A stretch of 64,000 nucleotides of DNA from Chiloscyllium plagiosum (GCF_004010195.1 NC_057749.1:7337416-7401415), one strand, 5' to 3'. Positions 1-64,000 are shown, counted from the first letter of the stretch. Numbers and translations: made by a program. The notes: generated by a model not told the origin, from the letters alone.

Positions 1-185
1 TCCCTCAACACACATCCCTTAAAAGGAATGATCTGGTTGTTATCACATTATTTGTGGAAATCTGCTACGTGCAAATTGGTCATCACACATCCAACATAAC
101 AACAAGTGGCCATACTTGAAAAGTATTGGTTTGATATAAAGCTTTGGGACATCATGAGGTGTTTAGAATTATATAAACAGATTGG
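1..185 (+). mobile_element. DeuSINE (SacSINE1/AmnSINE-like) 3' portion, degenerate
   Basis: gatctggttgttatcacatt..tttgtggaaatctgctacgtgcaaattgg resembles the Deu-domain 3' region, followed by an L2-like tail. Confidence 0.65.
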
Positions 186-189
186 AAAA

Positions 190-390
190 TTTCAGCCTGT
201 TCTGCTGAAGAAGAAAGGAAGTTTGCTTAAAGGTCTTAAGTTGTCTAGACAGGTTACATCAAGGAAAATAGATCCCATGAGGAGAAGGATCAAGAGTGAG
301 AGAGTACATTTTTAAGGTGATTGGCAGAAAGAAGCAATCATGATATTAGGAGAATTTCTTTTCATGCAGCAAGTGGAAAGGATTTGGATT
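190..390 (+). mobile_element. Old CR1 ORF2 C-terminal remnant (continues at about 3069-3240)
   Basis: Degenerate 'FKVIGRK..NFF.QQV..IW' CR1 C-terminal pattern; resumes after nested inserts. Confidence 0.55.
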
Positions 391-393
391 GTG

Positions 394-716
394 TTTTTTT
401 ATTCATTCATGGGATGAGGGCACCACTAACCAGGCCAGCATTTATTGTCCATCTCTAATTGCCCAGAGGGCAGTTAGAGTCAACCACATTGCTGTGGTCT
501 GGAGTCACATGTAGGCCAGACCAGGTAAGGATGGCAGTTTCCTTTCCTAAAGGACATTAGTGAACCAGATGGGTTTTTCCCAACAATCAATTAATGGTCA
601 TCATTTGATTCTTAATTCCAGATATTTATTGAATTCAAATTCCGCCATCTGTCAGGTTCCTAGAACATTAGCTGGGTCTCTGGATTAATAGTTGAGCAAT
701 AACACCACGAGGCCAT
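394..716 (-). mobile_element. tRNA-derived SINE, family B (shares tail with the LINE at 18060 and 52530)
   Basis: Matches about 10 other copies in the window (aaaaacccatctggttcactaatgtcctttagg; tail gggcaataaatgctggcc...atgaataaaaaa). Confidence 0.8.
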
Positions 717-719
717 TCA

Positions 720-928
720 TAGATTTACAGAATCCCTACACTGTGGAAACAGGCCAATTGGCTCAACAAGTCCACACCAACTCTTGAAATAGTATCCCAC
801 CCAGACCCCTTCCCCTACCCTATTACTTTACATTTCCCCAGACTAATGCACCTAACCTACACATCCCTGAACACTATAGACAGTTTAGCATGGCTAATTC
901 ACCTAACCTGCACATCTTTGAGCTGTGG
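720..928 (-). mobile_element. HE1 V-SINE 3' half (split by PLE)
   Basis: Reverse complement of the HE1 tail and V-domain. Confidence 0.85.
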
Positions 929-2911
929 AGAAAGGTAGGACTGCAGATGCTGGAGGTCAGAGTCAAGAGTGTGGTGCTGGAAAGACACAGGTCAGGCAGC
1001 ATCCGAAGAGCTGGAGAATCGATGTTTTAGGCATCGGCCCTTCATCAGGAATGAGGCTTGTGGGCCGGGGCGCTCAGAGATAAATGTGAGGGGGATGGGG
1101 CTGGGAGGAAGGTAGCTGAGAATGCGATAGATGAATGAAGGTGGGGGAGAAGGTGATAGGTCGGAGAGGAGGGTGGAGCGGATAGATGAGAAAGATGATG
1201 GACAGGTCAAGAGGGCATTGCCAAGTTGGAAGCTTGGGACTGGGATAATGTGGGGGGAGGGGAAATTAGGAAACTGGTGAAATCCATATTAATCCTGTGT
1301 GTTGCAAAGTCCCAAGGCGGAAGATGAGGCATTCTTCCTCCAGGCGTCGGGTGTTTAAGGGTTTGGCGATGGAGGAGGCCCAGAACCTGCATGTCCTCGG
1401 CGGAGCGGGAGGGGGAGTTGAAGTATTCAGCCACGGGGCGATGGGTGCAGGTGTCTCTGAGATGTTCTCTGAAATGATCCGTAAGTAGGCGTCTTGTCTC
1501 CCTGATGTACAGGAGACCAGATCGGGCGCAACAAATGCAATAGTTGACATTTGTGGAAGTCCAGATACATTTCTGTCAGATATGTATCTGGACATATGTA
1601 TTTGGGGCCTTGGTTGGAGATGAGGAGGGAGGTGTGGGCCCAGGTTTTGCACTTCTGCAGTGGCAGGGAAAGGTGCCAAGAGTGGGGGATGGGCTGGTGG
1701 GGGGCGTGGATCTGACAAGATAGTTGCAGAGGAATTGTCTCTCTGGAATGCTGATAGGGGTGGGGAGGGAAATATGTCCCTGGTGGTGGGGTCTGTTTGT
1801 AGGTGGCAGAGGATGATGTGATGTTTACTGAGGTTAGTGGGCTGGAAGATGAAAACCAGTCCTTGTTGCATTGGGCAGGGTGGGGTTCAAGGGGAAGTGG
1901 AGGACATTGCTGGAGATGTGCTGGAGGGTATCATCGACCACATGGGGGGGAAATTGCGATCTTTGAGGAAGGAGGCCATCTGAGATTTTCCAAGATGAAT
2001 TGGTCAGCCTGGGAACAGATGTGGTGGAGGCGGAGGAATTGGGAATAAGGGATGAGATTTTGGTAGGAGTTAGGGTGGGAGGAGTCCAGATAGATGTGGG
2101 GGTCAGTAGGTTTGTAGTAGATGTACATGGTTAGTCAGTCGCCGGAGATGGAGATGAAGAGGTCCAGGAAGGGGAGGGAGGTGTCCAAAATGGTCCAGGT
2201 GAACTTGAGGTCAGGATGAAAACTGTTTGTGATGATGAACTGTTCAAGCTCCTTGTGGAAATGATGTAGCGGAGGAAAAGATAGGAGGTGGTACCAGTGT
2301 AGCTGCAGAAGATGGACTGTTCCACATACCCGACAAAGAGGCAGGCATAGCTGGGGTCTTTATGAGTGCCCATGGCCACCCCTTTGGTTTGGAGGAAATG
2401 GGAGGATTTGAAGGAGAAGTTGTCAAGTGTGAGGACCAGTTCAGCCAGGTGGATGAGGGTGTCAGTGCAAGGGTACTGGTTGGAATGGTATGAGAGGAGG
2501 AAACGGAGGGTTGAAAGACCTTCGTCATTGTGGATAGATGTATACAGGGATTGGATGTCCATGGTGAACATAAGGCATTGGGGACTGGGGAAATGATAGT
2601 CTTGGAGGAGGTGAAGGGTGTGGGTGGTCTCCTGAACGTAGGTGGGGAGTTCCTGGACTAAGGGGACAGGATGGTGTCAAGGTAAGAGTTCAGTGAGACA
2701 GGTGCAGGCTGAGACAATGGGTCAACTGGGGCTGTCAGGTTTGTGAATCTTCGGTTGGAGGTAGAATCGGGCAGTGCGGGGTTCACAGACAATGAGGTCA
2801 GCGGCTATGGATGGGAGATCCGCAAAAGTGATGAGGTTGTGGATGGTCTAGGAGATGATGTCATGATCAAGAGGGCAGTAGGAGGAGGTGCCTGTCAGTT
2901 GGCATTTGGTT
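929..2911 (-). mobile_element. Penelope-like element, decayed (RT + GIY-YIG + pLTR)
   Basis: FTMDIQSLYTSI, GVAMGT, FLRYI, YYKPTD; GIY-YIG-like 'NYCICCARSGLLYIRETRR'; LEEECLIFRLGTLQ; near-TSD tctttg(ag/ga)ctgtgg at about 915-928 and 2912-2925; frameshifted. Confidence 0.9.
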
Positions 2912-3068
2912 TCTTTGGACTGTGGGAGGAAACCAGAACACCCAGCATAAACCCACGCAGACACGAGCAAATGTGTAAACACCACTCAGACAGTCAACCG
3001 CAGCTGGAATTGAACCTGAGTACCTGGCGTTGTGATGCAGCAGCGCTAACCACTGAGCCACCATGCCA
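2912..3068 (-). mobile_element. HE1 V-SINE 5' half
   Basis: tRNA-like head reverse complement gctaaccactgagccacc. Confidence 0.85.
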
Positions 3069-3249
3069 TTGTCCTTCCTGAAAGTGGAGAAGAGGCAGAA
3101 TCAATACAGATATTCAAGAGGGGATGGGTTGTTATCTGAAAAGGAAGAATATAAAGGGTCATCAAGGGAGAAGGTGGGGGAATGACACTGGGTGCATTTT
3201 TGAGCTGAGAGCTAGCACAGGCATGTAGGGCTGTGGTGAAAGATGCTCT

Positions 3250-3535
3250 ATTTACAAGCTTTATCTTGCTTTTAACATAGAAAAACACCCCAAAGTTTCC
3301 TCACAAAAGCATGAACAGACAAAATTAGATGTTGCCACTAAAAAGGAAAAACTAGGGTGATGGGATTGAAAGCATGGTCGGAGAGCTGGTTTATAAGTAG
3401 GATTTTGAAAGAGGCGAAAGAGAAAAAGGAAGAAACAGAGGTTCAGACAGGGAATTCCAGAGTGTTAGGACTAAATGACTGATGTCATGTTCACGGTAGA
3501 ATGAAAAAGATGGGACACAGAAGGGGTTGGTTTCT
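3250..3535 (-). mobile_element. L2-like LINE 3' remnant
   Basis: Degenerate similarity to the L2-like ends at 49190 and 62050. Confidence 0.4.
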
Positions 3536-3539
3536 ATGG

Positions 3540-3752
3540 AAACGGTGGAAGCTGGAAACCTGAAACAAACACAGAACTCACTGGAAAAACTCAGCAGGTC
3601 TGGCAGCATTTCTGTGGAGAGAATTAGAGTTTACGTTCCAAGTCCAGTATGACTGTTCTTCAGAATCTTCATCTCCGGAACAGTCATGCCAGACTCGAAA
3701 TGTGAACTCCACAGATGCTGCCAGACCTGCTGAGTTTCTCCAGCATTCTCTG
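3540..3752. mobile_element. Fold-back PLE pLTR pair, hammerhead family B
   Basis: ctggaaaaactcagcaggtctggcagcat ... atgctgccagacctgctgagtttctccag in inverted orientation. Confidence 0.75.
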
Positions 3753-5116
3753 TCAATGGAACTTGTAGGGATTATAGAGGTGGGAGAGGTTAGGTATAGG
3801 GACAGGTAAGGCCATGAAGAGAATTAAATGAAAGAATAAGAATTTGGAGATTGTAGGAAGTTGTAGAGTGGAAATTGATTGACTTGGCTGCATCAAGTCT
3901 TGACGATTGTAGGAACAATTTCTATGAAAATTGTCCGCTTATTGTTTTCTCAACAACAGGTTTTTAGGGAACTCCAGGTTCCACAACATTCCAAACAGAA
4001 ACTGTGCCGTGAATAACATGTTTGAAACTCCACATGCAGCAAAATTGTAAATATGTTTACAAAGATTTCTCATGATTAGTATTGCTTGCAAAATCAAAGT
4101 TTATGAAACGAACGTCCTGGTGATTTTACCAATAGGAAACAGGCCTGAAAATATTGATGTTGCAGTGATTAGAAACATCCTCCTCAGAAAACCTGCCAAA
4201 CCATTAATTTATTATTTTTAATGTTTATACAATGTTGGTTTATTGACAAGCACCACATATTGATGTATGGAATTGTCAATGAGTCTGTTGTTTTCTCCCT
4301 CTGATGGGCCACAGATCCAAAGGAACACATCAGTTTGTCAGTGATACTGGTGTTCAGTACACCATTTCCAATCTTTCATTGTCTCTTTCTCACTGCATCC
4401 AATTATCCATGAACTCTTATAGTTCTTTGTATTTCTCTGAACTAATGCATTGTCTACAGCACAAAGTGGGTCATATTCCTTTCCAGAATTAATTCACTCA
4501 AGTAACCGTCAACTTGAAAACAGCCTACACATCCAAGCAGTGAATACAAAAACAATTTGGAATCACTTCAGAGACTGTCCAACGCTGCTAATGCAGAGTT
4601 GAAACACTGCATACCTTATTAATCATGCTGACCAGTATTGCTAGTAAATAGAGACAACTGGGCAATTCATTGACAATAGCATCTGTTTCTTTCGGGCTGA
4701 CGTTCCCAGTGCACTGAATGTACCAGGTTTCAATTTCAATGTTGGCAGGGAATGGCTGATTGCAAAAAAACCAGACCTTAAGAAGAATTGAAAGAGAGTC
4801 AGCCTGTACTCCCATTGACTTCCTCAAACATGACTTGGTGTTCAGGTTCTCCAGCCTGACCTCTTGAGTTGGGAGCACTGCTTGAGGCATAAAAGACAAC
4901 CAGAGGGAAAAGCAACAACTCGACAGCGAGAAAGAAAGCTAATACAGAGAAAAATCCAACCTAGAGAACAAGTAAAAATGCCAAGGATACCTATTGCTTG
5001 AGATTTCCTTTTTGCCAATTTCATGGGGAGAGTTTCCACTTTAAATGCAATTCGCAGTTGCATTACTTTTGAGATGGTCTTCCCTCCGTCGTCTTCGCTG
5101 GCATTCATTTAACTAT

Positions 5117-5201
5117 TCCTGAAGAATAGTTAAATGAATAGTTCCTGTTCCCTGGATGCTGCCTGACCTGCTGCACTTTTCCAGCAACACATTTTCAGCC
5201 C
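5117..5201 (+). mobile_element. PLE pLTR mini-insert with 13-bp TSD
   Basis: TSD ttcatttaactat at 5104-5116 and 5202-5214; body ggatgctgcctgacctgctg. Confidence 0.8.
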
Positions 5202-5261
5202 TTCATTTAACTATCTCCACGCACAAAAAGGGTCATCAACCTGCTCTTGGCAAGTATTCGA

Positions 5262-5293
5262 GGCAGCACAGTGGCTCAGTGGACAGCACTGCT
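5262..5293 (+). mobile_element. HE1 SINE head (remainder at 7484-7803)
   Basis: ggcagcacagtggctcagtgg. Confidence 0.75.
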
Positions 5294-5491
5294 AGGTAGA
5301 AACAATGACAGCAGATGCTGGAAACCAGATTCTGGATTAGTGGTGCTGGAAGAGCACAGCAGTTCAGGCAGCATCCGCGGAGCAGTAAAATCGACAATTC
5401 GGGCAAAAGCCCTTCATCAGGAATAAAGGCAGAGAGCCTGAAGTGTGGAGAGATAAGCTAGAGGAGGGTGGGGGTGGGGAGAAAGTAGCAT

Positions 5492-5863
5492 NNNNNNNNN
5501 NNNNNNNNNNNNNNNNNNNNNNNNNNNNNNNNNNNNNNNNNNNNNNNNNNNNNNNNNNNNNNNNNNNNNNNNNNNNNNNNNNNNNNNNNNNNNNNNNNNN
5601 NNNNNNNNNNNNNNNNNNNNNNNNNNNNNNNNNNNNNNNNNNNNNNNNNNNNNNNNNNNNNNNNNNNNNNNNNNNNNNNNNNNNNNNNNNNNNNNNNNNN
5701 NNNNNNNNNNNNNNNNNNNNNNNNNNNNNNNNNNNNNNNNNNNNNNNNNNNNNNNNNNNNNNNNNNNNNNNNNNNNNNNNNNNNNNNNNNNNNNNNNNNN
5801 NNNNNNNNNNNNNNNNNNNNNNNNNNNNNNNNNNNNNNNNNNNNNNNNNNNNNNNNNNNNNNN
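5492..5863. other. Assembly gap (372 N)
   Basis: N run inside the PLE. Confidence 1.
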
Positions 5864-7182
5864 CGTGGACCTGACCAGGTTGTCACGAAGTGAACGGTCT
5901 TTGCGGAAGGCGGAAAGGTGTGGGGAGGGAAATATATCCCTGGTGGTGGGGTCTGTTTGGAGGTGGCGGAAATGTCGGTAGATGATTTGGTTTATGCGAA
6001 GGTTGGTAGGGTGGAAGGTGAGCACCAGGGGCGTTCTGTCCTTGTTACGGTTGGAGGGGTGGGGTCTGAGGGTGGAAGTGCAGGATGTGGACGAGATGTG
6101 TTGGAGGACATCTTTAACCATGTGGGAAGGGAAATTGCGGTCTCTAAAGAAGGAGACCATCTGGTGTGTTCTGTGTGGAACTGGTCCTCCTGGGAGCAGA
6201 TACGGCGGAGGCGGAGGAATTGGGAATATGGGATGGCATTTTTGCAAGAGGTAGGGTGGGAAGAGGTGTAATCCAGGTAGCTGTGGGAGTCGGTGGGTTT
6301 GTAAAAAATGGCAGTGTCAAGTCGATCATCATTAATGGAGATGGAGATGTCCAGGAAGGGGAGTGAGGTGTCAGAGATGGTCCAGGTAAATTTAAGGTCA
6401 GGGTGGAATGTGTTGGTGAAGTTGATGAATTGCTCAACCTCCTCGCGGGAGCATGAGGTGGCGCCAATGCAGGCATTAATGTAGCGGAGGAAGAGGTGGG
6501 GAGTGGTGCCGGTGTAATTACGGAAGATCGACTGTTCTATGTAGCCAACAAAGAGACAGGCATAGCTGGGGCCCATACGTGTGCCCGTGGCTACCCCTTT
6601 CGTCTGGAGGAAGTGGGAGGATTCAAAGGAGAAATTGTTAAGAGTGAGGACCAGTTCGGCCAAACGAATGAGATTGTCTGTGGAAGGGTACTGTTGGGGA
6701 CGTCGGGAGAGGAAAAAACAGAGGGCTTGGAGGCTCTGGTCATGGCGGATGGAGGTGTAAAGGGATTGGATATCCATGGTGAAGATGAGGCGTTGGGGGC
6801 CAGGGAAACGGAAGTCTTGGAGGAGGTGGAGGGCGTGGGTGGTATGTGGGAGTTCCTGGACTAGGGGGGATAGGACAGTGTCGAGGTAGGTAAAGATGAG
6901 TTCAGTGGGTGCAAGAGCATGCTGAGACAATGGGTCGGCCAGGGTGGTCAGGCTTGTGGATCTTGGGAAGGAGGTAGAACCGGGCAGTGCGGGGTTCCCG
7001 GACTATGAGGTTGGAAGTTGTGGGTGGGAGATCTCCTGAGGTGATGAGGTTCTGTATGGACTGGGAGATGATGGTTTGGTGATGCAGGGTGGGGTCATGG
7101 TCGAGGGGGCGGTAGGAAGAGGTGCCCTCGAGTTGGCGTTTGGCTTCAGCGGTGTAGAGGTCAGTGCGCCAGACTACCACTG
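5864..7182 (-). pseudogene. PLE reverse transcriptase pseudogene
   Basis: RFYLLPKIHKP..PGRPIVS, FTMDIQSLYTSI, GVATGTRMGPSYACLF; catalytic YIDD reads YINA; frameshifts near 6905 and 6170. Confidence 0.9.
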
Positions 7183-7254
7183 NNNNNNNNNNNNNNNNNN
7201 NNNNNNNNNNNNNNNNNNNNNNNNNNNNNNNNNNNNNNNNNNNNNNNNNNNNNN
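7183..7254. other. Assembly gap (72 N)
   Basis: N run inside the PLE. Confidence 1.
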
Positions 7255-7483
7255 TCTGGAGGGATGGTGAAAACTCGGCAGGGCTGGGAGCTGGGATCTG
7301 GTGTGGGTGTGGAGCTGGGAGTGGGGGTGGAGCCAGTAACTGGAGTGGGTGTGATGGTGGGGGGAATGGGGGTGGAGTCATGAGCAGGGGTGGTGTTCCC
7401 CTCAGCATTCTGGGGGCCGGGAATGGTGATAGTGGGATCCTGATGAAGGGCTTTTGCCCGAAATGTCGATTTTACTGCTTCTC

Positions 7484-7803
7484 GGTTAGCACTTCTGCCT
7501 CACAACACCAGGGATCCAGGTTCGATTCCAGCCTCAGCCGACTGTCTGTGTGGAGTTTGGCACATTCTCCCTGTGCCTGTGTGGGTCTCCTCCGGGTGCT
7601 CCGGTTTCCTGCCACAGTCCAAAGAAGTGCAGGATAGGTGGATTGGCCATGCTAAATTGTCCATAGCGTTCAAGGATGCGTCGGTTAGGTGAATAAGATA
7701 GGGCTAAATATATGGTATGGAAATTGATCTGGTAGGTTCGTCTTCAGAGGGTCGGTGTGGACTTGTGGCCTGAATGGTCTGTTTCCACATTGTAGGGGTT
7801 CTA
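7484..7803 (+). mobile_element. HE1 V-SINE body
   Basis: B-box ggttcgattcc, V-domain, CR1-like tail. Confidence 0.88.
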
Positions 7804-7841
7804 TTAAGGGGTTCATTAGTGGACGTAAAGTTATTGCTCTT

Positions 7842-8653
7842 TGTGCTGTGATTGGAACCATGGCCAGGTGGATCTCATTGACTATGAGCTCCTTGATTGG
7901 GGACAGGAGGTTAACCTGCGTCAATCAGGGAGCCCTGGCTGACAGAGATAAACAGGTGATTCAGAAGATCTCCTTAGTCTCAGCTGAAAACAACACATGC
8001 TGGAGATCACAAAGGGGTCAGGCAGCATTCATAGAGAGAGAAAGAGAGCAATCTAACACTTTGAGTCTGAATGACTGCATCAGAGCTGAAGTGAAATGTG
8101 GAGGGGGCAGCATTTGTGCTATCGTTGGCAGGGGGAGGTTAGGGTGGAGAATGCTGGGGGAGAGAAGCTGTTGACAGCTCAGATTAAGTGAGTGGAATGT
8201 GAGAATGGCAGAACAATGGTGTGTCTCTGGCCAGAATTGAAAGGACAGACAATCCCACTGGATGGGGGGTGCAGTGGGGAGGACATGGTAACAGAATGTA
8301 ACAAGCTCAAAGAAAGGGAAGAAATGCTTCACAATCTGAATGTGTTGAAATCAATATTAAGTCCAGAGGGCTGTATAATGCCCAGTCTGAAGATGAGATG
8401 TTGCACCTCCAGTTCATGCTGTGATCCACTGCAGCACCACAGCATGCCAAGGACAGACATGTGGCCACTGTGTTAAAATGACTGGCTATGGGAAGGTCGG
8501 GGTCATACTTGCACACAGACCGGAGGGGTTCCATAAAGCAGTCTCCTCAGTCTAGGGCCTGGCTTTGAGCTGGCTGGTCAGAGTCCATTGGACTGTGCAC
8601 ACGTAAGTAAAGGATGACTTGGTGACGGGATACCATCTTGTGCAGCTATTTCA
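7842..8653 (+). mobile_element. Short solo LTR (about 235 bp) split by a PLE fragment
   Basis: TG...CA ends, TATA-like and AATAAA-like motifs; homologous to 13288-13523 and 39870-40359. Confidence 0.6.
7981..8541 (-). mobile_element. 5'-truncated PLE (GIY-YIG C-terminus + pLTR)
   Basis: PDLPIASHFN and 'HLIFRLG...P.GLNIDF'-like sequence; TSD tctcct(t/c)agtct at 7969-7980 and 8542-8553. Confidence 0.8.
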
Positions 8654-9239
8654 CCTCGATAGATCCATGATTGGGAACTTTGATTAATGCAACTTGATTG
8701 GAAGAAGATTTAGCATTTTAATCAGTGACAGTTGACAAGCTGTGAGGAACCGTCTTTTATAATCACTGAAAATAGCTTTAAAGAACTACACAGAATGATT
8801 TGCAATCAGTTTTGGGTTACATATAGTCAGTTTCTTAGTAGATTGGAAAAGAAACTCTAAAAGTTTTAGACCGTGACTATTAGTGCCTATGCGGCTGAAA
8901 GAAATTATATGTTTTGACCTTCTATGAAGTAGCACAAATAAACACAACTGATTGAAACTCAGTGGCAATTCAATCAATCTGAGGAGCGCATGAGCTGGAT
9001 ATTTGTCTCGTGAGATTTTCAAAAATATGGCAAAAGACAGTGAAAACTCAAGTGGTGCAGTGCAGGCTTTGCACTTCAAATTCCACCCTTTTTAATGGGG
9101 CTGACAATGATTTGGGGTGAATAGTGCTTTGAAAAGCAAACTCCAGCCCTCTACACTTCCCACTTTTTAATACGCAGGTGCGGATTGGCATCACAACAAC
9201 AAGCATTTGGAGATCCGATTTACCTCAGTGTTTACGCTT

Positions 9240-9850
9240 TTTTTTATTCACTCATGGGAAACGGGTGTCACTGGTAAGGCCAGCTTGTGGCCCAGCCCTT
9301 ACTGCCCTCGAAAAAGTTCTGGAACTGCTGCAACGTCAGGAAAGAAACGGCAACATAGCTCCAAGACATTTGGAGGGGAACATTGTAGGAAGTGGTCTTT
9401 TCATGCATCTGCTGCCCCACTAGGTGGCAGCAGCTATGGCCTTGGAGGGTGTTGGTGAAGCATTTGGTGTACCCTGTAGATGAAGCAACAGTACGCTGTC
9501 AGTAGAGGTTGTCATGTTTAGAGTAGAGGATGAGGCGTCAATCAAGTGGGCTGCTTTCCCTGGACAGTGTCGAGCTTCGAGAACATTTTCTGGTGCTGTA
9601 CTCATGCAGAGAAGTGAAGAGCATTCTATCACCCTCTTGATTGTGCCTTGTAGATACTGGAAAGGCTTTGGAGACAGGAGGAGAATTACTCACTGGAGAA
9701 TTCCTAACCTTTGACCTGTTCTTATAGTCACAGTATTTGTATTGCTGCCCCCGTATGGATTCTGGTCAATAGTAATGCCCAGAATGGTCAGGGATTCAGA
9801 ACTGATAATGCTATTGATCATCAAGGGGCAATTGTTACATTCCTTGTTTT
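9240..9850 (-). mobile_element. CR1/L2-group LINE 3' fragment (SINE-B partner family)
   Basis: Tail like 18060; 'KAAHLI' ORF2 remnant. Confidence 0.6.
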
Positions 9851-10183
9851 CAACATTTGAGTATTTAAAGCAATTCCTTCATAATTCTATGACTGAAGAA
9901 TCTGAGAGTCCTTGAGGAGACCATTCGGCCTATCATGATGTTCAAAGAACCTATATCTAATGTAGGCTCACTCCACAGCTTTCTCCTCAGAAAGCTCTGC
10001 CATATGTGACTATCAGACAATTGGTTAAGCCCAAGTGGGACAAATTGGTTCTCCTGCATGGTGGAACTTGTAAGCATTAAAGCTAAGGGGGTATATTTAG
10101 CTATGTGTGAAATGTTTTGAAGCCCTATCCTGTATCGGTTTGTCATGGATTTTAAAGATGACTCCCAAGAGGGTTCAGTATGC

Positions 10184-11138
10184 CATAGAGTCATAGAGTC
10201 ACAGATATACAGAACAGAAACAGACCCTTTGGTCCAACACATCTATGCTAACCAGATATCCCAACCTAATCTAGTCCCATCTGCCAGTACTTGGCCCATA
10301 ACCCTCCCAACCCTTCCTATTAATATACTTATCCAGATGCCTTTTAAATGTTGCAAGTATACCAGCCTCCATCACATCCTAACTCTTGTAAATTCCTCAT
10401 TGCCTCTAACTGTCGCTCCAACTGATCCATTTGATCCAAACAACATTTATTGCATATATAATCCTCAGTAACCCTTAAACTCTCTCAAAACTCCCACATC
10501 CAACAAGAAGAGTATTTCACTCGACTAAAGGACATTTTGCTCCTTCCAATCTATAGATGCAGAAAATAGCACCATCTTATTGCTCTTCAAAACATTGCTC
10601 CAGGCTAACTTTAATACTTATGGCTCATATTTTTAAAATTTAATCAAGAAACAAATCCCAGTAAAAACATATAATCAAAAAAGAGCCCACTCTACTCACT
10701 ATTGTAGACTTACAGCAAGGCTATACTTAAAACTAACCACTTATCCATTTCTGTGCTGTGACCTGTCCAAAACAAGTTCCTCCAACATCAGTTGTGAGTT
10801 TCACTGTTTGTTAAGTTTTCCTGAACACACTCCAATATCCAGTGATGCATGAATTCAAACAGCAAAGGCAGTAACTGTGCAGGTTCACTGCTGTGTCAGT
10901 TAGCAGTGTGGGTTTCTTTCTCTCTCTCATGTGCTTGCTGCCTTTGTCTGTCTGTCTGCCTTTTAAAAGTGCTGTTGTTTTGACTTGTTTTTCTCCAAAG
11001 TTCCAAAACAATTGATGCAGCATAGAAAACAGCAATTGCTGCTCCTGGAATTCGAGGAAATCACCTCCTGCACCTAAAATACCTCAAAAAAAAGGAGCAG
11101 CCTGTTCCAGCCAGAAATTTTTCCTGTCCTCCATATTG
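10184..11138 (-). mobile_element. Internally deleted CR1: 5'UTR + ORF1 N-terminus fused to the ORF2 end and 3' tail
   Basis: From 10535(-): MSFSRVKYSSCWMWEF*ESLRVTEDYICNKCCLDQMDQLERQLEAMRNLQE (Cys motif + leucine zipper), then directly the CR1 3' end with (ctctatga)n tail. Confidence 0.75.
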
Positions 11139-11471
11139 TATGATAAAAATGAAACACGGTGGTGGGACATTCAAGTTTTGAAATTGGGTAGAAATTAAAA
11201 GATAACAAAGCAGACTTTATTCAACAAGTTTGTAATTTGTAGACTTCTGCAATGTTCATTCACCCTCATATGATCCTTCCTCAGTTATTTCATAACCACA
11301 GCAATGAAATCGATTCATTTCTAGAGTCTAAAGGTATCAAGGGGGAACGAGCGGGTGTAGGGTGTCAAGATAGAGGATCAGTCATAATCACAGTGAATGG
11401 AGGAGCAAGCTGAAGAGGCCAAATGGCCTACCCCGTTCCTATTTTCTGTGTGGCCATGACATTAAAGCTTG

Positions 11472-11785
11472 GGGCAGCACATGGCTCAGTGGTTAGCACT
11501 GCTGGCTCAGTGGTTAGCACTGCTGCCTCACAGCACCAGGGTCCCAGGTTCGATTCCAGCCTCGGGTGACTGAGTAGAGTTTGCACATTCTCCCCGTATC
11601 TGCGTGGGTTTCCTTCCACAGTCTAAAGATGTGCAGGTCAGGTGAATTGGCCATGCTAAATTGCCCATAGTGCTAGGTGCATTAGTCAGAGGGAAATGGG
11701 TCTGGGTGGGTTACTCTTTGGAGGGTCGGTGTGGACTGGTTGGGCCGAATGGCCTGTTTCCACACTATAGGGAATCTACTCTAAC
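11472..11785 (+). mobile_element. HE1 V-SINE with a 21-bp tandem duplication of the A-box
   Basis: tggctcagtggttagcactgc twice at 11482-11523. Confidence 0.9.
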
Positions 11786-11831
11786 TTGATCAGCTCTTGG
11801 TTAAATTACTAAATCAGAAAGGCAAATCTGA

Positions 11832-12128
11832 CAGGAGCAGCAATGACTGTTTTATATGATGTTGCAATTGTTTTGGAACTTTGGAGAAAAAAAGTCAAAA
11901 CAACAGCACTTTTAAAAGGAGACAGACAAAGGCAAGAAGCACATGGTGTGTAAGGGAGAGAGAGAAAGAAACCCACACTGCTAACTGACACAGCAGTGAA
12001 CCTCCGCAGTTATTGCCTTTACTGTTCGAATTCATGCATCAGAGTATGTCCAGGAAAACTTCACAAACAGCGAAATTCACAACTGATCTTGGAGGAACCT
12101 GTTTGAGGGAGGTCACAGCCCAGAAACA
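11832..12128 (+). mobile_element. CR1 5'UTR fragment (inverted homolog of 10749-11047)
   Basis: aaacccacactgctaactgacacagcagtgaacc is the reverse complement of about 10882-10915. Confidence 0.75.
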
Positions 12129-12621
12129 GTGTAGTCTGATTGAAAGTGTTCCAAACTTGCTGTTGCATAAAAATATTATCACATCGCCATCATGCAGTAA
12201 CCTACAAGCTGGCATATCATATCCCATTCATTTCAACTGGAAATAGTTATCAGATTTGAAATCTAGTTACTGACAATCAGTAGCGACAACGCATACCCAT
12301 TTCCTCCTGCCACCAAAACAAGGCTTGCTTCTTGAGCTTGCTGCAAACTGATGACAACAAGCTATACAATAATCACCAGTGAGCTGTTCTTCTGTTCAGT
12401 TTTAAGCAGAATTGTCCATTTACTTGAACCTGTCTCAATACACCAACAGTGTCACCAAACTGCTCAGGCTACACAACAATGCCATCTGGCTTGTCTCACT
12501 GCTGGCGTTGTCTGGAAGCTTTGTGCATGCTTGGAGCAATGGTGCCCACAAAGTAATTTTATTGTGGCACTAAACCCATTCAGTGACTAAAAGAACAGAG
12601 AATAGTATGGCCCACCATGTG

Positions 12622-12900
12622 AGCGGCACGGTGGCACAGTGGTTAGCACTGCTGCCTCACAGCGCCAGAGACCCGGGTTCAATTCCTGACTCAGGCGACT
12701 GACTGTGTGGAGTTTGCACGTTCTCCCCGTGTCTGCGTGGGTTTCCTCCGGGTGCTCCGGTTTCCTCCCACAGTCCAAAGATGTGCAGGTCAGGTGAATT
12801 GGCCATGCTAAATTGCCCATAGTGTTAGGTAAAGGAGTAAATGTAGGGGAATGGGTGGGTTGCGCTTCGGCGGGCCTGTTTCTACACTGTAAGTAACCTA
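12622..12900 (+). mobile_element. HE1 V-SINE, young (CpG-rich)
   Basis: gcggcacggtggcacagtggttagcactgctgcctcacagcgccagagacccgggttcaattcc. Confidence 0.95.
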
Positions 12901-12924
12901 AAAAAAAGTACAGCAAGGGAATGG

Positions 12925-13235
12925 GACCTTCGACATGGATTCAAATTCCACTGATGGATTTTAAATTCAATGAATTCTAGAATTGAAGTCTAGTCCCAAT
13001 AATAATAAACATGAAACTATCATTAATTGTTGTGAAAAATCATCTGGTTCACTCTATGAATGGAAATCTGCTGTCCCTATCTGTTCTGACCTATTTGTGA
13101 CTCCAGACCAATAGAATTGTGGTTGGCTCTCAACTGCTCTCCAAAATGGCCCAACAGGGCACTCACTTCAAGGGTAATTAGGGGTGGGCACCAAATGTAG
13201 TGTTGTCAATGATGTCAACATCCCATGGAAAAAAA
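12925..13235 (+). mobile_element. SINE family B, degenerate
   Basis: catctggttcact, gtgactccagacc, tail. Confidence 0.7.
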
Positions 13236-13287
13236 TGCAAGAAAAATATGCATGCCATTTGCAATGTAAAAGACAGAAAGTTAGCAT

Positions 13288-13523
13288 TAGTGGAGTGATT
13301 GGAACCATAACCAAGTGGACCGCATTGACTATGAGACCCTTGATTGGGGCTGTTAATCTGGGGCAATCAGGGAGCCCTGACTGACAGATATAAACAAGGG
13401 ACTGAGAAGGTCTCCTCAGTCTAAGGACTGGCTTGCAACTGGCTGGTCAGAGCACATGTACAGTGCACATGTAAATAAAGGGTGACTTGGTGATGTGATA
13501 CTGGCCTCTGTGCAGTTATTTCA
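13288..13523 (+). mobile_element. Short solo LTR, uninterrupted
   Basis: Inverted CCAAT-like pair, gatataaa, aaataaa, ends ttatttca. Confidence 0.6.
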
Positions 13524-15379
13524 ATCAGCTAAATGGTGGGAAAAAAACAGGTATCTCAAGGGACTGATGTAATGGTTGGTGTGCAGGTTGTCAAAAGACA
13601 GGTGAGATGATGGGGTTTGTGCACTGTTGTGGGAAAACTGAATATAACAGCAAATTTATTTTGTACCAGAGGTTCTGTTACAATTGGAAATGCCATTGCA
13701 GCCTTTGTAAAAGGAAACTGTTTTTGAAAACATCAAGGACCAGGCACAGAAAAGTGCAGAAGTGTTACAGCACAGAGAAAAGGCTCTTCAGCCCAATGTG
13801 TCTGTGCTGGCTCTTCAATAGGCAACATTACCCACTGTCAGGTTCTTGCTTTTATCACAATACTCTTGTACTGCCAGACCAAACAGGTTCAGAATGGGAG
13901 GTTCCCCACCCCTTCAGTACTTGAATGAACTTGTAGCATTATTACAACAATTGGATAACTTCAAATCCACTCTCTTGTGCCAATCTGTAAATTACTCAGT
14001 TTGCTGAGTTCGAGTTCTCAACTTAGCTTGATATGAATTTGTATTCATGATGCACTTACCTCTTTCCCCTGAGCAAATGTCCTCCTCACCACCAAAAAAA
14101 GTCTCAAAACTCCAGCCAGAAAGGGATAATTTAGAACATGACTTTTCATGCAGAGAGTGGCTGCAATTGGAATGTTTTACAGGAGTGGTTTTTGAGGCAA
14201 AGATTATATGATTTAAAAAGTGGATTGGATTCATATTTGGAACACATATACAAAACTCCAGCAAGCAGATAGGAAAATGCTACCAGGACAGGTAGCTCCA
14301 AGTTTACACCAGCAAAAGCAAAGGATCATGCACACTGTATTCTGAAGAAAAAATAGAGGGATAGAGTCATACAGCATGGAAACAGATCCTTCGGTCCAAC
14401 TGGTCCATGCTGACCAGATTTCCCAAACTAAACTAGTTCCATTTGCCTGCATTTGGTCGATATCCCCAGGAAAGAATGACAGCACATTTTTTCCAATCAT
14501 CACAAATGCAAATTCAAACTTTACAACTGCCCTGTGTACACAATACAAATTATTAATGCCTTTGCTCAAGTAGATTCAATAAAGCAGGGTAGCAGCCATT
14601 TATCCTTTACAGCTCGCAGTTATAAAACACCCGATTCACTTCCCCACAATTTTTCACTGACATGATTGATGTTCTACAGGTCTCGCTGCGTAATTGACAG
14701 ATTCAAACAAACACATTCCCAAGAACTTGGGTTTATTTTTATTCATTCGTTGACAGGAAGTTTACATCACTTGCCAGGTCAAACGCCCTCGAAGGGGAGG
14801 GGGTGGAGAGACTCCTTCTTGAACCATTGCAGTCCACATGGTGTGATTAGAACCCAGTGGAAGGAGTTCAGATATCACAGTCCCTTTAATAAACAGCCCC
14901 ATTCTCCTCTCCCACTGTCACACCAAACAGAAAGCTAAATCAGGCTAAATGGAATAACTTTGAGCTGTGACAATGCAGTGGACACAAATCCATGCAGAGC
15001 TTTAATATATGCCTAACTAATTTGCAAGAGAAAGTATATTTGAATCAGGAGTTCCATAAACTACAGATAAAAATAAGGTAATTTGAAAATCTTTGTACCA
15101 TGGACTATTGAATCATTCACTCTGTAATTCAATCTCCACCATAACTGAAAAACACTCAAGGATTTAACAAAAGTGGTTCCTTGAATTTCTACACCACTGC
15201 CTTCAAATTGACTGAATTTCATGTCCTGTGAGTGAAAATGCAGATAATTGAGGATATTTTTATCTCGAGGTTCTTGCATCTAATTGTTTTAATCAGGTTA
15301 AAAATTCTATTTATGCAGTGGCAGTGACTGGGATGGGACTGAGATGCCAGTGACCGGGATACAGGATCACCTACATCTA

Positions 15380-15530
15380 CTCAAAACAGAGACAGATGCT
15401 CTGATTGTGCAGCATCCCCTTCGGTGCCACATTCAGAAGCCTTAGCTTAGATTTTGTACTCAAGTGTTCTGGAATGACGCCAAAAGATTCCGACTCAGAA
15501 TGAAGAGAGCTTTGACCACTGACTCCTAAC
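15380..15530 (-). mobile_element. DeuSINE 5' remnant
   Basis: Reverse complement of the tRNA-like head (gactcagaatgaagagagc..ccactga). Confidence 0.5.
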
Positions 15531-15667
15531 TGATAACTGCTCAGGGACCAACATCACGGGGAATCAGACACCCAAGAAAGAAAAGTTCCAAACACGGCAA
15601 AGAACTCCGAAACAAAAACAATTACAATATTGGGACCCAGCAAGTATTTGGAACATTTCGAGAATTA

Positions 15668-15845
15668 GTGTAAAGTCACATAGTCCCAAAGGACTGCTCT
15701 CTCTCCTCACAGATTTGACAGGTGGTGAGTTTCACCTGAGGGTCACTACGCTTCAGGCGAGGGGAGAGGTTGAGAAGGAAAGTAACCTCATGGTAACTTC
15801 AGCCAGTGCAGGAATTGAATGCATCACGCTACATCACAAACCAGT
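15668..15845 (-). mobile_element. tRNA-derived SINE, family C
   Basis: cctgagggtcac..caggcgaggggagaggttgagaagga; homologs at 21925, 35965, 44390 and 46238. Confidence 0.75.
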
Positions 15846-16380
15846 CACATTGTCACACAGCATAGAAACAGACCCTTCGGTCCACCATGTCTATGCTGAC
15901 CAACAAAGAATGGACTATACTAATCTAATTACTTGCACTGGATCCATAGTCTATTAAGATCTGGATTTTAAATGCTTATCCAGATGTCACGTTAATACGT
16001 CTGCCACAGGGAAAGGATTCTTGTGATCTACACTATCTATGCCTCTCATAATCTTGTATGCCTCATTCAGATCCCACTTAGCTTCCTCTGCTCAAGGGAA
16101 AACAATCCCAGCCAATCCAGTCTCTCAACCAAACTGAGACTTTCCACCCCAAGCAACATCCTGGTGAATCTCCTCTCCAGATCAATCACATCCTTCCAAT
16201 CATATGGCAACTGGAACTGCACACAGTATTCCATCTAAGGCCGAACCAATGTTTTATAAAGTTGTAACAAAAGTTCCTTGCTCCTGTATTCTATGCCCTG
16301 GCTAATGAAGGCAAGCATTCTGTATGCCTTCGTCACCACCTCATCTATCTATGCTGAGACCTTCAGGGATCTATGCACTA
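15846..16380 (-). mobile_element. CR1 3' fragment
   Basis: aactgcacacagtattcca (reverse of LEYCVQF), CR1 tail. Confidence 0.75.
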
Positions 16381-17007
16381 GTAAAGCAAAGACTCTGTTA
16401 CTGTTTTGTGACTGTGCTGGGCACAAAGTTTCGTTAATGCTTTGTGAAAGCAGTGCATTGAAGCATCAAACCCACTCTTGGATTCTGTTTGTTTGTCACA
16501 GTACATCCTAATTTCACAGGGCAAGGAAACTCAACCTTAAAACCTGGCAGATCTGACAGTCACTTGTAAGTCATGCTTTCGCAGGATTAACGGTTGCACC
16601 AGCAGCATAGCACGTTTATCGAGAAATAATTTGCTGTTGATTACCAGGAGAGTCTGTAGCCAGTGGATATTATAAAATGATAATTCAGCGCAGTGAATAA
16701 TCACTTAATGGTCCAATTCATGAGAGGCATTCATAACATATTTAAAAGCCACAATAAATCGGGACACTCCACACTCGATCACAAGGCACCTATTAGAGCA
16801 GCAAAAGATTAACGACACCAATGGAAAATTAAAATAGATCAGATGGTGAGAGACGGAGGGTAAAGTTCAGGAAAATAAAAGGGATTCAGGATGAGGCTGC
16901 TGCATATAGTTCATACACAGGAAGGGTAGCACTGTCCTCAAGATATCATCAAGCACAGCATGGTGTTAAGTAAGGCGGAAGATAAGTCTGTCTGTTTTAT
17001 AGTGGTG

Positions 17008-17810
17008 TCATAGTCATACAGCATGGAAACAGGCCCTTCAGCCCAAACTGACCGTGGTACCAACTCAGCTAGTTCCAATTGCCTGCATTTGGTCCATATC
17101 CCTTGAAACCCTTCCCATCCATGTACCTATCCAAATGTTGCTATTGTACCTGAATAATTACTCAGTAGAATCATGGAAACAGGCCCTTCGGTCCAACAAG
17201 TCCACACCGGCCCTCCCAAGAGTAACCCACCCAGACCCATTCCCCTACAGTCACACCTGATTAATGCACTTAACCTGCACATCCCTGAACACTATAGACA
17301 ACTTAGCATGGCCAATTCACCTAACCTACATATCTTTGGATTGTGGGGGGGAAACCCACGCAGACACGGGGAGGATGTGCAAACTCCACACAGACAGTTA
17401 TCTGAGGCTTGAATGAACCTAGATCCCTGGTGCTGTGAGGAAGCAGTGCTAACCAAACCAACGGCCCAATTCATCCAACCACTTCCTCTGGCAGCCCATT
17501 CCATATCCACACCACTCTCTGCATGAAGAAGTTACCCCTCAGGCACTTCTTATTCTTTCCCTGCTCACCTTAAACCTATGCCCTCTAGTTTTCAATTCCC
17601 CATCCCTGGAAAAAAGACAATATGCATTCATCCAATCTGTGCCCCTCATGGTTTTATACACCTCAATAAGGTCATCCCTCATTCTCCTGGTATTCCAAGG
17701 AATAATATCCTATCCTGGCCAACCTCTCCCTAAAACTCAGGCCTACTAGCTCTGGCAACATCCTCATAAATCTGCTCTGCACTCTTTCCAGTTTAACTAT
17801 GTGTTTCCTA
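17008..17810 (-). mobile_element. CR1 3' fragment with nested HE1 (17165-17455, -)
   Basis: CR1 tail and ORF2 end resume at about 17480 after HE1. Confidence 0.8.
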
Positions 17811-18059
17811 TGATATTGGATGAGGTGAATGATTGGGTCACCCAAACTTTGTGATTTTCAAGAATTCCAATTCTGGTTTGAGGGGCTTGGACATGGGTGT
17901 CCAGCAGGAGAGACTACACTAGGTGGAGGTTAGGTAAAATGTAACTCCTGCCCATTTCTATTGTCACCCAGATTTATACCATCACTTCCCCACATATCAC
18001 CTCCAACCCTCCACTTCAGCCACCATCACACCAATATGAGATCTAGCTGTGTATAAATA

Positions 18060-18320
18060 TTTTTTAAAAATTCTCTTGTGGATTGTGGGTGTTGCTGGTT
18101 GGGCCAGCATTTATTGTCCATCCCTGGTTGCCCTTGAGAAAGTGGTGGTGAGCTGCCATCTTGAACCACTGCAGTCCATGTGCTGTGGGTTGACCCACAA
18201 TGCCCTTAGGGAGAGAATTCCAGGAGTTTGACCCAGCAATAGCAATGGAATGGCGATATCTTCCCAAGTCAGATTGCTGAGTGATTTGGAGAGGAATGTA
18301 CAACTGGTGATTTCGAGTGA
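18060..18320 (-). mobile_element. CR1/L2-group LINE 3' end (SINE-B partner)
   Basis: SWNSLPKGIVGQPTAHGLQWFKMAAHHHFLKGN. Confidence 0.75.
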
Positions 18321-20339
18321 CTTTTCCACCAAGATAGTAGGGCTAAAGTGGAACTACCAGCACAAAGAGCAGCTGAGGCAAGAAGCATTGATGCACTGGA
18401 GGGAAATCCAGAAAAGGGCATGAGGGATAAAGAAACTGAATATGGATAGGGTTTGATTTACTAGGCTGGAAGGAAGCACATTTGAAGCATCAACATCAGC
18501 CTGGGTCAGGTGGGCCAAATGGCCTTTTTCTGGGCTATTGACTCTATGTAACATCATGGGTTGGATCTCTGAGACCTTGGGACCATTAAAAATGTGAATC
18601 AGGATGCAGATGTGGATGGTTCAACTCCACTTTTGGACAGGTCAAACATTTGCCAGAGGGCGAAGGACATGATGAGGGAACCCTGAACTCAGCAAGGTCA
18701 TTTTTGGCCAAATGTTGAGTTTGAACAGACTCTGTTTTGGCTGTTGCAAGGGCCTTAGGTTTGGGAGCCACAAATAGACAAATGAAATGGAAATGCCCTT
18801 GAAGGTCATGATCTGAGGTTTTATAAACCTCCTGCTCTTTAAACATGAAGAAACTCAGGTTGGCTATGCCCTGCAGGTCAATTATAACCAGGCTGGTGAT
18901 TGTCAGTAGGTCAGTTTGGGTTCTGTTGAGATATCAGTCCAGAATGTGGACAAGTCCTCCCATCAGTGACACAAAGGGACTTGGATAACAAGAATGCATG
19001 AAATTTAACAGATTATCCAGTGCAGATAATAATTATTTTGCCCAGTGCTGTTCTGTTGTTAACCATTAACATTACTCAGACACAGGTCAATGGCTGTGTA
19101 TAACATCTCTTGGTAATAAATCTCCATTGGATTCTTCAATGCCACAATACTCATGCCCATTTAATGTTGCCAAAATAAAATAAACATTACCGCATCAAAT
19201 AGAATACCCTGCTAGAGGCAAAACTCACATCATATGCTGCTTGACCTGCTGAGATTTTCCAGTTTATCTTCTATTAGCGGTGTTTGTATTTGCTTTCATA
19301 TACCACCCTTTAATGGAGCAAGAAGCCAATGTAGGGTCAGTAGAGTTTTAGATTCGTTTGGAGGATAGGAAACCACCAGGAGAGCCTAGCACAGTCAAGT
19401 GAAGGAAATATCAAGCCCCAGATTTAACAGCAGCTGAAAGGGAGCAGGGACAGATACAGGTAACATAACAGAAGTTGACATAGAGAGTTTTAGCAATGAA
19501 GGGGATGTGGGGTGAGAGTATATTTTAGAAAAGGAAAGCTATGAGCTATTACAAAATGTAAGTCAGTTTAATAAACATTCCAGGTCACAGTAAACAAGAC
19601 TCTCTAACACTACTTAGCAATCTTGAACAAAAACAAAATCTGCTTGAATTAGCTTTGTATAGGGACAGTCCTCACTGGTTGATGAGTTCTGGTACTGAGA
19701 GACTGCTGCTCCCTGAATTTCCAATGGCTAAACCCAGCTCTCAAATTCTCCGTGTCAAAAATCTCAGTATTCTTTACTATTGTGGCCCTGGACTGTATTA
19801 ATGGAATAAGGCAGTTCGACTCAGCAGCATAGAAGTTAGGAATTAAGTCTTGTGCTGCTAATATCACTCTTCAGGTTAACAGAGCCTGAACTGAAACAAC
19901 TGGTGCATTTTATAAGAATTTATTCACCACATTGCATTATCTGTGAAGTTTCACACATTCTTGTTATATAAGTCCCATTCAAAATTGAAATGTTTTCCTG
20001 ATAGCATAACTCCAAAGAGGTGCCTCTTGTACATGAATAATGGTCAAGTTGCTTAACCTCTGACTTGGTGAGCCTTGCAGTATTTATACTGACTTATGCT
20101 GGTTTGAAATTTCAGAGTTTTCTAACAAGATTGTCAGAAAAGTTAAATGCAACTTTTAACGGCAACAGAACACTCATGAGAATAACTGCATTTCCAGGTC
20201 TTGCTTCTGGATAAGTGCTCAGTTTTAAAATGGCTGTTCTCATTTCCAAATCCTTATTTCTCTAATCTCTAATCTCCTCCACAGTCTCTGCAATTAGCCA
20301 ATTCTAGCCTCTTGAGCATGATGGGAGATGGGGCAATTG

Positions 20340-20555
20340 TTTTTACTCATTCACAGGATAACAACGTCGCTAGCTGGGCCAGCATTTATTGCCCATCCCT
20401 TATTGCCCAGATGGCAGTTAAGTATCTACCACAATGCTGGGGATCTGGAGTCATATGTAAGCCAGACCAGGAAATGATGGCAGCTTCCTTCCCAAAGGGA
20501 CATTAGTGAACCAGATGGGTTTTTCTGACAATCGACAAGTGAGTCATGGTCATTC
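20340..20555 (-). mobile_element. SINE family B, 3' part
   Basis: ggacattagtgaaccagatgggttttt. Confidence 0.75.
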
Positions 20556-20559
20556 CTGA

Positions 20560-20883
20560 TACACTACGAATATCACTGAACTAGTAAACCCCAGGGAACA
20601 TATTCTCTGAGAAACTGGGTTCAAATCGCACTAAGTCAGCTTTTGGAATTTTAAATTTGACTGATAATACCACACAGTTAAACTAACAAACAATAGTGGC
20701 TGCAAAACTATTGACTGTTGTTGAAAACCTAACTGGTTTATTAATCTCCTTTACAGGATAAAATCTGCCGTCCTTACCTGGTCTGGTCTACATGTGACTC
20801 CAGACCCGTCACCATGTGACTAACTCTTCACTGCCGTCTGAAGTGGCCTAGTAAGCCACTCAGTTCAAGAGCGATTGGGGATG
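20560..20883 (+). mobile_element. SINE family B (tail resumes at about 21752-21810)
   Basis: tccttacctggtctggtctacatgtgactccagaccc. Confidence 0.75.
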
Positions 20884-21748
20884 ATTTAGATTTCATTGTC
20901 ACGTGTACTCAAGTACGGGGTACAGGAGGACAGTGAAAAGTTTACATTGTAGCCACACATTGCACCATCTTAGGTACAAAGTGGTACAGAATCTTAATTA
21001 CAGAAGTAGAAAAATAAAGAAATAAAGTTAAAATAACAAACATTACAGTCATTTCTTAAGTAGGGGAAGTGATGGCCTAGTCTTATTATCACTGGACTGT
21101 TAATGTAAAGACCCAGGTAACGTTTTGGGGATCCGGGTTCAAATCCCGCCACGGCAGATGGTGGCATTTGATGGTCGAATTAAGAATCTAATGATGACCA
21201 TAAATCCATTGCCGATTGTTGGGAAAACCCATCTGGTTCACTCATGTCATTTCGGGAAGGAAACTGCAATCCTTACCCGGTATGGGCCACATGTGACTCC
21301 AGACCCCCAGCAATGTGGTTGACCCTAAACTGCCCTCTGGGTCATTAGGGATGGGCATGCTCAGTGATGCGCTCATCCTGCGAATGAATAAAGGGAAACA
21401 AAAATTAAAAAGCCAGGCGCCTGCAGATGCTCTAAGCAGAGCTTCCCCAGGAGGATTCACTCTCCCCCGGCACTGGGCTCAGATCCACCTGGGCACACCA
21501 GGCTTTGTTGCTGCTCATAAGGCTTCAGCCCTGACCACTGCTGCCACTGTCCAGGTCATGCGGTACCCCGGCTTTTGCCACACTTCCTCGCCACTGCCAT
21601 TGCCTCCAAAAGGTAAGAAATATCAAAATCTAAAAACAAACTTAGAAAAGAAGAAAGAAAGAAGGAAGGAAAGAGTGAATGTGGATGGAATGGAGGAGAT
21701 CCAGACTCAAGAGCCCTGATGCTATCCACTCCACTGCCGCCATCTTGA
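20884..21748 (-). mobile_element. Non-autonomous retroposon with CAAGATGGCGG head and Rex1-like tail (contains a SINE B)
   Basis: gccgccatcttg at 21736-21747; minus-strand tail ttttcactgt..gtacacgtgacaatgaaatctaaat. Confidence 0.6.
21062..21395 (+). mobile_element. SINE family B, full length
   Basis: B-box gggttcaaatccc, full body and tail. Confidence 0.85.
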
Positions 21749-21924
21749 AATTTTGGACAAAATGTTCAGGGGTTGCCAGTGTTGCCCACATCCCATGCAT
21801 ACGGAGAATCTGGGCTTTCATTGATTCGTCATTGGATGCTCTGGTTTCGACTCTGCAATTTTCTTCCTGCCCCCTTTAAAGATGCTTCCCCAAAAACTGG
21901 GACTTTGACCATGCTGTTGCAATA

Positions 21925-22105
21925 GGTTAGTCTTGTGATGCAGAGTGATGCCAAGAATGTGGGTTCAATTCCCACACCAACTGAGGTTACCATGAAGGAC
22001 TCTCCTTTGTGATCTCTCCCCTCACCTAGGTTAAACCTCCACCCGTCGTCTCTGTCTAATGAGAGAGTAGCCCTATGGTCTGATAGGACTATAGCAACTT
22101 TATCT
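21925..22105 (+). mobile_element. SINE family C
   Basis: gggttcaattccc B-box; tail ggactatagcaacttta. Confidence 0.75.
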
Positions 22106-22383
22106 CAACCTTGTGTTTCTCAGTGTCTCATCTGCTAGTGAATGTACCTTGGGGCATTTTATTACATTTTAGATGTTATATAAATGCATATTGTTATAAC
22201 TTCTGGGTTGAGTCCGTGGATAGAATTCTGGGTTTATCAGTAGATGTAGGATCAATTTTCAAAATGATAAAAATAAGCCTTCTAAAGGCGAGCGGAGTCC
22301 CAAAGTTCAAGAAAATGTGCAAGTTTACTCATTAGCATGAACCTGGGGGGTTAATATGAATGGAATTTGGCATTCTATTCTGG

Positions 22384-22692
22384 AGTCATAGAGTCGTAGT
22401 GATGTACAGCATAGAAACAGATCCTTCGGTCCAACTTGCCCATGCTAACCAGATATTCGAAATAAATCTAGTTTCATTTGCCAGCATTTGGTTCATATCC
22501 CCCTGAACAGTTCCTATTTCCATACCCATCCAGATGCCTTTTAAATGCTGTAATTGTACTAGCCTCCACCACCTTCTCTGGCAGCTCATTCCATACCCTT
22601 TGCGTGAATAGGTTGCCTCTTAGATCCATTTTAAGTCTCTCCCCTCTCTCCTCCGACCTATGCCCTCTAGTTTTTGACGCCCCCACCCCAGG
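22384..22692 (-). mobile_element. CR1 3' end
   Basis: LRGNLFTQRVWNELPEKVVEASTITAFKRHLD. Confidence 0.9.
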
Positions 22693-23453
22693 GTTGTACA
22701 GCAAAGCAACATGCTCCGAAACAGTCCATTCCAAAGGTGCAGGTCCCAGATTTCAGAGGTCAAAGTGGCAATCACGAAACACAAGCAGCAATGAACTTGA
22801 GCTGCCTCTGTGAGGAGCACTGATAATATCACATAAGGGACTAAGCCTACTAAAGTGCCCGTTAAAGCAGTCCAACATCAATCAATGCCACGTGCATCCA
22901 TAACATTCAGAGATGGTAAGATGTTAAATATATAAGCTTTCCTTCATTGCTGCCAGAATGTGAAAAATATCCACAAATTGTTCCTCCAGGAGTAATAAAT
23001 ACTCATTACTTTACCTCTCCTGCATTTTATGTGGCTTCATAAACCTTTGCATTTTAATAACAATAATAGTGAGGAATTGATTCAATGGAATTATTGCAGA
23101 CATCTGCTCATGAACTGCAGTGACCTCAGTCAGAATTACTCTTCTAACCTATTCCAAAGTAATAGAAACATTTCTTTCCCCCTCCCAACACATCAGGTTC
23201 CCTGAAAGCTTAAACAACTTCACTCAGCTGTAAATCACCAGACAGCTCGAATTTACACCTGACATCTGAGGAATACTTCTCATTCTCAGCTTAAAGTATT
23301 TTTTTCTCTCCCCAAGAAAAGATGGCCCTTTGGAATATCTTCCCTGTTGGGGCTCTGTCAGTACCTTGATATGAGTTTCAATGGTTTCTCATTTCAATTT
23401 ACACCTTGCTCAGTGCTTTTAGACTTCAAACGGGACAGCAGTTAAGGGTCCTA

Positions 23454-23586
23454 GGAGCAAATTACTGCAGATGCTGGCATCTGTACTGAAAACAAGAAAA
23501 GATTCAAGTCTACACTCAAAACGTTAGCTTACTCTCTCTCCATGGATGCTGCCTGACCCACTGTGATCTCCAGCATTTGTTGTTTT
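23454..23586. mobile_element. Fold-back PLE pLTR remnant
   Basis: TSD cagttaag(ggt/tga)ccta at 23439-23453 and 23587-23601. Confidence 0.65.
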
Positions 23587-24234
23587 CAGTTAAGTGACCT
23601 ATTTCCTTTTAACAGATGTCCACTACCCTTTGCTGAGTGCCCACAATTATATACCAGGGAAAATGATTGGCCTTGCAAAGTTAAAAAATACTTACAACAA
23701 GCTCTCTGAGGTCTTCCTTTTTAATTTCCTTTTCTTTAACTCCATTTAAATCAATCCCACGTTGCTTTCAGGCCAGCAGAACAAAGTTTGGAAAGCCTCT
23801 TGTGATGCCTAACTCCAGAAGTAGGATTGGTTTATGAAAAAAATAATCTCCGCACTGCCCAAGAGGTTTGATTCCTTACTCTAACTCTCAGAGCTCATTA
23901 TAAATCTCCTCACCTGCACCGTGGCTCAGTGGTAATTACTCTTCCAGTTGTAGCACTGAGCTTCACAGATCCCAGGTATAATCCCCAATCTGTGCTCTGT
24001 AAGGTCACACTAATCTGGCTTGGGTCCCTGAGCTAGGTGGAAAGCAGCCAGGGTTCCATCGCACTCTCCGAGAGAACCAAGCTGTGCTCCTCTCAAACCA
24101 CTCTTCACTGAACATATCCAAGGAGACAATTCGGACCTCTCGAGGCAAGTCAAAGATGAAAGTAGATGAAAAGACTTTGGGCTTTTCGAGGGTTGACCTT
24201 ACAGAGTACCAGTCGGAAACAAAATTAAGAGAAT

Positions 24235-24670
24235 AAGACATGGGGTTTGAAATTAGGGGCACGTTTAATTAAATGTACCAATATTAGCAATAAACTTCCA
24301 GATTTAAGATAAATCTGCGACTCACTGCCTGTAAAGATGGTAGAGGTGGACACCCTTGTATGTTTTAAGAAGAAATTAGACGTGTATTTTGTCATGGGGC
24401 GGAAGTGGATACTGCAGATGCTGGAGATTAAAGTCAAGATTAGTGTGGTGTTGGAAAAGCACAGCAGGTCAGGCAACATCTGAGGAGCAGGAAAATCGGC
24501 ACATTGGCAAAAGCACTTCATCAGGAAGCCCTTCATATTTTGTCATGCCAAGGGATACAAGGCTACTGGCCAAGTGCTGGAAAATGGGATTAGAACAGTA
24601 TGGTGATTGTTTCTGAGCAGCACAGTCTTAATGGGCTGAAGGGCCTTTCTCAGTGCTATAGACCTCTCGG
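24235..24670 (+). mobile_element. CR1 3' end split by a pLTR
   Basis: Degenerate CR1 C-terminus and tail. Confidence 0.6.
24397..24535 (-). mobile_element. PLE pLTR insert, hammerhead family A
   Basis: Perfect 12-bp TSD tattttgtcatg at 24385-24396 and 24536-24547. Confidence 0.85.
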
Positions 24671-25056
24671 ACTTCACAAAAAGAAAGGGCAGCTATATCA
24701 GCCTTCACTTGTAACTGGCATCGGTGAGTACACATAGCTAGAAATTGGTTGTGAAAAGGGGCACACACAATTGTGACACTGCCTCGCCCAACAGTCATAA
24801 GATCATGGAATCCATACAGTGCAGATAGATGTTATTCAGCCCACTGAATCTGCACTGACCCACTGAAGAACATCCCACTCCACTCAGACTGGAATTCCCA
24901 AGGCTGGTATCAAACCCAGGTATCTACAGCTGTGAGGCAGCTGAGCCACATTATCTGTCTAGTGGCTATCTCGTGGTTATCAGAAGTAAGACCAAGTGGC
25001 TAATTTGTTCACGGGCAACCAGTGATTCTGATACCACATTGGCTGAGCCTTGAAAG

Positions 25057-25390
25057 ACATGATGGCTCAGTGGTTAGCACTGCTGTCTCATGGTACCAGG
25101 GAGCTGGGGTCAATTCCAGCCTCAGGCGACTGTCTGTGTAGAGTTTACGTGCTCTCCCATTTTCTGCTGGGTGCTCTGGTTTCCTCCCACAGTCCCAAAG
25201 ATGTGTAGGTTAGGTGGATTAGCCATGCTAAGTTGCCCTGTAGTGTCCAGGGATGTGCAGGTTAAGTAAATTAGCCATGGTAAATGCAAGGTTACAGGGA
25301 TAGGGTTGGGGCTGGGTCTGGCTGGGATGCTTGTTGGAGGTTGGTGCAGACTTGATTGGCCAGATGGCCTCTTTCTGCACTGCAGAGGTT
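25057..25390 (+). mobile_element. HE1 V-SINE
   Basis: Head, duplicated V-domain segment, tail. Confidence 0.85.
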
Positions 25391-25519
25391 CAAGCAAGGG
25401 GCAGGCACCAGCTGCTTCTTCACAGTTACCACATAGGAAACATAGGCAACTGGAATACTACCTGCCCTGAGACACGTCTGACCACACAGAAAACTGGCAG
25501 TGCCAAATGTTTAGAAGTC

Positions 25520-25815
25520 AACCGTCCCATCCTGTTTCCCAGGGTATCAAACTGCATGACACGGGAGAGATCAAAGAGAAACAAGACATTTACATTATTT
25601 CTTCACTCAGACTGGTGAGCCTATGGTATTCATTATCCCAGAAAGTAGTTGAGGCCAAGACATTGGGTGTTTTCAAGAAGGAGAGATATAGCTCTTGTTG
25701 CTAAAGGGATGGGGTTTGGGGGAACAGGATTAGGGTATTGAGCTTGATGATCAGCAATGATCATATTGAATGGTGGAGCATACTCAAGGGGCCGAATGGC
25801 CTACTCTTCTGCATT
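25520..25815 (+). mobile_element. CR1 3' end (second subfamily)
   Basis: LVSLWYSLSQKVVEAKTLGVFKKE; tail gggccgaatggcctactc. Confidence 0.75.
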
Positions 25816-26441
25816 ACTATGTCAAGGGAGAAAAGAATCTGGACTGATGGCAGTCTCCGCTAAGACCTGCAGAACAAAGCAGAAGAAAAATATGTCTCCT
25901 TAAGGAAGCAAGAAACATTAAAGGATGAATCAAACACATCACAATGACAGTCGGTTGTCCAGGATTCACGAAAGGAGTATGAAGTGGGTTGAGACTAATA
26001 CTAATGAAAACTGTGTTGGATTGCTGAAGTGAGAAGCCACCGGAATTGAATTGGCGTAAATGGTGCATGACACTTCTTAGAGGTAATCTAACACCACCAA
26101 TGCTTCCTGTAGCCCACAATCTCCAGTAAGCCATCTGGGACTTCCTCAAAAAAATTCATTTACGGTTACAACAGAACACCAGTGATGTTTACTGTCCCTG
26201 GCTCAGAGATGAGGACAGCCAGAAATATAACTAAGCATCATGGTCCCTGCAGCACCTTAACTTGGTTTACCTGAGGCAGGGTGGTCGAGCAGCCTTCATG
26301 ACCTCAGGATGTCTAACAGCATTTCACAGCCAAGGAAGACCCTTCACTGTGTGGGCACTGCTGAATATCAGTCAAAAGATTGACAAATTAACGCTCCCAG
26401 GTAACCACATAATGGAGGGCATCTATGAAAAATCAGGCATT

Positions 26442-26845
26442 TCATAGAACCCTTACAGAGTGGAAGCAGTCCATTCAGCCCAGTCTACACCAACCCTCTG
26501 AAAGAGTATACCACTCAAACCTGTAACACTGCATTTTCCCAGTCTGCACATCCCTGGACATGATAGACAATTTAGCATGGTCAATCGAGGAGAATCCTGA
26601 AGAAGGGCATGTGCCCGAAACGTCGAATCTTCTGTTCCCTAGATGCTGCCTGACCTGCTGTGCTGTTCCAGCAATAAAGTTTCAGCATGGTCAATCGCCC
26701 AACCTGCACACCTTTGGACTATGGGAGGAAACCGGAGCTCACCCAGGGAGAATGTGCAAACCCAACACAGCTAGCCACCCGAAGGTGGAATCAAACGCAG
26801 GTCCCTAGCACTGTGGGGCAGCAATGCTAACCACTGAGCCACTGT
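26442..26845 (-). mobile_element. HE1 V-SINE interrupted by a hammerhead insert
   Basis: HE1 reverse complement on both sides of 26588-26683. Confidence 0.85.
26588..26683 (+). ncRNA. Minimal type I hammerhead ribozyme (PLE pLTR) in a 96-bp insert
   Basis: ggagaatc-CTGAAGA-a-gggc(atgt)gccc-GAAA-CG-TC-gaatcttc; perfect 14-bp TSD agcatggtcaatcg. Confidence 0.75.
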
Positions 26846-27091
26846 TTATTTATAGTGCACATTAATGCCAGTTAATGGGCACTTGGTTGCAGGTCATTAA
26901 AAACACTTACTCAATTTCTTTCAATTCACCTAATGCCTTTGATAAAGAAACAAAATGTCAAAAGATCCACATATTGAAAGATTGACCAGACTCAAAGGTT
27001 GAATAGTCTGCTCCTGTTATATTGCTTTGTAGGTTCAAGTTAACTTCCTTCTCCCAGAACATAGAACAAACAGTGGAGATAAAAGTGTTAA

Positions 27092-27328
27092 AAACCAAAA
27101 GAACTGCAGATTCTGTAAATCAGAAACAAAAACAGAAATTGCTGGAAAAGCTCTGCAGGTCTGGCAGCATCTGTGAAGAGAAATCAGCATTAAAGTTTCT
27201 GGTCTGGCCATTCTTCTTCAGAACCATTCTGAGGAAGGGTCACTGGACCCAAAATGATAACTTGGATTTCTCTTCACAGATGCTGCCTGACCTGCTGAGC
27301 TTTTCCAGCAACTTCTGTTTTTGTTTCT
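27092..27328. mobile_element. Fold-back PLE pLTR pair, hammerhead family B
   Basis: CTGAGGA-a-gggtc(actg)gaccc-aAAA; perfect 14-bp TSD gataaaagtgttaa at 27078-27091 and 27329-27342. Confidence 0.85.
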
Positions 27329-27516
27329 GATAAAAGTGTTAATCTGTTTGTTTAACGATGCAATGGTTAACCCATGTGTCGCAGCTTTGGAATCAGGGAA
27401 GATTTAATTTCTATCTTCAAAGATTAAATGTTTCCCTATTTCACCTGTATTTCTCCATCTTGATATTGAAACTGCTGTACCTTTAAAAGTGGCCTTCTTC
27501 ATAAGCAGTGGCATGA

Positions 27517-27845
27517 GGCAGCACAGTGGCTCAGTGGTTAGCACTGCTGCCTCACAGCACCAGGTTCGATTCCAGCCTCAGGTGACTATCTGTGTGGAGT
27601 TCGCACACTCTCCCCATGTCTGTGTGGGTTACCTCCAGGTGCTCTGGTTTCCTCCCACAGTCCAAAGATGTGCAGGCCAGGTGAATTGGCCATGCGAAAT
27701 TGCCCATAGTGTTGGGTGCATTAGTCTGGGGTAAATAGTTGGGTGCATTAGTCTGGGAATGGGTCGAGATGGGTTACTCTTCAGTGGGTCGGTGTGGACT
27801 TGTTGGACCGAAGGGCCTGTTTTCAGTCTGTAGGGTATCTAATCT
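27517..27845 (+). mobile_element. HE1 V-SINE
   Basis: Full length, with an internal tandem duplication near 27706-27758. Confidence 0.9.
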
Positions 27846-27869
27846 AGACAATTAACTTGTGCACATGCA

Positions 27870-28420
27870 GTTGACTCAGTTGGTAATACATTTTCATCTG
27901 TGAGAAGACTACATGGTTAATGGATGTAATATAAACTGGACTTCAAGTACTCTACTGTCTGAATGCTACTGTTGGAGGTAACACTCTTCAATAGATTGTT
28001 GAACTCAATCTGGCCATAAGGCCATGGAAGTCAAAGTTGCATTTTTTTGATGCCTAACACAACCTCAGTCCTTCCCAAAAACATTTTACAGCTAAAGAAA
28101 AACTTCTGCAGCATAGTCCCTGCTGTAATGCAGGAAACATGGCAGCCAACACAAAAACACAGCAAGATCCCACAAACATGGAAATGACTACAAAATCTGT
28201 TTTAGTAACACTGATGGAGGGGTAAATATTGGCTAGGTCTGCCCTGCGTCTCCTTGGTTCAGCCCCATGGGGTATTTAATGTCCACCTTAGATAGGGGCA
28301 CAGCTTAGAGTCAGATCCACAATGTTCTTTCAAAGCTGCAATGGCATACCAGCTGAGGTTTTTGCCCTCACAGTTTTGGAAGTGGGAATTGAACTCACAG
28401 CGAGTTGACTCAAAGTGTAC
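27870..28420. mobile_element. Two DeuSINE remnants, tail to tail
   Basis: + head gactcagttggtaatac...; - copy catggcagccaac..cagcaagatcccacaaac..ggggtaaatattggc. Confidence 0.55.
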
Positions 28421-28823
28421 AGTACCATCACCCTGAGAGATAGCTGATCCATGTTTTAACTCCCTTACAATACGCTCACCAGCGGTCATGTTCTTTCTTC
28501 CACTCATTCAAGACGTGAACATTGCTTTATGTCTTAACACCCAGTGGGTGGCTGAAAGTCAACTATATTGCTGTGTGTGTGGGCTGGACTGGGTAGAGAC
28601 TACAAGTTTCCTTCCCTAAAGGTCACCAGTGAGGACTTTCACAACAGTAATGGGATGGCAGGGGCGACTCGATCAGCTGAATGGCCTACTTCCGCTCCTA
28701 TGTCTTAGGAAATCTCACAGCGGCTGTATGGTTTCCATGCCTTGTTTTCAAATTTTTGTCAAATTTCACGAACTACCAAGGTGGAATTCATAGCCACATC
28801 CCCTCGAGCACTTAGGTGATTGT

Positions 28824-28904
28824 AGCAGCGTGGCCGTATAGTGTAAGGTGCTATATTTAGGTACCAGTCTCTGTGGAGGCATGGGTTGAGTCCCACTGCT
28901 GCCG
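28824..28904 (+). pseudogene. tRNA-Leu(TAG) pseudogene
   Basis: agcagcgtggccg..taaggtgctatatTTAGgtaccagtctctgtggaggcatgggttgagtcccactgctgcc is collinear with vertebrate tRNA-Leu-TAG; anticodon stem mismatched, T-loop lacks a C. Confidence 0.8.
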
Positions 28905-28914
28905 ATCATGTTAG

Positions 28915-29783
28915 AGGAGGCAGACGCCTAGTGGTAGATTATTGCTGGACTGTTAATCCAGACACCCAGGTAATGTTCAGGGTCCAAATCCCACCACGTC
29001 AGACGGTGGAAATTGAATTCAATTAAAAGAAAGCTGGACTCAAGAACTTCATGATGACTGTGAAGTTGTTGTCAACGTGCAATTCTGGTCTCCTTCCTAT
29101 CGGAAAGATGTTGTGAAACTTGAAAGGGTTCAGAAAAGATTTACAAGGATGTTGCCAGGGTTGGAGGATTTGAGCTATAGGGAGAGGTTGAATAGGCTGG
29201 GGCTGTTTTCCCTGGAGCGTCGGAGGCTAAGGGGTGACCTTATAGAGGTTTACATAATTATTAGGGGCATGGATAGGGTAAATAGGGAAAGTCTTTTCCC
29301 TGGGGTCAGGGAGTTCAGAACTAGAGGGTATAGGTTTAGGGTGAGAGGGGAAAGATATAAAAGAGACCTAAGGGACAACGTTTTCACGGAGAGGGTGGTA
29401 CGTGCATGGAATGAGCTGCCAGAGGAAGTGGTGGAGGCTGGTACAATTACAGCATTAAAAGGCATTTGGATGGGTATATGAATGGGCTGGTTGCTGGCAG
29501 GTGGGACTAGATTGGGTTGGGATATCTGGTCGGCACGGATGGGTTGGACCGAAGGGTCTGTTTCCATGCTGTACATCTCTATGACTCAATATGACTTTTT
29601 TGGAAAAACCCATCTGGTTCACTAATGCCCTTTAGGGAAGGAAACTGCCATCCATACCAGGTCTGACCTACAAGTGACTCCAGACCTACAGCAATGTGGT
29701 TGACTCTTAACTGCCCTCTGGGGATGGGCAATAGATGTTAACTGGCCAGCAATGTCCTCATCCCATGAATGGATAAAAAAAAG
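28915..29783 (+). mobile_element. SINE family B split by CR1
   Basis: Head 28915-29076; body resumes at about 29600. Confidence 0.8.
29077..29590 (+). mobile_element. Young 5'-truncated CR1 (ORF2 C-terminus largely open)
   Basis: QFWSPSYRKDVVKLERVQKRFTRMLPGLEDLSYRERLNRLGLFSLERRRLRGDLIEVY. Confidence 0.95.
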
Positions 29784-30727
29784 TCCGGTGTTGTGACAAT
29801 GACACCACCACCTCCCCATGAGTTTATTGTGGTTCAGTGGGATCATACTATGCAATGACCGAAACAGCAAAAGTGATGACAATTCGAAATGCAGTGCACC
29901 AGCACTGGAAGCACCCTTAGACACACGATAAGGCACTATATAAATGCAAATGAGTTGTTGCATGACTACAGCCAAAAGCCAAGGGCATACTCTTCCTCTG
30001 ACTTCATTTTGCCCTTTTGCTTTTTTTTCCTCAGTTTGAAAAAATTCTATGTGAAAACTGCGAAAAAATGTCAACCCATCATTTAATTTTGCCAATCACA
30101 ATTCCTGTTGTCAGTTGAGAAAGAAAAAGGGCAAATAGCCATTTCTCAAACACAAAGAAACTGGTGCTCAATGAAGCATGGAAGGAGTGATTTGAAACAG
30201 TATTTTAAAGATTGTACAGCTCCAACTATGAGACAGTCTTGACTCTGCCCGCAAGAAGACAACCCAACAAGACAGTAGGGCCTCAACAGTGGACAGCGAG
30301 CCTCCATCGAATTCTTGGCAAAGGACTTCTTTAAACGACAACCGTTGCTGGGGACGCCTCTCAGCTGCAGCAATTCTGAATGAATTTCTGTGCCATAAGT
30401 CCTGTCAGCGTCATGGGCTTGATAACCCAATAATTTCCCTGGCTCATTATCACCGTAGAGCCCATCATGCCTTCGCAAATCAGCTCCGCGGAGCAGGGGA
30501 GGAACGTGTCAAGATGCCAGTTTCATTTCTGTGCAGATGGGTGCTTTGCACGGATGGTTCCACAGCAGGGGAGCTTTTGCCAGGCCATAATTAAGTCCAG
30601 AAGGCACACATTTTATAGAAAAGGCAACATCACTCCATTTTGCTCCCATGTGGAGGATTCCTCCCAAGTCGATGCATTTGCAAAGGAACCGTAGCTGGAA
30701 TACTAGCAATGGCTCCTTGATTGGTTT

Positions 30728-30965
30728 CAGTTTGATTTATTATTTTCACATGTACCAAGATACAGTGACAAGTATGGTATTGAGTGTTATCCAGATAAAT
30801 CATACCTTACATACGTACATCAGGGTACGAGAACAGAATGCAGAATATAGTGTTACAATTACAAAGAAGGTGCAGAGAAAGATTGACTATAATATATGAG
30901 AGGTTCATTCATAAGTCTGATAAAAGAGCTGTTCTTGAATCTGTTGATATGTGTTTTCAAATGTT
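30728..30965 (-). mobile_element. Rex1/Babar-like LINE 3' end
   Basis: NRFKNSSFIRLMN; tail cactgtatcttggtacatgtga. Confidence 0.7.
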
Positions 30966-31319
30966 TGACGGGAGAGGGTGGAAGACAATATAACTGGGTT
31001 GGCAGGGCACCATGGGGTATGCTCTTCGCTGCTACAGGACCATCATTACTGATGATGTTGGCTGTTTTCTGCTGCATCGTTTAGTTTGGAAATGTGCAGA
31101 CATGCCAACTGTTAGCAGACCATTTGTAATTAAGAGTAAGGAGGTAAAACAAGACAAAGCCTTTTTCTCACCCCGCCCACTGCAAATGAGGGTTATTGCA
31201 GCATGGCGTGAGTTGCTTTTTTGTTGAGGTAAGAATGGCAGGGTGAACTTTCGAAACACAGCAAAGTGCACAGCCACAAGGAGTTAACGGGGCTACAGTT
31301 TTGGTTGTGGAGTACTCCA

Positions 31320-31544
31320 GGAAAGTGAGCACTGCAGATCCTGGAGAGTCAGTGTTGAAAAGTGTGCCACTGGAAAAGCACAGCCGGTCAGGCAGCATCC
31401 GAGGAGCAGGAGAATTGACGTTTCGGGCATATGCTCTTGATCGGGAATATCTGACGAAAGGCTTATACCGGAAACATTGACTCTCCTCTTCCTCGGATGC
31501 TGCCTGACCGGCCGTGCTTTTCTAGTAGCACACTTTTAGACTAA
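31320..31544. mobile_element. Fold-back PLE pLTR pair, hammerhead family A
   Basis: Perfect palindromic 12-bp TSD tggagtactcca at 31308-31319 and 31545-31556. Confidence 0.88.
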
Positions 31545-31577
31545 TGGAGTACTCCACCAAACAGCCTGTGCAGCCAC

Positions 31578-31745
31578 AGGTTAGGTGACTTGGCCATGGT
31601 AAGTTGCCCATAGTGTTAGGTGAAGGGGTAAATGTAAGGGAATGGGTCTGGGTGGGTTGCTCTTCGGAGGGTCGGTGTGGACTTGTTGGGCCGAAGGGCC
31701 TGTTTCCACACTGTAAGTAATCTAAAAGTAATCTAGTCTAATCTT
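31578..31745 (+). mobile_element. HE1 3' half
   Basis: ggacttgttgggccgaagggcctgtttccacactg tail. Confidence 0.85.
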
Positions 31746-31887
31746 GTATCTAATCATCTCCAGCTCCTCTCAGCAAATTCGTAAATCGTTGTCAATATTT
31801 GGCACAAGTCATCAGTATTACCCTTCCCCTGCAGTAAACTGAGTAGAATTTTTAAAAACTAGCCCTTTGTGATGTCATCATATTTCT

Positions 31888-32195
31888 TAGATGATTAGAT
31901 TCCTACGGTATGGAAACAGGCCCTTCGGCCCAACAACCCTCCAAAGAGTAACCCACCCAGATCCATTCCCCTACCCTATATTTACTCTATATTAATGCAG
32001 CTAACACTATGACCAATTTAGCATGGCCAATTCACCTGACCTGCACATCTTTGGACTCTGGCAGGAAACCGGAGCAAACCCATGCAGACATGGGGAGAAT
32101 GTGCAAACTCCACAGGGAATCACCCGAGGCTGGAATCGAACCTGGGTCCCTCATGCTGTGAGGCAGCAGTGCTAACCACTGAGCCACCGTGTCGT
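31888..32195 (-). mobile_element. HE1 V-SINE
   Basis: Full reverse-complement copy. Confidence 0.9.
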
Positions 32196-32399
32196 CCCAA
32201 ATGCCTCTTATACAATCACTTTGACACACCTTAATTGGTACAGTGGTCAATATGGCATCCCGTAAAAGGCTATATGACTCATTCATCAGTCATCGATGGT
32301 CTTGGATGAGGGAGAATGCTTAGAAGGGACACCATGGTGCATGCTCTTTGCTACCACAGGATGATCATTACTGAACCAGCTGAATAGCTGGTCTTGTAA

Positions 32400-32570
32400 T
32401 CAAATCAAAATACTGCGGATGCTGTCAACCTGAAACAAAAGCAAAACATTCTGGCGATACTCAGCAGGCCTGACGGAATCCCTGGAAAGAGGAACAGAGT
32501 TAGCATTTCTTCAGAAGAAGAAACCATTCCAAAAGAAAGCCATATCCGACTCGAAATGTTAACTCTGTTT
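32400..32570. mobile_element. Fold-back PLE pLTR remnant, family B
   Basis: aatactgcggatgctg...gactcgaaatgttaactctg. Confidence 0.6.
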
Positions 32571-33243
32571 ATTTTTTAAAATTCATTTATTCACTGGATG
32601 AATGCATTGCTGTCTGGGTCAGCATTTATAGCCCATCCCGAGCTGTCCCTCAGAAGGTGGTGAACTGCCTATCCAGGTCACTAATCCCCCCTGGGAAAGG
32701 AAATCTGACAATCATGTTTGGTCTGGTCTCCATGCAAGGACATCTATCAAATAACAACAGAACCTTACCTTAATCCCCGAGAGTGCAGGACATGTTAGGT
32801 TCAAGATTAATCTGGAGGTAACCGACTTCAATGAACCTCCTAATGAATCTAATCATTTAAGTCATGTTGAGTTGTTTATAATGAATAGTTTTTTGTATAA
32901 TTAAAAAGTGGTGTGGAAGATGATTGCGCAATCAATTATACACTACACCTAATCATTATAATAGGTGAGAAGGCTTTTCCATTGAAATTACATTGTCTGT
33001 TAAATTTCCAATTTTTTTTTGAAGAGTTGTTCTTGAAAATTTAAAGCTGGATAACAGTTATTTGGGTCAATTGAGGTGCTGTGTTCAGTAAGATCATCAA
33101 ACCTGGGACCTGGTTTTCCTTTATCCAATTGTGATATTACTTATCCAAGCTAGCATTGTGCTCTGGTAATTGTTTTCAACACCAGAATCCCCAGGATAGT
33201 GGCTTTTAGGTGAGTCTTATCTTCATCAGATATCATGTACTAT

Positions 33244-33480
33244 TGTGGAAGAATGTTGCGCTGGAAAAGCACAGCAGATCAGGCAGCATCTGAGGAGCAG
33301 GACAGTCAACGTTGCAGGCATAAGCCCTTCATCAGGAACGGGGGGGGGCGGATTCCTGATGAAGGGCTTATGCCTGAAATGTTGACTCTCCTGCTCCTTG
33401 GATGCTGCCTGACCTGCTGTGCTTTTCCAGCAACACACTCTCGACTCTGATCCCCAGCATCTGCAGTCTTCATTTTCCCC
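33244..33480. mobile_element. Fold-back PLE pLTR pair, hammerhead family A
   Basis: cccttcatcagg / cctgatgaaggg head to head; TSD tatca(tg/ca)tactat. Confidence 0.88.
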
Positions 33481-33634
33481 TATCACATACTATAGCAAAG
33501 AGAGTTCAGTACATTATGCTTGGTCACCATTGTCCTTGGTTTTACTGAAAAGTAACTTTCTAAGTTCAGTTTAGTGATTTTTCCTTGTTGTTAAGAATGG
33601 AGTTTCAAGATTTTGAGCCAGTGACCATGAATGG

Positions 33635-34000
33635 CTTTATTATTCACTCATAGGACACCAGCATTGCTAGTGGCCAGCATCTATTGCCTGTTCCTAGATG
33701 CCTTTGAACTGAGTGGTTTGCTAGGCCATTTCAGAGAGCAGATGAGAGTCAACCAAATTGCTGTGGGTCTGAAGTCACGTGTAGGCCTGTCCAGGTAAGG
33801 ATAGCATTTTTCTTTCATTAGTGAACCAGATGAGTTTTTCTAACAATGGATTCATGGTCATTATTAGAGTCTTGATTCCAGATTTTTATTGAATTTGAAT
33901 TCCACCATTTACCGTGGCAGGATTTGAACCCAGGTCCCAAAACATTCCGAGAGTTTCTGGATTAATAGCTGAGCGATAATACCACTAGGTCATCGCCTAG
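33635..34000 (-). mobile_element. SINE family B
   Basis: Full reverse-complement copy. Confidence 0.8.
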
Positions 34001-35964
34001 TGATGACACATGATCAAATCAGGATTATGTGTGCAACATGAAGGGGGAACTTGAATGGAGTGGTATTCCCAAGCACCTGGTCCAACTGCCCTTCTAGATG
34101 GTAGGGGTGTTGGTTTTGGTAGGTGGTGTAAAGACAGCATTCTGTTACTAGGGCAGAATTTTCCCAGGCTCAGAATAGCGTTGGCATTGGTGAGAAAGTT
34201 GAGTGATCTTGTCTGGGGCCTGGATAAGGATAAGTGGCAGGGAATACATCACCGCAGAGTCTTTACTGAAGAGATGATGAATTAACGAGATGATGTCTTG
34301 TATGAGAATAATACATACAACTACATTGCAAGTCAAGCACAATTACCAGGACTCTCAGGAGCTGTACCAAATACATCTGCTGGCTCTGAAGGGAAGTGTA
34401 AAACACAGTGTCTCCCCCCACAGACAATGAATGACATTAGCAGACTTGGAGGAGGTAATGCACCTTCTACATTAACTCTTTCAGAACCATTAATGTATAT
34501 AACTACCATCACCTTAGCCAGAGCTATTAGCGAGGTCTACACTTGTGAAAGAATGAAACAAATCGCTGAAGGATAAAGCTAACTTTACTCTCTTAATCTT
34601 GACAATCTCAAGTAACATAGTAATTTTTTTAAGAGATCCCTTTCTCCTGGTTATGTATTTTTATATTTGTATATATTAAATCAAATCCCCACACTATCGC
34701 CAAACAGTGGCAGTGCTTATTTAAGCTCCAGCACACATGTCATGTGTGTGTGGGTGTAGGGCACAGTGAAAAAACAATGAGTACGGAAAACTTTGTTCAC
34801 ATTGCACCATCAGGAAGAAAGGAAGCAGCCAAGTGGCCAGTGACAAGCAGTGCCCTTTCAAGTAATGTTGTATTTAGTAAGCGGTCTTTGAAAATAGCAT
34901 TTGGCGATCAAATTCAACTAAATCAATTATAACATCAGGACAAATAGTATGCTAATGGAATGAAAAGATTTCATCCTGAGCGTGATTTGAACATAAATCT
35001 TGGTGGTCAGAAAAAGAAACAGACTGGGTTAAGCCCAAGTTGGAGATCAGGCGAGATCTCCTGACACAAACATTTACACTTGCAATAGAGTCATAGAAGC
35101 ATACAGCACGGAGACAGACCCTTCGGTCCAATCAGTCCATGCCGAACTCAATCCCAAATTAGTTCCACCTGCCGTACTTACCCAAATGATTTTGTTTTGA
35201 TGGAATGCCGAGAGGTAAAATATCTGAGAACCATTTCTAAGCCACAGGATGCTGGGATGAGGTACGTTTCTGAGGAAGAACGAGATGGGAGAGTGGCACA
35301 CCCGTTTGCACATTGGAGGCAAACTGGTGTTAACAATGAGAAAATGGGTGGCCAAAGGTAAGAGCTTTCACTTTCATATTTCAAAGATACTGTTATAAAG
35401 TGTGATGAGAGTGCCAACATTATCTAAAACTATTATAGCTGCACATTTAGAAGCAAAAGTCCTTTATGGATTATTTGCAGGTAGCTATTCTTTTGTAAAA
35501 TACAATCTAGCCTTTCTTTTCTTTATGAGTCACATTGACTTACCTTGGAGACTGCACAGATTTCCAATTTTTCTTCCTCTTGTAATTATTTCTTATTGAG
35601 ATTCTTTATAACATGACCTTTCCATGAAATGAACTGCTCTGACCTTTTAGTAACTGCTTTTAATTCTTATTTTTAAATCACCAACCTTTATGGGCTTCCT
35701 GCCTTTTTAATTCCTTTGTATTTAATTTCTTTTTCTTTTAAGCTTCTACAATGGTGCAGGCTTGCTTTTGTCTGAGAGGGGCGGGTCCGGCGTAGTCATT
35801 TGAAAAATATTGGTGAAAGTCAGTTTGCCCGAAAGACTTGAAATGGGTGCCTGCAGGGATATGAGAAGCATGCAGAGTAGGTGAGGGCTACAGAGTTAGA
35901 ACAGTTTCCAAACATGGTTGAGAATTTGAAAATCAAGGCATTGCCAGACCCAAAGCCAATATTG

Positions 35965-36165
35965 CTCAATCAGCTCAGTTGGCTGGGTGGTTGATTTGGG
36001 AAGCAGTGTGATGCCAACAGTGTGGGTTCAATTCCCATCACTGGTTGAAGTCACCATGAAAGACATTCCTTCTCAACCTCTCCTGAGGTATAGTAGTCCT
36101 CAGATTAAATCATCATCATTTGTCTCTCTGTAATGAGAGAGCAGTCCTAATGTCTGGGAAGACTG
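35965..36165 (+). mobile_element. SINE family C
   Basis: agctcagttggctgg A-box, gggttcaattccc B-box. Confidence 0.75.
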
Positions 36166-37399
36166 TGGAGACACAATTGATCAGCACGCATTGGGTGATA
36201 ACAAGGCAGAACTTGAATGCAGAGGCAGCAAAGTTCAAGTTAATGGAAAGCAAAAGATGGAAGGACAGCATTGAAATACTCAAGTTTGCCAGTCTAACTG
36301 GTGAGGTTTAAATTAGGGCATTATGATGTGCTTAATTGTAAGACTTATTCGATGGATGCCTCCAAGTGTGCCAAAACAAAGTGATGCTGATGCTTTCAAT
36401 GGCAGAGGAATTTAAGAATATATCAGAGACTTTGACAATGAGCGATCGGAGTCAGAAGCTAATCACAAGGTCATATTGGAATGATATTTAATGTTAGGAG
36501 CAGTCTGGTTCAGACTCAAGGAGCAACCAAGGGAGGGACAGAATTTGTTCAGGGGATTGAAGTTGAAGACTTTGGGCAGGACACTAGAAAGAGGAAAGTT
36601 TACAGCATAGTTCTCCATTTTCTTTGAAGTGTAGGAGGCACGAGAGGAAATATGTTCCTCAGGATAATGATCATTGCAACAAAGAAGAGAAGAGAGAGAT
36701 GAAACAGTTGTGTTGGAGAGGTTGTGATCCAACCCATAAAATTAAGTAATATGATGGACTGGAGCCAAGGGATGCACAAGCTGTCTCTTACTATATTCTG
36801 TTAAGGTCTTGGTTAAAGAAAGCACTTCGCTTGGAAGGAAGTTCTAAGCTTTTCTGTCTTTATGACCATTACTTTCAATCAAACCGCATCATGTTGTCAT
36901 TAAAATTATGCCTTAGTTTTGAGATAGGCCCAGGAAAGATAAAAAAAAAAATAAGTCTTTTGATCACTATGGTGCAAAATTGTGGAAGCATTCTTCATAA
37001 GTGTACTCATGACTCTGTGACACAGAAGTCTTTCTTCCAGTATCTCATTTCGAAGATGGCAATTAAAAAAGACAACCATTAAAACTAATAAAAGGATTGG
37101 AAAAGTGTAAAGGTCATGCAATACTTCAAAGGCTCTTATCTGGTGATTTCTTTAATTCCTTTAATGGTAGTTTCTTCCTCTTTCCTCTCCCATGATTTCA
37201 ATATTTAATTATTGGTTCACCAACAAGCTATATTGGTATATTGTTCTGGCACATTTAGAGGCAGTCATACGATAAGTCTTGAAATTATTACAAGTGAAGC
37301 ACATCATAATACCCCCATTTAAACCTCACCAGTTAGCAAGCTATAGATTGTAGTTAACATGGCTAAATACTTTTTTCCTTGATTACTCTATAGGAAGTG

Positions 37400-37735
37400 G
37401 ATGGCATAGAAATACTACCAATGGACTACTAATCTAGCGGCTCAGCCTGACTCTCTGAGCACTGGTGGAATTTAAACTCAGCTTAATTAAAAACAAATCT
37501 GGATATGAAAGTAAGTCTTAGTAATAGTGAACATGAAACTACCATCCCATTGTTATGAAATTCCATGTGGTTCCCTCATGGGAGGAAGTCTGCTCTCCAT
37601 CTTGGTCTGACCTATATGTGACTTGATACTCACATTCTTAAATGCCATCTTCAATAGCCAAATAAACTACTCCAGTCAAAGGCAATTAAGTGTGGGCAAC
37701 AAATGTGGACCTTACATGGGACAAACTCATGAATT
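37400..37735 (+). mobile_element. SINE family B, old
   Basis: Degenerate body and tail. Confidence 0.6.
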
Positions 37736-37783
37736 GTGCTGTCAATTCAATAGCTGGCTTACAGTCAGACTAGATTGACATGT

Positions 37784-37927
37784 TGCTTCTGATGACTCAT
37801 TCCTCATGAAGAGCTTATGCCCGAAACATTGACTCTCCTGCTCCTCAGATGCTGCCTGACCTGCTGTGCTTTTCCAGCACTACATGTTTTGACTCTGATC
37901 TCCAGCAGTTACAGTCCTCACTTTCTC
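37784..37927 (+). mobile_element. PLE pLTR insert, family A (core mutated to CTCATGA)
   Basis: TSD ctag(a/t)ttgacatgt at 37770-37783 and 37928-37941. Confidence 0.8.
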
Positions 37928-39869
37928 CTAGTTTGACATGTCAGTTTAACATGACTTTTAGCCTTCTCTGCCACTGTACTCCAATTCAATAGAGTCCTTC
38001 GTGGAAGAAAATTGGAGGATGGAAAATATTTTTTTTGGCTGGTTTTAAACTATTTGTTTTTCTTACAGGAGATGAGTTAGATTTGCACACACTTCCAGGA
38101 CCTCTTGGGTGCCAGTACCCAAACAGATCAGCAATGGTGCTACTGAGTGACAGAACGGGCTTGAAAGGCTGAATAGCATACGTCTGCTTCTAACCTGTAG
38201 GCTCAATAAAACCTACTAGAAAATCCTGGCCACCAGTGACTTGGAACTTGCTCATGCTGCATGTGCAATCCAATCAGAACACTGTGAGAGGGCACTGCAG
38301 CCATGCACAACTCCAGGCAGTACATGACTCACATGCACACTTGGACTGATGGATGTAATTGATGGGACGGTGAGGTGATTTGGTTGGTGGTGGTAGAACA
38401 GGAACAAAATGAATCACTCTTTGTTCATTGTACACGTTTTTGGCTTGCAGGCACAATGGAAATTGCAACATGCCAGCAAGCTGAAATAAATGGCTGACTC
38501 TCGCAAGGCTCCTGCAGTGGACTGAGATAGATTTCACATGTTTTTTCACCCATGTCGGGGGGAGAGGGGGGGGGGGGGGGGGAATCTTCCAGGGAGAATT
38601 GGTCGATCAGCATAATAGAAGGCATTTTCCCAACTGTCCACCTTTTATTATAGCCAGGTCCATGAAACAAAGGGGGATGTATTCCACTTGTCATGATTCC
38701 CAAATCACAGGCAGCACAAAATAATGGTCCATAAAAGCAAGGTTTGTCAGGAAGGAACTCAATAAGGGATTCAGGACCATTTTTTTAATTCAAGAGTCCA
38801 ACGAGAACTTGGAGTTCGCAGCTGTGTGGGATGAGCAAGATGATTGACGTATATAGAATTAGGTAATTTTACAATAGAGAAGGAGGCCATTTGACCCAAT
38901 AAGTCTGTACTGGCTCCTGAAAGCATTACCCAGCTGGTCCACTCTCTAACCCTCTCCACATCGTCCTTTTGAAAGATACTTCCAGCATATGCAAGGGAAT
39001 CTAGATGAGAACATGAGGGAGGAGGAAATGGAAGGAAATGGCAATGGTGAGGTAGGGGTTGGTGGAAGAGAGAGAGAGAGATTCACATGGAGGACAAACA
39101 CTGATACAGACTGCTATTGTGGTGGTGAGTCTTAGAAGAGGTGTGATTTTCCACAGTGCTTAAGAGAGGTTGCTGGAGTCTGAAGTATTTTCAAGATCAC
39201 TGATCATTCAACATTCGATGAACAATTTATACACTTGGATGTCAAATAAGGTCAACACAGCGGCATCTCCCACTGGAGCCTCTCCATCCTGCAACCTCTT
39301 TCATCATTATTGACGTAACTTACGTTTTCAGTATTAATCCTTTACACTACACAGTCCGGCATGGACCACAATCTGTTTCTGTGCTAAAAGGCTCAAAGCA
39401 ATTCTATTAAAATTAGAACTTGGCCAATTCAAGACAGATAGCACCTCTTCACACAATGGAAAACAAAAATGAGATTTCCCTCTTGAGAAACTGATGCTGT
39501 TGCCAGGTCAATTGAAAATTTCAGGTCTGATGTCCCAGAAGGACAAGACAAACAGTAAAGCAGGCAAGTGATACATACTGGGCTGACTCATCATGTATAC
39601 TTTAAGTGGAGGATTATTTCCTTGCACTACTTTATTTCTCTACTGGTTTTTCCCTCTGGAATTGATAGATTTTTGTTTGGCAAATGCTTCAAGGAACATT
39701 AACAAATTGTTCGCCATCTTACTGATCATATCAAAGAGTTGAAGGGACAGCAGGCAGAACATGTTAGCTCAAACGCTAAGGTCTGTGAAAAATATCACCA
39801 ATGTGTAACAGGGCTCAACAGAAAATTAGGTGGAAAATTAGGCATGTTTACTGAGAAAAAAGGAATTTT

Positions 39870-40359
39870 TGTAGCAATTGGAATGAGATTGGCCAGATGG
39901 ATCTCATTGAGTATGAGATCCCTGACTGGAGCAGTTAAACTGGACCAATCAGGGAGCCCTGGCTGACAGATATAAACAGGAGTATCCTCCCCTTCACTGT
40001 TTGATCACACAGCATTGCCCTTTGATGTGAAGGGCACTGCTTGTCACTGGCCACTCGGGTGTTTTCCTTTCTTCCTGGTGGTGGAAACTGAATAAAGATT
40101 CATGCACCTTGTGTCTTTCACTGTGTCTCACACCTGCACACACACAACATGGGTGCTGGGGAAAAAAGTAAGCACTACTGCAGTTAGGCGCTAGTGTGGG
40201 GGTAATAAATAAAAATAAAAAAAGACAAAAAATAAATAAACAGAAGTGTCAGGGATTGTCATTACTCTAGGGTGCTGGCTGGTCAGAGCCCATGTAATGT
40301 GAACATGTAAATAAAGGGCGACTTGGTGATGGGATACCAGCCTCCGTAGAATTATTTTA
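39870..40359 (+). mobile_element. Short solo LTR split by a polyA retro-insert
   Basis: Homologous to 13288-13523. Confidence 0.6.
39987..40235 (+). mobile_element. L1/Tx1-type 3'UTR fragment with A-rich tail
   Basis: AATAAA, terminal hairpin, A-tail; 15-bp TSD ataaacag(g/a)agt(a/g)tc at 39972-39986 and 40236-40250. Confidence 0.6.
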
Positions 40360-40964
40360 GAACTGAAGTCAACAAATGAGTCTGTTGAGCATGAGGCATT
40401 TTCCCGAACATAGAGTGCCTAATATTCTTGATTAGAAACTCCAAACTGAATGGGGTTTCTCTGATTTCAATCAAAATCAGAAATGACAATGGGTAATGAA
40501 CAGTGGAAACTCAAACAATTTAGAAGTTTCTTTTAACCTTTCACAGGATGTGGACATCACGCGCCAGCCTAGCATATATCACCCATCCCTGATTGCCCTT
40601 GAGGTGCTGAGTAACTGCCATACAGAGAACAAAGTGCAGCCTATTTCAGAAGAGGTTCAGTTAGAGAGTTTCTAAATTGCTTCTGTCCTTTCGGAAAGAA
40701 AAATAGTGGCACAAAAGTCAAAACACTTTTCAATGCTTCATTAGTTTCCATGCCATAAAAAATGGTGAACAGGTTGACAAAATAACAACTCCATTAAATA
40801 ACTATATTGAGGATAATTGATGGCTGGGTGGGACCATGTGGAGAGTTATGGACATTTATGTAATTAAATGGAGATTGATGGATATCTGAGAGTAATGAGA
40901 TGGTCGTTTCTCATTGAAACATCAGCATTGAACAGGATTCTGCTTGATTAGGTAAACACTGACA

Positions 40965-42240
40965 ATTTCATAGCTTGCAGATGGCACCAAACTTGGACGA
41001 ATTGTAAACTGCTAGGAGGACAGTGTAGAACTCCAAAAGGACATAGACCAGTTGGTGAAGTGGGCAGATACATGGCAGGTGAGGTTCAATGCAGAACAAA
41101 TGATGTACTTTGGCAGGAAGAACATTGAAAGACTGTACAAAATAAGATCATAAGACAAAGAAACAGGAGATGCCTATTAGGCCCCTTGAATCTGTTCACT
41201 CTTCATTAGGATCATGGGTGATCTAACATTTCTCATGTCCATTTTCCCACAAAGAATGGGCCATAATCCTAAAGGGATTGCAGGAGCACTGGGATTTGGA
41301 AGCTTATCTGCAAAAATCATTGACGGTGGCAGGATAGGAGGAGAGCAGTTAATAAAGCAGACGGTGTCCTTGGCTATATTAATAGGGGGCTCAGTATCAG
41401 GGACCGGGTTCAATTTCCACCTCAGGTGACTGTGTGGAGTTTGCACCTTCTCCATGTGTCTGTACGGGTTTCCTCTGGATGCACTGGTTTCCTCCCACTG
41501 TCCAAAGATGAGCAGGTTAGGTGGATTGGCCATGCTAAATTACCCATAATGTTCAGGGATGTGCAGGCTAGGTGGATTAGCCATGAGAAATAAAGGGTTA
41601 CAGGGATGGGGTGTGTCTGGGTGCAATGCTTTTTGGAGGGTCGGTGTGGATTCAATGGGGTGAATGGCCTACCTCCACACACAGAAGGGATTCCATGAAT
41701 AGGGTGGAATGTTAAAGAGGAAGGAGATGATGTTGAATTTGTATAAGACACTCAATTGCAGCATTGTGTATAGCTGTGAGTGCCACATTGTAAGAACAGT
41801 GTGAAAACATTGGAGACAGTGTGGGAACAATTTGCAGGAAAGGAAAAGCTTGAGTTACAAGAAGAGGTTGAGGAAGTCTGAACTTTGAGAGAAAGCAACT
41901 GAGAAGAGATCAGATAGAAGTTTTCAAAATCATAAGTGGGCTGGAAAGAGTAAGAAGACGATGGCTTTGATTTAAAGCGATTTGCAAAAGAAGCAAAGGT
42001 CATGTGAGGAAAAGTGAGCAGTTAGGGTACAGAATGCACTGCATGGAAATGGGGGAGAGGCATGTTCAAATGAGGTAGTCAAGAGGGGCATCAGACCATT
42101 ATTTAGTTAGAAAGAGGGTGAACAAGCATAATGCGTTAAAGCAGGAGATTGGCACTAGGTGATGATGCTTGTAGAAAGAGCTGGTAAAGGTATCATGGGC
42201 CAAATGGCCTCCTTCCGCAGCGCAACAAATCTGTGATTCA
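40965..42240 (+). mobile_element. Old CR1 ORF2 remnant with nested HE1 (41388-41697)
   Basis: 'ADGTKLG...ELQKDIDQLVKWADTWQVRFNAE' RT remnant; tail at about 42190-42240. Confidence 0.7.
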
Positions 42241-42397
42241 GTGAGACTATTTCCACTGATCAGCTATCTAAAATGTGGGTTAAAATTGAAGTTTGCAGTT
42301 ATAATTGAAGATCTTGTAAATGAAGTTTGCAGACTGTCGGTTTCAAAATGTTTTGCTCAGAGCTGCCTGAGATGCCCCATTCTGAGAGTGACTGTGT

Positions 42398-43132
42398 TGA
42401 TTTACCAGGGTATGGAAGGTTCCAGTTATGATGAAAGGATGGATAGTCCGTGATTTTTTTTCACTGGAGCGAAGAAGCTTAAGGGGTGACCTTACAGAAG
42501 TTTATAAAATCATGAGGGGTATAGATAGGGTTAATAGGATGTGTCTTTTCCCTGGGATGGGGGAATTTCAAAACCAAGGAGCATACTTTTAATTCCTGAT
42601 AATTCCTGATGAAGGGCTTTTGCCCGAAATGTCGATTTTCCTGTTCCTTGGCTGTTGCCTGACCTGCTGTGCTTTTCCAGCACCACTCTGATCTTCAGAA
42701 GAGATTTACCAGGTTGTTGCCAGGAATGGAAGGTTTGAGTGATAAGGAGAGGCTCGATAGATTGGGACGTTTTTCAATGGAGCATGGGAGGTTGAGAGTT
42801 GACCTTGTAGAGGTTTATAAAATACTGAGGAGTATCGATAAGGTGAATGGCAGGTTTCTTTTCCCTAGGGTGGGGGATTTCAAGACAAGGAGGCATATTT
42901 CTAAGGTGAGAAGAGAAAGATTTTAAAAGACATGAGGAATGAACTTCCTGAGGAAGTGGTGGCTGCAAGTATAGTTACAACATTTAAAAGACATTTAGAT
43001 AAGTACATGAATAGGAAAGATTTAGAGGGATATTGCCCAAGTGCAAGCAAGAGGGATTAGTTTAGCTTGGGAGAATGGTTGGCATGGACTGGTTGGACCG
43101 AAGGGTCTGCATCCGTGCTGTATGACTGTATG
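42398..43132 (+). mobile_element. Two tandem CR1 3' fragments separated by a PLE pLTR (42592-42693)
   Basis: QKRFTRLLPGMEGLSDKERLDRLG; hammerhead cctgatgaagggcttttgcccgaaatgtc at 42605. Confidence 0.85.
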
Positions 43133-44143
43133 AATGATGAAGCAGGTTCAATGGGCTGAATGGTCTTTTCCTGCTCCTATTTCTTGTGCTCTTATATGAC
43201 TTGAATTGGCAGATATCTGATTATATGAAAAATAACGGATATCTTAGAGTAGTCGTAGTATCAAGAATCCAGGAACAAGAACAAGGCATTGGAGATTACA
43301 ACTGGCCAGGTTGGATTTACATCCGTTCACTGACTTCAGACAACACAAATTCGCTTATAATTTCAGACATTTGAAATGTTATGGTGCCGTTTCCTTCTGT
43401 TTCCTCCTATTAATAAGCTGCAGTTAGTGAAGACCACAGACATAATCTACATCATCAGTGAAGACCATGTGGAAGAATTAATGATAGGGATGCTATTACC
43501 GCAAGGCTACTGAGAAGTATTTAGCACTTAGTTGCAGGGGAATTCCATTGCTGGGATATGTTTTAAAGCAATAATCTATTAGGATTCCATTTCTTCCCGT
43601 GGTATTTAACAGAGTATGGAGCCTGTCAGATAGCACACACTGCCAACAAGACACGGCCTTACCAATGTTTGGACTTGGAGTGTTTCCAGATGGCCTGAGC
43701 TGCAGCAATGCCTTTTGAGGACAGCCATAATCCCACCAGCCAGACTGAGCACAAGCCTAATGCTGTTGAATTAAGCAGCAATGAAAGCTGGTGTATACAA
43801 TGCTGCATGCTGCCAAGCTGAACATAAGCCAGTCAACATCAAAACAAGGCTGAAGGCGGAGACTTTCTTTTTAACCTTTAAGCCCAATCTCCTGCAATTT
43901 ACTCCACTCACAGCACTTCAGCTTCACGTGGTCTTGGCTCTACCCCATGGATTCTTTATTTTATCTCAGTAAAAAAATCAGGGTCAGAGCTATGTCCCCG
44001 TGTAATTTTCTTTTGTCCTTTCCTCAGATGACTCATTGAACTGAGGGTGCAGTCTGCAAAAGCTAATTTTCTTCCTCAGTGAGGTTAGACATGAGACATG
44101 GCTTGGCTATTCAGCTGTGAATGGCTTCACAAATATGTTTGAA

Positions 44144-44306
44144 TACACACAGACACAGACACAACACACGCACACACACACACAGACACACACACACACG
44201 TACACACACAGACACACACACACAGAGACACACAGTCAGACAGACACACACACACATACACATGCACACACACAGACAGACAGACACACACACACATACA
44301 TATGCA
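44144..44306. repeat. Compound (CA)n/(CAGA) microsatellite
   Basis: Seen directly. Confidence 0.95.
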
Positions 44307-44389
44307 TATGAACGCACAACATGCCACTGGAAAGTGATGAGGAAAAAGAAAGATTTTTAAAATCTTCTTTTCCTCTCAAAAAAACACAA

Positions 44390-45187
44390 CGATGACTGGT
44401 GGTGGTTTAACCTGAAGGTCACCATGCCTCAGGTGAGGAGAGAGGTCGAGTTACTGTATTATGGACCAGATCAAACCCTGTCAAAATATAAGAAGATAGT
44501 CTAAATCCTAGCATTTTCTTAATTTAAAGACAAGTGCCAGGCATTGCATTGTGGATGCAATTCGATTCGTCAAACTTCAAGATTTGAAGCAAAATAGACT
44601 TTATTCATACACGATAGTTAAAATATAACAAAAGATAGAACAAATTGGGATAACTTAAGTCTACTGGAAAACTTAACAAAATAATTGATTCTTTAGCTAC
44701 TAAGCAGTAACTGTTCCAATATAGTAATATCTCACAGACACATCCTTGACAATGGCAAATTCAGTAAAATAGATTGTTTCACAGGCAATTCTCCAGTTCA
44801 GGAGGAGAAACATCAAGAGAAAACTCAGAGACAGAGAGAGAGAGAGAGAGAGTAGCAGGGAGAGATAAACTATAGCACCCAAACCAGCTTCAAGACCTCA
44901 GACGCAAACTAAAAAACTAAAATTAAAAAGCCTAATTCTGTGGGAGGTTGACTCCACCCATTCAGGCTGCTTCTATTGTTCCAACTTAAGAAGAAAAACA
45001 AGGCCTCACAAGCTTTATTGGTTTTGGAGCAGACTACCTGGCACCTCTGTGACAACCTTCCTTCAAATGAAAAAACAGGACAAAATATCTTCATACTATT
45101 GTCAAAAATGTAATGTAGGTATAGAAACCATGCTTTTGGTATCACTCTACATCACAAAGCAGCCATCCAGCCAACTGAGCTAACTAA
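44390..45187 (-). mobile_element. SINE family C split by a solo LTR
   Basis: Body 44390-44450; head 45110-45187 (ccagccaactgagctaac). Confidence 0.7.
44457..45106 (-). mobile_element. Solo LTR (about 650 bp), probable Gypsy/ERV type
   Basis: Degenerate TG..CA ends, minus-strand AATAAA at about 44600, 4-bp near-TSD actg/aatg. Confidence 0.5.
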
Positions 45188-46237
45188 CATGCATCAAGGA
45201 GTCAGCCAGGTCTCATAAAATTGAAGTCAAGTTTATCATTGGTTACTGTGCTGAAACACTGAGCATCCTTTGTCAATTCCAAAGCATAGATATGTACCTT
45301 CTGTTAAGATAATCCCCTGTTAGCTTCTGAGGCTGAACATTATGAATTAGAGATGGATCACAAAAGAACATACCTGCTCAGTAATGCAGCGAATGAAAAG
45401 CTCAAAACATTGGAATTGTATTCAGTGTGACAACACAGAACACAGCAAAGAGTGCACATGACACGTAACTCACTCAATTCAATCACTCTTTCCGAAGACA
45501 ATGACGAAAAAAATAAACTGTCTGCTGCAGTCACCAAAAGATATAAGGGAACTATTAACACAGAGACAGCTTCATCATTCAAGATTGTATCTGAAGGTGC
45601 AATACAAAGTAATGGGAAAACCGTCCTTAGTTTTCCCCAGGATTTTCATTTTGAAAAAGGCCTCACGACACACATTCGGAGACAAACCTGTCACAATTTA
45701 CCAAAGCTGCAAATCTCCATATCACACTTCACTGAAAAGCCACTATTGCCGACAATCTTTGAAAAAGCCTTGACTATAGCTAAAAATTCCCTCTAACTTT
45801 TTCCAAGTTTTCTTCAAAATAAGAACCCTTGAAGTATTGATCAAAGCGACAAAAGGAGCTAAACCCAGTGAGATCTTTTGCTTTATTTGTTACTCTGTTG
45901 ACGTATTAGTGTAATTTTGATACAGTGGTCATTTAAGTATAGTTGAGTTGACTTTGAAGAGAGCTGGATCTGTGAGCAACTAACCTCTTTAAAGCCACAA
46001 CTTGATAAGTAGCTCAAGTTTTTAATGTAATACAAAGTTGTCTCGTAAACAATGGTTGAGAATTTCCAGGAAACTTTCGACAGAACAGCTCAAGAGAAGT
46101 ATTGCAGCAATTTCTTTCTTGAAGGAAGTCTAAGATTGCGTGAAGACTATGTCATTTTATCTGATTGTATTTTTAATTGTGGACTGAAATTGGAAAAAAT
46201 GGCACTGCTTTAAAGAAAAAGGATTGTTGCAAGTGAG

Positions 46238-46445
46238 ATAAAGTAGACATAGTCTTACGAAACGATAGGGCTGCGCTGTCATTAGAGAGAGAAATGACTG
46301 GGTTGATTTAATCTGAGGATCACCATGCCTCAAGCAAGGGGAGAGGTTGAGAAGGAGAATCCTTCAGAGCACCCTCAGCAAGTTCAAGAATTGAATCCAT
46401 GTTGTTAGCATCACAAACAAACCATTCAATCAAATGAGCTAAACC
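46238..46445 (-). mobile_element. SINE family C
   Basis: Full reverse-complement copy. Confidence 0.75.
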
Positions 46446-46474
46446 AGAGAGATGTCTATTTAAGAAAGACATAT

Positions 46475-46835
46475 ATCATGGAAGCAGATCTTTCGGTCTA
46501 ACCAGTCCACACCAAACATAATCCCAAACTAAACTTGTCCCAGCTGCCTGCTCCTGGCCCATGTGTCTCCAAACCTCTCTTATTCATGTGCTCATCCAAG
46601 TGTCTTTTAATCGTTCTAATTGTGCCCAAATATACCACTTCCTCAGGAGGTTCATTCCTCACGTGAACCACCCTCTGTATAAAACATTTGCCCCTAAAGA
46701 TTTGTCTTCTTTACATCTCTCTCCTCTCATCTGAAAAATGTGCCCCCCCACCCAGTCTTGAAATCCCCTACCCTAGGGAAAAGACAGCTGCCATTCACCT
46801 TATCTATACCCCTCACGATTTCATAAACCGTTATA
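46475..46835 (-). mobile_element. CR1 3' end
   Basis: CR1 tail and C-terminus, reverse complement. Confidence 0.8.
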
Positions 46836-47086
46836 ATGAACAAAGTTGCCACAAGACCTTATGAACCTACATTAAATTTTCAACAGGGTGATGCACCATT
46901 CAGATAAAACACAGGAATCTAGCCTATATGGGTTTGGAAGAGTTAACACTGAGGAGTGTTATAAACACCACCCACAATAATATTATCATGTGGACTTGTG
47001 GGCAGAACAACTTCAGATCTCAAGGGAACTTGGTCCTCCTCAAAGTGTCTATAACAATATCTGGTCTATCAATGTAACCTGCGAAT

Positions 47087-47407
47087 TATAGAGTCCCTAC
47101 ATCGCAGAAATAAGCTATTCGGCCCATCGAGTCTGCACCAATCATCCAAAGAACATCCTGCTCAGACTCAGCCTATCCCCTGCATTTATCCTGGCTAATC
47201 CACCTACCTGGCAGCTCCCTGGATACTATAGGCAATTTAGCCTGGCCAATCCACCTAGCTTGTGCATCCTTGGACTGTGGAGCACACAGAGGAAACCAAC
47301 ACAAACACTGGGAGAACATGCAAACTCCAACATATACTCACCCAAGGCTGGGATTGAACCCAGATCCCTGATGCTGTGAGGCTAATCACTGAGCCACCAT
47401 GCTGCCC
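47087..47407 (-). mobile_element. HE1 V-SINE
   Basis: Reverse-complement head cactgagccaccatgctgcc. Confidence 0.85.
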
Positions 47408-47849
47408 AAAACATTTGCAAACATACAGCAGTCTGATCACGTTCACTACAAGGGACTCTCCTCGTGAGACAGAGAAGTGATTTTCCTGTACCACATGAGA
47501 CCCCGTGACTTTTCTAAACTTGAGGAGGATGGTGCAGTAACCTTTATGGGGACAGCAGGTCAGTTAGCATAGAGAGCAGGCATGGTCGTACAATCGAATG
47601 CACTTGGTCCAACTCCTGCTGGCCCTTTGATCAATAAATCACAGGTCTCCCATCAAAAAAACTGTTAGAAATGCCAATATAGTTAATGACGAAAACATGC
47701 AACATTATGCCTTTTTTTCCCTTCACACAGCAACCAGTGAACAATTCCAAACACACACCTGGAGGGGTTCCAAATGATCCAAAGTTGTTCGATGTTAAAC
47801 CAACATAGCTCAGTCCATGTAATTGCTAGAATCTGAGGTTACAGTTCAA

Positions 47850-48512
47850 TAGTCATAAAGTCATAAAGCACGGAAACTGATCCTTCGATCCAACCAGTCC
47901 ACGCAATGTTCCCAAACTAAACTAGTCCCACCTGCCTGCATTTGGCCTGCGTCCCTCCAAATCTTTCCTACTCATGAAATTAATCCAATGTCTTTTAAAC
48001 ATTGTAACTGTACCTGCATCTACCACTTCCACTGGAAGTTCATTTCACACACAAACTACTCTCTGTGTAAAAGAGTTGCCCCACCTGTCTTTTATAAATC
48101 TTTCTCTTCTCACCTTAAAAATATGCCCCCTAGTCTTGAAATCCCCCACCCTAGGGAAAAGATCTTTGTCAATCACCTTATCTATGCCCCTCATGATTTT
48201 ACAAACTGCAATGATGTCACCCCTCAACCTCCAATGTTCAAGTGAATAAAGTTCCAGTCTATCCAGCTTATTTTTATATCTCAAACCCTACATCCCTGGT
48301 AACATCCTGGTAAATATTTTCTGACCTCTCTCCAGGTTAATAATATCGTTTGTATAACAAACCAAAACTGCACACAGTCCTCCAGAAGATGCCTCAGCAA
48401 CATCCTGTACAACCTCAACAAAGCATCCCAATTCCTTTACTTAAAGGTCTGAGAGATGAAGGTAAGCATGCCTTGACGTCTTCTTAACCACCCTGTCCAC
48501 TTGTGATACAAA
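47850..48512 (-). mobile_element. CR1 3' fragment
   Basis: LDRLELYSLEHWRLRGDIIAVCKIMRGIDKV. Confidence 0.9.
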
Positions 48513-49189
48513 CATGAGCTTGGTTTGTGAAACCACCTTTTACCTTTTAAATTTTCCAGAGATTACAAGGGCCAAAGCAGTCCTGAATATAGCTATACAG
48601 ATCGATAAAACATTTCTGTTCTCCACTCTTTATTCCAATCTGTTCATTTTCCTGATTGCCCTTTCAATTCCCCCAAAAAAATTCCAGAGGTCTCTTGTTG
48701 ATGTTGACCTAAAGATACTTATCAACCAGTAAAAAAGACGTGCACAAACCATTTGGCTCAATCAGAATGAAGAAATAAAAAATAAACTTTTCATTACTCC
48801 ATGCCACTTTACGGTCAATATGCCAGTCAATTTTGCAATCTTGGAAGGATAGCATTTTAAGGAGGGCCATGCTTCTCTCTGCTCATCTTGGTTTTAATAT
48901 CTCATTCAAAAAACAACAGCTCTGATTGCACTCCTGCTGAGAGCACCAGTCTGACTTTTATGTTCAAGTGGGATGTGAACTCACAACCTTCTCACACAGA
49001 AGCAACTGACCTACCACTGAAACAAAGTGGGTCCTTTTGAAAATTCACATTCCCAGATAAGAACAAGCCATGGAAAGAACTTGCTCATATCGTGATTCTG
49101 ATAGGGCAAGTGGTGAAATTTAAGTTTGCTCATCTGTTAAATGTTGGGGGTTTCTTGGATTATTGCAGACAGCAATAGATTAAGCATTG

Positions 49190-49580
49190 TCAAGGCAATG
49201 AGGTGTTCTTAAAATCCACATCTGTGTTCTAAAGCCTTCCAAGGCTTCACTGCTCCCTCTCTCTCTCTAATCTCTGACAATCCTGCAAACCTGAGGTTCT
49301 ACAGCTCACAGGACTCATTTACCCTGCTAATTTTGATTACTGCACCACTATTGGTTGTGTATTCAGCTGTCTTCGCCCCAAACTCTCCCTCATTCCTCCC
49401 CAAACCCCTTGGCCTTTGTACGCTCCTTAATATTGCTCCTTAAAACTGACCTCTTCAAGGTTTTAATCACCTGTGTTCCTTTGTATGGCTCAGGATCAAA
49501 TTCCACCCGATAACCTCTGCTGTAAAATGTCTTGGGATGTGTTACTACATTAAAGCTGCTCTATAAATGAAATTGGTTAC
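49190..49580 (+). mobile_element. L2-like LINE 3' end
   Basis: ctccttaaaactgacctctt and tail cttgggatgtgttactacattaaagctgctctataaatg. Confidence 0.6.
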
Positions 49581-50779
49581 TTTTGTAATGTTATTCAGTG
49601 AACGATCTTTTGTCGTGTGGTTTTGGGCCCACATTGTGCATTTCGGTCCAATACAGGCTATTAGAGCAGAAAGCAACCACAAGAACTATCCTCAAGTTTG
49701 AGTTTCATGATAAAAGTGTTTATGACTAAACTTTAGGACTAAATATTGCATGGCATGGCATTCAGACATATACCAAGGCTCTAATTTTGCAATCACATTA
49801 TTCAAAGGCAATTTGATAAACTCTACTGATGATACAAGTCTATGGGTCCACATCACATGCATCTCTGCATACAATCTGAACGTTCGAATGGACAGACTTC
49901 CATCTTGTGCCCACCTCTCCGTGCAATTCTCTCTTCCTATTGGGCTATTTATACCCAGTGAGAAGCAGCTCCATGACATCATTGCCAAGTTACTCCAGGG
50001 TCCCAAAGCGCTTCAACAATGAAGGCGACTGACAATACCCACCCATCCTACTGCTGCTGGGTCAGATCATGTGTTCTCAGTCTCAGAAATGCCAGTCAGT
50101 TCAACACAATCAAGGGGAAAGCAGTAATTGTCACCCTCAACAGTGATGCCCAATTGCCAAGAGTAAAGGACATATATCTGTTATATATTTGTTTGGCTGC
50201 CCTGATATCAAGCCTGGAAACTGTGCTATATTAGAACTGTACAAAAATGTGCCTGAGAGCAGAGAAGCCTTAAAATTGACCTGAAAAGAAATGAAACTGT
50301 TCCCTTTAGCCTGCAGTGAGCATAGCTTGACAAGCAAATAGTGCTGAGAAAATTCCCCGTCAACCACTGACCTCATGAACTTTACCTTAGCAATGGTACT
50401 CCAGCATTAAATTCCTATGGGTAGAGGCTCAATCATTACTGCACAGCAGATAGTGCCAACTCGCAGATGTCTGGGCTGACCCCTGCACAGGCCAGCTTCA
50501 CCCTTCCAAAGAACGCCTTGAATTTGGAATGAATCTTAGCTCAGCATGAACATTACCAGTTAAAAGGCCGAGTTACTGACACAAAAACAGCATATCCACC
50601 TGCTGGACACAAACGGAGGCTCATTAAACAATGGGTTACAAACCAGAAATGCGTAGAAGCACAATTGGTATTTGCCAACCATATAGTTTCCGCTGTTGCT
50701 CATCCATAGCCAAGCCTGCAGAGCTCATGTGGCACCTATAATTCACCCTGAAATGTGCCCAAGGCTATTTGTGGACTGA

Positions 50780-51069
50780 GTGAGTACTGCAGATACTGGA
50801 GATTAGAGTCAAGATTAGAGTGGTGCTGGAAAAGCACAGCAGGTCAGGCAGCATCCGAGGAGCAGGCAAATCAATGTTTCAGGCAAAAGCCCTTCATCAA
50901 GAATGGAAAATCAACATTTCGGGCAAAAGCCCTTAATCAGGAATGGAAAATAAACGTTTCAGGGGACTTCCTCATTCCTGATGAAGGACTTTTGAGCAAA
51001 ACATTGAATTTCCTGCTCCTAGGATGCTGCCTGATCTGCTGTGCTTTTCCAGCACCACACTGATCTTGA
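50780..51069. mobile_element. Fold-back PLE pLTR with three to four hammerhead cores
   Basis: Tandem minus-strand cores at 50870-50962 plus a plus-strand core at 50977; TSD ctattt(g/c)tgga(c/g)tga. Confidence 0.88.
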
Positions 51070-51379
51070 CTATTTCTGGAGTGACACCACCTTACATTGT
51101 TTGTCCACGTGGAGCTGATTGACGGGATTCGTGTATAACTTAGCTGAGAAATGCCCATAGGAGGTTCAAATAGAATTGTTTGCTTCAGCACTCAGGGTTT
51201 GCTGTAATGTTGGTGACATAGCAGTCATTTCACACACAGCAAGATCCAGAAAACTCGACTAACTAATCGCATTTACTGGCTGGTGTTAGCCACAACATAG
51301 ACAGAACTGTGTGCTTGTCTTAAAATGTGCCACAAATTAATTAACATCTGCTTGAACAGGCAGAAACTCAACTCAGACA

Positions 51380-51585
51380 GTTAGGGCTGCAGATGCTGGC
51401 AGCCAGAATCAATAGATGTGAAGTTGGAAAAACACAGCAGGTCAGACAGCACCCGAGGAACAGAAAAGTCAATGTTTCCAATTGAAACCCTTCATTCTGA
51501 CAAAGGGTTCTGGCACAAAACATTGACTTTCCTGCTCCTCAGATCCTGGTTGACCTGCTGTGCTTTTCCAGCTTCACATCCAGAT
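51380..51585. mobile_element. Fold-back PLE pLTR, family A, degenerate
   Basis: cacagcaggtca ... tgacctgctgtg in inverted orientation. Confidence 0.75.
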
Positions 51586-51619
51586 ATTCAATTTAGTAAT
51601 TTAGTGAAAAGAGATTGAG

Positions 51620-52120
51620 CCCCCAACAACACAACACATTCCTGGGCTTGAGCCAAGAACCTCTGAAGATAGAGGTGAGCGTGCAATTTAAATATTGCTC
51701 AAAAGAGAGGCACACCTGTCATCCACTCTTCAGGATACACTCCAGAATATCAAATTGCAAATTAGAACAATTTATACAACAGGAGATAAAGATGATTGGT
51801 TAGCAAGTTGCCTCTGATTGGCAGAGGCATTGCCATAGTGAAAGCAACAGACACTGGGCTTCCCAAGCTCCTGCGTAATAAAAAAAAGAATGCAAGGCTC
51901 AAACATGTTTACTTTGTTACTATCTTTTAATTTTTTGGGGGGGTGCCAATTGTTTCTTTATGGTAATTCCACATCCAATTCAGCTGCCAACAAATTAGCA
52001 CCTTTTCCTCTGACAGTATAAAAGTTGTGATTGTTTGAAATTTGGCATTCTTGCATTTGTCCTGATGAGTACAGAGACAAAAAAAATCTTCAGCCAAGTC
52101 TCCCTTTCCTCAGCAAGATT
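51620..52120 (+). mobile_element. Possible PLE 3' end/pLTR with decayed hammerhead
   Basis: tataaa then cctgatgagt...gac(a)aaa at about 52060. Confidence 0.35.
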
Positions 52121-52529
52121 CATAATAGGAAAAGGTTACTTACTGAATTGAGTTAACTCATTTTACATCTTGCTCCATTGAGTGGTTGTCCATGGGGACC
52201 ACTGTCTAATCCATTGTAAAATGCCAATTGGGATTAGTGACTCATCACATTTTGCTGTTGGGAGAGACCGCAAGAATTTAATTAGCAAAGCATTCAAGCT
52301 TTCCTCTCTTGTTTTGTTTCTTCCCAGACTCTTACCTTCTGACACATGCACTCCAACCTTCCAAACTGGAGAGTTGAGAAAATTCAATGGCACTGAATCC
52401 AAGTGAACAGCTACACAGCTAAATGGAGTAAGCTGCTAAACATAAATTGGTAGGAGGAGGGGGATTGTAGCCATTCAGATACTGACTGAACTGTATTGTA
52501 GCCACAATTGCATGATTGCGATGCAGAAA

Positions 52530-52860
52530 TTCATCAAAGATTCCTCAGACAGCATCTTCCAAACCTATGACCACTTCCATCTAGAAGGAAAAGTACAGCA
52601 GATACATAGGAACACTACTGTCTGTAAGCTCGTCTCTAAACCACTCACCATCCTGACTTGGAAATATATCGGCGTTTCTTCACTGTCACTGTGTCAAAAT
52701 CCTGGAATTGTCTCCCTCATGGCATTGTGGGTCAACCCACAGCAGATGAACTTCAGTGGTTCAAGGGGGCAGCTCACCCCCACCTTCTCAAGGGACAACT
52801 AGGGACGTGCAATAAATGCTGGTCCAGCCAGCAACACCCACATCCCACAAAAAGAATTTT
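52530..52860 (+). mobile_element. CR1/L2-group LINE 3' end (SINE-B partner)
   Basis: SKSWNCLPHGIVGQPTADELQWFKGAAHPHLLKG. Confidence 0.75.
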
Positions 52861-53122
52861 AAAAATGTAGCATGAGCATTTTCCGCAATGGAGACGGGCA
52901 GAGGAAGTACTGTCCAGTTCAAAAATAATATGCTTCAGCTAGTGATGGGTGATAACGCCAGGATTTCTATTCTATTTGAAAATAGGGGAAAGAAGTCAAA
53001 TTTAAATAACAATGAACCTTCACAATGAGATCTGCAGCACTGGATCAGGTCGCATCCCACAATTAAATGTTTGTGCTAGAGAAAATCGGGATACTTGGCA
53101 AAACTCAACTGCAGTAATTGTT

Positions 53123-53232
53123 CACAAACAAAAACAGAAATTGCTGTAAAAGCTCAGCAGGTCCAGCAGTATCTGTGGAGAGAAATCAGAGTTAGCGTTT
53201 TAGGCTGAGTGACCCTTCCTCAGAATTGTTTT
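53123..53232 (-). mobile_element. PLE pLTR insert, family B
   Basis: Perfect 13-bp TSD tgcagtaattgtt at 53110-53122 and 53233-53245. Confidence 0.85.
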
Positions 53233-53666
53233 TGCAGTAATTGTTAATTCCTCTGACTTTTGGCTTTGCTGTTGTCCAAAGTGAGTAATGACGTGGAGGT
53301 GCCAGCGTTGGACTGGGGTGGGAAAGGTTAAAAATCTCAGTGAGTAAGGCAGGCATCCTTCATCTGTCCCATATCCTCAGCCTCATCATAGTCTGTATGA
53401 GTGGGTTATCTTTTGAGGAAAGGCTGGGTTGGTGCACTCAATGTTGGTTAAAAGAGGAGTGGTCATTTAATTGAAATGTAAAAGGATCCTGAATGGTCTT
53501 AAGAAGGTGGACTTAGAAAAGATGTCTCCTGATGTAGAGTCTAAAATTAGGGGTCAGAGGAGAACATTCTTTAATCTCTCAGGGGGTTGAGAGACTTTGG
53601 AATTCTTTATCTTAGACATTCAGTGGACAGTTGATGGTTTGAATATATTTAAGGGGGAGGTCGACA

Positions 53667-54046
53667 AACCAGCCTTCCATCCATTGACTCCATCTATACT
53701 TCCCACTGCCTCGGGAAAGCAACCAACATCATCAAAGACCCTTCCCCACCCCAGTTATAATCTTTTCCAACTTCTTCTGTCAGGCAGAAGATACAAAAGA
53801 TTAAACACACCATGTCAAAAGATTTAAGAACAGCTTCATCCCCTCTGTTATTAAACGTCTGAATGGAGCTAGGAATGGAGCTCTCAAATTTTAAACTTAA
53901 TATTGATCTTGCTCTCTGTGCACCTTCTCTGCAGCCATAACATTGTATTCCTCATTCTGTTCTATGGTCATAATGCATTTTGTATGGTATGGTCTGCCTG
54001 TCGTGCACACAAAACCTAGGTACATGTGACGATGATAATCAAATCA
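53667..54046 (+). mobile_element. Rex1/Babar-like LINE 3' end
   Basis: SIDSIYTSHCLGKATNIIKDP..YNLFQLLLSGRRYK..FKNSF; tail gtacatgtgac. Confidence 0.8.
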
Positions 54047-54049
54047 GAC

Positions 54050-54183
54050 CTTCGTCCGGAGGCTCCCTGAAGATGTTACCCAGTATGGTGACAAAACATC
54101 TGAAAATGAACCTTCCAAATCAGCAAGCAAACCTACATCCAGAACCTCAACCTGAGCTATAAATCTTCTCAAAACTCACTAAT
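54050..54183 (+). mobile_element. PLE pLTR, hammerhead family C
   Basis: CTGAAGA-t-gttacc(cagtat)ggtgac-aAAAc. Confidence 0.6.
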
Positions 54184-55291
54184 AGTTTTTTTTTGTTCAG
54201 CAAGGGAATTAAAGGCGATTAGAAGTAGATGAAAATATAAAATTCAACATACAACCTTATCAAATGATGGAGCAAGCCCAAGTGGCTAAAAAGTCTACTC
54301 TTTCTCCCAATTTGCATCAAGTCACTTAAAAATCAAAACGTTACTATAGGCATTGCTGACATTTCAACATTAAAACCAGTCAAATAATTAAAGCAGATAT
54401 AGGCTAAAATAAGTGTTTAATTATTCATTAAGTAATGTGGACATCACTACAGACAGCATCTCTGCTGTTACGACCTCCTCTCTGTGTGAACTTGTCTCTG
54501 CCCCCTCGCTCACTCATTCTCTGCAGTTCATTAAAGCCAAGTCAAAATGGCCTAGCAGTTATCTCTCCAGCTGACTGGTTCATCGTTTAACGTCAAACTC
54601 TTGACTTTTTGGAATTGCCTTTTTGAATTCATTATTCAAAATGACGTTCTGACCTTTAAAGGAAAAGAAAGCCAGGCCTTCGCAGAATTGAAACAGAAAA
54701 TTCATTTTTCCTTCATCTTAGAACCCATGCAACCAAATACCATATTCTCATGCCTTCATCACAGCTACCAAATAAGTCTCACTCTCCTGCCCTCTGTCCG
54801 TAACTCTTCATTAATTTGTTCCTTTTGCTATTTATCTGGTTACTTACAAACATTACCATAATGAATCAACTTCCACTGCCCTTTCTAGTAGTGCATTTCA
54901 GATCAGTCCGACTATGAGCTAAGGATGAGCTGCGTAATGAAAGTAAAGTCCACCAGTGCTTCCCAGCCAAGTATCTCTGGATATATGATGTCATTAGCCA
55001 TTAGTGTGCCCTGTGTGAACAGCTTCTTCCATTTGTTACCTGGATTAATATCACAAGATGATAGCATGAATGATACTGTCAAGAAATCACATGTACTGGG
55101 GTAGTTGAAGACATCATATCCTAATTGCATGAATGGGTTTATTTTCTGTCCACATTAGAACAACAAATCTATTTGAAAGGTACATTTAAAGTTCCTGATC
55201 ACTGAGCAGCCTCAAACTTAATAGCAAATTAATTTCCATAATGTTCTGATGTGCCACTAAATTATGCATCGTGGTTATCAGTCTTGGTTGT

Positions 55292-55630
55292 AGAGAGAGA
55301 CAGAGAGAGACTGTGTGTGTGTGTGTGTGTGTGTGTGTTGTGTATACAAGTGTATAAGAATATGTGAGAGACAGGGACACAGAGAGAAACAGAGAGATAT
55401 GCAGAGAGAATGAGAGAGAGATACACACAGAGAAACAGAGAGAGAGATAGATGGAGAGAGAGAAAGAGAGAGAGAGAGATAGAAATAGAGAGAGTGAGAG
55501 AATGACAGAGAGAGAAAGAGACAGAGAGAAATGCACACAGAGAAACAGAGTGAGAGGGATATAAAGAGAGAGAAAGAGATACATAGAAATAAAGATAGGG
55601 AGAGACAGACAGAAGGAGAGAGACACATAC
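55292..55630. repeat. (GT)n plus GA-rich low-complexity tract
   Basis: Seen directly. Confidence 0.95.
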
Positions 55631-55674
55631 ATGCATGCATCATCCCCTTTCACAGATGAGGTAAAGGGAGAGAA

Positions 55675-56050
55675 TGGGAGATGGTCTTTTAGTGATAATG
55701 TCACTGGACTGTAATCCAGAGGCCCAGACTAATGCTCCTGGGGGCATGAGGTCAATGCCCATCATAACTGGAAGAATTTAAATTCAAGCAATCAACATTT
55801 GTAATATCACACTAGTCTCATTAAGAGTGACTATGATAGCTATCATCAATTGGAGTAAAAACCCACTTGGGTCACAAATACCCTTTGTCATGAATACCAG
55901 TCAACCCTACCCAATTTGATGGACATGCAATCCCAGACTGCGATTGATTCTTGAGTGCCCTCTGAAATGTTCTAGCGAGGCAAAGGCAATTCTGGACAGG
56001 AAACAAATGGTAGCCTTGTCACATGCTCCCCATCTCATGAAAGGATAAAG
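55675..56050 (+). mobile_element. SINE family B, old
   Basis: gtcactggactgtaatccagaggcccag head; degenerate body. Confidence 0.6.
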
Positions 56051-56096
56051 AAAAGTCCTTCATTTCCCTTTTGCCTCAATTTGCTGACCGCTAAAA

Positions 56097-56543
56097 TGGA
56101 TGCTGCCTGACCTGCTGCGCTTTTCCAGCAACACATTTTCAGCTCTGATCTCCAGCATCTGCAGACCTCACTTTCTCCTCAAAGATTTGAACGTACTGCG
56201 AATCCTCTTACAAGGATGCCTTCCTTGAAGAAGCTCTCTTCCTCCCTCTACAAATATTTCAGTGAGTCCCTCTCTCACTGCACCCCCCAGGTCTTCTCCT
56301 CTGCACAGAAGCTCTTCAGCCACATTCTCAAACAGACTCGTTACCACAGCCACATCTCCTTCCTCAGCACCTGCCTACGGAACCGATTGATCCCACACGG
56401 ACTCCGGACTCCGTTCCGACCAACAAAACTTGGACCCAACCAGGATTCCTGAAGAAGGGCTTATGCCCGAAACGTCGATTCTCCTGTTCCCTGGATGCTG
56501 CCTGACCTGCTGCGCTTTTCCAGCAACACATTTTCAGCTCTGA
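56097..56543 (+). mobile_element. PLE mini-element: pLTR - ORF N-terminus - hammerhead pLTR (direct repeat)
   Basis: Identical 52-bp repeats at 56097-56148 and 56492-56543; ORF 56216-56452 with HISFLSTCLRNRLIPHGL; TSD ctgacc(g/a)ctaaaa. Confidence 0.85.
56440..56487 (+). ncRNA. Minimal hammerhead ribozyme, intact core
   Basis: caggattc-CTGAAGA-a-gggc(ttat)gccc-GAAA-CG-TC-gattctcctg. Confidence 0.75.
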
Positions 56544-56575
56544 CCACTAAAAGAAGCCTTTCCAAAGCATTAGTA

Positions 56576-56730
56576 AAAACTGAAAGAACTGCGGATGCTG
56601 GAAGTCAGAAACAAAAAGAGAGAAATTGCTGGAAAAGCTCAGCAGATCTGGCAGCATTTATGGAGAGAAATCAGAGTTAACTTTGCGGGTCCAGTGACCC
56701 TTGCTCAGAACTGGTTCCTCCTCAGTTCTG
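56576..56730 (-). mobile_element. PLE pLTR insert, family B
   Basis: Flanked by gcattagta repeats. Confidence 0.75.
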
Positions 56731-56808
56731 AAGGCATTAGTAGATAGATACATGACAATTCCAAAGTTCATTGAATAATCTTTTAGGGCTAGCTTGGCAT
56801 CCATTCAT

Positions 56809-57030
56809 GAATGAATGAATTATTTGTCACATTTATCTTACAATGAGAAGAACAATAAAACACAGTGAAAAAGTTTTTCAATTTTGCCATGATCCGGCTC
56901 CATCTTGAATAATTTCAAAATAAGGGACAAAAAAAAAATAGAATGATAAAACAAAAAGAGAATCCAACAGAAAAGTGGTCGGAGTGGAAGAGCTCCAGCA
57001 CAGTAGCTCTATTCTGCCACCATCTTGAAC
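56809..57030 (-). mobile_element. Short CAAGATGG-headed, Rex1-tailed retroposon
   Basis: gccaccatcttg at 57016-57027; (attc)n tail; cattcat TSD at 56802-56808 and 57033-57039. Confidence 0.6.
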
Positions 57031-58086
57031 AACATTCATAGAATCAGTGGATGGCTGATGGAAACAACAATGGAAGAATCATTGATTATTGATGGAAGGA
57101 CACCATTCTGCCCATCACAGCTGTACCGGTTCCAGGAAAGAGCCACTGAGTTAGTTCCACCCTTACCCCCTAGCCCCTTCAGGTATACACCCAGTCCATG
57201 TGAAGTTCAGAAGGACAGGTGAATGCGGCCCACCTAACAGGAGCTGATTCCAGTCAAAAAGGTAAAGAAATATTCTCCCACACGCCTCCATCCTTCAAAA
57301 CGAGAACAACATTCAGTCAGCATGAACTACCGGGAAATATCAGGCGAGAGCCCATTTGATTTAACTTCTGCCTGAGGAGGCCAGAGTTTAAGTACCTCGA
57401 AGTGAACAACATAAGCCTTTTGTTTTATAGTTCCTGTCAAAGCTGCCAAACGGAATCTTAAATCTGACATTCCTTGCCTTTTCTGTTTTCAGACTGGCAA
57501 TAGATTTGACGTTACCTCAAAGGAAAATGTGTACTTATTTTGTTTTTATTTATGCAGGGATTTTGTTTCAATTTCCAGATTGAATTTCCTGTCCCCGCAG
57601 AAGCCATTCTGAGAAAATGTTAAAACACATTCCCTAGCGAAAGATTCAGGGTCTACAGTGAAGGAGCTGGCTCATGTAACAAGAGCAACATTTGCATGGA
57701 AGAGGATAAAGTTTACACTTTTCTTAAAATAAGAATATTGCAAAACCTGAGTCAGAGCTTCCTAAACTTTCTCTCATTTTAATGTCTCACACTTTGAGTG
57801 ACTTCGAGTCCTCATCACAGTTATTACACTCAGTTTGACTAAAATACTTAGCTTTTCATAGTTTCTCTTCTTGAAGTGAGAATCAGGCCTATAAAAAATC
57901 AGCCTGTTATCCTCACAGGCACTAGCACATCACTTGAGCTCCATAGCAACCACCACTGCCTGAGAGCTCATGACCCCCCAAAGTCTCACCTCGTAACCTC
58001 ATTGGTGCGTTAACTCAGGCCAACACTGCTCATAACACTGCTCAGAAACCCATGCATACACAAAGAGAACATGCAAACTCCACACA

Positions 58087-58330
58087 GTCATAGAGTCATA
58101 CAGCATGGAAACAGGCCCTTCAGCCCAAACTGGTTCATGCTGACCATGGTGCCAACTCAGTTCGTTTCAATTGCCCACATTTGGTCCATATCCCTTTAAA
58201 CCCTTCCATCCACGTACCTGTTCAATGTTTTTTAAATGTTGCTATTGTACCTGCCTCAACCATTTTCTCCAGCAGCCCAGTCCAAACTCGCTGCATGAAG
58301 AAGTTGCCCCTTAGGTCCTTTTTAAGTCTT
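58087..58330 (-). mobile_element. CR1 3' end
   Basis: DLRGNFFMQRVWTGLLEKMVEAGTIATFKKH. Confidence 0.85.
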
Positions 58331-58334
58331 AAGG

Positions 58335-60502
58335 GTGCAGGGGCATTCTTAAGGGGGGAAATCTGGACGGCAAAAAAGGGGCTATAAGATAGCCTTGGCA
58401 GATAAAGTGAAAGATAATTCAAAGAGATTCTACAAGTACATTAAGAGCAAAAGAGCAACTCGGGAGAGAATAAGGCCCATTTCAGATCAATGAGGTTGTC
58501 TATATGTAGAACCACAGAAGATGGGAGAGATTCTAAATAAACATTTTGCATCAGTTTTTTACTGTAGAGGAAGAAATGGATGCTAGGGAACTCAATGAAA
58601 ACAGTCCACGTTATAGAACAGGAGATGCTGGAGGTCTTAAAAAATATAAAGATGGATAATTCTTTGGAACCTGATCAAGTTTATACTGGGACATTGTAGG
58701 ATGTTAGGTAAGAAATTGCGGCGGTGTTAGGGGAGATATTTGTGTCATCTACAGCCACGAGTGAGGTGCCGGAAGACGGGAGGGTGGCTAATATGATTAG
58801 ATTAGATTCCCTATAGTATGGAACAGGCCCTTTAGCCCAACCAGTCCACACCTACCCTCCGAAGAGTAACCCACTCAGGCCCATTTCCCTCTGACTAATG
58901 CACCTAACACAATGGGCAATTTAGCATGGCCAATTCACCTGACCTGCACATCTTTGGATTGTGGGAGAAAAGCAAAGCACCCAGAGGAAACCCACGCAGA
59001 CACAGGGAGAATGTGCAAACTCCACACACTCGCCCGAGGCTGGAATCAAACCTGGTACCCTGGTGCTGTGAGGCAACAGTGCTAACCACTGAGCCACCAT
59101 GCTGCCCCAAATATGGTGCCTTTATTTAAAAAGGTTGGAAAGAGAAACCTGGGAACTGTAAGCCTGTTAGCCTGATGTCAGTGGTGGGTAAGTTGGCTAG
59201 AAGAGATTCTGAGAGATCGGATTTATATGCATTTGGAGAGGCAAGAACTGATTAGGGATAGTCAGCATGGCTTTGTACATGGGAAACCGTGTCTCACAGA
59301 CCTGCCTGGGTTTTCTCAGGACAGAATCAAAACGATTGATGAGGACAGAACGGTAAACATTATCTGTATGGTCTTTAGTAAAGTCTTTGACAACGTTTCA
59401 CAAGGTAGGCTGATTAGAAAAGTTAGATCACATGGGATTCAAGGAGAGCTTGCCAATTGGATGCAAAATTGGCTTGATGGTAGGAGACTGAGGGCAATGG
59501 CGAAGGGTGGTTTATCGGACTGTGATCAACGGTATTCCATGGACACCGGTGCTGGTCATTTACATGAGTGATTTGGAGGACAATTTAGCAGGCATGGTTA
59601 ATAAGTTTGCGGATGATGCAAAAATTGATGGTATAGTAGAGTGTGAAGAAGGTTATCTAAGAGTACAAAGGGATCTTAATCAATTGGACAATTGGACTGA
59701 GGAGTGGCAGAAGGAATTTAATTTGGATAAATGTGAAGTATTGCATTTTGGTAAAACAAACAAGGTCAGGATTTATAGAGCTAATGGTTGAGCCCTGGGG
59801 AGTGTTGTCAAACAGAAAGACCTAGGTGTTCAGGTACATAGTTCTTTGAAAGTTGCATCACAAGTAGACAGGGTGGGTAAGAAGATGTTTAGCACACTTG
59901 TCTTCATTGCTCAGATCATTGACTATTGGAGTTGGGATGTCATGTGGAGGTTGTATAGGACGTTGGTAAAGACTCTTTTGGAGTACTGTGTATGGTTCTG
60001 GTCACCCTGCTAGAGGATAGATATTATTAAAATGGAGAGGTTCAGAAAAGATTCACCAGGATGTTGCTGGTACTGGAGGGTTTGTGTTACAAAGAGAGGC
60101 TGGATAGGCTGGGACCTTCTTCACTGGAGCATCAGAAGTTGAGGGGTGACCTTACACAGGCTTATAAAATCATGAGGGGTATGGATAAGGTGTACATCAA
60201 AGGTCTTTTCCCTACAGTGGGGGAGTTCAAAAGTATGGGTCATATTCTTAAGGTGAGAGGAAGAAGATTTAAAAGGGACATGAGGGACAACTTTTTAACA
60301 AAAGAGGTGACTCGTATGTGGAATGAACGGTCAGAGGAAGTGGTAGATGCAGGCACAGTTACAACATTTAAAAGACATGAATCGGGAAGGTTTAGAGGGA
60401 CGTGGGCCAAACTCAGGACAGTAGATTTAATTTAGTTTGGGAAAATTGGTCGGCATGGACGAATTGGACCAAAGGATCTATTTCCATGCTTTATGGCTCT
60501 AT
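58335..60502 (+). pseudogene. CR1 ORF2 (RT) pseudogene with 3' tail
   Basis: KRFYKYIKSK, SQHGF..GKPCLT, FSKVFDNV, KFADDAKI, KCEVLHFG; stops and frameshifts. Confidence 0.93.
58796..59107 (-). mobile_element. HE1 V-SINE nested in CR1
   Basis: Full copy; aatatg on both flanks. Confidence 0.9.
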
Positions 60503-62496
60503 AATAATTTTGTACTGATATTTTATATATATATACACACACACGATCTGAAGAGAAACCAGAGCATACTAACTTGACACTTCAATATTATTTTGGGCTT
60601 GATTTTTCCCTGCATTGAGAGAGACACCACTGCTTGATACACTGCCAAGTTCACCTATCACTGAAATAATTTTTTTCCTCGATCACATCAGAAAAGGTCA
60701 AATGTGATTGGTCACTGTTTAATGAGCAGTTATCAAAGCACTGAATCAGCCAGATGAAGACTCTCTCTGATTTACAACAGTTTTATCATTGAACTGCAGT
60801 GCAGTGAAGTCCTGATTTCCCCTTCCGTGCAGCTCTGCTTCCTAACTACAAGCCCAATCCCATACTGGGGAAAAACCCAGCTGCTTTTTATTTTGAGAAT
60901 AGAGCGACTATCAATTTAACAATTTTTTTTCAAATTAATCAATCTGTAAGTACTGACCGACAGAAGCAGTATTAAAGCTGCAAAATAAAAGTCAAGGTAG
61001 GTGGTGAACAAGGGAGAGTCTGAATCAAAGTAATGTTCGACGGGGAGGTAAAGCACTCAAGCCCCCCGCCGTGCTTACCTCTCTCTAAAAGCCTCGAGGT
61101 TATTGGTCATTAACACATGCTCCCTCTTTAACTATGTCTCAGTATGGCGAAAATACAGCTCTTTCATTTTATTGTAATAAACCTACCGTCAAATCTCCCA
61201 ATTAACAAACAACAAGCAACTGGTCATAATATCAAAAATCAAAAAGAAAAGATTGGAAACAAAATCAAAATAGCGATGGAGCGGGGATTAATGCATCCCA
61301 GTCCCTACCCACTGAAAGTTTCAAGGCACTGCATTCTCCTTCTCCCAAGGATACCAGGCACAGAGAAACCGTAGCTTTTTCATTGCAGTCTGAGAAACCC
61401 GCCACCAAATCACCCACTTAACTCATCAGCAAATACCAAACATTTGGGACAATGTAATATTTTGTTTCTTTAAAACAGCTCCCGCCAGGGGCAGTGAAAC
61501 AATCAGCAAAAGAAGGTGGAGAAAGGAAATGAGGGGCTAAGTCCAAATTAGTGTTAGAGCAGGAGATGATGCAGTCCTCAAAACACATCTGAATGTCAAA
61601 CATTGTCAGTCACAGCCGTTGCCTGTGTGTTAAACATGTTCGTTATTGCATCTAAAACTAGGACAATCCTTATACTTCACTCCTGTTAATAACTTGAATG
61701 TGCTTGCAATAAAGTATTGCTATCCCCCCTGGATCCCACAGCATGTAAATTCTGACTGGACAAACATCTGCCTCTATTTAAGGAAAAGTTTATTTCCCAA
61801 GGTAGAGAATGGAATGGTTGCTTTTCATTCATGCTAACTATTTCTATTGACTATTTATTTATAGATAGTACTACCACAACATGCCAGGGGAAAAAAGTAC
61901 TGAAAGGACAAGCCCAGGTGGTAAGCTGCTTAGTTGCGAATACATAGAGGCCAGGGCTAGAATTGTATCAAAGTCTATTGAGGAAAGTGAAAGTAAATCC
62001 ATTGCATTGCCAATGTGTAGCAATGGTTGTCCCACGTTATTGCCCGCTATAAACAACTTGCACTTATACAGCAGTTTTTTGATTAGGATAATAAAACATC
62101 CCAAATATGCTTCAAAGGAGATTTACCAAATTTAAAAAAAAAACCTTGGTGCCACACAATGAGATATTATGCCAGAAATCAAGAGGAAGATTTCTTAAAG
62201 AAACCCTTTAAGAAGCTGTGAGGTTGAGAGATGGAGAGGTTTAGGGAGGCAGTTTAGACCTCAGGACCCAAGTAACTGGATGTAGAGCTTCCAATTAAGT
62301 TGGAGGGTGGAAGAGACCATTAAGACAGAGATGTGAAAACCTGGAAAAGAATTTTAAAAATTAAGAATGGAAATTAATCTCTGTGTGAAAACAAAAGGGT
62401 GTTAGAATCATTGACCTTGGTGTGACATGGTCTAATTTGGAAGACGTGATTCTACTCCTGTTGAAAGAATTGTACTACATAGCCAGCAATGAAATT

Positions 62497-62700
62497 AGTT
62501 TAATCAACCTGTTCAATCATATCAAGACATATCAGGTCAGGTGAACCGGGATCTTCTAGCCTAGAGATATGGATATTACCACTGTGCCACATAAACACCA
62601 TATCTGTTCAACTGTGTTATTACACATCTCTGGAGCAGATTAGGATTTGAACTTGCGCCCCTGGCTCAGAGGTAAGGACACTACCATTGTAAGAGCCCTT
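62497..62700 (-). mobile_element. Dimeric tRNA-derived short repeat
   Basis: Two units of about 100 bp with tggtagtgtcc/gtggtaatatcc A-box and gttcaaatcc-like B-box, each ending tgaacag. Confidence 0.5.
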
Positions 62701-63436
62701 ACAGCAGGGAATAAACAATTGCGTAAGCCAATAAGTGTTGTGTGCAGCTTTAAGTGCCACAGGGGGTCCATTTATGGTAAATAAGAAGAAATTGGATACC
62801 AGTGATTCTATGATTTTAAACGGGAGAAACGAAATATATCATCAATGGTTGTCACATCATGGTGCAGATGGGATAATGAAGCAACAACTAATGTCAGAGA
62901 ATGAAACTTTTCTGTCAAGGTAATTACATTTTGAAATGGCAGTGGCATTAAATTATTAAATTCCATAACATTTTCCTTTTATGCCACTCTAACCTTTTAG
63001 ATACGCTCCACATTTCATTATCTTTTTATATCAGCAATCAATATATTCAGTTGCAGTTGGTAGCAGAGAAGGGTTCGTTGCAACACAGGAGCTTGTGAGA
63101 AACTTCAAAGTCCAAGGTATCATTCTCATGGTGAAGTGCAGAAATTAAGCTGAAGTCAATTGCCACCCAGTTTAGAAATAAGTGACTGAATCATGCTAGA
63201 AATCGGCTAAGTATCAATTTTGGCAAGTTTCACACCAGGAGGCCATACGAGTTTTGTCACACTATCTTTCTGAACTTACCTCAATGCCTGAGCACAATGC
63301 GCCACACACCCTGGTGGAAGTACTGGGCACTGCCGGGATAACCCTGAATCCTTGGCACCGGAACTATACTTTGAAGGCAGTTGTGCACCCCTTCCAGAGC
63401 TGCATTGCACAGTTTGTGCTGTTTGCCCAGGACACA

Positions 63437-63640
63437 GTGGATAAGGGAAAACTGGCACCATGCTTTGAGGGCAGGACCTCGAAGGTTCTGATGGATGGGT
63501 TGGTGCAGAAGAAAGTCATCTTCATGTCACAACACTGGCAGAGGGTACCATGATGCTGGGCTTTGCTACCCAGTGCAGTGTCCTGAAAACGCTCAACAAT
63601 ATAAGAAGGTTTATGATCTTATTCACTCTTTGAGTGTAAG
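63437..63640 (+). pseudogene. Decayed Myb/SANT-like DNA-binding exon (Harbinger-type accessory ORF)
   Basis: KGKLAPCF...KVLMDGLVQKKVIF ... W ... SAVS ... NAQQYKKVYDL, then a gtaagt donor. Confidence 0.5.
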
Positions 63641-64000
63641 TTCCCATCATCACCTCTCTGCTAGCAAGGCTCAAGGTCCAGCAACCTCACTATTGTATGC
63701 AATGTCTTCCATCATTTGTGCTCATCCACTCCCTCCATCCAGACTACAAACCTGCATGCCCTCTGCACTTCATATTCACTCCCTTGGGCTACTTTACCGC
63801 CCTTCTGATTAGTGCATCACTTTCTGCGGTGTGCCAACCACTTTCATCTTACTCAGTGTCACCTTGAAATGAAAGATGTCAGAGTGCTCCAAAGTGCAAC
63901 AGAGAAGAGCAGAACTATACTGTCATGAGTCAGGGGTATGTCATAGGACTGCAGAGAGACTGGTGCACGTTGGATACCAGTTCTGGGAAGAGGGCTGGTA

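Follow-up and report, generated by a model that had tools for sequence, protein, structure and literature searches.

Short terminal-repeat insertions of a Neptune-type Penelope-like element, with nearly fixed 5' ends, in a window of the Chiloscyllium plagiosum genome

A profile search of 64,000 nt of Chiloscyllium plagiosum DNA (hereafter the window, meaning the whole stretch analysed) located 20 loci with homology to the pLTR of a Neptune-type Penelope-like element (PLE); the profiles were built from copies in the window, and the best match in the reversed-window control had an E value of 3.8. Three of these loci are long copies, namely those at 929 and 5294 and an old one at 7987-8466, and the other 17 are short (45-443 bp), amounting to 3033 bp or 4.7% of the window, with a density of one insertion per 3.8 kb. 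Each unit consists of a pLTR of 88-135 nt that is single, paired head to head or accompanied by short re-copies. The arms fall into several subfamilies with a mutual identity of 63-89%, and each of the 17 short loci has a junction of its own. Positions are numbered from the first base of hammerhead stem I (+1), which places the cleavage site at +33.

The long copy at 929-2911 (minus strand), located within a SINE, is 5'-truncated and broken; it encodes an RT followed by a GIY-YIG endonuclease (order confirmed by tblastn), with a decayed but alignable remnant of the linker Zn-finger, and has a 3' pLTR with tail and a flanking duplication (915-928 / 2912-2925, 12/14). The copy at 5294-7483 (minus strand) is also 5'-truncated and broken, contains assembly gaps, and has a 3' pLTR with tail and, at its 5' end, an inverted pLTR arm (7436-7483) with an intact hammerhead; its duplication (5281-5293 / 7484-7496) reads 10/13 by eye and is not significant by score. 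The third long copy (7987..8466, minus strand) comprises a divergent pLTR and the end of the endonuclease. Pfam searches of six window translations returned nothing but a sub-threshold RVT_1. There are 160 long relatives of the RT at 5992-6999; PF00078 is present in many of them and PF01541 in some. Of 120 relatives retrieved, 60 were examined, and 42 of these have a CX2-5CxxC linker Zn-finger ahead of the GIY-YIG domain. As in endonuclease-positive PLEs, the RT shares one ORF with a C-terminal GIY-YIG domain, and a pLTR, an optional tail and inverted 5' copies are present (the inverted arm on the 5294 copy); the designation 'Neptune-type' rests on the linker and on the vertebrate distribution reported for Neptune. 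The copies at 929 and 5294 had been proposed as mobilisers of the short units; both being 5'-truncated and broken, only the families to which they belong could be.

Among the short loci, two units are young. The unit at 5104..5214 (plus strand) is a single 85-bp insert, devoid of an intact hammerhead, whose junction reads, in order, a stub (+1..+11), the unit's 13-bp duplication copied exactly in inverted orientation (5126-5138; this copy is unique in the window), and an arm from +39. The unit at 56084..56552 (plus strand) comprises a pLTR from +48 with tail, a PLE ORF start (56216-56444) and a second pLTR from +1 with an intact hammerhead, the 50 bases common to both pLTRs being identical. 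A 909-aa relative aligns at its N-terminus with 56216-56416 (E 5e-10), giving a tandem arrangement of pLTR, then ORF start. Single arms are present (i) at 24385..24547 (minus strand), with tail, with the second core box lost and with a 5' junction that holds a short re-copy of +9..+16, (ii) at 26574..26697 (plus strand), tailless, inside a SINE, with an intact hammerhead and, at the 5' junction, 9 nt that are the reverse complement of +33..+41, (iii) at 37770..37941 (plus strand), with tail, starting from -3 and preceded by a re-copy of about +2..+11, (iv) at 42592..42697 (plus strand), tailless, with an intact hammerhead and a re-copy of +1..+9 before the arm, and (v) at 53110..53245 (minus strand), tailless and of family B. 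An old remnant arm (19231..19275, plus strand) begins at about +49.

Head-to-head pairs lie at 3545..3754 (family B, old, duplication doubtful at 8/9), 23439..23601 (old, centre mostly gone, duplication 13/15), 27078..27342 (family B, the left arm alone being tailed), 31308..31556 (2-nt arm overlap at +1, tail on the left arm only) and 33231..33493 (arms separated by a G-rich spacer of 13 nt, only the right one tailed, hammerhead intact in the right arm). In the pair at 50765..51084, the centre consists of 40-nt tandem re-copies of the hammerhead (50868-50963) between a tailed arm from +1 and a tailless arm from -4; in the old pair at 51372..51584, the tailed arm starts from +8 and the tailless one from about +1, and the duplication is not significant. 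Two further loci join a tailed family-B arm to a short opposite stub: an old one at 32406..32570 and one at 56564..56742 (minus strand, 10-nt stub, duplication 11/12), which is also present in a relative.

Flanking duplications of about 12-14 bp occur far above chance. With boundaries taken from the profile matches, a score of at least 9 was reached by 11/20 loci and by 10/392 random boxes; the locus at 33231 lies below that cut-off, with a score of 7 that 91/392 random boxes equal. With tighter, partly post-hoc boundaries, 12/20 loci scored at least 8.5, compared with 12/500 random boxes and 0/7 near-full SINE copies. The ten pairs listed in the preliminary description were all recovered in place, six of them perfect (5104, 13 bp; 24385, 12; 26574, 14; 27078, 14; 31308, 12; 53110, 13) and the others imperfect (37770, 13/14; 56084, 12/13; 33231, 11/13; 50765, 10/11, or 13/15 if extended), and its range of 12-15 bp was roughly right, the measured one being 11-15 bp with a mean of 13.1 (14 pairs). 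A convincing duplication is missing at six loci (3545, 7987, 19231, 32406, 42592 and 51372). The earlier reading of the duplication length as the endonuclease stagger is plausible, and the long copy at 929 shares this length. The duplications are slightly AT-rich (0.63 vs. 0.57), and no target motif is claimed.

The ends of the inserts cluster, as opposed to the smooth distribution expected from random truncation. Starts fall within -8..+8 of the hammerhead front edge in 24 of the 28 arms and stubs (15/17 by locus), as read by hand from the alignments; a rough binomial for 24/28 in a 17-nt box gives 7e-18 if starts are uniform over 130 nt, arms within one insertion not being independent. The four other arms begin inside the repeat (+16, +39, +48 and +49), and none of the 28 starts within 3 nt of the cleavage site. 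Since the arm ends are bounded by the duplication or by the partner arm, they are independent of upstream homology. The 3' ends lie near +95 or +130; those of family A form two classes about 35 nt apart (88-98, 7 arms; 124-132, 8 arms), and the tail is confined to exactly one arm in all six resolved pairs. At 51372 and 50765 the tailless arm extends further 5' than the tailed one, which simple fold-back of one cDNA cannot give, whereas the junction at 26574 looks like fold-back self-priming, so that there is more than one route. Re-copies of the first 9-40 nt are found at the junctions of 5 loci, and joints going back from +34..+36 to about +1 occur in contigs of two species. Partner arms are not closest to each other in overall identity (ranks 1-9) and have only 1-8 non-CpG derived sites in common against means of 1.0-1.5; an origin of paired arms from the same template is accordingly only weakly supported. 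Loose ends before 56445 (523, 537 and 610 contigs) were rejected as proof of a genome-wide fixed end, because the sequence that naturally lies upstream is missing from the reference at this point and high-copy sequence is collapsed in contigs; the low agreement of these ends (0.35-0.37) is suggestive only.

Hammerheads are mostly decayed. The core boxes and cleavage triplet are kept in 6/15 family-A arms reaching the 5' end, five of these six having a stem II of 4-5 bp, and the motif CUGANGA, spacer base, stem II, GAAA, NUH is complete in 5 arms and decayed elsewhere. Among the short loci only those at 26574, 33231, 42592 and 56084 are intact. The preliminary description of about 20 hammerhead-bearing units therefore holds for count and coordinates but not for the hammerhead (4/17 short loci); of the ten units that it cited, those at 5104, 24385, 37770, 50765 and 53110 have lost a part of it or never had it. 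Stem II shows compensatory differences between families A and B in alignments inspected by eye, and stem I is weak (2-4 bp). In the predicted monomer and dimer folds the active hammerhead fold was not recovered, stem I not being formed. No Rfam hammerhead family matched in the window, as expected for minimal hammerheads. Rfam also gave two weak microRNA matches, which lie on palindromes and are not informative.

A contig of organism A runs through the duplication into the 56084 insert. In contigs of organisms C and B, by contrast, the match ends at 56096 and 56090, leaving 74 and 30 letters. The 56084 insert thus appears to be absent in these two relatives; the evidence for the expected empty orthologous site is indirect, neither the unmatched letters nor a joint skipping the insert being among the rows listed. 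Together with the tight duplications and complex junctions, this apparent empty site bears out the earlier proposal that the units were inserted as short units. The depth of the pLTR is about 20- to 150-fold above that of the ORF start in three species, depth not being copy number. Clean tail-to-front joints are present in three species (9, 5 and 5 contigs), and in organism A only, a single contig with a depth of 8000 joins ORF position 56301 to +1 with a period of about 252 nt, the short side of this joint being 22 letters only. Joints from 56179 to 56445 were rejected as tandem units: joints linking that starting point with the unrelated family-B arm occur just as often (22 vs. 26 contigs; X1), which suits chance neighbours.

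This architecture (minimal hammerhead, inverted pLTR, tail, duplication) is largely published. Endonuclease-positive PLEs have a pLTR, an optional tail of 30-40 bp, an inverted 5'-truncated neighbour copy and a short duplication (Arkhipova 2013, PMC3846280; Craig 2021, PMC8557442; Schostak 2008, PMC2377424), and the present elements have in common with them head-to-head inverted pLTRs, a tail at one end, duplication-flanked copies, and an RT with C-terminal GIY-YIG and, in relatives, a linker Zn-finger. Unlike published PLE insertions, most of those described here lack any ORF and have a nearly fixed 5' end, and the duplications are of 12-14 bp versus 8-10 bp in the rotifer cases. In the accessible part of PMC4209133, metazoan PLE minimal hammerheads are mostly single motifs genome-wide, 'probably related to truncated PLEs', with opposite-strand pairs 100-700 bp apart; the type I core, the unpaired base before stem II, G10.1-C11.1 and the palindromic position of helix III are alike here, whereas stem I is weak here, and that part tabulates neither duplications nor end points and does not cover sharks. 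A literature search yielded no paper on these stubs in sharks, which does not establish their absence from print.

We lean towards the view that the short inserts are ordinary integration products of Neptune-type PLEs whose template ended early. The RT would start inside the 5' pLTR and then run off the start of the RNA, the pile-up of 5' ends at +1 marking where the RNA template begins, and head-to-head pairs would result from priming at both nicks. The hammerhead would be carried along uncleaved and then decay, the stubs being probably dead on arrival. The +1 position may also fit an initiator consensus. A Drosophila element has an internal promoter within its pLTR, and the known tail of 34-37 bp agrees with the two 3' end classes found here (PMC2377424). 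For the anole Poseidon element PAc, the portion of Frangieh 2024 (PMC11167929) available to us reports that both strands are cut, that uncleaved RNA is used and is the main substrate in vitro, and that the RT has two internal starts bounding the tail, 111-118 nt from the start of stem II; the corresponding position here, +129, lies 117 nt from stem II. PAc belongs to another clade and has a pLTR that reaches far upstream of the hammerhead, and neither run-off at the hammerhead front edge nor two-ended integration is shown in that portion. Both the anole and the Drosophila element have their pLTR or start site well upstream of the hammerhead, which runs counter to run-off at +1. A more detailed scheme can be offered only tentatively: a PLE dimer would leave a 13-nt 3' overhang, both ends would be primed at two internal starts, with run-off at the first base of the uncleaved hammerhead, and strong-stop-like cDNAs would be the main product. 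In this scheme the inverted copy at 5126-5138 would represent an overhang that was captured; a 252-nt mini-element with the ORF start, a minor component, may have become a true self-propagating, retrozyme-like family in this species alone.

Direct insertion could also be combined with another cause of the +1 end, namely a stall of the RT (at stem I or a bound protein) or an endonuclease cut at the ATT opening the pLTR, which we regard as rather unlikely. In its favour, +1 falls on the 5' strand of stem I in families A and B alike, and jumps from +1 land at +34..+40, adjacent in the fold; however, stem I is only 2-4 bp long and missing from the predicted fold, three long copies were copied straight through +1, and a polymerase at the end of its template accounts better than a clean cut for the re-copies and untemplated bases that precede the final join. 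Solo-repeat formation, in which full pLTR-ORF-pLTR copies, some perhaps with an inverted pLTR next to them, lost their middle by direct-repeat recombination and kept the duplication, seems improbable. The published full structure (two direct pLTRs and one inverted, 9-bp duplication; PMC3846280) would collapse to such singles and pairs, and pLTR depth exceeds ORF-start depth in three species, but the window lacks a full direct-repeat copy, its long copies being 5'-truncated, and the youngest units, 5104 and 56084 (57/60 bases alike), are already short. Nor do their junctions, with starts at +39 or +48, a jump into the ORF start and an inverted copy of the target, stem from recombination, and a cause for the fixed +1 would still be needed.

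Little credence is given to the class put forward in the preliminary description, retrozyme-like non-autonomous units copied by PLE proteins in trans from their own hammerhead-processed, possibly circular RNA. Non-LTR retrozymes (Cervera and De la Pena 2020, PMC7229834; Li, Clavereau, Pollet 2026 preprint) are likewise short, non-coding, hammerhead-containing and related to PLE pLTRs, with duplications longer than 4 bp, and bioRxiv 10.64898/2026.07.22.740005 reports retrozymes with a relation to PLE pLTRs from vertebrates, one cartilaginous fish among them; the direct period of 395 nt at 56084, the tail-to-front joints in three species and the depth-8000 contig point the same way. Retrozymes, however, are head-to-tail tandems giving unit-length linear and circular RNA and end at the cleavage site, whereas the present units occur singly or paired head to head, have ends that do not coincide with it and do not extend from one cleavage site to the next. 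Apart from the 40-nt re-copies at 50765, complete hammerhead-bearing monomers do not stand in tandem at any of the 17 short loci, 56084 has one complete hammerhead, and the hammerheads are minimal and mostly decayed; the stubs also lack the ORF-start region that the anole protein requires on its template. Given the differing junctions and the several contributing subfamilies, together with the missing cleavage-site starts, the retrozyme reading fails for the bulk of the units and is largely refuted. A non-autonomous master-copy family is opposed by the lack of a common junction among the 17 short loci, the 56301-to-+1 contig, which lies outside the window, being one possible exception. That long copies were simply truncated at random from the 5' side or eroded is hardly credible: 5' truncation is normal for PLEs, 4/28 arms have their start within the repeat and there are three long copies, but the clustering of end points in the 17-nt box refutes it within the window, and duplications abut the units on both sides.

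The inserts bear on how PLEs integrate and on what their hammerhead does. If early template ends are the explanation, natural insertion products with fixed ends are present in very large number in this shark genome; the nick stagger, the two priming sites and the template 5' end could be read from them directly, and they would argue against hammerhead cleavage as part of the making of new copies. For annotation, the stubs may make up a few percent of a genome of this kind, and it would be a mistake to class them as retrozymes. In one poly-A single-cell run (2 in 100 read), a library that would miss circles and is poorly suited to mapping starts, there was no place where many molecules begin or end, and RNA reads were present on both strands in the +1 bin (618 vs. 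837).

Searches with profiles made from the copies in the window located the terminal repeat (pLTR) of Neptune-type Penelope-like elements (PLEs) at 20 loci, the best match in the reversed window used as a control being no better than E 3.8. The short loci (n=17) measure 45-443 bp each and cover 3033 bp in total (4.7% of the window). The ten target site duplications cited in the preliminary description were all recovered, six of them perfect and four with one or two mismatches. With boundaries taken from profile matches, a duplication score of at least 9 was reached at 11 of the 20 loci and in 10 of the 392 random boxes. Tighter boundaries, partly set post hoc, put 12 of the 20 loci at a score of at least 8.5, as opposed to 12 of 500 random boxes and none of the seven SINE copies tested. 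Duplications are 11-15 bp long (mean 13.1 over 14 pairs, two long copies among them), a range slightly wider than the 12-15 bp initially given, and a convincing duplication is absent at six of the 20 loci. The units are real and tidy, and are built mostly of known parts. The duplicated target at 31308-31319 is a perfect 12-bp palindrome, and three insertions (915-928; 5281-5293; 26574-26587) lie within copies of the window's SINE, which we take to be HE1/V-SINE.

Numbering starts with +1 at the first base of the pLTR, which in family A (one of two pLTR sequence groups) lies four bases ahead of the CTGANGA box; cleavage is predicted after +32. Family-A 3' ends fall into two classes, at 88-98 (seven arms, an arm being one pLTR copy in an insertion) and 124-132 (eight arms). 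The gap between these classes is the tail known from Drosophila, for which 34-37 bp is indicated in PMC2377424. According to PMC11167929, the tail of the anole element spans the interval separating two internal sites of RT initiation, which lie 111-118 nt away from the beginning of stem II; here, +129 lies 117 nt from stem II. The tail end at 56179 has a sharp edge with unrelated sequence beyond, where contigs from three species have 1209, 1250 and 1070 loose ends (agreement 0.33-0.34). The six resolved pairs are all head to head and carry the tail on exactly one arm, which has a chance of at most 1 in 64 if the arms chose independently. An inverted 5' copy, a one-sided tail and non-autonomous derivatives are described by Craig et al. 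(PMC8557442).

In the proposed mechanism, the endonuclease would nick both strands about 13 nt apart, a spacing suggested by the duplication length; cleavage of both strands is demonstrated for the anole enzyme (PMC11167929). Either 3' overhang could then prime, and RT would start at +95 or +130. A start on the 3' repeat of the transcript would yield a long, randomly truncated copy, and a start on the 5' repeat a run-off of 95-130 nt, provided that the RNA begins at +1. One priming would leave a single stub, two primings a head-to-head pair, and one priming of each kind a long copy whose 5' end carries an inverted repeat, the arrangement seen at 5294. Twin priming is known in L1.

Among 28 arms and stubs (three long copies' 3' repeats left out), whose starts were entered by hand from alignments and are not independent within one insertion, 24 have a 5' end within -8 to +8, four start inside the repeat and none starts 3 nt or less from the cleavage site; by locus, 15 of 17 fall within -8 to +8. 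Loss of upstream homology does not explain this clustering, because a duplication or a partner arm lies 0-28 nt away. Random truncation of the units is scarcely credible. Direct insertion, with run-off at +1 as the start of the RNA, is the reading that we lean towards, its unproven step being +1 as transcript start; the position presumably resembles an initiator. An RT stall or an endonuclease cut at +1 would place the edge at the same base and is unlikely. Solo-LTR formation is a familiar process, and solo repeats formed here by recombination appear quite improbable.

No more probable than recombination is the retrozyme-like class first proposed for these units. Retrozymes are by definition tandem arrays whose RNA is processed to unit-length and circular forms (PMC7229834; preprint 10.64898/2026.07.22.740005); neither of the two defining features tested was found, and the label is wrong for the bulk of the units. 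The description of the inserts as hammerhead-bearing holds for the four of 17 short loci with an intact hammerhead, the motif being decayed in most. Both core boxes and the cleavage triplet are kept in six of the 15 family-A arms reaching the 5' end (five of the six with a proper stem II), by a pattern that does not suit family B; in that family, a separate search showed both boxes in a single arm. Cervera and De la Pena (PMC4209133) report thousands of lone minimal hammerheads per genome, which probably derive from truncated PLEs, as well as pairs on opposite strands 100-700 bp apart. Among the papers searched, repeat libraries being outside the search, none was found with a fixed front edge or such density in sharks; the whale shark paper (PMC8455134) lists Penelope only as present.

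No two junctions are alike among the loci. Contigs of two species contain go-back joints that lead from +34..+36 to about +1, the behaviour of a polymerase that meets a hard end of its template. In the insertions at 51372 and 50765, the tailless arm extends past the tailed arm on the 5' side, which is beyond one folded-back cDNA and can be given by two separately primed cDNAs. Partner arms are not reliably nearest copies of each other and have only 1-8 derived non-CpG sites in common; this dissimilarity, together with the self-priming reading of such palindromes by Arkhipova et al. (PMC3846280), weighs against two separately primed cDNAs. The 5' junction of the 5104 insert contains an exact inverted copy of its own 13-bp duplication (5126-5138), ending at the duplication's limits, which may record a single-stranded overhang. 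The fixed front edge, one tail per pair and putatively captured overhang constitute a useful natural data set on a mechanism that is still unsolved.

Contigs were compared over 55760-57200, from one organism with most of the window's words and two relatives with about a third and about a quarter. A contig of organism A runs through the left duplication and on into the insert at 56084, as far as 56122. The match of an organism-C contig ends with the duplication, at 56096 (74 letters over), and that of an organism-B contig at 56090, the sole base differing between the duplication copies (30 letters over, as many as separate the right copy from the next repeat). This points indirectly to an empty 56084 site in both B and C, the leftover letters and a skipping joint not being among the alignments listed. 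The adjoining family-B unit is also present in organism C. The terminal-repeat family is very abundant, since about 94,000-141,000 contigs per species match this stretch, nearly all on repeats; depth does not amount to a copy number. In organism A only, one contig (run X1, depth 8000) joins ORF position 56301 to +1 (56445), its shorter side having 22 letters, which hints weakly at a 252-nt mini-element or satellite that may be specific to the species. Reads sampled from the RNA run (2 in 100 of a poly-A single-cell library) derive from both strands and show no discrete ends.

Two long PLE copies (929-2911; 5294-7483) are 5'-truncated and broken; a third, older and of another subfamily (7987-8466), was omitted from the preliminary list. 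The duplication of the 929 copy (12/14) passes the score, and that of the 5294 copy (10/13) was read by eye. The long copies code for an RT and, after it, a GIY-YIG endonuclease. Among the named proteins related to the RT at 5992-6999, the best match (79% identity) carries the label Chiloscyllium punctatum, and the linker Zn-finger, a feature of Neptune and Nematis (Craig et al., PMC8557442), is present in 42 of the 60 long relatives examined. At 7436-7439, the ORF and the inverted arm of the 5294 copy overlap by a 4-nt palindrome, with the PLE-like portion of protein P0001 starting at the same codon; this may reflect coincidence, a splice site or a fixed truncation point. Elsewhere, long degenerate dinucleotide tracts occur at 44145-44306 and 55312-55623, and fragments at 28926-29782, 59176-59571 and 59853-60502 resemble LINE ends, presumably of CR1/L2 type.
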